A stretch of 32,697 bases of DNA from an uncultured Clostridia bacterium (lineage in GTDB: Bacteria > Bacillota > Clostridia > UBA1381). The position numbers and the translations under genes were made by a program. Below, piece by piece: positions 1 through 32,697 of the stretch (position 1 is its first letter; the number at the start of each line of letters is the position of its first letter). The DNA lies in NCBI GenBank assembly GCA_944391635.1, contig CALXUL010000145.1, positions 1 through 32,697 of the forward strand, written 5' to 3'. The notes under the pieces are model-generated. The model did no database searches and had not been told where the DNA came from. It saw nothing but the letters and a program-made list of their open reading frames with translations.

Positions 1-569
1 TCTATTGCCGCAGCAGCAAGCCAGCAATTTCCCCTGCCCCATAAAACTCCTTTTTTTTGTCTTACATTACAATCATATCCGTGTACAATTAATCCGGTTT
101 TCTCATCACACAAAAAGTGATAGTGTATCATAAACGAATTTCCAATGTGCAGATACTGCGTACAAAGAATATATGTAGGTATCAAGCCCCCGCCAAACAG
201 CATTGTAAAATAGATATAAAATGTAATCTGTTTGCGCCAGCGGAAATTACGTCTTGAAATCGCATATGCAACAATAGCCATCAGGAATACTCCGATTATA
301 GTACCAAGCACAGAGCTTAAAATCGTCACCTTATAGGAGTTAATAAGCTGGGTAGGGTTGGCAAAAATCATTTCATATGCCCTGGTATCGAATATTTTGG
401 GCAAAAGCGTATACCCGTATTTTGCTATACTGTCTTCATCTGAAAATGATATTGACACAACATAGATAAAAGGTATTATGTAAGTAAGCGATACCAGAAT
501 AAAAAATAAATGTATCCAGATATTTTCCGGTTTATGTTCCAGAGAATATACTTTCTTTTTTCTCCACAT
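1..569 (-). CDS. Carbohydrate ABC transporter permease (LplC/YtcP-like). Only the N-terminal ~145 aa look canonical, so it may be truncated or a pseudogene
   Basis: Absent from the ORF track because it is open at the window edge. My translation from ATG 569..567 reads MWRKKKVYSLEHKPENIWIHLFFILVSLTYIIPFIYVVSISFSDEDSIAKYGYTLLPKIFDTRAYEMIFANPTQLINSYKVTILSSVLGTIIGVFLMAIVAYAISRRNFRWRKQITFYIYFTMLFGGGLIPTYIL. This is collinear with the paralog at 23113..24003. Below about nt 140 the frame stays open but stops looking like a permease, and no EAA-loop (E-S-A-x-x-DGA) motif is present. Confidence 0.6.
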   Translation of the reverse strand, partial: MWRKKKVYSLEHKPENIWIHLFFILVSLTYIIPFIYVVSISFSDEDSIAKYGYTLLPKIFDTRAYEMIFANPTQLINSYKVTILSSVLGTIIGVFLMAIVAYAISRRNFRWRKQITFYIYFTMLFGGGLIPTYILCTQYLHIGNSFMIHYHFLCDEKTGLIVHGYDCNVRQKKGVLWGRGNCWLAAAAI

Positions 570-591
570 AACTCCATACTCCTTTCACAGC

Positions 592-1545
592 TTAAAACAT
601 TGCATTTTCAGGTGCAATTTTTCTGATTACTGCATTAGTTGCAACAACCATAAACAATCCCACAAAAGACTGGAAAAATCCTACTGCGGAAGTAATCCCG
701 ACGTCTCCCGTCCTAAGACCGCGGTAAACGTAGGTGTCAATTATGTCGGTTGCCGGATACAGTGCTCCGACATCTCTTGGAATCTGATAAAATAATCCGA
801 AATCGCCGCGGAAAATACTTCCCATATTGTTTATAATCAAAATCGTAACAAGCGGCAAAAGCGAGGGTATGGATACATTCCATATCTGCTGCCATTTATT
901 TGCGCCATCAAGGCTTGCTGCCTCAAAAAGCGAATCATCCACCGCCATCAATGCGGCATAATACATTATTGAATTCATTCCCACCGTCTTCCAAATCTGG
1001 CTGTATGTCAGAATATACGGCCAGTATTTCGGGTCGGAATACCAGTCAGGTCCCGATATACCAAACATTCCTAATATTTGATTTATAACGCCCAGGTCAG
1101 GATTTAAGAGAATATATGTAATATAACTTACAATAACCCACGAAAGGAAATTTGGAAGAATCATAAGAGTCTGATAGGTTTTAAGCGCAAGCTTTTTTCG
1201 TATTTCAAACAGCATTAAAGCAATCGCAACCCCGCAGATTACACCGGTTATAATAAATAAAACTCCATATCCGACGGTATTGCGTGTTATTCTCCACGCA
1301 TCCTGGGATTCGAAAAAGAACCTGAAGTTTTCAAAACCGCTCCAGTCACTGCCGAATATTCCTTTATTATATTTATAATCCTTAAATGCAATTATAATCC
1401 CAAACATCGGGATATAATTCATAATAAAATAATATATCAGCGCCGGCAATGCCAAAATCAAAAGCTCCCAGTGTTCTCTGCCCGCATGCCTCTTTTTTCT
1501 TTTCTGCCCGCGCACACGGTTTTCGGCAGCCAATTCTTTGCTCAT
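592..1545 (-). CDS. Carbohydrate ABC transporter permease (LplB-like, MalF/BPD family)
   Basis: 317 aa with multiple TM segments and the EAA-loop motif FEAASLDGANKWQ. N-terminus resembles the paralog at 24018..24962. GAGGAGG sits 6 nt upstream of the ATG at 1545. Confidence 0.85.
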   Translation of the reverse strand: MSKELAAENRVRGQKRKKRHAGREHWELLILALPALIYYFIMNYIPMFGIIIAFKDYKYNKGIFGSDWSGFENFRFFFESQDAWRITRNTVGYGVLFIITGVICGVAIALMLFEIRKKLALKTYQTLMILPNFLSWVIVSYITYILLNPDLGVINQILGMFGISGPDWYSDPKYWPYILTYSQIWKTVGMNSIMYYAALMAVDDSLFEAASLDGANKWQQIWNVSIPSLLPLVTILIINNMGSIFRGDFGLFYQIPRDVGALYPATDIIDTYVYRGLRTGDVGITSAVGFFQSFVGLFMVVATNAVIRKIAPENAMF

Positions 1546-1592
1546 TAAAAAACCTCCTCAAGCGGCGTTTGCGTATATTGTCATTCATATTT

Positions 1593-1621
1593 ATTATATA
1601 AACCGTAATTTTTTAAGTAAA
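1593..1621 (-). promoter_or_regulatory. Putative sigma-A promoter for the permease gene (TTTACT-17-TATAAT on the minus strand)
   Basis: Reverse complement reads TTTACT (1621..1616), a 17-nt spacer, then TATAAT (1598..1593), about 45 nt upstream of the ATG at 1545. Confidence 0.35.
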
Positions 1622-1684
1622 TGATATTTTTCTTACCTTCTTTGCTTTTTTCTCACATGCTGCATTTTCATATATGATTTTTTA

Positions 1685-1713
1685 TTGACTGAATATTGTG
1701 TTTATGCTATACT
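1685..1713 (+). promoter_or_regulatory. Putative sigma-A promoter for GH88 (TTGACT-17-TATACT with an extended TG)
   Basis: TTGACT at 1685..1690, the 17-nt spacer gaatattgtgtttatgc, and TATACT at 1708..1713. It overlaps the TTG start used by the ORF track, which argues against that start. Confidence 0.5.
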
Positions 1714-1759
1714 GTCCTTAATTGAAAACTTGCAGGCTATGCCGAAAGGAAGGTTTAGA

Positions 1760-2875
1760 ATGGACGAATTTGTAAATAAAACGTGGGATAAGATTAACAG
1801 GAAAATGTTAACGGTTGCTCCAAGAAGCAAAGACAAGCTCCCTTACATAACTGTAAACGGAGTTTTCGATAACTACTATCCTGGTTGCCCGTCCTGGTGG
1901 ACTAACGGATTTTGGGGCGGTTTAATGTGGCTGATGTATGCTGATACAAAAAACGAGCTGTATAAAGAGGTTGCGCTCCGCAGCGAGGAGCTTCTTGATG
2001 CGGCTTTAAAGGACTATGACCAGCTCCATCATGATGTCGGGTTCATGTGGCATATTACAAGCGGTGTAAATTACCGCCTTACCGGAAATAAAGATGCAAG
2101 AATCAAGGCTCTTAATATGGCAAACCTTCTTGCGGCAAGATATAATATTAACGGCAGATACATAAGGGCTTGGAATAGTTTCGGTACGGAAGATAATACC
2201 GGCTGGTCTATTATTGATTCAATGATGAATATTCCTCTTCTTTACTGGGCGTCTGATGAAGTGAAGGATGAAAGATACAGAATCATTGCCATATCACACG
2301 CTGATACCGTAATGAAGGTTCACATCAGAGATGACGGCAGCGTGCGGCATATCGTGGAAAATGACATTGTCGAAGGCGGGCTGGTAGATGATTTCGGCGG
2401 TCAGGGCTACGATAAAGGCTCATCCTGGAGCCGCGGTCAGGCGTGGGCAATATACGGATTTGTACTCAGTTATATCCATACCGGCAAACAGGAATATCTT
2501 GATACTGCAAAAAAAGTGGCACTTTATTTTATCTCCTGTGTATGCGACGAATGGGTTCCAAAGTGCGATTTCAGATGCCCAAAAGAACCTGTTTACTATG
2601 ACACCTCCGCCGGTGCAATTGCCGCATGCGGACTTATTGAAATTGCAAATTTGGTAGGCGAATTTGAAAAAGATTTGTATCTTAACGCGGCGCTCAAAAT
2701 ACTAAAGGCAACAGAAGAAAGGTTCTGTGACTGGAGCCTTGATACCGATAATATCCTAACTCATGCTACCGAGGCATACCATGCCGACCGCCACCATATA
2801 TCAATGATTTATGCGGACTATTATTTTGTTGAAGCAATCTATAAACTGCGTGGCAACAAGGAGCTGTTCTGGTAA
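1760..2875 (+). CDS. GH88 unsaturated glucuronyl hydrolase (delta-4,5-unsaturated beta-glucuronyl hydrolase family)
   Basis: Family-like motifs include WWTNGFWGGLMWLMY, HHDVGFMW, SWSRGQAWAIYGF and an (alpha/alpha)6-type length. I moved the start to ATG 1760 (MDEFVNKTW), which has GGAAGG 7 nt upstream. The ORF-track start at 1685 lies inside the promoter. Confidence 0.85.
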   Translation: MDEFVNKTWDKINRKMLTVAPRSKDKLPYITVNGVFDNYYPGCPSWWTNGFWGGLMWLMYADTKNELYKEVALRSEELLDAALKDYDQLHHDVGFMWHITSGVNYRLTGNKDARIKALNMANLLAARYNINGRYIRAWNSFGTEDNTGWSIIDSMMNIPLLYWASDEVKDERYRIIAISHADTVMKVHIRDDGSVRHIVENDIVEGGLVDDFGGQGYDKGSSWSRGQAWAIYGFVLSYIHTGKQEYLDTAKKVALYFISCVCDEWVPKCDFRCPKEPVYYDTSAGAIAACGLIEIANLVGEFEKDLYLNAALKILKATEERFCDWSLDTDNILTHATEAYHADRHHISMIYADYYFVEAIYKLRGNKELFW

Positions 2876-2904
2876 ATCCAAACAGCGCATATATTACTTA
2901 AAAT

Positions 2905-2941
2905 GCCCCGTCAAAACAGATTTAACTGCGGCGGGGTTTTC
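2905..2941 (+). terminator. Weak intrinsic terminator after GH88
   Basis: GCCCCG (2905..2910) pairs with CGGGG (2932..2936) and is followed by TTTT. The loop is long, so the call is tentative. Confidence 0.3.
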
Positions 2942-3007
2942 ATTTGCTCCTTTATAATTCAGATTTAATATTTAGGAAAAGGTGAAATGCAGAAAAGAAA
3001 ATTATTA

Positions 3008-3036
3008 TTGTGAGATTACCACGATTATGCTATAAT
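3008..3036 (+). promoter_or_regulatory. Strong sigma-A promoter for the R-M-like pair (TTGTGA-17-TATAAT, extended TG)
   Basis: TTGTGA at 3008..3013, a 17-nt spacer ending in tgc, and a perfect TATAAT at 3031..3036. The ATG at 3058 follows with AAGGCGG as ribosome-binding site. Confidence 0.55.
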
Positions 3037-3057
3037 ATAACAAAAGGCGGTGTTTAT

Positions 3058-3927
3058 ATGTTATATAAAAGCATAACTGTCAAAGAAATAGATACTATTT
3101 TCGATTCTGTCCAACTCAAAACAGAATATCTCCAAAAACTTATATCAGAGGCTAAGCTTCGGATAACTGTCCCAGATAGCATTTATGAAATTAACCGACA
3201 AATCATAAACACGTGGAACTATATGTTCTCCAAACGTATTCTCCGCAATATGTTCTTTGAGTCGGACAAATACATCCATGGGGTAAACTGCAAAAAAAGA
3301 ATTGACTTTCTAATAGATGACTGGCATAATAAAGGTCTTGGCAGTCTTGACTGGCCTTTTTCGGCAATGGGCTATGATGCATATATCGCTAAAATCAATC
3401 GCCGCGAAAACCTTTCGGAAGAACAAAAAGATGATATAGCCGCACGCGATACCATACGGTTCAGGCGGATAAAGGATATTAATGCCTGCCGCAATGACTA
3501 TATTGAAAACCTGATTGTATACCATAACGATAACATTATCCCGACATTTGGACATATCCGGGGCGTGGACTTTTACATAAATGGCTGTCCGTTTGACCAA
3601 AAAGTCAGCCGCGGCATAGGCAGGGCGTTTTTAAGCCGCTATCCAGAAAACGCCTATGAAACTGCTGTCGCACACCCGGAATTAGTTGCAAAAAGCCTGT
3701 ATGAAAACCAGGATGAAGAACGCTTTGATTATGACCCAAGGCTGTATATAATATATCTGGATAATGATATTTCAAGCACTGATATTGAACAAGCAATAAT
3801 TGAAACGGATTTTAATACACCAATGAAAATACAATTTTCTTATAATCATGCCCAAAAAGGCAAAAAAGAATATACCACGAGCTGTTATGTTCTGCTTTTG
3901 CGCCACCGGACATGCGGGAATTTATAA
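3058..3927 (+). CDS. Hypothetical 289-aa protein; candidate restriction endonuclease partner of the downstream methylase
   Basis: The ORF was re-started at ATG 3058 (MLYKSITVKE) because the ORF-track GTG at 3010 lies within the promoter. It ends 15 nt before the methylase gene, with one shared promoter and terminator. I recognise no family. By eye there is a PD-(D/E)XK-like string GVD-x8-DQK (nt 3568..3603) and an H-N-rich string VYHNDNIIPTFGH. Confidence 0.4.
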   Translation: MLYKSITVKEIDTIFDSVQLKTEYLQKLISEAKLRITVPDSIYEINRQIINTWNYMFSKRILRNMFFESDKYIHGVNCKKRIDFLIDDWHNKGLGSLDWPFSAMGYDAYIAKINRRENLSEEQKDDIAARDTIRFRRIKDINACRNDYIENLIVYHNDNIIPTFGHIRGVDFYINGCPFDQKVSRGIGRAFLSRYPENAYETAVAHPELVAKSLYENQDEERFDYDPRLYIIYLDNDISSTDIEQAIIETDFNTPMKIQFSYNHAQKGKKEYTTSCYVLLLRHRTCGNL

Positions 3928-3942
3928 AAACGGGGTAGGAAC

Positions 3943-4941
3943 ATGAACTATATCGGCTCAAAATATTCGCTTATAAATTTTCTTGACGAAACTATCTGCA
4001 CCGTTGCAGGGAACGACACCAACAAGGTTTTTGCCGACCTGTTCGCAGGGACTGGGGTTGTGGGCAAAACCTTTAAAGAAAAGGGCTATCAGGTAATTTC
4101 AAATGATATACAATATTACAGTTATGTGATTAACAAACATCTTATAGAAAATACTCCCCCCCTCGAAATAGACATACTTGACAGGCTCCTCTCGTTAGAA
4201 GGAACAGAAGGTTTTATCTATAATAACTACTGTGCCGGCTCCGGCAGCGGCAGAAACTATTTTACCGACGAAAACGGAAAAAAATGCGATGCGGTAAGGC
4301 TTGAGCTGGAACGGCTCAAGAATAGCGGCGAACTTGATGAGGCACGCTACTTTTATCTGCTTGCAAGCCTTGTAAATTCTATTGATAAGTTTGCAAATAC
4401 CGCGTCGGTCTACGGAGCGTTTTTAAAACATATCAAAAAATCAGCGGCAAAAAGCTTTAAGCTGGAACTTCTTCCGTTGGTGGACGGAAATAAAAACGGT
4501 AAAGTGTATAATGAAAATATTTCCGACCTGATAGGAAAAATAAGCGGTGATATACTTTACCTCGACCCGCCGTATAATGAGCGCCAATACTGCGCAAATT
4601 ACCATGTTCTTGAAACGATTGCAAGATATGACAACCCCACTCTCAAAGGTAAAACCGGGCTTCGTGACTATACCGCTCAGAAAAGCGCTTTCTGCTCATC
4701 AAAAACGGCAGCGTCCGCATTTGATGACATAGTAAAAAACGCGAACTTTAAGTATATATTCCTAAGCTATAATAACGAAGGAATAATGTCTTTTGAAACT
4801 ATTAAAAATATAATGGAGCGTTACGGGAAATACGAAATTTTTTCAACAGATTACAAAAGGTTCAAAGCAGATACCGATGAAAACCGAAAACATAAGAGCA
4901 ATAAAACGGTGGAATATCTGCATTGTCTGATAAAAAATTAA
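3943..4941 (+). CDS. N6-adenine DNA methyltransferase, D12 (Dam/T4-Dam-like) class, alpha motif order
   Basis: Contains N-terminal NYIGSK, the AdoMet motif DLFAGTGVVG, and the catalytic motif LYLDPPYNERQY (DPPY), with motif I before motif IV. Length is 332 aa. Confidence 0.85.
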   Translation: MNYIGSKYSLINFLDETICTVAGNDTNKVFADLFAGTGVVGKTFKEKGYQVISNDIQYYSYVINKHLIENTPPLEIDILDRLLSLEGTEGFIYNNYCAGSGSGRNYFTDENGKKCDAVRLELERLKNSGELDEARYFYLLASLVNSIDKFANTASVYGAFLKHIKKSAAKSFKLELLPLVDGNKNGKVYNENISDLIGKISGDILYLDPPYNERQYCANYHVLETIARYDNPTLKGKTGLRDYTAQKSAFCSSKTAASAFDDIVKNANFKYIFLSYNNEGIMSFETIKNIMERYGKYEIFSTDYKRFKADTDENRKHKSNKTVEYLHCLIKN

Positions 4942-4944
4942 TAC

Positions 4945-4985
4945 TTAAGCCTGATAAAGAAAACTGCTTATCAGGCTTAATTTTT
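4945..4985 (+). terminator. Intrinsic terminator of the R-M-like operon
   Basis: A perfect 13-bp stem, TTAAGCCTGATAA (4945..4957) with TTATCAGGCTTAA (4968..4980), followed by TTTTT. Confidence 0.75.
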
Positions 4986-5010
4986 GACAATCTCCCACGC
5001 ACGGTTTTCT

Positions 5011-5055
5011 TTAAAAAAAACCGGCTGTATTCTTCAAGGCAGAATATAGCCGGTT
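5011..5055 (-). terminator. Intrinsic terminator of the crp/fnr-family gene
   Basis: A 15-bp stem pairs 5041..5055 with 5019..5033, with one C-A mismatch in the minus-strand RNA. On the minus strand it is followed by a run of 8 T (A-run 5013..5020). Confidence 0.7.
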
Positions 5056-5060
5056 AAAAT

Positions 5061-5720
5061 TTATATCAATGTAAATTTACTTCTGTCAAATTTAATTAAT
5101 CCGTCATCACGCATTTTGCATAACTCATTAGACATGGCGCTTCTATCCACGGAAAGATAATCCGCAAGCTGCTGTCTGTTAAAAGGTATTGTAAATACCG
5201 AACTGTTTTGTCTGTTCGCTTCCTCGGATAAATAAGCGATAAGTTTCTCTCGTGTAGTGCGGTTTGACATAAAGCTGAGCTTTTGTACAAGCTTTCTGTT
5301 CTTTTCGGATATAGCGAAAAAAAGATTTTCGATAACCTTAGAATGAAATTTACAGGCAGACGGACAAACACTAATAATCTTTCGGGCATCAAAAAACATG
5401 ACCTCACTTTCTTCTACCGCAATAACATTATTTAAAATATTTCCGCTGCCCGGCGCAACATAAGCCTCGCCAAACAGTTCCCCGTCAGATATTTGAGTAA
5501 TAATGTTGCTGTTCCCCCAATAATCCTCACGCTGAATATAAAGTTTTCCTCTTAACACCAATGTGATATTATCAATAAACTCACCCTGCCTGTATACATA
5601 TTCTCCTTTGGAAAATATGCGCTTTTTTGCTCCAAGACAGCCCAGAAGAGCTTCAATATCATTTTCAGAAATACCTCTAAATAATAGCGTATGCTTCAGT
5701 ACATTTATATATTCTTTCAT
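5061..5720 (-). CDS. Crp/Fnr-family transcriptional regulator (cNMP-binding domain plus C-terminal HTH)
   Basis: Shows a beta-roll region (GEYVYRQGEFIDNITLVLRGKLYI, ELFGEA) and a C-terminal HTH (TREKLIAYL...FTIPFNRQQLADYLSVDRSAMSNELCKM). I moved the start to ATG 5720 (MKEYINVLK), which has AAAGAGG 6 nt upstream. The longer ORF-track start adds a non-homologous extension. Confidence 0.85.
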   Translation of the reverse strand: MKEYINVLKHTLLFRGISENDIEALLGCLGAKKRIFSKGEYVYRQGEFIDNITLVLRGKLYIQREDYWGNSNIITQISDGELFGEAYVAPGSGNILNNVIAVEESEVMFFDARKIISVCPSACKFHSKVIENLFFAISEKNRKLVQKLSFMSNRTTREKLIAYLSEEANRQNSSVFTIPFNRQQLADYLSVDRSAMSNELCKMRDDGLIKFDRSKFTLI

Positions 5721-5734
5721 AAAATACCTCTTTC

Positions 5735-5776
5735 GTTGTAAATACAACAGATTTGTTGTGAATATTGTAGTACAAT
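5735..5776. promoter_or_regulatory. Two palindromic candidate Crp/Fnr-type operators plus a -10 element in the divergent intergenic region
   Basis: GTTGTAAATACAAC (5735..5748) is a perfect 5-4-5 / 6-2-6 palindrome. ATTGTAgTACAAT (5764..5776) is a 6-1-6 palindrome whose right arm TACAAT is the only good -10 hexamer upstream of 5821. Confidence 0.35.
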
Positions 5777-5820
5777 GATGGCGAAAAGTCAATGGCAAAA
5801 CTTGAAAGGAGTTTTTTTTA

Positions 5821-6522
5821 ATGATAAGAAAAATAATAAAAATAGATGAGGAAAAATGTAATGGATGCGGAGCATGCGCAGATGCTTGCCATGAAGGCGC
5901 AATAAAAATGATAAACGGAAAAGCTAAACTGATAAGGGACGATTATTGCGACGGATTAGGCGATTGTCTGCCGGTATGTCCGACAGGAGCAATCTCGTTT
6001 GAAATGCGAGAGGCAAAGGCATATGACGAAACAGCTGTTATGGAAGCAAAGAAAAATCAAACTCCGCAAACACTTGCGTGCGGCTGTCCGGGAACACACT
6101 CAAAATCCATTTTCCGCAATGACCGCTCTTGTTCAGATGCGCCAGATTCTTTTGTTGCAAGCAAACTGTCGCAATGGCCGGTACAGATAAAATTAGCGCC
6201 GGCAAACGCGCCATATTTTAACAAAGCAAATCTGCTGATAGCAGCCGATTGCACTGCTTATGCCTATGGTAATTTCCATAATGAATTTATAAGAAATCAT
6301 ATAACCCTTATAGGCTGCCCAAAACTTGACAGTGTTGACTATGCTGATAAGCTCACAGAGATTATTTCAAATAACGAAATTAAAAGCGTAACGGTTGTCC
6401 GTATGGAAGTTCCCTGCTGCGGAGGGATTGAATATGCAGTGAAAACTGCTCTGCAAAACAGCGGGAAATTCATTCCCTGGCGCATAGTAACTATTTCAAC
6501 GGATGGAAATATAATAGAATAA
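5821..6522 (+). CDS. 4Fe-4S dicluster ferredoxin-domain protein with a Cys-rich C-terminal domain
   Basis: Cluster motifs CNGCGACADAC and CDGLGDCLPVCP, plus additional motifs CGCPG, ADCTAYAYG, LIGCPKLD and VPCCGG. AAAGGAG lies upstream of the ATG. Confidence 0.8.
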   Translation: MIRKIIKIDEEKCNGCGACADACHEGAIKMINGKAKLIRDDYCDGLGDCLPVCPTGAISFEMREAKAYDETAVMEAKKNQTPQTLACGCPGTHSKSIFRNDRSCSDAPDSFVASKLSQWPVQIKLAPANAPYFNKANLLIAADCTAYAYGNFHNEFIRNHITLIGCPKLDSVDYADKLTEIISNNEIKSVTVVRMEVPCCGGIEYAVKTALQNSGKFIPWRIVTISTDGNIIE

Positions 6523-6570
6523 TTAAATATCCATCGGCATATTTGATATGTTGGATATTTAATTTACAAA

Positions 6571-6606
6571 GTAAAGCCTATGAAATATTTGTTTCATAGG
6601 CTTTAC
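6571..6606. terminator. 15-bp hairpin, probably a bidirectional terminator between the convergent 4Fe-4S gene and the araC-family operon
   Basis: GTAAAGCCTATGAAA (6571..6585) pairs with TTTCATAGGCTTTAC (6592..6606). On the minus strand it is followed by TTTGTAAATT. A second AT-rich 13-bp hairpin lies at 6521..6564. Confidence 0.5.
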
Positions 6607-6735
6607 TCATTGGCGCTCTGGTGAAAATCCTGTATTTAACAACCATGCAAATTGTAGATAAATGGATGATGCCAGTTCGTGATTTGGATATGATTTTAGA
6701 CAACCAGATGATCTGTTTGGGCTACAGTGTGAACT
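6600..6735 (+). mobile_element. Remnant of the extreme C-terminus of an IS256/mutator-family transposase (about 40 codons, degenerate)
   Basis: The frame open from 6600 reads ALLIGALVKILYLTTMQIVDKWMMPVRDLDMILDNQMICLGYS. From memory, IS256-family C-termini follow the pattern LK-x-LYLA-x(6)-KWT-MP-x(3)-W-x(3)-L-x-Q-x-x-I-x-F. No upstream transposase body is present. Confidence 0.4.
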
Positions 6736-6756
6736 CACACTGTAACTTTTGCTTTT
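6723..6756 (+). terminator. Perfect 10-bp palindrome followed by a T-rich tract (terminator-like, or a former IS end)
   Basis: TACAGTGTGA-ac-TCACACTGTA (6723..6744) is followed by acttttgcttttt. Confidence 0.3.
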
Positions 6757-6833
6757 TCCTGATACTTGGACTTTACAAAAATTCTTACGCGCTACCGTTC
6801 ACTTCAAATTGCTTTTAAGCTCTTTTTGTATAA

Positions 6834-9140
6834 TCAATCTTTGTATTTATTTTTATCTCTATATTTCCCCGGCGGCATTCCAGTATATTTTGAAAAAATT
6901 CTTGTAAAAGTTCTCAAATTTGAATATCCAATATTTTCCGCAATAACTTCTACCGACCAATCTGTTGTTTTAAGGAGTTCCTTTGCTTTATTTACTCGTG
7001 TTTCATTAATATACTCAAGCATGCCTTGATTTGTTGTTTTCTTAAACACGCTTGAAAGATAACTCTGATTCATATAAAAATGCTTTGCAATTGCCGCTAC
7101 ATTTAGTGACGTATCATCATAATATGAGTTTATATATGTTTTAACTTCATTTACTATCTCAGAAATATGAGTACTTTGTTTATATGCGCTTTTACTGCAT
7201 ATATCCCTTAGAATGTCCAAAATCTCACTTCTCATTTTTCTTACAGTAGTACAATCTTCAATACGTTTAATAATGCGATCCTGCTCTATAATGTCGTTTT
7301 CAAACACATTATTTCGCACCTTCATAATTGCACATATTATATCATACATAAGACATTTTGCTTTTTGTATTGAAATTTTGTTTTGTTCAAGATTAATGTT
7401 TAAAATCTCATCAAGAATTATTTGTGTTGTTTCAAAATCACCGCTTCTCAAACAATCTATCATATTTATTTCTTTTTCTATCGGAAAATAATACAATTTT
7501 TCATTATCACTAACAGTATTGTCATAAACTATAACGCTGCCCGGTTCGACAAAACCTTGCTCAATGCACTGCATTGCCTCCTGATAAGATAACATCAGTG
7601 AATTAAGTCCTTTATGTACCAAAGACATTCCCGATATAAATTCAATATTAAAATTCTTGCTTATAATCTCTTCTGCCTTTTTGATACTATTGTATGCTTC
7701 TGTCTGTTCTTCCGTACCCATATTAAGTATACAACACAGCATACCTCCTATATCACAGAACAAACAATTATATTGATATGGCATAATTTCTTCAATAATA
7801 TTAGCTACAATAAGTTTTGCCAAATCATAATTTTCTGAGTTGTCTTCTTGGTTTGCCTCAAAAAATATTTCACTTAAATCCTCAAAGTAAAAAACCGCTA
7901 CAGCAAAATATTGATGTTTAAATACTATTCCAAGATTTTCCAGAGATTCTTCTGCCTCAAAATCAGAGCTTGCATTTGAATTAGTCATAAGTTTTAAAAA
8001 TATAGCATCCCGCAGTATCAAATCCTGTATTTCCCTTTTTGATTCAAGCCCGTTCTTTTTCTTAATTATCTGGGTAATCCATTCATTAATGTAATTAAAT
8101 TCATCGGTATTCTCATCTTGAGAAAGCTGCATGTCTTCGTTCTTTTCAAGTCTGTTTATCAGTTGTCTTATAGGTTTATGCTGATGTTTTACAAAAGCAT
8201 AAATCATCCCGCTTCCTACAAAAAGCCATAGCAGCATCATTCCTCCGGTTTGGACGCGCATAGTGTTAATTACAGACGTATATTGCTTATTATTTATCGA
8301 ATAAATATATACCCAGTTATTCTGATCAGATTTTACAGAAAGCATCACATTGTTATTGACATAGTTAAGCTCAACATTACTGCCTGTCTCCAAATATTTA
8401 TTTAGCATTTTATCAATTGCACCCGCTTGAGAATTACCGAAAATAAACTTCTGCTGGTCTTTATCAAAAATAAGGAATGTTTTTTTATTGCCGCTTTCAT
8501 CACTAAAATTAGTCCATTGATCTGTTTTTATCTCTATAACTACAGTTGCAAGAGGAGTGCTATAATCTTCTCCAAAAACCGAAACGAAATAAAACAATTC
8601 ACTCTGACCTGGTATCTGTTCAATATTAGGAATAATTACATATTTCCCATAGCTTTTCTGTTTTAACAGATATATATACTCATCATACGAAATTGCCTTA
8701 TCAGAATAATAGGTATTATAATATCTTTCACTTCGGGTGTTAGTCTTTCCTCCAGCAATGTAATCTGTATTATGAAAATAAATATACATATTATCAATTT
8801 CCACGTCAGAATAATGCCACGATTCTATTTTGGCACAAACATCAAGTAAATTATACTTATATTGTTCATTCGCTTCTGTACGCAGAATCATATCCTGAAC
8901 AAAAGGATCATATGCAATCTGACTGGCTAAATTATTCACAACAATTTGAAAATCGTCAATATATATTTTTCTATTTTGAAGCAATTCAATATTTATTTTG
9001 TCAATTTGTTCAAGCATATTATCTTCAATTTTAATATATGTATAAAAGTTAAAAACAGCAGTTACAAATAATATAATAATATACGATACTGCCCATGAAA
9101 CCACTACTTTGTTTTGTCTGAATATGTTTTTCAAAAGCAA
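6834..9140 (-). CDS. Membrane-spanning sensor fused to an AraC/XylS-family HTH regulator
   Basis: 768 aa. An N-terminal TM (VVSWAVSYIIILFVTAVFNFYTYI), a ~270-aa extracytoplasmic region and a second TM (GGMMLLWLFVGSGMIYAFV) precede the C-terminal AraC HTH (LNVAAIAKHFYMNQSYLSSVFKK...VIAENIGYSNLRTFTRIFSKYTGMPPGKYR). The TTG start at 9140 abuts the GH105 stop at 9141, preceded by GAGGAG. Confidence 0.85.
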   Translation of the reverse strand: MLLKNIFRQNKVVVSWAVSYIIILFVTAVFNFYTYIKIEDNMLEQIDKINIELLQNRKIYIDDFQIVVNNLASQIAYDPFVQDMILRTEANEQYKYNLLDVCAKIESWHYSDVEIDNMYIYFHNTDYIAGGKTNTRSERYYNTYYSDKAISYDEYIYLLKQKSYGKYVIIPNIEQIPGQSELFYFVSVFGEDYSTPLATVVIEIKTDQWTNFSDESGNKKTFLIFDKDQQKFIFGNSQAGAIDKMLNKYLETGSNVELNYVNNNVMLSVKSDQNNWVYIYSINNKQYTSVINTMRVQTGGMMLLWLFVGSGMIYAFVKHQHKPIRQLINRLEKNEDMQLSQDENTDEFNYINEWITQIIKKKNGLESKREIQDLILRDAIFLKLMTNSNASSDFEAEESLENLGIVFKHQYFAVAVFYFEDLSEIFFEANQEDNSENYDLAKLIVANIIEEIMPYQYNCLFCDIGGMLCCILNMGTEEQTEAYNSIKKAEEIISKNFNIEFISGMSLVHKGLNSLMLSYQEAMQCIEQGFVEPGSVIVYDNTVSDNEKLYYFPIEKEINMIDCLRSGDFETTQIILDEILNINLEQNKISIQKAKCLMYDIICAIMKVRNNVFENDIIEQDRIIKRIEDCTTVRKMRSEILDILRDICSKSAYKQSTHISEIVNEVKTYINSYYDDTSLNVAAIAKHFYMNQSYLSSVFKKTTNQGMLEYINETRVNKAKELLKTTDWSVEVIAENIGYSNLRTFTRIFSKYTGMPPGKYRDKNKYKD

Positions 9141-10229
9141 CTACTCCTCAGTCTCGATTAACAACTTCTCCATTTCACAGCACATCATAACAAACGCTCC
9201 AACGCCATGTAAATCATTAATCCCCCTTGGTCTTGATATGTAATGGTCATAATTACCCACTCCGGTTCCCGCGCATATAGAGGGCATATATACTCGGTTA
9301 TTCTCAAGATATAAAGATTTTATGATACCATCATATCCACATATCGCATAATCCGCATAATTTTTGCCAAGATATCCTCTGCGAACGGCTTTTGCAATAG
9401 AATAGGTAAAAAGCGCAGAGCAGGAAGTTTCGGTCCAATTCCCGCATACGCTGCCCTTGTCAACAACCTGGTACCAAAGCCCGTTTTCTAAGTTCTGGTA
9501 TTTTACAACCGATTCCAAAAGACCGGTAAGATAGCCGCAAACCGCTTTATAACCATAATAATCTTTTGGAAAGAAATCAAGCATATCCACAAGACTTAAG
9601 GCAACCCAGCCTATTGCCCTGCCCCAAAATTCTTCTGACAGCCCGGTTTCCTTATCTGCCCACTCTGCTTTGCGGGAACAATCCCACGCATGGTATAGAA
9701 GTCCGGTTTTTTCGTCCCTCATATTCTCAAACATAATCTTAATCTGACGATATATAAGGTCGAACAGGTCGTGCCTGCCGTACCTTGCCGCATATGGAGC
9801 AAGCAGTGAACCTGCCATATAAAGACCGTCAAGCCACATCTGGTTGGGCTTATTATGCATATGCCAAAATCCCCCTTGGGGCGTAAAATCCCAGCGTTCC
9901 AAATAACCTATAAAATTATCAAGAACTTTTTTGTAATGGGCCGTCCCCGTTTTGTCATATAACATAAAAAGAAGCCTTGCAGCCTGAAGGTCATCCAGCT
10001 TATCGCGGTAATGGAAGCGAATGCTGCCATCCTCTATTATGTTACTGTCAATCCATTCCTTTATATAATTATAATACTTTTCATCCCCCGTTTCAAGGTA
10101 AACTTTTTCCATACCGCTTAAAAAAACACCCTGGATATAATGGAATCTCCCTTTTTGCGGCAAATCCGGCGCGTCATATTCATTCATGACAGTGTCGCAC
10201 ATCATCATTGCATATTCCAAAGCCTTCAT
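9141..10229 (-). CDS. GH105 unsaturated rhamnogalacturonyl/glucuronyl hydrolase (YteR/YesR-like, Glyco_hydro_88 superfamily)
   Basis: YteR-like layout with FHYIQGVFLSGMEKVY, MWLDGLYMAG, LLYHAWD and WGRAIGWV. I set the start at ATG 10229, with GGGAGG 9 nt upstream. The ORF-track first codon is a TTG at 10232. Confidence 0.8.
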   Translation of the reverse strand: MKALEYAMMMCDTVMNEYDAPDLPQKGRFHYIQGVFLSGMEKVYLETGDEKYYNYIKEWIDSNIIEDGSIRFHYRDKLDDLQAARLLFMLYDKTGTAHYKKVLDNFIGYLERWDFTPQGGFWHMHNKPNQMWLDGLYMAGSLLAPYAARYGRHDLFDLIYRQIKIMFENMRDEKTGLLYHAWDCSRKAEWADKETGLSEEFWGRAIGWVALSLVDMLDFFPKDYYGYKAVCGYLTGLLESVVKYQNLENGLWYQVVDKGSVCGNWTETSCSALFTYSIAKAVRRGYLGKNYADYAICGYDGIIKSLYLENNRVYMPSICAGTGVGNYDHYISRPRGINDLHGVGAFVMMCCEMEKLLIETEE

Positions 10230-10251
10230 CAAATGAATCCTCCCTTATTTT

Positions 10252-10289
10252 AAATCCGGCAGCAGAAAAGCTCCTGCTGCCGGATTTTT
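10252..10289. terminator. 14-bp GC-rich hairpin between the esterase and GH105 genes (internal terminator or attenuator)
   Basis: AAATCCGGCAGCAG (10252..10265) pairs with CTGCTGCCGGATTT (10274..10287). A T-run follows on the plus strand; only a partial TTT follows on the minus strand. Confidence 0.45.
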
Positions 10290-10292
10290 ATA

Positions 10293-13244
10293 TTATTGAT
10301 ATTCCCCTATCCTAAAAGGTGTTGATAACAAACCAGCGGAATTATATAGATTAACCATTGGGTCCGGATATGGAGCAAAACCGAACCTTACCGCAACAGG
10401 TATATGTTCGCAGTCAGATACATTTATCTTATTTGCTCCATCTATCTGAGCGTTGGCACTGTACCAATTCCCGTCCGAATCCATTATTTCAAACCCGTTT
10501 AATACCTCACCACTACACTGAAGACCGCTGTACACATTCTCAAAATACACCGAAATAACATCGCCTTGCACCTCATAGTAAACAGGCGACGGATACATAT
10601 ATTCAACATCCATACCATACACCATGCCTTTTGCAACAAGCGCAAGCCTATGCGCCGGCGTATATTTATCTGTTGGATGAATATTGTCCTTTTCACCAGA
10701 CTCAAGAATTACAGCCATACCTACGTTGTCAAGGCTTTCGTCCTGCGCGAATTTAAGCTGTGCTTCCCTTAAATACGGATAATAACTTATATTTTCAACG
10801 TCTTCCCTGCCGTACGCCGCGAGCTGTGTAATGATAAATGGCATATCAAGATCGCCCCATCTTTGGCGCCAGTCATTCAGCATAATCTTGGAAAGCTCAT
10901 AATATTCGTCATACAGTTCAACATTCGCACAGCCTTGATACCATATGCAGCCTTTTAAAGTATATGGTATTATCGGTGCAATCATTGCATTAAATATTCT
11001 TGAGGCACTGCGTTTCAAGTCGGTTGGAGAAATATAGTCAGCCCTTTCGGCAAGAGGGCTGTCCAAAAGTGCTTCCCTGCTTACAAAAGACTCCATCCTC
11101 GCACCGCCGTATGCTGCAAAAATCAAGCCTACAGGCACATCGAGATCCTTGTGCAACTCTTTCCCAAATAAATACCCCACTGCCGAAAATGACTGGACCG
11201 TTTCAGGGGAACACTCATTCCAGCCGCCGTTTATAACATCTCCGGAAATATTCTCCGTCCCATTTTTTGTCTGAGAAAACAGTCTTATTTCAGGATAATC
11301 TGCACTTGCAATTTCCTCGCTTGCGCCGTCAGCCCTTACAAGCGATAGTTCCATATTTGACTGTCCGCTGCAAAGCCATACATCTCCCGCAAGAATATTG
11401 TTAAATGTCAGGGACGCTCCTGCGTCAGATGACACAGCCATTGTATATGGATTATCGAGTGCGCTGATCGCTTCTGCGGTTAATTCCCATTTCCCGTCAT
11501 CACCGGCAAGCGTATTGTATGAATTATTACCGATTTCAACAGTTACTGTACTTCCGGGGACAGCTTCACCCCATACCTTAAAGGCTTCATCCCTTTGTAT
11601 AACTGCGTTATCGCCGAAAACTGACGGCAGCCAAAGCAATTCTCGCGAACCAAGCGTTTTTGCATTTATTACAGGTCGCATATTATTGTCCCAGACAAAA
11701 AGCTTCGCGCTGCAGCCAGTCATATCTTCTGAAGAAACAGTAACTTCAAAAGACGTGACCGCTTCTGCCTCAACTACACCTTTCTCTATGTTAACTGTCT
11801 TAAGCGCACCTGTACTGTCGTAGAGCGCCAAAACCAATACTATATCCTTCGATTCATCAAGAGGGTTATTGACGGTCATGGATGCGTTTAAATCCCCGCC
11901 GTACGGCACTGCATTTACTTCATTGCCGGTAGTGTCTGTAAACTTATATGTACCGGCTGCTATCAATTCATCTATATTCTCGATTATATCCGCACCGCTT
12001 ACAAGAGTAAAATCATCAAACATTATACTTTGGGAATAGTTTGAAAGGAAAATAGAAATCTTATTTAGGTCTACAGCCCCGTCTCTAGGATATATATCAT
12101 CTATATATGCATTGTCAACATATAGCCGTGCCCTTCTTTCACTTTTGTAAACTACCATTCTTATATTTATCCACTCGTCCGCTCCAATACCGTCTTTTGC
12201 CAAGAGCATCGTATTTTCATCGCCCGTAAAATACATTACAGTACCGCCTGAACTAATATTTATGCAAGGTCCAGTGCTTATCGCATAATTGTCGCTAACC
12301 GATATGTTAACGCCTGCATTCAAATAGCTTTCACTTGGGATCATTACCTTATATGAAACAGTAAATACATCCTCTTGGGCTACCAGCGATGAAAAATCCC
12401 ACAACAGAGCCGCGTTGGCACTGCTTCCTTTTGTAAGAGTCAGATAATTGTTATTTCCGTCCGTTTCAATTATCCCTGTTACCGCCGTGTTTGACCTAAG
12501 TTTCCAATAAGGCAGGCTTCCAACGCTTACTCCAGCTTCCGCTTCTTCAAAATTCTCGCTTAAATTACACTCTATTTTAATATTTACGCCGTCTTCTACT
12601 ACAAAATCATCAAAATAAAGGCTTTGAACCTTATTTGACATAAAAATTGACAGCATTGTCAGATTCTCGCTTGTACTACGCGGCAGCATCTCGGAAATAA
12701 GCGAATTGTTTATATATAACATCGCCCTGCGCTCCGTCTTATATACTACCATACTAATATCTATCCATTCGTCCGCCGAAAGCCCGGATACCGCCGTTGC
12801 CTGCGTGTTGCCTTCGCCGGTAAAATATTTGATTATTCCGTTTCCTGCCACGCTGATACATGGGCCTGTGCTCCCTGCCTCAGTTTCTGAAATGGAAATA
12901 TTCGTGTTTGCTGACTCATAGCTATCTTGAGGTATTTGCAGCCTATACGATACCGTATATACATCGCTTGCTGCAACCTGATCCGAGAAATCCCACCTTA
13001 AAGCGCCATTTGCGTTTGCACTCCTGGTGAATTCCAAGTACTTATTCCCACTTTCTTCTTTAATAACTCCCGTAACGCCGGTATTATTCCTTAATATCCA
13101 GTTTGGCACAGTGCTTATAGTCGTCCCTGCGTCATACAATTCAAAGTCCTCCTGCAAGGCTGCGCCTGCTGCCTGTACAGGCCACACGCAGCACAGCGAC
13201 ATTAGTATTACAGCTGACATAAATACACTTATAATTTTTTTCAT
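10293..13244 (-). CDS. Secreted multidomain carbohydrate O-acetyl esterase: two LamG/concanavalin-like modules, an Ig-like spacer, and a SASA (sialate O-acetylesterase-like, SGNH) domain
   Basis: Signal peptide ends at VQA|AG. The catalytic motif GDVWLCSGQSNME (Ser codon near 11358..11360) and the downstream WYQGCAN and DNIHPTDK motifs are typical of the SASA/DUF303 family (about nt 10296..11642). GAGGAGGG precedes the ATG at 13244. Confidence 0.8.
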   Translation of the reverse strand: MKKIISVFMSAVILMSLCCVWPVQAAGAALQEDFELYDAGTTISTVPNWILRNNTGVTGVIKEESGNKYLEFTRSANANGALRWDFSDQVAASDVYTVSYRLQIPQDSYESANTNISISETEAGSTGPCISVAGNGIIKYFTGEGNTQATAVSGLSADEWIDISMVVYKTERRAMLYINNSLISEMLPRSTSENLTMLSIFMSNKVQSLYFDDFVVEDGVNIKIECNLSENFEEAEAGVSVGSLPYWKLRSNTAVTGIIETDGNNNYLTLTKGSSANAALLWDFSSLVAQEDVFTVSYKVMIPSESYLNAGVNISVSDNYAISTGPCINISSGGTVMYFTGDENTMLLAKDGIGADEWINIRMVVYKSERRARLYVDNAYIDDIYPRDGAVDLNKISIFLSNYSQSIMFDDFTLVSGADIIENIDELIAAGTYKFTDTTGNEVNAVPYGGDLNASMTVNNPLDESKDIVLVLALYDSTGALKTVNIEKGVVEAEAVTSFEVTVSSEDMTGCSAKLFVWDNNMRPVINAKTLGSRELLWLPSVFGDNAVIQRDEAFKVWGEAVPGSTVTVEIGNNSYNTLAGDDGKWELTAEAISALDNPYTMAVSSDAGASLTFNNILAGDVWLCSGQSNMELSLVRADGASEEIASADYPEIRLFSQTKNGTENISGDVINGGWNECSPETVQSFSAVGYLFGKELHKDLDVPVGLIFAAYGGARMESFVSREALLDSPLAERADYISPTDLKRSASRIFNAMIAPIIPYTLKGCIWYQGCANVELYDEYYELSKIMLNDWRQRWGDLDMPFIITQLAAYGREDVENISYYPYLREAQLKFAQDESLDNVGMAVILESGEKDNIHPTDKYTPAHRLALVAKGMVYGMDVEYMYPSPVYYEVQGDVISVYFENVYSGLQCSGEVLNGFEIMDSDGNWYSANAQIDGANKINVSDCEHIPVAVRFGFAPYPDPMVNLYNSAGLLSTPFRIGEYQ
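11994..13157 (-). repeat. Tandem in-gene duplication of a ~190-aa LamG-like module (aa 30-219 and 228-417)
   Basis: The two copies align without gaps and are about 50% identical by my count. Landmarks fall at identical offsets: STGPC, YFTG, ADEWI, MVVYK-ERRA-LY, FDDF. Confidence 0.8.
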
Positions 13245-13265
13245 TTCTTGCCCTCCTCTTTTCTT

Positions 13266-14549
13266 TTATTTTACTTCGTATCTATACACCCTGTCAGATA
13301 AAAATTCGCCGCCCAAAAAACTGTCCCAGACATAAAGCTCAACCCTCTGATTATCGTCTAATTCATCAATGACAAAGATTCTTTCTTCTTCAGGTGCGAT
13401 AACCCTTTCTCTAAAAACTTTTGACTTAACGAACATGTCGCCTTCCCACACAGCAGCTATCACAAGCAATTCCGCTTCAGCACCGGTTGGATTAATAAAT
13501 TCAGCATTTATTTCCACACTCCCGTCCGCCTGCAAGAACTCGGCAAAAGTAAGGCAGGCAGCTTCAGGCGCGGTAGTAAAGTTCCCGCTGATGCTTTCAC
13601 CAATGGCAACCCCATCAAACAGCTCTGCATCCTCATCAATAACCAGCGTGTATCGGGCATTTGGAATAAGCACCCCTTTAACGTCAAGTACAATCATGCC
13701 GTTTGTGTTGTCGTATCCAAACCTGTTAAACCCGGCTTCCTTATTATCCCTATACAAATGTACCTGCTCCTCGGTTATATTATATAAAGGGGTATTTAGG
13801 TAAATTTCCAATGTATCTGCAAAGGCGGACGGCATTGAAACTATATCCTGCCCGTTATACCCCACGCCGCTTATCATAGGCGTCGGAGCCTTAACCGACA
13901 GTTCAATGTCATCAACTGCGGCAAAACCTACTTTATTTTCATTTGTATGTCCGTAAAATCTTACGCTGTCAACTAAATCCAAGTCGGTAAAGCTGTATTG
14001 TTCCAGGATAGTTTCACCGTCTATTTGCACAGTATAGGATTTGTTCTCAAAATCAATCCTCATTACTACCCGGTACCATCGCCCTGTATCGTATTCCAGC
14101 TCCATATCAGCTACATTTAGTGTATCCTGCCAGCGTATCATGTTGACTTCCTTCGAAGACGCCTGACCTGACGCTGCTTTATACAGTGCCAGCCGGAAAT
14201 CGGTTTTATCGGAAAAATATACTGAAAAAGCAACAGTTAAATTTGTATCTGAAGTTTGTGAGATAACAACATATGGAGAACTTGTTTCTCCGGGCGTAGG
14301 CGTTTCTGCCATACCTATTTTAAGAGAGTTGCCATGCTCTTGGTCAATTTCATCTGTAACAAGATACCCTTTACGGGCATAGCCATACATTGCGCTGTTA
14401 TATACAAGCCTGGTCCCATCATATCTATAAGCAAATTCTTTCTCACTGAATACAAGCTGCTCAAGCGGAGATTGTGCAAAAGCCGTCGTTAACACTGATG
14501 ATATTACAAAAGCCAGCATGCAGCATATAACTTTCACTTTTATTTTCAC
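13266..14549 (-). CDS. Secreted protein with an N-terminal LamG-like module and Ig-like/beta-sandwich C-terminal domains; function unknown
   Basis: GTG start 4 nt after the upstream stop. Signal peptide is KIKVKVICCMLAFVISSVLTTAFA|QS. The module ends in VGFAAVDDIEL, the same terminal strand motif seen in the neighbouring proteins. Confidence 0.7.
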   Translation of the reverse strand: MKIKVKVICCMLAFVISSVLTTAFAQSPLEQLVFSEKEFAYRYDGTRLVYNSAMYGYARKGYLVTDEIDQEHGNSLKIGMAETPTPGETSSPYVVISQTSDTNLTVAFSVYFSDKTDFRLALYKAASGQASSKEVNMIRWQDTLNVADMELEYDTGRWYRVVMRIDFENKSYTVQIDGETILEQYSFTDLDLVDSVRFYGHTNENKVGFAAVDDIELSVKAPTPMISGVGYNGQDIVSMPSAFADTLEIYLNTPLYNITEEQVHLYRDNKEAGFNRFGYDNTNGMIVLDVKGVLIPNARYTLVIDEDAELFDGVAIGESISGNFTTAPEAACLTFAEFLQADGSVEINAEFINPTGAEAELLVIAAVWEGDMFVKSKVFRERVIAPEEERIFVIDELDDNQRVELYVWDSFLGGEFLSDRVYRYEVK

Positions 14550-14553
14550 GCTC

Positions 14554-17500
14554 TTACACCCCTTTCCGCTTTAACAACAGCATCTCAGTAATATTTCCGT
14601 TTACATTTGCCGGGTTACCGTTATTCACAAATTTAATATATCTTGCGTTATACATTTTATCAAGCTTATATACTTCATAGTCTTCGCTTGTACCGCTTGT
14701 TGTTATATCTGCAATCTTTTCATAATCCACACCATTTTCTGAACCGTACAAAGTATATTTATACTTACGTTCAGAACCTAACCAGAATGCCGTTGAAACA
14801 GCATCGAACTCAATTGACTCTCCAAAATCAAAAATTCCTTCAGCTCCAATTGTTTTACACGTCCATCTTGTGGACAGGTCTCCATCAATTGCATTTTGAC
14901 CGTTATTTGCAGCCTCCGGCTCTTCACTTACGGTAATGGCTTTCGCTCTGTATTGGTCATAGAAATCCAATATAGCGCTTGACGTAGCGCTGTATACTAT
15001 CCGGCTCTTCTGAACCTTTGTGCCGTCGGCGCTTATAACCTCGATTGAAACTTCCCCGTTTACTTCGGCATCGTCTGCTACTATCACCACTTTCTTATTA
15101 CTGTCATTCGGCACGACTCTAAATTCTGGGATAATATCCTCATCAACTACCGGTATAGTCGAGGAATCTTTCATCTTTACATCATCTACATACAGCTGAT
15201 ATCCAAAATCATCTTTCACGTTGCTATGCGTGCCACCCGGTACCTTCCAGGAACTTATTGGCTCATTAGGGATGTTATCAGTCTCCCAAGGCGACATACG
15301 TACGGTAAGCGTTACATTTCCGCTGTCTTTCAATCTAATTGCGACCTTGCTTATACCTTCATTCCCACCCTGTCCCTCTACAACAGGTGAACTTGGGAGC
15401 GGCTCAGCTTTCATAGTGCTCAGCTCAAATTCAGCCGCATCAGTTTCCATCTGCAAAATCAGACTCTTGCCGTTTTTAGACAATAACGCCGTTTTTGTAT
15501 CAAGTATTTCAATATTTGCCTTAGTATGCATAAACCAATATATTTCACTTTCCCTGTTTAACTCTATTTCATCACGTACTGTAAGGGAAGTATAGTCATC
15601 ACCGATATAGAATCCCCTTATAACAGAGTCCGCATCCTCATATAGTTCCGAAAGGTCATATACCGCATATCCCCCGGTTTCGCTTGACGCACTGTCTATT
15701 AATTCCGCAAACGTATTCTCTTTTTGAGAAAATCCGTCGTCATTATTTATTGTAAGTGTATTATGCCCTTCGGTCCGTTTGCGATAAATTTCACTGTCAC
15801 TGACTCCTAAATTATAGTTATCACGTCCAAGGTCAGTTGCCCATCTCACGCCCATCATGTCAAAAGCAAATGCGCCGCCATCGTTATGGGAATGATAATG
15901 CGTTGTCTGCCCCCCTTGCGCGGCAAAAACAAAGGCTTGAGGGTTAGTGTAATCTTCATGTACTGTAACCGATTCCGCGCCCTTTGCTACTATCATGCGC
16001 GGTATGTTTTGCGTATCTTCAGCAGTTACACCGGCTGTATAGAACAATGCATCAATGGGGTGTGCCTCAGGCTCATAAATGCCATAACTGGTATAGTCAC
16101 CCGACAGATTCATCTGCCGAATATATGCTAATCCCTTCTGATTAAAATATTTTGATAAGAATGACTGAGAAAAATATGAAAATATCCCTTCATCAATATT
16201 GGTATCGCCGTTGGCAATACTGCCGAGAGGCGATGCCCAGCCGGCTGCAAAATATCCTGTTTTGTCAAGTCCCTGATACTTCATAATACCATAATCAGTG
16301 CCAAGCGCGCAGTCAAGGCTGCTTATTATTTTTGCAAGGTTGTTCATACATACGTCCCAGTATTGGTTCCCTTCAGGCCATTGCCCGTCCGGTGCAAAGC
16401 CGTAAAGGTTATATTCTATGCTTCTTAGCGACTGCTGTAATAAATCGCCGCACAAATCGGGGTAAATGTCCATATAGGCAATTGCCGCGAGCACCAGTCC
16501 TCCGTTTACCCACAAATTATAGTTGCTTTTCCATTTTGCAAAAATTGACGAAACATTAGTTGAAACTGTAGACAAATTCGATGAAGAGCCTGGCAGTCCG
16601 GCGTAAAATACCCTATCCATAATAGACAGGCTAAGGCGGTACGCCGTATCCTCCATCAGTTTTTTCTGCTCATCGGTCAGTCCGCTGTAAAACCAATCAT
16701 AACCTATTGCAAGCCCTGCGCTATAGGATCCTGCATCAATAGGGTGGTTCTCGTTTATGTCGGGGTATTTGCTTATTCCTTCTATCTCAAGCCATGCCCT
16801 GTCAAGATATTTCTTATCACCGGTAATCTGATATGCAAAACCAAGATACATCATACGTTCTTCAAAATTCATCGCATACCCATTTTGCCGGAAAGCATCT
16901 TGAAAAGTATACGTAGTGCATATTTCCTGTGGTATAATATCCTCAGCCTGCTGTATCAAAAGCTCAACAATCCAAGCTAGCCCCTCATCGGAAAGCGCTT
17001 CTGTTTGTATTCGTTCAAAATCCTCTTTTGTCGCAAGCAGCCTCGGGTGTACCGAGCCGCCTGTAGTCGCATTAAACTTTTCAAGCAGCACATCTTTTTT
17101 CGGCCGCTCAAAAAACAAGAATGCATTTAACATCTGAATCGTTGACTGATACGTAAAATAGCCGTTTCTGTAAGTTTGCTTATAGTATGGTATTTCCGCC
17201 CCAACGTCAAAATACATCGGCGAATCCGAAACAATTACCATACCATACCCGTCGTCCAGGGTATATTTGCCCAGCACTTCCCGCGCAAACTTCCCAATCG
17301 GTATCATTGGGCTACAAAGCGAAAGGAAAATGCCGCCAAATTCTGTTTCTTGTCCATTTACAAAAAGCGTTTCACCCTTTTCATCTACGCTGCATTCAAT
17401 ACCAAAAGCATTACTTATATCCTCTGCTGATAAATAAAGTTCAGAATCCTGATAAACCGAATTATGTACTAAATCTGTCTTTTGACCATTTTTATACATA

Positions 17501-18906
17501 ATACCTGAAAAATGATGGAAGCTTATTTTATCCTCCAAATATTCTTCTATCGGAGTGTCATCAGGAAAAATACTTGTTTTTTCGTACGTACCGTTTGAAG
17601 GCGGATTTACAATCCCGGTTACCTCAAAGTTTTTAAGCTTTATTACCCCCGGCGCAGAATTACCCGAAACCGAGAACCTAACCATATTCAATGTCTGCAT
17701 TTTTTCTTCAAGCGGTACGTTTAGCGCCGCCGCTTCACCGTTTATGTATATATCTGCCATATGGGTTTCAAGATTTACAAAAAGCTCATATCTAAACCAC
17801 TGTCCGGGAATCACTGCATTTGTAATTGTTTTCCCATCTTCGGTAACTATACTGCTCCCTTTTATATTTGCCGGGATTGAATTTATTTGCGATGAAGAGG
17901 TTTTTGTGTCTCTAAGAAGAAAAACCTGTGCCTGCATATCAGGGTCTTCGCACATTATATCCGATGCAATATAGAAGTAGGAATATGTCCTGCTGCTGTC
18001 ATAGTTTTTCATTTTATTAAGAGTTATATCTACATAGCAGTCATCAGATGTGGTTTTTGTGAATATGATTGATTCGCCTTTATTTATATTTTTATAATCC
18101 AGCCTCTCGCACTCAATAGAGTTTGTCTTTGGATATGTTTTTAAATTATAGTATGCCATTGCCTGGCTGTACATAGCATGGCTGTGGAAATATGTAAAAT
18201 CCCCTGCATCCTGCTCGACATATATATCATCGGTAACGTCCGTGCTGTACCTTTCGTTCGGCAAAGAGAAATTAACATCAGTTCCGTTATACACAACAAT
18301 ATCGTCTATATATACACCGCCTGATAACGATGATTTATAAATATGCATGCTGTCAAAATCCCCGGAAAGCCCGCTTACACGCCAGCCCTCAAGCTTCAAC
18401 TTCTTATCTACATACACTGAACAAACCTCTGCACGCCTGTTAACCATAACCGTCAGCTCTGTAAAAGATGTGCCGCCGATATTGCCTATCCTCTTACCCT
18501 GGCTTGTTTCAATCTGATTTGAATTGACATACAATATCGGCACAAATGTGCTCCCGCTTGCCATACCTATCTTCATATTGACTAAATCCGAGTTTTCCGG
18601 CTTAAATTTTACCGAAAAAACAAATTCGTTTTCAACATCACCGTCTAATGCTTTTGATATCGTTATAACGGATTGTGTTTTTTCAGACAGAAGCGCTTTG
18701 TTTTGCATTCCTGCCTCACTTATTTTTGCAGTACCGCCGTCTATATTTACACTATCAATTTCTACAGTATTGGTTATACTGCCGTCAAATCTTTCAAGAG
18801 CCAGAAATTCCTGTACCCTGCCCGGTTCTGCAAAAACATACAAGCCGGACATAAAAGATAAAATTAGGACTATTGCTATAATACTATAAGTTCTCCTGTA
18901 CAACAC
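14554..18906 (-). CDS. Secreted 1450-aa polysaccharide lyase candidate: two LamG-like modules, a copper-amine-oxidase-N-like stalk, a heparinase II/III-fold catalytic region, a beta-sandwich, and an F5/8 type C (discoidin) CBM
   Basis: Signal/TM is YSIIAIVLILSFMSGLYVFA. The lyase region (aa ~615-1205, nt ~15292..17064) carries HPRLLATKEDFERI, DAGSYSAGLAIGYDWFY, SNYNLWVNGG, HYHSHNDGGAFAFDMMGVRWATDLG and TEGHNTLTIN. The C-terminal NAIDGDLSTRWTC (nt ~14566..14934) is discoidin-like. AAGGAGGG precedes the GTG at 18906. Confidence 0.75.
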   Translation of the reverse strand: MLYRRTYSIIAIVLILSFMSGLYVFAEPGRVQEFLALERFDGSITNTVEIDSVNIDGGTAKISEAGMQNKALLSEKTQSVITISKALDGDVENEFVFSVKFKPENSDLVNMKIGMASGSTFVPILYVNSNQIETSQGKRIGNIGGTSFTELTVMVNRRAEVCSVYVDKKLKLEGWRVSGLSGDFDSMHIYKSSLSGGVYIDDIVVYNGTDVNFSLPNERYSTDVTDDIYVEQDAGDFTYFHSHAMYSQAMAYYNLKTYPKTNSIECERLDYKNINKGESIIFTKTTSDDCYVDITLNKMKNYDSSRTYSYFYIASDIMCEDPDMQAQVFLLRDTKTSSSQINSIPANIKGSSIVTEDGKTITNAVIPGQWFRYELFVNLETHMADIYINGEAAALNVPLEEKMQTLNMVRFSVSGNSAPGVIKLKNFEVTGIVNPPSNGTYEKTSIFPDDTPIEEYLEDKISFHHFSGIMYKNGQKTDLVHNSVYQDSELYLSAEDISNAFGIECSVDEKGETLFVNGQETEFGGIFLSLCSPMIPIGKFAREVLGKYTLDDGYGMVIVSDSPMYFDVGAEIPYYKQTYRNGYFTYQSTIQMLNAFLFFERPKKDVLLEKFNATTGGSVHPRLLATKEDFERIQTEALSDEGLAWIVELLIQQAEDIIPQEICTTYTFQDAFRQNGYAMNFEERMMYLGFAYQITGDKKYLDRAWLEIEGISKYPDINENHPIDAGSYSAGLAIGYDWFYSGLTDEQKKLMEDTAYRLSLSIMDRVFYAGLPGSSSNLSTVSTNVSSIFAKWKSNYNLWVNGGLVLAAIAYMDIYPDLCGDLLQQSLRSIEYNLYGFAPDGQWPEGNQYWDVCMNNLAKIISSLDCALGTDYGIMKYQGLDKTGYFAAGWASPLGSIANGDTNIDEGIFSYFSQSFLSKYFNQKGLAYIRQMNLSGDYTSYGIYEPEAHPIDALFYTAGVTAEDTQNIPRMIVAKGAESVTVHEDYTNPQAFVFAAQGGQTTHYHSHNDGGAFAFDMMGVRWATDLGRDNYNLGVSDSEIYRKRTEGHNTLTINNDDGFSQKENTFAELIDSASSETGGYAVYDLSELYEDADSVIRGFYIGDDYTSLTVRDEIELNRESEIYWFMHTKANIEILDTKTALLSKNGKSLILQMETDAAEFELSTMKAEPLPSSPVVEGQGGNEGISKVAIRLKDSGNVTLTVRMSPWETDNIPNEPISSWKVPGGTHSNVKDDFGYQLYVDDVKMKDSSTIPVVDEDIIPEFRVVPNDSNKKVVIVADDAEVNGEVSIEVISADGTKVQKSRIVYSATSSAILDFYDQYRAKAITVSEEPEAANNGQNAIDGDLSTRWTCKTIGAEGIFDFGESIEFDAVSTAFWLGSERKYKYTLYGSENGVDYEKIADITTSGTSEDYEVYKLDKMYNARYIKFVNNGNPANVNGNITEMLLLKRKGV

Positions 18907-18933
18907 TATAAGCCCTCCTTTTATAAAATAACT

Positions 18934-21900
18934 TTACTCGTAAACAAATAAACTTTCCGGGGTAAATCTTGACTGCCGCAACACAACAAAACTACAGTCA
19001 TCGCCATATGCGGAATATGTCTTTATCTCATCAAGCAGAATAGGAGTTACCTCGCCTGTATCGATATCGTATTTGACGATATTACTTGTATTTACGCTAA
19101 CATTCTTAAGGCTATTAAATGTGTAATCATAATCCCCAAAAATATCTGTTTCGGTTGACATATATGCAAACTTATCCGAAATTTTAAACATATTTCCAAG
19201 CTGATATACAATATTTTCATTCTTTCCGTTAAACACTGCATCAAGCGATGTATTCCCGATGCCTCTGCCGTTTTCCAAGTATACGTCTACACAAATAGAC
19301 ATAATTGTGCTCCCGTCATTTTTCAGCTTTGCGCGGAAAATATCCCCGCCTGAGAGTTCTTCGCCGTTATCCTTTGATACCTCAACGTTGTATGGGAGAT
19401 AAAGGTCATAATAATTGCCGTCCGACCAGCATACAACCTTTCTTGTAGCTTCGCCCTCATTATTTATCTCTTCAACCACCTTCTCTACAATATAGCTTTT
19501 ATCCTTCCAGTTGGGCTTATCTGTAGATGGATCAAATTCCAACACAGCTACCGCCGGCGTACCTGCCTCATTTAAGTCATAGACCGCAAGGTTGTAGGAG
19601 GTATTATCTATCAGCACACTGCTGCTTTCACCTACAACAGAATATTCCGCATCTGCCGGATCTGTCGGCACTTTAAATATCATGGTACCCGCAAGGTTAA
19701 AATATGGCATACATGAATTAGAAGCGGAACGGTACAAAAAAGTATCGGCGTCAAACCTATATTTTGTCAGCTTATCGTTCTCAGGCTGGTATTCAAACAT
19801 TCTCAAATCACTGCACTCTTCTGGAAAATCTATTTTTTTTATTTCATTGTTTTCATCCACGCAGTAACGAACCATCTGCTTTTCCGTACCTGCACAACTT
19901 GTCAGATACTCCCTAAACTCTGCCCGGTCCATGCTCTCGCCGTCTGCAACTACCTTTTCAGCAACATTCAGCGTAACTGTATTCGCGCTTATATCTATAA
20001 GCTTTATACCTATTTCCTCCTCTGTTTCTTCCAAAAAGCATCTTAGCATATATCCATAATAAAATTCTTCGCCTATAACCTTTACATTTATAATTTTTCC
20101 GGTAGAACCGACAACCGCAGTAACCATATTCCCCGGAGACATCATAAGCCACTCATCTTGGGGCAACGCACTCGCAACCAGATACTCCTGACCGTCAATG
20201 CAGGCAATATTTTCGGCAGAATCAGTATACAAAACCGTACCTTTTACGCTTTCTGTGCAAATACGCATACTAATTAGCATCATGTCCTCAGATTCGCATA
20301 CTTCTACTACGTCGCCTTTTTTTATATCGTACGGAGTAAGCTTTTCATTTAAGCTGTTTGTTATATTAAAAATAACGTCTTCAGACATAATATCTATATA
20401 ACGGCTTGAATCTGACAAGCCTATTGTTATCCCAGTCGGGCTTACGCTTTCAACCTCCGCATAGCGGTAATCATTGATAAAAATAATCTCATATTTGCCA
20501 TCATCATCATTGTCCAACACACGGATCGTACCATCTGCATTCTTAAAATACTCCTCATATAGCCCCACTGCCCGTCCGTTGTATATTAAAACTGCATCCG
20601 GCTCAATACGGAGGCGTTTTTTCCTCTGCAAAACGTTATCAGTATACTGTATTTCTGTTGCATCAAAGCTGTTAAAATACATTGCGTCAAATTCAATTTC
20701 CGCATTTCCGTTTGGGATAATCAGGACTGCTTCCTTCTGGTAGTTGTCATCACTGTAAAATACCGTACATTTTTTCCCTAATATATCTGGCGTCTGCTCG
20801 CTGCAATAAAATCTGTCACCGTTAATCTCTATTATATCTTCACCATTTATATATGCTGTACTGTCAAGAGAAGCTGTCTGCGTACGGTTCACAATCCCAG
20901 TAGTACTGTAAATCCCGTACAGCATCTGGAGCCAGGTTTCATCCGAGTCAAGATTATATCCGTTAAGTGGGGTTGTGCAGTAGGTATTTACGGCATTGTA
21001 CATCAGCATAACGGCAGAATCCCAGGAAAGCTCACCATAAATATTATTAATCTCAGCACCCTCATCAATTTCATATTTTTGCGCCGTTTTTATGTATGCT
21101 TCAGGATACTCACCACCGTAATAATTTTCTGCCTGGAAATCATATGATGCAGCGCATACAATGATTTTAACTGCTTCAGCAGTTGTTATATTCTGATATG
21201 GGCTGAAGGTTTCACCTTCGCTGATCCATCCGTTTGCAAGGGCGGTATAAACCGCCTCGGCACCGTCTGTCTGTGCTGTTACATCTTCAAACGTATATTC
21301 ATAGTCGCCGCCTTTATATACTTTGAAAAGCTGGCAGACTTCTTTTATAAACTCTATTTTTGTAACCCCGTTCCCGGAAGGCTCCGGCAAAGCGCCTATA
21401 TATTCAAGCAGCTTCTGAGCATAATAGAGCATTCCCGCAGCTTTGTTAGGTTGCCGGCTTATTTGCGGCTCAACAAGACCCAATTCTATTACTGTATCAA
21501 AAAGTGCCGCCGCTTCTGCGCGGGTTATATTTCTTTTCGGATAAAATGCACCGTTATCCCCGTTTAATATGCCAGCGGCAGACATTGCATTAACGGCATC
21601 TGCTGCATAATCAGAAATATCCTGGCTGTCGGAGAAGCTTATTTCATCAGATGTTTCTTTAAGCGTGTTTTTGAGCACGCGGTATAAAATCGAAGCCGCA
21701 TCCTCACGCGAAATAGGTCTTTTCGGCTCAAATTCTTTTTCGGTTACACCCTTTACCCAGCCGTTGCCGGCGGCTATCGATACAGGGATATAGTACCAGT
21801 CATTTACATCTATATCATTAAATGCTTCCTGCACTCCGCTTCCCATCCCGAAAAGGCGCACAATCATTACGGTAAATTCAGCCCTTGTAATAGTAGCTTC

Positions 21901-23094
21901 AGGCAAAAAGGTATTATCGGCATACCCTGAAATCACGCCCAAACGATACAGTTCATTTATAGCTTCTTCTGCCCAATGTCCAGAAATGTCAATAAAACTG
22001 CTCTGCGGCTGCGTCGGCAACACATCTCCGGGCGTTGTCTGAAAGGCATCATCATTGTCGCCTGCAGCCCCAATTGATGACGGTTTCCCCCCGCCTTCCT
22101 CAAGATTTTTCTCTTGTTCCATAACAGCGCTTTGGAAAGCTTTCGCTATGTCTTTTGTACATGTCCATCCGCCGGTGGACACCATCATTAAATTAAATAC
22201 ATTGTTTTGATAATAGCTGTTGCCCAGCCCGTTATACTTTTCCATATCAAGACCATATAATGACGGGTCGATCATCAATATCTCTTTTAGAGCCGCACTA
22301 TTTCCCGCGCAAGCTGCCTTTGCAGTAAGAATAGTATCATTCAGCACTGCAAAAGTGCTGCCATCTCCGATTTCCGCTTCCGCTATCAGCTCATCAGCTT
22401 TAGCTTTTTCCTCGTCTGAAAGGTCATTATATCTGGTTAAATCAATATCCTGCTCCAAAAAATTTTCATAAAGCTGCAGCGCTATACTAAACGCCATATC
22501 GTCTTGCTTAATGAGACTAACTGCCTCGCCCTGCATACGTAAATTCAAAAAAGTTTCTGCATCAGGTTCTTCTGACAGATTGGAATATACATAATGTGCT
22601 ATATCATTGCCATATGTATTAAATATTTCATCAGTATTGTCAAAACAATCATTATTATCTTTCAGAAGATTGTATATGCCTGCCTCATCAAGGTCTATGG
22701 CGCTGCCTGCAAGCTCTGAGAGTTTATTCTTATCAGCATTTACTATAATTTTCTGTAAGGAGCCGTCCCCGCTTGATGCGTGAACAATATATCTTCCATT
22801 AGCAAATCTCTTTGGTATAACAATGTTCCCGCTGAAAACGCCGTCATTGTTTATATCGTCTGTCTTGAGCACAACATCATTCTGCCATATTGAATCTGCT
22901 CCGCTTTCCTCAAAGTCGGAAGGATATATCCTTATATTCAAATATCCTTTTTCTTTTCCAGTTTCATACCTATAAGAAAACAATTTACTATCTACATCAA
23001 AAGTGCCGCTAAAGCTATCTCCGGCATACACGGTTGATACGCAAAAAACTGTTACGAAAACAATGCTGCATATACTTTTAAATATACTTTTCAT
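18934..23094 (-). CDS. 1386-aa cell-wall-anchored protein with an internal triple SLH module; flanking domains of unknown function
   Basis: Signal peptide ends at VYA|GD. Three SLH repeats lie at aa 366-537 (FIDISGHWAEEAINELYRLGVISGY...ITRAEFTVMIVRLF; FNDIDVNDWYY...ISREDAASILYRVL; FSDSQDISDYAADAVNAMSAAGILNG...ITRAEAAALFDTVI). A possible degenerate fourth sits near aa 593-640. GAGGAAAGG precedes the ATG. Confidence 0.8.
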   Translation of the reverse strand: MKSIFKSICSIVFVTVFCVSTVYAGDSFSGTFDVDSKLFSYRYETGKEKGYLNIRIYPSDFEESGADSIWQNDVVLKTDDINNDGVFSGNIVIPKRFANGRYIVHASSGDGSLQKIIVNADKNKLSELAGSAIDLDEAGIYNLLKDNNDCFDNTDEIFNTYGNDIAHYVYSNLSEEPDAETFLNLRMQGEAVSLIKQDDMAFSIALQLYENFLEQDIDLTRYNDLSDEEKAKADELIAEAEIGDGSTFAVLNDTILTAKAACAGNSAALKEILMIDPSLYGLDMEKYNGLGNSYYQNNVFNLMMVSTGGWTCTKDIAKAFQSAVMEQEKNLEEGGGKPSSIGAAGDNDDAFQTTPGDVLPTQPQSSFIDISGHWAEEAINELYRLGVISGYADNTFLPEATITRAEFTVMIVRLFGMGSGVQEAFNDIDVNDWYYIPVSIAAGNGWVKGVTEKEFEPKRPISREDAASILYRVLKNTLKETSDEISFSDSQDISDYAADAVNAMSAAGILNGDNGAFYPKRNITRAEAAALFDTVIELGLVEPQISRQPNKAAGMLYYAQKLLEYIGALPEPSGNGVTKIEFIKEVCQLFKVYKGGDYEYTFEDVTAQTDGAEAVYTALANGWISEGETFSPYQNITTAEAVKIIVCAASYDFQAENYYGGEYPEAYIKTAQKYEIDEGAEINNIYGELSWDSAVMLMYNAVNTYCTTPLNGYNLDSDETWLQMLYGIYSTTGIVNRTQTASLDSTAYINGEDIIEINGDRFYCSEQTPDILGKKCTVFYSDDNYQKEAVLIIPNGNAEIEFDAMYFNSFDATEIQYTDNVLQRKKRLRIEPDAVLIYNGRAVGLYEEYFKNADGTIRVLDNDDDGKYEIIFINDYRYAEVESVSPTGITIGLSDSSRYIDIMSEDVIFNITNSLNEKLTPYDIKKGDVVEVCESEDMMLISMRICTESVKGTVLYTDSAENIACIDGQEYLVASALPQDEWLMMSPGNMVTAVVGSTGKIINVKVIGEEFYYGYMLRCFLEETEEEIGIKLIDISANTVTLNVAEKVVADGESMDRAEFREYLTSCAGTEKQMVRYCVDENNEIKKIDFPEECSDLRMFEYQPENDKLTKYRFDADTFLYRSASNSCMPYFNLAGTMIFKVPTDPADAEYSVVGESSSVLIDNTSYNLAVYDLNEAGTPAVAVLEFDPSTDKPNWKDKSYIVEKVVEEINNEGEATRKVVCWSDGNYYDLYLPYNVEVSKDNGEELSGGDIFRAKLKNDGSTIMSICVDVYLENGRGIGNTSLDAVFNGKNENIVYQLGNMFKISDKFAYMSTETDIFGDYDYTFNSLKNVSVNTSNIVKYDIDTGEVTPILLDEIKTYSAYGDDCSFVVLRQSRFTPESLFVYE
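21484..21999 (-). repeat. Three tandem S-layer-homology (SLH) repeats within the 1386-aa protein
   Basis: See the sequences quoted for 18934..23094. The block follows a G/P/S/Q-rich linker (EEGGGKPSSIGAAGDNDDAFQTTPGDVLPTQPQSS). Confidence 0.8.
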
Positions 23095-23112
23095 ATATGT
23101 AACCTTTCCTCT

Positions 23113-24003
23113 CTACTCCTTAACCGCACCAATCATAACCCCTGCCGTAAAATATTTCTGTATGAAAGGATAAATGCATAAGATAGGGGCAGTAGCTATT
23201 ATAATTATGGCATATTTAATAGTTTCGCTTATAAATCCAAGCTCTGTATAATTGCCTGTATCAGCCATATCAGAAACATTGTTTTGGATAAGTATTTCCC
23301 TTAAAAGCAGCTGGAGCGGATATTTTGTCCTTTCGTCAAGGAACAGCATTGCGTGAAACCAGGCATTCCAATGCGAAACAGCGTAGTATAGCCCAATTAC
23401 TGCAAACGTCGCTTTGGTGAGCGGCAGAATAACGCAAAACAGCACAGTCGGATCATTCGCTCCGTCAAGCCTTGCCGATTCTTCAAGGCTCAACGGGACA
23501 GCCATAAACGCAGTCTTCATAATTATCAGATTAAAAGTGCTGATTGCGCTTGGGAGGATTAAAGACCATAAGCTGCCGTCAAGCCCCAAATCACGCACGG
23601 AAAAGTAAAACGGTATCATACCGCCGCTGAAAAACATTGTTATTACTATCATAATCATAATTGGCTTCTGGAACATAATTCCCTTTCTCGAAAGAAAGTA
23701 TGCGCCGAAAGACGTCATAAGCAAATTAATAATTACGCCAACAATTACAACAAACAGCGTATTACCGTAGCTTCTCAAAAGCAGCGGGTTCTGAAATGCC
23801 ATTTTGTACGCGTCAAGCGTAAAATCGAGCGGGTAAACCAGTATCCCTCGATACTTCACCAATTCCATTGCGTTTGAAAGAGATGCAACCAGCACATACC
23901 AAAGCGGATAAAACATAATTAATGCAAGCACAAGCATTACAACCGTGTTGACAAAAGAAAAAGCCTTGTCTGCAATACCTTTATTAATTTTTCTTCCTTT
24001 CAC
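23113..24003 (-). CDS. Carbohydrate ABC transporter permease (LplC-like)
   Basis: 296 aa with six predicted TM segments and the EAA-loop LEESARLDGANDPTVLF. GTG start with GAGGTG 7 nt upstream. Confidence 0.85.
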   Translation of the reverse strand: MKGRKINKGIADKAFSFVNTVVMLVLALIMFYPLWYVLVASLSNAMELVKYRGILVYPLDFTLDAYKMAFQNPLLLRSYGNTLFVVIVGVIINLLMTSFGAYFLSRKGIMFQKPIMIMIVITMFFSGGMIPFYFSVRDLGLDGSLWSLILPSAISTFNLIIMKTAFMAVPLSLEESARLDGANDPTVLFCVILPLTKATFAVIGLYYAVSHWNAWFHAMLFLDERTKYPLQLLLREILIQNNVSDMADTGNYTELGFISETIKYAIIIIATAPILCIYPFIQKYFTAGVMIGAVKE

Positions 24004-24017
24004 CGCTTCTCACCTCT

Positions 24018-24962
24018 TTACCATATACTGTTGCCGGTCGTTTTCCTGCTAAACAGGTTCGCCGCTAAAAGCAGTACCAGGTTTATTACTGAGTTAAACA
24101 GTCCTACCGCGGTACTGTATCCCCAATTCTGCGTTTCAAAGCCCATACGGTAAACATACGAGCTTATTACGTCGCTTGTTTCATAAATTGCCGGGTTATA
24201 CAGCAATATTATTTTTTCGTACCCTAAATTCATCAGTCTTCCAACACGGAGTATCAACATCGTAATTACGGTCATTTGTATCGATGGGATTGTGATATGC
24301 AGCATCCTTGCCATCCTGCCTGCTCCGTCAATTTCTGCCGCTTCATACTGTTCAACGTCAACCGCACTGAGCGCAGCCAGGTATATTATTGATTCCCAGC
24401 CTACACCCTGCCAAATGTCTGATATTACGTAAATCGGCAAAAACAGGTCTTGCTCCGTCAGGAGGTTGACGGTTTTCCCTCTAAAATACCCTACCAATAT
24501 ACCTATTATGCCGTCCGCGCCGACGAATGTCTTAATCATACCACATACTACTACAAGCGATATGAAATGCGGCAGATATGAAGCCGTCTGCACCATCCTT
24601 TTTAACTTCAGGCTTGACATCTCATTTAAAAACAAAGCTAGTATTATAGGCGCAGGGAATGCAAAAATTAAATTTGTACCACTGATTACAATTGTATTGC
24701 GCAGCAATCGCGCAAAATCAGGCGATGAGAAAAAATCATTAAAGTTCTTCAGTCCCACCCAGGCGCTGCCTGCAAAGCCAAGCCTCGGGGAATAATCTTT
24801 AAACGCAATCAGCGCGCCGTACATGGGCTTATAATGGAACAGAAAGTAAAACAGTATAACTGGTATAACCATAATATACGCACCTTTATTGCGCGACAAA
24901 TCTTTTCTGCACCTTCCAAGCCATGAAGAATTATTATATTTTATTCGTTGTATTGTTTTCAT
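24018..24962 (-). CDS. Carbohydrate ABC transporter permease (LplB-like)
   Basis: 314 aa with the EAA-loop YEAAEIDGAGRMARM. N-terminus resembles 592..1545 (IPVILFYFLFHYKPMYGALIAFKDY). Confidence 0.85.
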   Translation of the reverse strand: MKTIQRIKYNNSSWLGRCRKDLSRNKGAYIMVIPVILFYFLFHYKPMYGALIAFKDYSPRLGFAGSAWVGLKNFNDFFSSPDFARLLRNTIVISGTNLIFAFPAPIILALFLNEMSSLKLKRMVQTASYLPHFISLVVVCGMIKTFVGADGIIGILVGYFRGKTVNLLTEQDLFLPIYVISDIWQGVGWESIIYLAALSAVDVEQYEAAEIDGAGRMARMLHITIPSIQMTVITMLILRVGRLMNLGYEKIILLYNPAIYETSDVISSYVYRMGFETQNWGYSTAVGLFNSVINLVLLLAANLFSRKTTGNSIW

Positions 24963-24993
24963 TTTCCAACCCTTTATAAATAACTATACCAAT

Positions 24994-26562
24994 TTATTTT
25001 GAAAGATATCTTGAATATGCATCCTGCTTCATTTCCAGAACTCGTTCAACGCCGCGCGCCTTAAGCTGCTCCACAACGCTGTCATAATTCTCCAATGGCT
25101 CTATACCCATTATGAATTTAATTATCATTTCATCAGCATATGTATCAATAGCGTTATTCAAATTAGCAAGCTCGCTTACTTCATCTTCCTGAACATACAA
25201 ATAAGGGAGTACATGTTCTTTCATATTGGTCTTTTTCCATGTATCCCATGCGGCTTGTTGCTCAGGAAGACTTGCATACTGTTCAAGATAGCGTCTGTCC
25301 TGAATAAATGGACCCGAATCATACGCAAGCGTATATTCCGACAATGCAACCGTCATTGCAAGACCTTCTTCATTGTTTGTTATATTTTCTGTATACTTGG
25401 GGTATCCGTTCTCAAGAGTATAGCTCTGTGACTCTATGCCGAAATTATACAGCATGCATCCTTCCTCACTGTACCCGAAATCAAGCAGCTCTATTGCCTT
25501 TTCTTTATTTTTGCAGTCGATGCTTACCGCTGCGGCATTGCCTGCGGCAACAGGCGGCTGCCAATATCCAAATTCCGGCGTTGTGCCTTTTTCCATTGTT
25601 GGGAAAGGCGCTCCGGTAAGCTTAAACGAATCAGTTTCAGCCGAACTCATATACCTGCCTATTCCCGAACCAAGTGCCCCCGAAATTACACCGGACATAC
25701 CGTTTAATATATTTGAATCAATCATAGTATTGTCCAGAGCGCTAAAATCAGGATCGAGCAACCCCTCATTATACCACTTGTTCATCAGTGTAAGGAAATC
25801 TTTAAATCCCGGCTCGAGCATCCCGTATTTTACCTTTCCATCGTCAATATAATATCCCATGCCAACTCCATATGCGCCACAGAAAAGATGACTTGCCCTT
25901 ATATTAGATAAACTGATTGACAACGGTGCCTGCGCTCCTTTCTTATCCTTAAACGCCCTTAGAACCGTTTCCCATTCATCTATTGTTTCCGGCATTTCCA
26001 AACCAAGCTCTTCAAGCCAGTCCTGGCGAATTATCAGCCCTACGGTAACCTCCAAATCCTCATCGCCTCTTATGCAAGGGAACGCAAACAAAGCTCCCGA
26101 ATCGGTTATGGACATTTTCCTTACATCGTCGTGCTCTGCAAAATACTTGTTAATATTAGGCGCATAATCCTTATATTGGTTTATATCAACAATAACCTTG
26201 TCGTTTATAGCCTTTTGAGGGCCTCCGGGATAATTCTGCCAATTATACTGAATTATATCCGGCAAGTCGTCGGATGTGACTAAAATGTTGAATTTTTCTG
26301 TTGCCTGACCCTGGGGAGGATGAATAAATTCAATATCAGTATTTGTCAATTCCATAACCTTTTGGTACAGCGGCGTTTCTGCCATATTATTGACCACTGT
26401 TGACGCATAGCTTGTCAAATTAGACCAATATGTAAGATGAACCTTCCCATCTTCAGTCTGATTTGTTTGTACTTCGCCGCATCCGTATAACGCAGCTGCC
26501 AATAAAATAAAACTTGCCGCAATAGAATATTTCTTTTTCATCATCAAATCAAATCCTTTCAT
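24994..26562 (-). CDS. Extracellular solute-binding lipoprotein of the ABC transporter (LplA-like, family 1 SBP, ~520 aa)
   Basis: Signal peptide with the lipobox LAAALYG|C. Size and composition fit the large Firmicutes oligosaccharide SBPs. Alternative starts at 26544 and 26541 (MMKKKYS) are equally plausible. Confidence 0.85.
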   Translation of the reverse strand: MKGFDLMMKKKYSIAASFILLAAALYGCGEVQTNQTEDGKVHLTYWSNLTSYASTVVNNMAETPLYQKVMELTNTDIEFIHPPQGQATEKFNILVTSDDLPDIIQYNWQNYPGGPQKAINDKVIVDINQYKDYAPNINKYFAEHDDVRKMSITDSGALFAFPCIRGDEDLEVTVGLIIRQDWLEELGLEMPETIDEWETVLRAFKDKKGAQAPLSISLSNIRASHLFCGAYGVGMGYYIDDGKVKYGMLEPGFKDFLTLMNKWYNEGLLDPDFSALDNTMIDSNILNGMSGVISGALGSGIGRYMSSAETDSFKLTGAPFPTMEKGTTPEFGYWQPPVAAGNAAAVSIDCKNKEKAIELLDFGYSEEGCMLYNFGIESQSYTLENGYPKYTENITNNEEGLAMTVALSEYTLAYDSGPFIQDRRYLEQYASLPEQQAAWDTWKKTNMKEHVLPYLYVQEDEVSELANLNNAIDTYADEMIIKFIMGIEPLENYDSVVEQLKARGVERVLEMKQDAYSRYLSK

Positions 26563-26637
26563 AATATATTCCCCTTCAAAAAAAGATTTTCCCGGGTTCG
26601 ATTACTACGTTTATAGCTTACCACTTTTTATATTCCC

Positions 26638-26658
26638 TGCAAAAGGACATTCCTTTTG
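26638..26658. promoter_or_regulatory. Perfect 9-bp palindrome between the GH43-like stop and the transporter operon promoter region
   Basis: GCAAAAGGA-cat-TCCTTTTGC. No clear U-tract follows on the minus strand, so it could be a weak terminator or an operator. Confidence 0.3.
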
Positions 26659-26680
26659 CTTTAACGGACAAATTTTTGTT

Positions 26681-27571
26681 TTATAAAATGTGCACACCAA
26701 TATCATCAATTATTACCTCAGCCCTGGTTATTCTCCATTCCCGGTTTTTATCTGCACCCTGATAGAATAAATATAATCTTCCGTCAGTGTCTTCATAAAT
26801 ATACGGATGCCCCGATTCAAGATAATTCCAGGATTTTTTAGGTCCGTTAGCAATCAACGGCTTATTGCTTAACCTTTTAAAATTTATGCCATCCTCTGAT
26901 ACTGCACAACCTATTTGTTGAGGCGAACAGTTATATGCACCGCCATAAAACATATATACCTTATTATTTTTGGCTATTGCCGCCGGCGCTTCTATGCAGT
27001 CTTGCTCCCAGTCAAGCTCCGGCTTTAGTATTGCGCCGGCTTTTGCCTCTTGCCAACAATCCTTTGAATATGCGCTTCCTATTTCAGCAAATGCTGCTCC
27101 GAGCATTTGCTTTTTAAAAGACTTGTCACGCGTAGCAATGTATAAATAAAGTCTGTCTTTAAAAACCACCACATCTGCGTCTATTGCACGCCCGCAACAC
27201 CACTCTCCAGATGGTCTATATATTGGGTTTGTCTTGTCTCTTTTAAAATTAATACCATCACAGGAAGTTGCATGGCAGATTGCATCGTGTTGCTTATTGC
27301 CATAAGTTTGATAAAACAAATGCACTATATTATCAAGGACAATTGCTCCTGCTGCGCATATTCCATTTTTTTCAACCTCCCCCTCTGGCGCAATATATGA
27401 AACTATTTCCCATACTTCCATATCCTTTGATTTTGCAATACCTATTCCGTAACCAATCATTCCTTCATTAACAGGAGGGACTGTATAATATAAAATATAA
27501 TCGTCTTTGATTTTAATTACGGCAGGGTCCTTTGCAAAACTTTTTCCCCTGGAATTATCTGTAAAAAGCAT
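26681..27571 (-). CDS. GH43-like five-bladed beta-propeller glycoside hydrolase (intracellular, no signal peptide)
   Basis: FAKDPAVIKIKDDYILYYT resembles the GH43 catalytic-base blade (DP-x-[VI]-x(3)-D-x-YY). CIEAPAAIAKNNKVYMFYGG resembles the catalytic-acid blade (EGP-like). Repeated x-x-[LV]-[YH]-L-[FY]-Y blade ends are present. AAGGATGG precedes the ATG at 27571. Confidence 0.65.
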   Translation of the reverse strand: MLFTDNSRGKSFAKDPAVIKIKDDYILYYTVPPVNEGMIGYGIGIAKSKDMEVWEIVSYIAPEGEVEKNGICAAGAIVLDNIVHLFYQTYGNKQHDAICHATSCDGINFKRDKTNPIYRPSGEWCCGRAIDADVVVFKDRLYLYIATRDKSFKKQMLGAAFAEIGSAYSKDCWQEAKAGAILKPELDWEQDCIEAPAAIAKNNKVYMFYGGAYNCSPQQIGCAVSEDGINFKRLSNKPLIANGPKKSWNYLESGHPYIYEDTDGRLYLFYQGADKNREWRITRAEVIIDDIGVHIL

Positions 27572-27648
27572 TCTGCACCATCCTTATATAGTAATTTTAA
27601 TTAATTATATAATCATGCGTCACACAAGGTCAACTTTACTGATAGTTT

Positions 27649-27691
27649 TCCATATAAATTGTCCATATAAACAAAAAAATGTCCATATAAA
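27649..27691. repeat. Three direct copies of TCCATATAAA upstream of the GH43-like gene (candidate operator array)
   Basis: Copies lie at 27649..27658, 27662..27671 and 27682..27691. The first and third share the 12-mer TCCATATAAATT, 33 bp apart. The array sits 78-120 nt upstream of the ATG at 27571. Confidence 0.4.
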
Positions 27692-27980
27692 TTCAATTTA
27701 AATGAGGATTAGCAACTGCTATATAAACTAACTCACACATCAAAAGTAAACCGTTTTAAATGCATTTACTGTTTAAAAGCATCAATAAAAACAAGTTATA
27801 AAACACTAATCTGAGGACTTTATTAATAGATAGTTAATATAACCGGGCAACTATTGATGCTTTTTATGTTGTAACAGATGAAAATATTAGCATTAGACAA
27901 AAACAGACGGATAATTGATGCTCAAAATGCCCAGATTGGCAGGGCGTTTTTTAACAAATAAAATACTGTAAAACAAAGCA

Positions 27981-28016
27981 AAAGTCCCAAAATCACAACA
28001 ATTTTGGGACTTTTTT
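27981..28016. terminator. Bidirectional intrinsic terminator in the long intergenic region
   Basis: AAAGTCCCAAAAT (27981..27993) pairs with ATTTTGGGACTTT (28001..28013). T-runs flank it on both strands (TTTTTT on plus, TTTTGCTTTGTTTT on minus). Confidence 0.5.
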
Positions 28017-28174
28017 AATTTGAATAAAGTGAACGATATAGAATGCGTCGCAAGACGCAACTGGCAAAAAGTGGGCAGCGAAAGCAAGCCGCCGCGAATA
28101 TACTTACAAATGGAAAGGCGCGCCGAGCGTTCCTTTTCGCAAAAAAGCGGCAAAAGGTAATGCAATGCTGTATT

Positions 28175-28210
28175 TTTTCACAAAAATACGGCAAGTCAAA
28201 AGACTTGCCG
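28175..28210 (-). terminator. Intrinsic terminator of tRNA-Trp
   Basis: The minus strand reads CGGCAAGTC-tttt-GACTTGCCG followed by TATTTTTGTG. It begins 5 nt after the tRNA 3' CCA. Confidence 0.65.
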
Positions 28211-28215
28211 CGACG

Positions 28216-28291
28216 TGGCAGGGGTACAAGGACTCGAACCTTGGGCACTTGGTTTTGGAGACCAATGCTCTACCAACTGAGCTACACCCCT
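28216..28291 (-). tRNA. trnW: tRNA-Trp (anticodon CCA), 76 nt, CCA encoded
   Basis: Hand-folded cloverleaf: acceptor AGGGGTG/TACCCCT, D arm GCTC-AGTTGGTA-GAGC, anticodon arm TTGGT-CTCCAAA-ACCAA, T arm CAAGG-TTCGAGT-CCTTG, discriminator G, then CCA. Confidence 0.93.
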
Positions 28292-28309
28292 ATATTTCGT
28301 TACCAAACT

Positions 28310-28338
28310 ATTATACTAAATTGTTACTTACTTGTCAA
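28310..28338 (-). promoter_or_regulatory. Consensus sigma-A promoter for tRNA-Trp (TTGACA-17-TATAAT)
   Basis: The minus strand has TTGACA (28338..28333), a 17-nt spacer and TATAAT (28315..28310). The tRNA 5' end is 18 nt downstream. Confidence 0.7.
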
Positions 28339-28431
28339 GGTTTTTATTCAATATTTTTTACAGCTATTCCCCTCCAAACACAGCTTGAATTGATGTTCTA
28401 TTTCCCCAATTAAAATAAATGCAAAAATCTC

Positions 28432-28460
28432 TTGACATTTTCGGCATATTATGATAATAT
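28432..28460 (+). promoter_or_regulatory. Near-consensus sigma-A promoter for tRNA-Glu (TTGACA-17-TAATAT, extended TG)
   Basis: TTGACA at 28432..28437, a 17-nt spacer ending in tga, and TAATAT at 28455..28460. The tRNA starts at 28475. Confidence 0.7.
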
Positions 28461-28474
28461 ACATAAGTCAATGC

Positions 28475-28549
28475 GGCCCGTTGGTCAAGCGGTTAAGACT
28501 CCGCCCTCTCACGGCGGCGACAAGGGTTCGATTCCCTTACGGGTCACCA
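28475..28549 (+). tRNA. trnE: tRNA-Glu (anticodon CUC), 75 nt, CCA encoded
   Basis: Hand-folded cloverleaf: acceptor GGCCCGT/ACGGGTC with one G-U pair, a 3-bp D stem GTC/GAC, anticodon arm CCGCC-CTCTCAC-GGCGG, 4-nt variable loop, T arm AAGGG-TTCGATT-CCCTT, discriminator A, then CCA. Confidence 0.93.
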
Positions 28550-28551
28550 AT

Positions 28552-28589
28552 GCTGAAGCAAATTTAATTTTGCTTCAGCTTATTTTTTT
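28552..28589 (+). terminator. Intrinsic terminator of tRNA-Glu
   Basis: GCTGAAGCAAA (28552..28562) pairs with TTTGCTTCAGC (28569..28579), followed by TTATTTTTTT. Confidence 0.8.
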
Positions 28590-28673
28590 GCTATAAAATT
28601 CACTCACCTTATAATCACTTTTTTAAATTAGTCTCCCCCTCAAATTTTTACTATTACGAACGCGAAAACTCTT

Positions 28674-28979
28674 TTAGCTCACAGACGCGGCAATTACTCT
28701 GCCGAACATTCGCATTTCTACTGAGTTTATGCACATTCCATACTCGGCATCAATATACTTATTAACATCAACCGTATATCCAAGCCCGCAATACCTGCCT
28801 GATCCGCCGTCCTGCAAAGTTGTGTCAACGGGAAGAACGAACAAAGGAGCTCTAAGAGAACTGCATCTGATATAATCCACAGCAAATATTGCTGCCCAAA
28901 CAATAATCAGTGCGGCTATAACCGAAATCAGCATTCTCCACCTTTTCACTCTTTTCCTCCCTCTTTTTATATATCCCAT
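28674..28979 (-). CDS. Small membrane-anchored protein (101 aa), function unknown
   Basis: A basic N-terminus (KRGRKRVKRWR) precedes one TM (MLISVIAALIIVWAAIFAV). The ATG at 28979 is 1 nt after the upstream stop (TGAtATG). Confidence 0.6.
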   Translation of the reverse strand: MGYIKRGRKRVKRWRMLISVIAALIIVWAAIFAVDYIRCSSLRAPLFVLPVDTTLQDGGSGRYCGLGYTVDVNKYIDAEYGMCINSVEMRMFGRVIAASVS

Positions 28980-28980
28980 A

Positions 28981-30330
28981 TCAGAAAATCCTAAGCCCCT
29001 TTGGGTAATGATTCTTCAAAACCCCGTCCGAACCTTTTGCCCAGCCCATGCAAAATCCGTCTACGCTCACACTGCACCAACCTGAAATATCACCGGCAAG
29101 CGTTTCGCCGCGCAAATATTTTTCAGCCTCCGGCGAGTCGGCGGAATAATCGGCATTATTCTTAAAACTATCCGCACTCATTCCAAGCGCCAGCGCATGA
29201 GCCGGCAAAAGCCTGCCCTTTCTTACAGTTCCTATCTCAAGCCCGGCTCTTAAAACCTTTAAACCCTTAATATCTATACCCTCCGGCAAAACACACAGCG
29301 TATCGCCGAACCTATGTAGTATGCCGTATTTATCCGGCATTTTAACTAATGTTTCCTCGCAAAACTTCCTATATTCCTCCGGTGCTTTGACTCTTTCCAT
29401 ATCCGTACCGGAAGCACATCTTCCGCACTGTTTCTCGAATACTGCCACAAAATGCCCCTCGCCGCAGGAATTATGCGGAAAAATACGTTTTGTAAATGAA
29501 AGGCTTTCTTCCCCTTTGCCCCATTCGGGACGTCCGCTGGTCACACCGTCCATGTTTATATCCACTATCTTCATTTCCGGATACTGCTTAAGGATATATT
29601 CTGCCACGCCCTCATTCTCCTCCGGCGCAAATGTACAGGTAGAATACACCATTCTTCCGCCTTCTTGCAGCATACGCACTGCACTGTCCGCAATCAGTTT
29701 CTGCCGCGTTGCGCATGCCCTGCTATGTTCTTCGCTCCATTCCTGTCTGGCTGCCGGGTCTTTCCTGAACATACCCTCGCCCGAACACGGCGCATCAAGA
29801 ATTATACAGTCAAAATAATCCGCAAATTTCTTTTCAAGCCGCTCGGGGGTTTCGTTTGTAACTATAGCATTTGTTATGCCCATTCGCTCTATATTCCCCG
29901 AAAGAATTTTTGCGCGTTTTGTGATAATCTCATTTGCAACAATCACGCCTTCGCCCTTAAGCATTGCAGCCGCCTGGGTTGCCTTTCCGCCCGGCGCCGC
30001 GCACAAATCCAGCACGCGCATCCCGGGCTTTATCTGAGACGCCTCTGCCGCAGCCATCGCCGACGGCTCCTGGAAGTAAAACAATCCTGCCGCATGGTAC
30101 GGATGCCTGCCCGATAGCGAATCGGAAGATACTATATACCCGTCGGCGCACCAGGGGACTTTTCCCACCACGTTGCACGCACGAAGCACCGCATCACTTG
30201 CGCCCGGCTTTAACGTATTTATCCTTATCGCACGATAATCCACCTCTGACTCAAGCGCCTTGAGAAACTCGTCAAACTCCGCCCCTAGCATTTGTTTCAT
30301 ACGCCCAAGAAACTCTTCCGGGAAAGTCAT
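28981..30330 (-). CDS. RNA cytosine-C5 methyltransferase, NOL1/NOP2/Sun family (RsmB/RsmF-like) with a C-terminal PUA-like extension
   Basis: AdoMet motif VLDLCAAPGGKATQ, catalytic Cys motifs ILDAPCSGEGMFRKDP and VYSTCTFAPEENE. The start overlaps the queG-HAD stop in an ATGA. Confidence 0.85.
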   Translation of the reverse strand: MTFPEEFLGRMKQMLGAEFDEFLKALESEVDYRAIRINTLKPGASDAVLRACNVVGKVPWCADGYIVSSDSLSGRHPYHAAGLFYFQEPSAMAAAEASQIKPGMRVLDLCAAPGGKATQAAAMLKGEGVIVANEIITKRAKILSGNIERMGITNAIVTNETPERLEKKFADYFDCIILDAPCSGEGMFRKDPAARQEWSEEHSRACATRQKLIADSAVRMLQEGGRMVYSTCTFAPEENEGVAEYILKQYPEMKIVDINMDGVTSGRPEWGKGEESLSFTKRIFPHNSCGEGHFVAVFEKQCGRCASGTDMERVKAPEEYRKFCEETLVKMPDKYGILHRFGDTLCVLPEGIDIKGLKVLRAGLEIGTVRKGRLLPAHALALGMSADSFKNNADYSADSPEAEKYLRGETLAGDISGWCSVSVDGFCMGWAKGSDGVLKNHYPKGLRIF

Positions 30331-31820
30331 AGCAGTTCACCCCAATTTGTTATATATCTGTCTGCCTCCGACTTCATCTGCTCGGTTTCACACAAATTAC
30401 TGTCATCTTTAACGGCAGTTGTAAGCATACCTGCCTTTTTAGCGCCTCGAATCCCGGCAAGTATATCCTCAAATACCATACAATCCTTTGGCTCAACGCC
30501 TATCCGCTTTGCCGCAAGCAGGTAAATGTCCGGATGCGATTTATCTACCCCCACTTCGCCCGAAAACGCAAATGCGGTTATGTACTGCATAACCCCCAGC
30601 CTTTCAAGCGCCATCTTGCAAGCGTCCGGGAATCCTGACGTTGCAATCGCAATCTTTACCCCGTGCTTATGCAGAGTTTCCATATACAATACCGCCTTAT
30701 CCTTCGCCTGTATATGATACGCATACTCGTCCTGTGCCATTTGGGTAAATTCACTCCTCACCAATTCCCGGTCAAGCCCACATGCATCCGCAAGCAGCGG
30801 CAGCGACATTTCAAGCGTACAATTACGCAGATTATCCGTTATTTCCGAAATATCGCCTATACCATGTTCTGCAAGAAACTTCTCAGTCATATTCTCCCAG
30901 CACTGCATAGAATCGAGGATTGTCCCGTCAACATCAAAAATAGCCCCCGAAAACACCTTTTCTCCCTCCTGTAAAATCGAAAGATTACGTAAAATCACAT
31001 CATATCCGCGCCAGGAAAAGGCGCGCTCTGCATAAATACGGCGAAATTCACGATTTGATTTTGCCATATCTTTTTTAAGTTCGGTTTCTAAATTTTCTCT
31101 AAACTCATCAATGCCGGTAATCGGCACGCCCTTATTATGCGGGCATACAATCTGGCATATATCACAGCCCCAGGCAAAACCGCTTTTTCTAATTATTTGC
31201 GCCTTGTGCGCGTCAAGCACGCCTTTTTTCTGAGTAAGATATGATGCGCAATTTTCCGCACAAAAATCCTCTCCGTCAAGCGCTCCGCCCGGACATTCCC
31301 TCACACACGCGCCGCATCCGGCACATGTCATTTCAAGCGGCTTGTCTATCTCAATCTCTGCATCGGTAAGAATATACCCGATAAACACATAACTGCCGAA
31401 TTTTGGGCTTATCAGCATATGATTTCTGCCAAAAAATCCAAGCCCGGCAAGCCATGCAAGATGCCTGTCACACAGTGCCCCGGTATCACAAAAGCATTTT
31501 GCCGTATATCCCAGACCGGTTAAAACCTCCGAAAGCGCGGCAAGCTTTTCCCCCACCACTATATGATAGTCCTTGCCCTTTGCATAGCACGACAGGTTTG
31601 TACGCGGCGTATCTGTATGATACGAAAACAGGCAAACAACTGCCGACTTTGCATGCGGCATAGAAAATTCCGGGTTTATTCGTTTTTCTATTTCCGCATA
31701 CGACAAAGGAGCGCGCTTACTTCTTAGCCGCTCCTCCAGTTCACTATACCGGCGCGCACGGCAAAAGCCTATATCGCTTATGCCAAGCTTTTTTGCTTTT
31801 TCTAAAAGCTGCTGTTTCAT
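30327..31820 (-). CDS. queG: Fusion protein: epoxyqueuosine reductase QueG (aa 1-~284) plus HAD-IA phosphatase domain (aa ~289-497)
   Basis: The QueG part has the DUF1730-like N-terminus (CYAKGKDYH, CDRHLAWLAGLGFFGRN) and two 4Fe-4S motifs (CAGCGACVRECP and CDICQIVCPHN). The HAD part has motif I AIFDVDGTILDS, IATSG and the late motif VFEDILAGIRGAKKAGM. It is one uninterrupted frame. Confidence 0.8.
   Translation of the reverse strand: MKQQLLEKAKKLGISDIGFCRARRYSELEERLRSKRAPLSYAEIEKRINPEFSMPHAKSAVVCLFSYHTDTPRTNLSCYAKGKDYHIVVGEKLAALSEVLTGLGYTAKCFCDTGALCDRHLAWLAGLGFFGRNHMLISPKFGSYVFIGYILTDAEIEIDKPLEMTCAGCGACVRECPGGALDGEDFCAENCASYLTQKKGVLDAHKAQIIRKSGFAWGCDICQIVCPHNKGVPITGIDEFRENLETELKKDMAKSNREFRRIYAERAFSWRGYDVILRNLSILQEGEKVFSGAIFDVDGTILDSMQCWENMTEKFLAEHGIGDISEITDNLRNCTLEMSLPLLADACGLDRELVRSEFTQMAQDEYAYHIQAKDKAVLYMETLHKHGVKIAIATSGFPDACKMALERLGVMQYITAFAFSGEVGVDKSHPDIYLLAAKRIGVEPKDCMVFEDILAGIRGAKKAGMLTTAVKDDSNLCETEQMKSEADRYITNWGELL
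30954..30970 (-). promoter_or_regulatory. Internal Shine-Dalgarno plus GTG at the QueG/HAD junction (possible independent HAD translation start)
   Basis: The minus strand reads AGGAGGGAGAAAAG-GTG-TTT-TCG-GGG-GCT-ATT-TTT-GAT-GTT-GAC. GGAGG lies 8 nt before the in-frame GTG (V289), and that GTG sits 7 codons before the DxD motif, the usual position of a HAD start codon. Confidence 0.45.
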
Positions 31821-32134
31821 ATAGCGCTGTCTATCATATCCGAGAATGCCTCGCGGCTTTTTGCGCCGACAGATTTTGCCAGAACTTTGCCATTTTTCAA
31901 AATAACCACTGTCGGAATAGATACTACCGCAAATTCGCTTGCAAGCTCACTGTTTGCGTCCACATTAACTTTGCAGACCTTAAGCCTTCCGCTGTATTCC
32001 TCCGCAAGCTCGTCAATTATCGGAGATACCATACGGCAGGGTCCGCACCAGCTCGCCCAAAAATCTATCAGCACAGGTACCGAAGATTTCATTACTTCCT
32101 GTTCAAAATTATTTTTATTTAGTTCTACTACCAT
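31817..32134 (-). CDS. trxA: Thioredoxin
   Basis: WASWCGPCR active site. Length is 105 aa from ATG 32134 (MVVELNKNNFEQEV). The ORF-track start at 32167 overlaps the upstream gene and adds 11 non-homologous residues. The stop overlaps the queG ATG (ATGA). Confidence 0.9.
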   Translation of the reverse strand: MVVELNKNNFEQEVMKSSVPVLIDFWASWCGPCRMVSPIIDELAEEYSGRLKVCKVNVDANSELASEFAVVSIPTVVILKNGKVLAKSVGAKSREAFSDMIDSAI

Positions 32135-32154
32135 CACAAATCCCGTCCTTTCTT

Positions 32155-32697
32155 TTATTCTGCCCAATAATCGGGTATTGAACTATATATATTATTTCCG
32201 TCTGACGGCGGATTTAAAATCTCTTCACCATAAAACGCACCGTCCTCATAGGTATACTCAGTTACCGCAAGTCCGGTACTTGTCGAACGGATTAGTGAAA
32301 TAACCGGCGTATTGCTCCTGTTTTCAACTATCATATACGCTTTGCCGTGTATATGGGCATCCAAAAGCACATACGTTTCAGTTTCATTTGATACAGTAAG
32401 CGCCCACTGCTGGCTGTCATCCCACATCATATATCCGTCACTTGCACGTTGTGCGCTGGTTGCAAGATAAATATCACAGTATTCCCCACCTATTGTCATT
32501 CCTGCTTCACCCAAAACGGTCCAGCTCTCATCAATAGGCGATGTCTCGGACGGTTCTATTTTGGTTTTTTCCGAATTTTTTTCCGGCTCTTTTGTTGCCT
32601 CAGCCGTTACATCAGGCGACGGTGACGGAGTCATTTCCTCCTGCGTACCGCACGATGCAAGCATTAGCGCGCAAAGCATTACTGCAAAAATCTTTTT
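32155..32697 (-). CDS. Putative lipoprotein, 5'-partial (the start lies beyond the window)
   Basis: The frame is open to the window edge and reads KKIFAVMLCALMLAS|CGTQ, a lipobox. A P/S/E/T-rich linker and a ~120-aa domain follow. No family recognised. Confidence 0.65.
   Translation of the reverse strand, partial: KKIFAVMLCALMLASCGTQEEMTPSPSPDVTAEATKEPEKNSEKTKIEPSETSPIDESWTVLGEAGMTIGGEYCDIYLATSAQRASDGYMMWDDSQQWALTVSNETETYVLLDAHIHGKAYMIVENRSNTPVISLIRSTSTGLAVTEYTYEDGAFYGEEILNPPSDGNNIYSSIPDYWAE

Follow-up and report, generated by a model that had tools for sequence, protein, structure and literature searches.

A recurrent gut-Clostridia locus with an SLH-domain protein and a PL35-like lyase, predicted to harvest an O-acetylated acidic glycan

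Gene organization of the locus

The window, a stretch of 32,697 nucleotides from an uncultured relative of Ructibacterium among the gut Clostridia, carries ten genes between positions 6834 and 27571, all of them on the minus strand, and the ORF list and Pfam assignments agree with the order and lengths given in a preliminary description of this DNA. The first is a GH43-like gene (26681-27571, 296 aa; Pfam Glyco_hydro_43, 4.5e-16), followed by a solute-binding (SBP) lipoprotein (24994-26562, 522 aa; Pfam SBP_bac_1) with the lipobox LYGC at aa 25-28, and by two ABC permeases (24018-24962, 314 aa, Pfam BPD_transp_1; 23113-24003, 296 aa) which both have NCBIfam sugar-permease matches. Next come an SLH protein (18934-23094, 1386 aa; Pfam SLH, 1e-36), a lyase (14554-18906, 1450 aa) with Pfam matches to Hepar_II_III_C (1.8e-12), DUF4962/DSE-like_N and F5/8 type C, a 427-aa secreted protein (13266-14549) with a weak Pfam match to Sialidase-like_CBM, and a SASA esterase (10293-13244, 983 aa). 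A GH105 (9141-10232, 363 aa; Pfam GH88/105, 2e-102) and an AraC regulator (6834-9140, 768 aa; Pfam HTH_18, 2.9e-19, and HTH_AraC) complete the string. The string is not a product of chance, since it includes ORFs of 1,386 and 1,450 codons, gives E-values down to 1e-102 and keeps its order in independent assemblies.

From the GH43-like gene to the AraC gene the gaps measure 118, 31, 14, 18, 27, 4, 21, 60 and 0 nt. The spacing of 0-30 nt described earlier therefore holds for most of the string but not for the 118 nt after the GH43-like gene or the 60 nt between the esterase and GH105. The latter gap contains the hairpin also noted at that time, a 14-bp G+C-rich stem (10252-10287) within a 76-nt stretch that folds at -28 kcal/mol, and on the minus strand, which is the one transcribed, it is not followed by a U-tract. 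G+C-rich hairpins of unrelated sequence were observed at the equivalent position in the related loci L001, L002 and L007, and none was found there in L006. A promoter-like site (27604-27633, minus strand; TTGACC, 18 nt, TATAAT) located about 33 nt 5' of the GH43-like start codon is a candidate operon promoter, judged by its 11 of 12 matches to the consensus.

A Pfam scan of window ORFs of at least 100 aa gave no sulfatase, PL8, GH5 or GH38, as had been claimed. The GH88 placed about 4 kb beyond the other end of the string is indeed a true GH88 (1685-2875, plus strand; Bacillus UGL 1vd5, 8e-58; Pfam score below threshold). Between this gene and the locus lie genes for a restriction-modification pair, a Crp regulator and a ferredoxin, no GH88 was found within 10 kb of the orthologous loci, and it is not a conserved part of the locus.

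The SLH and beta-barrel-array protein

The locus had been described as built around giant surface proteins. The giant ORFs are real, but they consist mostly of non-catalytic modules and the 1386-aa protein corresponds to two fused genes. In most relatives these are adjacent but separate, and encode one SLH protein of ~550 aa and one protein of ~870 aa that combines SLH with the beta-barrel array. The genes are split in L001, L002, L007-L009, L011-L014, L028 and others and fused in L087, an independent assembly of the same locus, and in P0010/P0011 (L088).

The first SLH triplet (aa 365-532; 21499-22002, minus strand) is matched by Pfam SLH in three stretches (1.1e-36) and by the Sap SLH domain in the PDB (1e-11), and is predicted to bind the secondary cell-wall polymer. 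A second, divergent triplet (~aa 550-725; 20920-21447, minus strand) is equivalent to the N-terminal end of the ~870-aa protein encoded separately in relatives; profile A2 matches the Sap/SpaA SLH domains (3e-13), Pfam SLH matches this position in 15 of 25 family members, and the AF2 model resembles SpaA-SLH with a target TM of 0.68-0.72 (probability 1.00). The remaining ~660 aa (aa 726-1386; 18937-20919, minus strand) appear all-beta by AF2 and Foldseek, with a pLDDT of 85 and a pTM of 0.71 for the model of aa 726-1090. The best Foldseek matches are tandem cold-shock/OB-type arrays (Unr CSD789, EF-P, Mpa OB domains) at a probability of 0.97-1.0 and a TM of only 0.16-0.35, and on the basis of these low-TM matches the region may be an array of tandem small beta-barrels. 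No fold of a catalytic type emerged for this region, and Pfam gave no match. No Pfam model matches the array family, which comprises 1,119 clusters (50% identity) at a cut-off of E<=1e-3, or 633 at E<=1e-10.

Altogether, ~2,900 aa of the secreted proteins have no above-threshold Pfam match (SLH protein ~1,216, lyase ~717, 427-aa protein 427, esterase ~540), in line with the 2,500-3,000 aa estimated before. Most of this supposedly unassignable protein is made up of non-catalytic modules.

The lyase

The heparinase II/III-fold assignment of the secreted, multidomain 1450-aa protein holds and can be narrowed to a PL35-like module (toroid plus beta-sheet) at aa 618-1206 (15289-17055, minus strand), whose PDB matches are 8khw (4.1e-49), 8khv (1.9e-43) and 9o3q (3.1e-40). 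It is 30.7% identical to the PL35 enzyme GAGase VII over 554 positions (E=4e-49). The catalytic His/Tyr constellation, on which the lyase assignment had been made to depend, is complete: Asn795, Tyr849 and His1005 are present, with residues mapping at a constant offset, and all four Mn2+ ligands (His1007, Asp1009, Asp1025 and His1048) are kept. Six of these seven residues are invariant in alignment A1. In PL35 GAGases, alanine at each of the seven inactivates the enzyme, substantially in the case of some Mn2+ ligands (PMC12088678).

A C-terminal CBM32 (F5/8 type C; aa 1320-1444; 14575-14949, minus strand; Pfam F5_F8_type_C, 8.5e-12) has as its nearest PDB relatives the CBM32s of alginate lyases (5zu6, 7w12, AlyQ) and YeCBM32. 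The N-terminal 617 aa (17056-18906, minus strand), which have no PDB sequence match, contain, besides a signal peptide and a stalk, two jelly rolls that are probably LamG-like. A faint Laminin_G_3 match was recorded only in the homologue P0005, and the Cu-amine-oxidase-N1-like stalk (aa 459-515) matches Cu_amine_oxidN1 below threshold (E=0.003-0.009). This part is 60-69% conserved in orthologues and 33-40% in paralogues, and aa 216-617 are nearly as conserved as the catalytic module.

The esterase and the 427-aa protein

In the secreted 983-aa esterase, a tandem pair of LamG-like repeats (aa 26-220 and 221-415), 50% identical to each other, is joined to beta-sandwich and Ig modules and to an SGNH acetylesterase module of CE20 type (aa 537-983; 10296-11636, minus strand), which has the motif GQSNM at aa 627-631. 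Its PDB matches are Fl8CE20_II (9h4u, 1.1e-76), 9ega (2.6e-70) and 7kmm (3.2e-67), each split into two parts that leave out ~200 residues of the solved chain; the CE20 ancillary domain is absent. The deacetylating role proposed for this protein agrees with the assignment, as characterised CE20 enzymes are de-O-acetylases only (PMC12313940).

The 427-aa protein is secreted and non-catalytic, has no PDB sequence match, and is probably composed of modules of LamG-like, Ig-like and beta-sandwich type. Its counterpart in paralogous loci is the C-terminal part of a SASA esterase or of another large protein whose gene comes directly after that of the lyase, and these C-terminal regions match Laminin_G_3 and Big_5. 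A SASA esterase again follows the lyase in paralogous loci, with CE4, GDSL and CE15-like genes further on. No anchoring or docking domain, including a wall-anchoring one, was recognised in the lyase, the esterase or the 427-aa protein.

Import, intracellular enzymes and regulation

The nearest solved relatives of the SBP are Smon0123 (5xs8, 5gub; 1e-42), which binds unsaturated GAG disaccharides, and then AlgQ1/AlgQ2 (~1e-37), which bind alginate. By sequence the SBP belongs to a clade that binds unsaturated uronate oligosaccharides. The permeases are 72-84% identical to those of orthologous loci, and there is no ATPase gene within the locus.

GH105 is closest to YteR (1nc5, 7.5e-94, 42% identity) and then to CA_C0359 (4wu0, 3e-65), whereas the ulvan-type GH105 4ce7 scores only 4e-7. 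The catalytic Asp of the locus enzyme, which belongs to the YteR clade, lies within WLDGLYM (aa 133-139). Since neither GH105 nor the GH43-like protein has a signal peptide, both are read as cytoplasmic. The GH43-like protein is assigned as a five-bladed beta-propeller glycosidase: it scores 59.5 bits against Glyco_hydro_43 (curated cut-off 32.2), also matches GH32N and GH130, and has only weak GH130/GH43 matches in the PDB. We take the GH43 Asp/Asp/Glu positions to coincide with its motifs KDPAV (aa 14-18), IDADV (130-134) and CIEAP (192-196). Orthologues (63-74% identity) occupy the equivalent position in L001, L002, L007 and L088; the gene said to lie just upstream is present there but is better described as the conserved first gene of the operon.

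The AraC protein is a membrane sensor as proposed, with hydrophobic segments at aa 14-36 and 299-317 and a C-terminal HTH. The two TM segments surround an extracytoplasmic region of ~260 aa, and a GGDEF_2-like linker is present. Its start codon comes directly after the stop codon of GH105, and orthologues (45-59% identity) are found at the equivalent position in orthologous loci.

Conservation of the locus

The full order from the GH43-like gene to the AraC gene, with the SLH and array genes in the middle, is kept in L001, L002, L007, L006+L088 and L087; at least five other assemblies have it, at 45-84% protein identity. A core of SLH protein, beta-barrel-array protein, full-length lyase and 427-aa-type module was found in ~24 gut-Clostridia loci, around which the esterases, GH105 and GH88 vary. 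The locus exemplifies a system that recurs in gut Clostridia and has expanded there by paralogy, and is not a one-off. Literature searches gave no characterised locus with the same gene set, which bears out its earlier description as uncharacterised and as unlike the heparin or xanthan type.

Proposed mechanism and substrate

The locus is very probably a catabolic operon, a Gram-positive PUL for the lyase-based harvest of an O-acetylated acidic glycan. The lyase residues, the CE20 module, the SBP clade and the cytoplasmic GH105 and GH43-like enzymes support the earlier proposal of surface degradation of an O-acetylated uronic-acid glycan followed by oligosaccharide import. The 1386-aa protein would form a wall-bound platform, with two SLH triplets gripping the secondary cell-wall polymer and the ~660-aa array projecting outward, and gene adjacency suggests that the esterase, the lyase and the binding-type 427-aa protein act at or near it. 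The esterase would remove O-acetyl groups first, and the lyase would then cut the backbone at 4-linked uronic acids. Its mechanism would be a His/Tyr beta-elimination in which Asn795 neutralises the carboxylate and the Mn2+ site is structural. The LamG-like modules and CBM32 may direct the enzymes to the polymer. Oligosaccharides capped by a 4,5-unsaturated uronate would be captured by the SBP and imported by the two permeases with an ATPase encoded elsewhere. The YteR-type GH105, which requires a lyase product and for which the PL35-like enzyme is the sole lyase of the locus, would take off the unsaturated uronate in the cytoplasm, and the GH43-like enzyme a neutral residue, which may be a stub of pentose or galactose. 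The AraC protein may sense an extracellular product and switch the operon on, and the hairpin before GH105 probably makes transcript levels differ between the surface genes and the GH105-regulator pair.

Regarding the substrate, an O-acetylated pectic galacturonan is our tentative reading, held at somewhat below an even chance. YteR acts on the unsaturated rhamnogalacturonan disaccharide, and unsaturated oligogalacturonides are substrates of the Paenibacillus GH105s named YteR. The set of acetylesterase, lyase and GH105 with neither rhamnosidase nor methylesterase is the minimal backbone logic of rhamnogalacturonan-I breakdown in the B. subtilis yes/yte system, and within the pectic reading this type is favoured over homogalacturonan. 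Furthermore, in L090 the SLH and array pair is followed by two GH28 genes and by UxaB-like and UxaA-like genes of galacturonate catabolism, and in L089 by a GDSL esterase and a beta-helix protein. The CBM32 is similar to CBM32s that bind uronates, and related genomes come from herbivores, chickens and Hadza humans, hosts that are also consistent with pectin. However, all characterised PL35s act on GlcA-containing GAGs, one of them weakly on alginate, and none on GalA polymers, and the ligands of the nearest solved SBP relatives are GAG or alginate oligosaccharides rather than pectic ones. There is a GH88 at a distance of 4 kb, and in some related lyase loci the partner is GH88 and not GH105. 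The esterase set cannot single out pectin, since xylan loci, too, typically have CE20, CE4, GDSL, CE15 and GH43. As a whole, the mechanism together with a pectic substrate is our best explanation, and we consider it about as likely to be right as wrong.

If the pectic reading is true, it would be a specificity so far unreported for PL35-like lyases. The predicted wall platform, itself uncharacterised, is shared by many gut bacteria.

Organisation and conservation of the locus

Ten co-directional open reading frames were found on the minus strand between positions 6834 and 27571, with lengths exactly as given in the preliminary description. The string begins with a 296-aa GH43-like protein (Pfam 4.5e-16, which exceeds the curated cut-off), a 522-aa binding protein (SBP_bac_1 in Pfam, lipobox LYGC) and two BPD-type permeases (Pfam, NCBIfam). 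It continues with a 1386-aa SLH protein (Pfam SLH 1e-36), a 1450-aa lyase-fold protein (Hepar_II_III_C, DUF4962/DSE-like_N and F5/8 type C), a 427-aa secreted protein encoded between the lyase and esterase genes, a 983-aa esterase of the SASA family, a GH105 enzyme (Pfam GH88/105 model, 2e-102) and a 768-aa AraC protein with two hydrophobic segments. The successive intergenic gaps from the GH43-like gene to the AraC gene are 118, 31, 14, 18, 27, 4, 21, 60 and 0 nt. By inspection, the SLH, lyase, 427-aa and esterase proteins carry signal peptides, which the GH105 and GH43-like proteins lack. A promoter-like site with 11/12 consensus matches lies immediately upstream of the GH43-like gene, and beyond it the locus is bounded by tRNA-Trp and tRNA-Glu genes.

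The full gene order is retained in loci of other assemblies (L001, L002, L007 and L006 with L088, from Logan, ENA and GTDB contigs) at 45-84% protein identity, and the locus L087 of an independent ENA assembly holds the same genes with identical lengths. Because this order is conserved across independent assemblies, we regard the gene string as a unit, to which the GH43-like gene belongs. Among named genomes, an uncultured Ructibacterium MAG (L007) is the nearest, with a lyase 61% identical to that of the window; Ructibacterium belongs to the Oscillospiraceae, Clostridia (NCBI taxonomy), and similarity of the locus makes an uncultured gut Clostridia bacterium akin to this genus the most likely source of the window. 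An exact-sequence search for the window lyase in the assembly index gave no match. The AraC sensor gene is the least conserved member of the string (45-59% identity), and its region (7001-9000) has a G+C content of 30-32% as compared with 38-46% in the rest of the operon and 47-49% in the right flank.

The features of a Gram-positive PUL, namely a co-directional regulator, a binding protein, two permeases and CAZymes, are all present, and no components of the Gram-negative type were seen in the locus, which we take to be a Gram-positive PUL for an acidic glycan. An importer ATPase gene is absent from the window in Pfam scans; Firmicutes sugar importers commonly share an ATPase that is encoded elsewhere.

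A G+C-rich stem-loop with a 14-bp stem (10252-10287) is located inside the 60-nt gap before the GH105 gene. Stem-loops of unrelated sequence occur at the equivalent position in L001, L002 and L007 and none is present in L006. No U-tract was found 3' of the window stem-loop on the transcribed strand and a canonical intrinsic terminator for the operon strand was therefore rejected. For the same reason, we read the stem-loop as a probable processing, stabilising or attenuating element. An Rfam search of the window returned two tRNAs only and did not find a riboswitch or leader.

Genes flanking the locus

The preliminary description had noted a GH88 gene about 4 kb beyond the locus. This gene (1685-2875, plus strand) encodes a true unsaturated glucuronyl hydrolase of family GH88, matching the Bacillus UGL 1vd5 at 8e-58, although the Pfam GH88 model falls below threshold. 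Its membership of the locus was rejected since it is not conserved with it: GH88 homologues accompany L057, L083 and Paenibacillus loci of the lyase family, and none accompanies the orthologues of the window locus. The gene is transcribed divergently from a minus-strand stretch (1-1545) which looks like the remnant of a second, paralogous transporter locus. The intact permease in this stretch (592-1545) is nearest to the permeases of the related loci L066 and L011, and a permease-2-like ORF, which is cut off by the window end, passes after ~145 aa into an in-frame GH105-like fragment (GH105 aa 166-215, E=3e-5). Deletion of a sister locus's surface genes is a possible origin of this remnant, as is an assembly chimera.

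The interval between these two glycan loci contains the gene of a Dam-type N6-adenine DNA methyltransferase (PF02086, 3.6e-49), preceded by a 305-aa ORF without a Pfam match (3010-4941, plus strand); the two, which adjoin genes for a Crp/Fnr regulator and a ferredoxin, probably form a type II restriction-modification pair. On the other side of the locus, the divergent tRNA-Trp (28216-28291, minus) and tRNA-Glu (28475-28549, plus) genes were observed, the former of which has a sigma-70 consensus matched at 12/12 positions upstream (28338-28310). The stretch 27980-28549 also contains several hairpins of terminator type, of which a 35-nt element (27980-28014) scores as a terminator on either strand and lies between the tRNA genes and the operon. 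Small ORFs at 28043-28979 gave no match in Pfam.

A PL35-like lyase module within a giant protein

Residues 618-1206 of the 1450-aa protein match solved PL35 chains (8khw 4.1e-49, chain residues 16-591; 8khv 1.9e-43; 9o3q 3.1e-40) and the next family, PL15 (3a0o), is reached only at 6.5e-3. Compared over 554 positions, the module and GAGase VII are 30.7% identical. The counterparts of the GAGase VII residues Asn187, Tyr241 and His397 are Asn795, Tyr849 and His1005 (at a constant numbering offset of 14), and His1007, Asp1009, Asp1025 and His1048 align with the Mn2+ ligands His403, Asp405, Asp421 and His457 in GAGase II numbering. The catalytic constellation, whose absence would have counted against the preliminary description, is thus complete, with Asn, Tyr and His and all four Mn2+ ligands in place. 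Six of these seven residues, including Asn795, Tyr849 and His1005, are invariant in our seven-sequence alignment of the lyase family. In the structural study of PL35, alanine at any one of the catalytic Asn, Tyr and His abolished activity, and alanine at each of the four Mn2+ ligands abolished or substantially reduced it (PMC12088678). Judged from the alignment, the module is predicted to be catalytically complete and PL35-like, having every PL35 feature that could be tested; the identity of 31% would suit a deeply branching PL35 lineage as well as a sister family.

The N-terminal half of the module matches PF16332 (DUF4962/DSE-like_N), and a passage in PMC8006597 describes human DS-epimerase 1 as having 'remarkable similarities to bacterial proteins'. 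The module might on these grounds be a uronate C5-epimerase of the dermatan-sulfate-epimerase type, or a dead module used for binding. We consider either reading to be extremely improbable, as the beta-elimination residues are conserved across the lyase family with an invariant catalytic triplet, and the adjacent GH105 or GH88 genes need an unsaturated product which no other lyase is present to supply.

The PL35-like module is followed by a C-terminal CBM32, which is nearest to the CBM32s of alginate lyases and to YeCBM32. A PDB sequence search with the N-terminal 592 aa found no relatives, and the N-terminal 617 aa gave weak LamG-like and Cu-amine-oxidase-N1-like signals only. Residues 216-617 are conserved nearly as well as the catalytic module and are therefore likely to be functionally important. 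The Cu-amine-oxidase-N1-like 'stalk' (aa 459-515, window 17362-17532) is weak in the window lyase. It was seen to recur in enzymes adjoining the SLH platform, namely the homologues P0006 and P0007 and a beta-helix protein of the related locus L089 (17946-19861), and we speculate that it could be a docking element.

The esterase and the 427-aa protein

Residues 537-983 of the esterase match family CE20 (9h4u, Fl8CE20_II, 1.1e-76; 7kmm, XacXaeA, 3.2e-67) and the GQSNM nucleophile block is kept at aa 627-631. A second motif, DNIHP (aa 853-857), can be read as either NxH or DxxH in the block V Asp/Asn-x-His. The match falls into two stretches, with aa 537-730 covering residues 23-215 of 9h4u and aa 748-979 covering residues 412-642 of 9ega. 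About 200 residues of the solved chain are replaced by ~18 in the window protein, and because the two stretches skip these residues, the CE20 beta-sandwich ancillary domain is taken to be missing. By sequence the esterase is a CE20-like core without the ancillary insert. In the solved enzymes (XacXaeA 7KMM and Fl8CE20_II 9H4U), with which it has the SGNH core, the flanking beta-sandwiches and GQSNM in common, this inserted domain helps to form a water-mediated triad; the window esterase lacks it and adds ~540 aa of N-terminal LamG-like and Ig modules. De-O-acetylation is the only activity of the characterised CE20 enzymes (PMC12313940).

The first two LamG-like modules at the esterase N-terminus are 50% identical, which points to a recent tandem duplication. 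The length of the orthologous esterases was observed to vary, from 983 aa in the window (10293-13244) and 982 aa in L006 to ~1,417-1,419 aa in L001 (15663-19922), L002 (14756-19009) and L007 (15642-19898), where a single LamG-like stretch of the extra N-terminal sequence alone clearly matches the window protein. We also considered an N-terminal 'docking' module shared by the lyase, the 427-aa protein and the esterase. This was rejected as only the two esterase repeats are clearly homologous; the other pairs gave E=0.001-0.1 in a tiny search space and are not counted as evidence.

The 427-aa protein is a set of LamG-like, Ig and beta-sandwich modules, with nothing found in a PDB sequence search. 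In paralogous loci, which have related lyases and other accessory genes, a module of this type forms the C-terminus of a SASA esterase or of another large protein encoded directly after the lyase.

The SLH and array protein

The preliminary estimate of roughly 2,500-3,000 aa of secreted protein without assignable function was reproduced, as ~2,900 aa have no Pfam match above threshold, and most of the Pfam-unmatched sequence can now be classified as non-catalytic. In the 1386-aa protein, aa 1-360 have no match in Pfam.

This protein is a fusion, and most relatives hold two adjacent genes for a ~550-aa SLH protein and a ~870-aa protein. The fused form is real, since it also occurs in L087 and in the homologues P0010 and P0011. 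A single gene is found in the window (18934-23094), L087 and L088, and two overlapping or adjacent genes in most relatives, for example in L001 (5727-9988) and L002 (4822-9058). Each half has its own SLH triplet. The first triplet of the window protein is matched by Pfam in three stretches (1.1e-36). The second, which starts the ~870-aa part, is divergent: our family profile matches Sap at 3e-13, Foldseek finds the SpaA SLH domain with a target TM of ~0.7, and 15 of the 25 family members have a Pfam SLH match at this position.

The array region that follows (~660 aa) is all-beta. Structure models were computed with 16-sequence alignments as input, and a sub-model of aa 726-1090 (pLDDT 85, pTM 0.71) resembles tandem small barrels of the cold-shock/OB type. 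The Foldseek matches have probabilities of 0.97-1.0 and TM values of only 0.16-0.35, so the fold assignment is tentative. No catalytic fold was evident in the predicted model by Foldseek. A DDB1 propeller match for an 845-aa model (TM ~0.10, rmsd ~25 Å) was rejected as an artefact of repetitive beta structure. The array family comprises 1,119 clusters at 50% identity in a full HMMER scan, most of which are stand-alone proteins of 850-900 aa, and no Pfam model was found for it. No cohesin or dockerin matches were obtained with Pfam in the proteins of the string.

The two SLH triplets and the long non-catalytic array dominate the largest protein of the locus, and a weak relative of the array family (P0020, ~19% query coverage) lies in a housekeeping context (L092). 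The giant proteins might then be mainly structural and associated with the S-layer, serving adhesion or the remodelling or recycling of the cell's own envelope polymer or EPS. We judge such a non-nutritional role to be very unlikely, because the tight linkage to a sugar ABC importer, cytoplasmic GH105 and GH43-like enzymes and a substrate-sensing AraC protein is a catabolic signature and no biosynthetic glycosyltransferase or export gene is found in the string.

Downstream hydrolases and oligosaccharide import

The GH105 protein is 42% identical to B. subtilis YteR (1nc5, 7.5e-94) and far from the ulvan-type GH105. Its match to the GH88 Pfam model arises because the clan is shared, and no GH88 structures occur among its PDB matches. 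WLDGLYM is conserved at aa 133-139, and we take the catalytic Asp143 of YteR to be the Asp of this motif. Paenibacillus GH105 enzymes named after YteR act on unsaturated oligogalacturonides (PMC7267202). The Pfam score of the GH43-like protein is 59.5 bits (cut-off 32.2), GH32N and GH130 models match an overlapping region, and PDB similarity is weak; by motif reading, DP, D and E are at plausible positions, and the protein appears to be a distant propeller of the GH43/32/130 type.

The nearest solved relatives of the binding protein are Smon0123 (~1e-42), which binds unsaturated GAG disaccharides, and the alginate-binding AlgQ1 and AlgQ2 (~1e-37). As it belongs to the same clade, its ligands are probably acidic, possibly unsaturated, oligosaccharides. 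The Streptobacillus moniliformis Smon0121-0123 system with its UGL and the Sphingomonas AlgQ1/AlgQ2 system have this clade of binding protein in common with the window, and the organisms, lyases and downstream hydrolases differ.

A role in the use of host GAGs (hyaluronan, unsulfated chondroitin or heparosan), as in the PL35 systems characterised so far, would agree with this affinity to an importer of unsaturated GAG disaccharides, with the GAGases and the PL35 chondroitinase being the closest characterised lyases and with the genuine GH88 4 kb away. The lyase is however only 31% identical to the GAGases, the orthologous loci are without GH88 and the uronyl hydrolase encoded within the operon is a GH105 of the YteR type. 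To our knowledge GAGs bear no O-acetyl esters, so that the conserved CE20/SASA esterase would be without a role, as would the GH43-like enzyme. Furthermore, Pfam scans of the window did not find sulfatase, hexosaminidase or amino-sugar catabolism genes. Since the esterase, GH105 and GH43-like proteins are left unexplained, a GAG substrate is improbable.

Recurrence in gut Clostridia

A genome-contig scan found 574 lyase relatives; among the best 80, some 17 have matches that extend from the N-terminal modules as far as CBM32. Word-indexed homologue searches were shallow (8 lyase matches and 4 array-region matches) and the array profile search was dominated by generic SLH proteins; the family sizes are therefore those of the genome-contig scan and the full HMMER scan, while co-occurrence was counted in the best 80 loci of one scan and four extra neighbourhoods. 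The array protein and the lyase occur within one locus in ~24 Clostridia loci, where the array gene is immediately upstream in most and the usual order is binding protein, permeases, SLH protein, array protein, lyase and 427-type protein. The related genomes derive from the guts of roe deer, goat, sheep, rabbit and Hadza humans and, in the case of R. gallinarum, from chicken. Relatives in Paenibacillus have only the catalytic module and CBM32 in common with the window lyase.

The accessory genes differ by locus and include SASA esterases, CE4+GDSL fusions, a GDSL enzyme, a CE15-like esterase, LamG proteins and GH105 or GH88. As an example, L011 (1401-5638) encodes a CE15-like glucuronoyl esterase and a 1020-aa GDSL protein, and L014 of R. 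gallinarum (18468-21974) and L028 (17051-20629) each encode a CE4 plus GDSL fusion of ~1,170-1,190 aa.

The SLH and array pair was also found in loci without the lyase. It is accompanied by two GH28, UxaB-like, UxaA-like and CE4 genes in L090 (761-14870), by a 1117-aa GDSL esterase, a 1512-aa protein matching no known family and a Beta_helix plus Cu_amine_oxidN1 protein in L089 (3722-19861), and by large proteins of no known family in L091 (3375-12999). As it stands beside such varied enzymes, the pair is best seen as a general surface module accompanying large secreted enzymes, and the identifiable enzymes beside the lyase-free pair are of the pectin class. PL35-like lyases, esterases and GH28 or beta-helix enzymes may dock on this platform without cohesin and dockerin, with the Cu-amine-oxidase-N1-like 'stalk' or the 427-aa-type modules as candidate docking elements.

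Comparison with characterised systems

In the B. subtilis RG-I system, the YesW/YesX PL11 lyases act together with the YesT/YesY acetylesterases, the YesR/YteR GH105 enzymes, the YesOPQ importer and the membrane AraC protein YesS. The window locus is predicted to fill the same set of roles, with deacetylation and beta-elimination outside the cell, import of unsaturated oligosaccharides by an ABC importer, a GH105 in the cytoplasm and a large membrane AraC protein. The B. subtilis lyase is a PL11 beta-propeller and its esterase belongs to CE12, whereas the window has a PL35-like toroid and a CE20 esterase; Pfam scans of the string did not find PL11, PL4, PL9 or PL26 RG lyases or CE12. The giant multimodular enzymes, the adjoining SLH platform and the additional GH43-like gene also set the window locus apart.

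The PL35 GAG lyases (GAGase II/VII, 8KHV/8KHW; BcPL35, 9O3Q, of Bacteroides caccae PUL25) have the same catalytic module as the window lyase, with a DSE-like_N toroid, a Hepar_II_III_C beta-sheet, the Asn/Tyr/His triplet and the four Mn2+ ligands, and in both cases an unsaturated uronyl hydrolase is a partner within the utilisation locus. The solved chains are single-module proteins of ~600 aa, whereas the window lyase, at ~31% identity, reaches 1450 aa through its ~617 aa of N-terminal modules and CBM32. Their hosts are Gram-negative (Spirosoma, Bacteroides, Victivallis) and their partners are GH88, GH109 and GH154, while the window comes from a Gram-positive member of the Clostridia that has an SLH platform, ABC import and GH105, acetylesterase and GH43-like partners. 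The substrate of the window lyase is probably not a GAG.

Among SLH-anchored Clostridia CAZyme systems, the anchoring scaffoldins of cellulosomes and the SLH-bearing pectinases of Monoglobus pectinilyticus use SLH triplets to hold the degrading machinery on the Gram-positive wall, as the window locus is predicted to do. It differs from them in having no cohesin or dockerin, in an anchor that carries an array of putative tandem small beta-barrels and in enzymes that are themselves without SLH. The window locus may work like the B. subtilis RG-I system and the Bacteroides PL35 PULs and is a member of neither. Literature searches (PL35 with GH105, Ructibacterium, DUF4962, and SLH with lyase and rhamnogalacturonan) found no characterised equivalent and no published description of the gene set, the array family or the multidomain lyase, which agrees with the earlier view that this is not an already characterised PUL.

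Proposed mechanism and substrate

The membrane AraC regulator, the SLH-anchored non-catalytic protein, the secreted lyase and O-acetylesterase, the importer and the GH105 and GH43-like enzymes are conserved as a block. In the mechanism that we propose, deacetylation at the surface would precede or aid beta-elimination, with the anchor-less enzymes associating, as their gene adjacency suggests, with the SLH/array platform. Oligosaccharides with an unsaturated end would be imported by the ABC importer, after which GH105 would take off the unsaturated uronate and the GH43-like enzyme would trim a neutral residue. The AraC protein would sense a product.

We tentatively favour an acetylated pectic galacturonan of the RG-I type as the substrate, at a confidence short of even. 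This preference is based on the position of the GH105 in the YteR clade, on the combination of lyase, acetylesterase and GH105 without methylesterase or rhamnosidase, which is the RG-I backbone logic of B. subtilis, on the pectin-class neighbours of the platform in other loci and on the origin of the related genomes from plant-eating hosts. One cluster of CE20 sits in pectin-type neighbourhoods, and the esterase families of these loci are equally typical of xylan loci (PMC12313940). Against a pectic substrate, all characterised PL35 enzymes in the literature use GlcA-type substrates and the relatives of the binding protein take GAG or alginate ligands.

The same mechanism could act on a non-pectic acetylated acidic glycan, such as a bacterial capsule or EPS made by other gut microbes, glucuronan, a polymer resembling gellan or ulvan, or a gum or mucilage of plants. 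We hold this to be nearly as likely as the pectic substrate. The GlcA preference of known PL35 enzymes and the kinship of the binding protein with GAG and alginate binders speak for it, and only one of the three GAG-binding Arg residues proposed for GAGase II is kept in a manual reading of the lyase alignment, which fits a new specificity. In addition, there are several full-length lyase loci per genome, three of them in one Ructibacterium MAG (L007, L011 and L028). As their accessory sets differ (CE4+GDSL, CE15-like, GH88 or GH105), the family seems to be tuned to distinct related polymers such as capsules and EPS. On the other hand, the tested members of the YteR clade act on unsaturated GalA termini, the platform adjoins GH28 and galacturonate-catabolism genes in L090, and no glycosidase for the neutral sugars of a hetero-EPS is present except the single GH43-like gene.

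For the pectic reading we know of no member of the heparinase II/III-like superfamily that cleaves acetylated pectic galacturonans, either RG-I or homogalacturonan. The joint proposal, that an undescribed and widespread SLH/array platform of uncultured gut Clostridia docks anchor-less giant CAZymes and that its PL35-like lyases cleave acetylated pectic galacturonans, is accordingly put forward as a doubtful one when taken as a whole.

Significance

Two questions of real interest here are which substrate the PL35-like clade acts on and what role the widespread SLH beta-barrel-array platform plays. What is known mechanistically of how gut bacteria forage for glycans derives mostly from Bacteroidota PULs and a few Firmicutes models. 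The locus provides a conserved, testable blueprint, in which a platform anchored to the wall is combined with one giant multimodular lyase, with esterases and with an ABC importer, for a poorly studied group, the uncultured relatives of Ructibacterium within the Clostridia that inhabit herbivores, chickens and non-industrial humans. Experiments are feasible since the cultured Ructibacterium gallinarum DSM 107454 carries a paralogous locus (L014). If the proposal is confirmed, a new substrate class and a new modular context would become known for the PL35-like lyases, a function would be found for a large family of SLH beta-barrel-array proteins that has no Pfam model, and acetylated acidic fibres would be tied to specific gut taxa.
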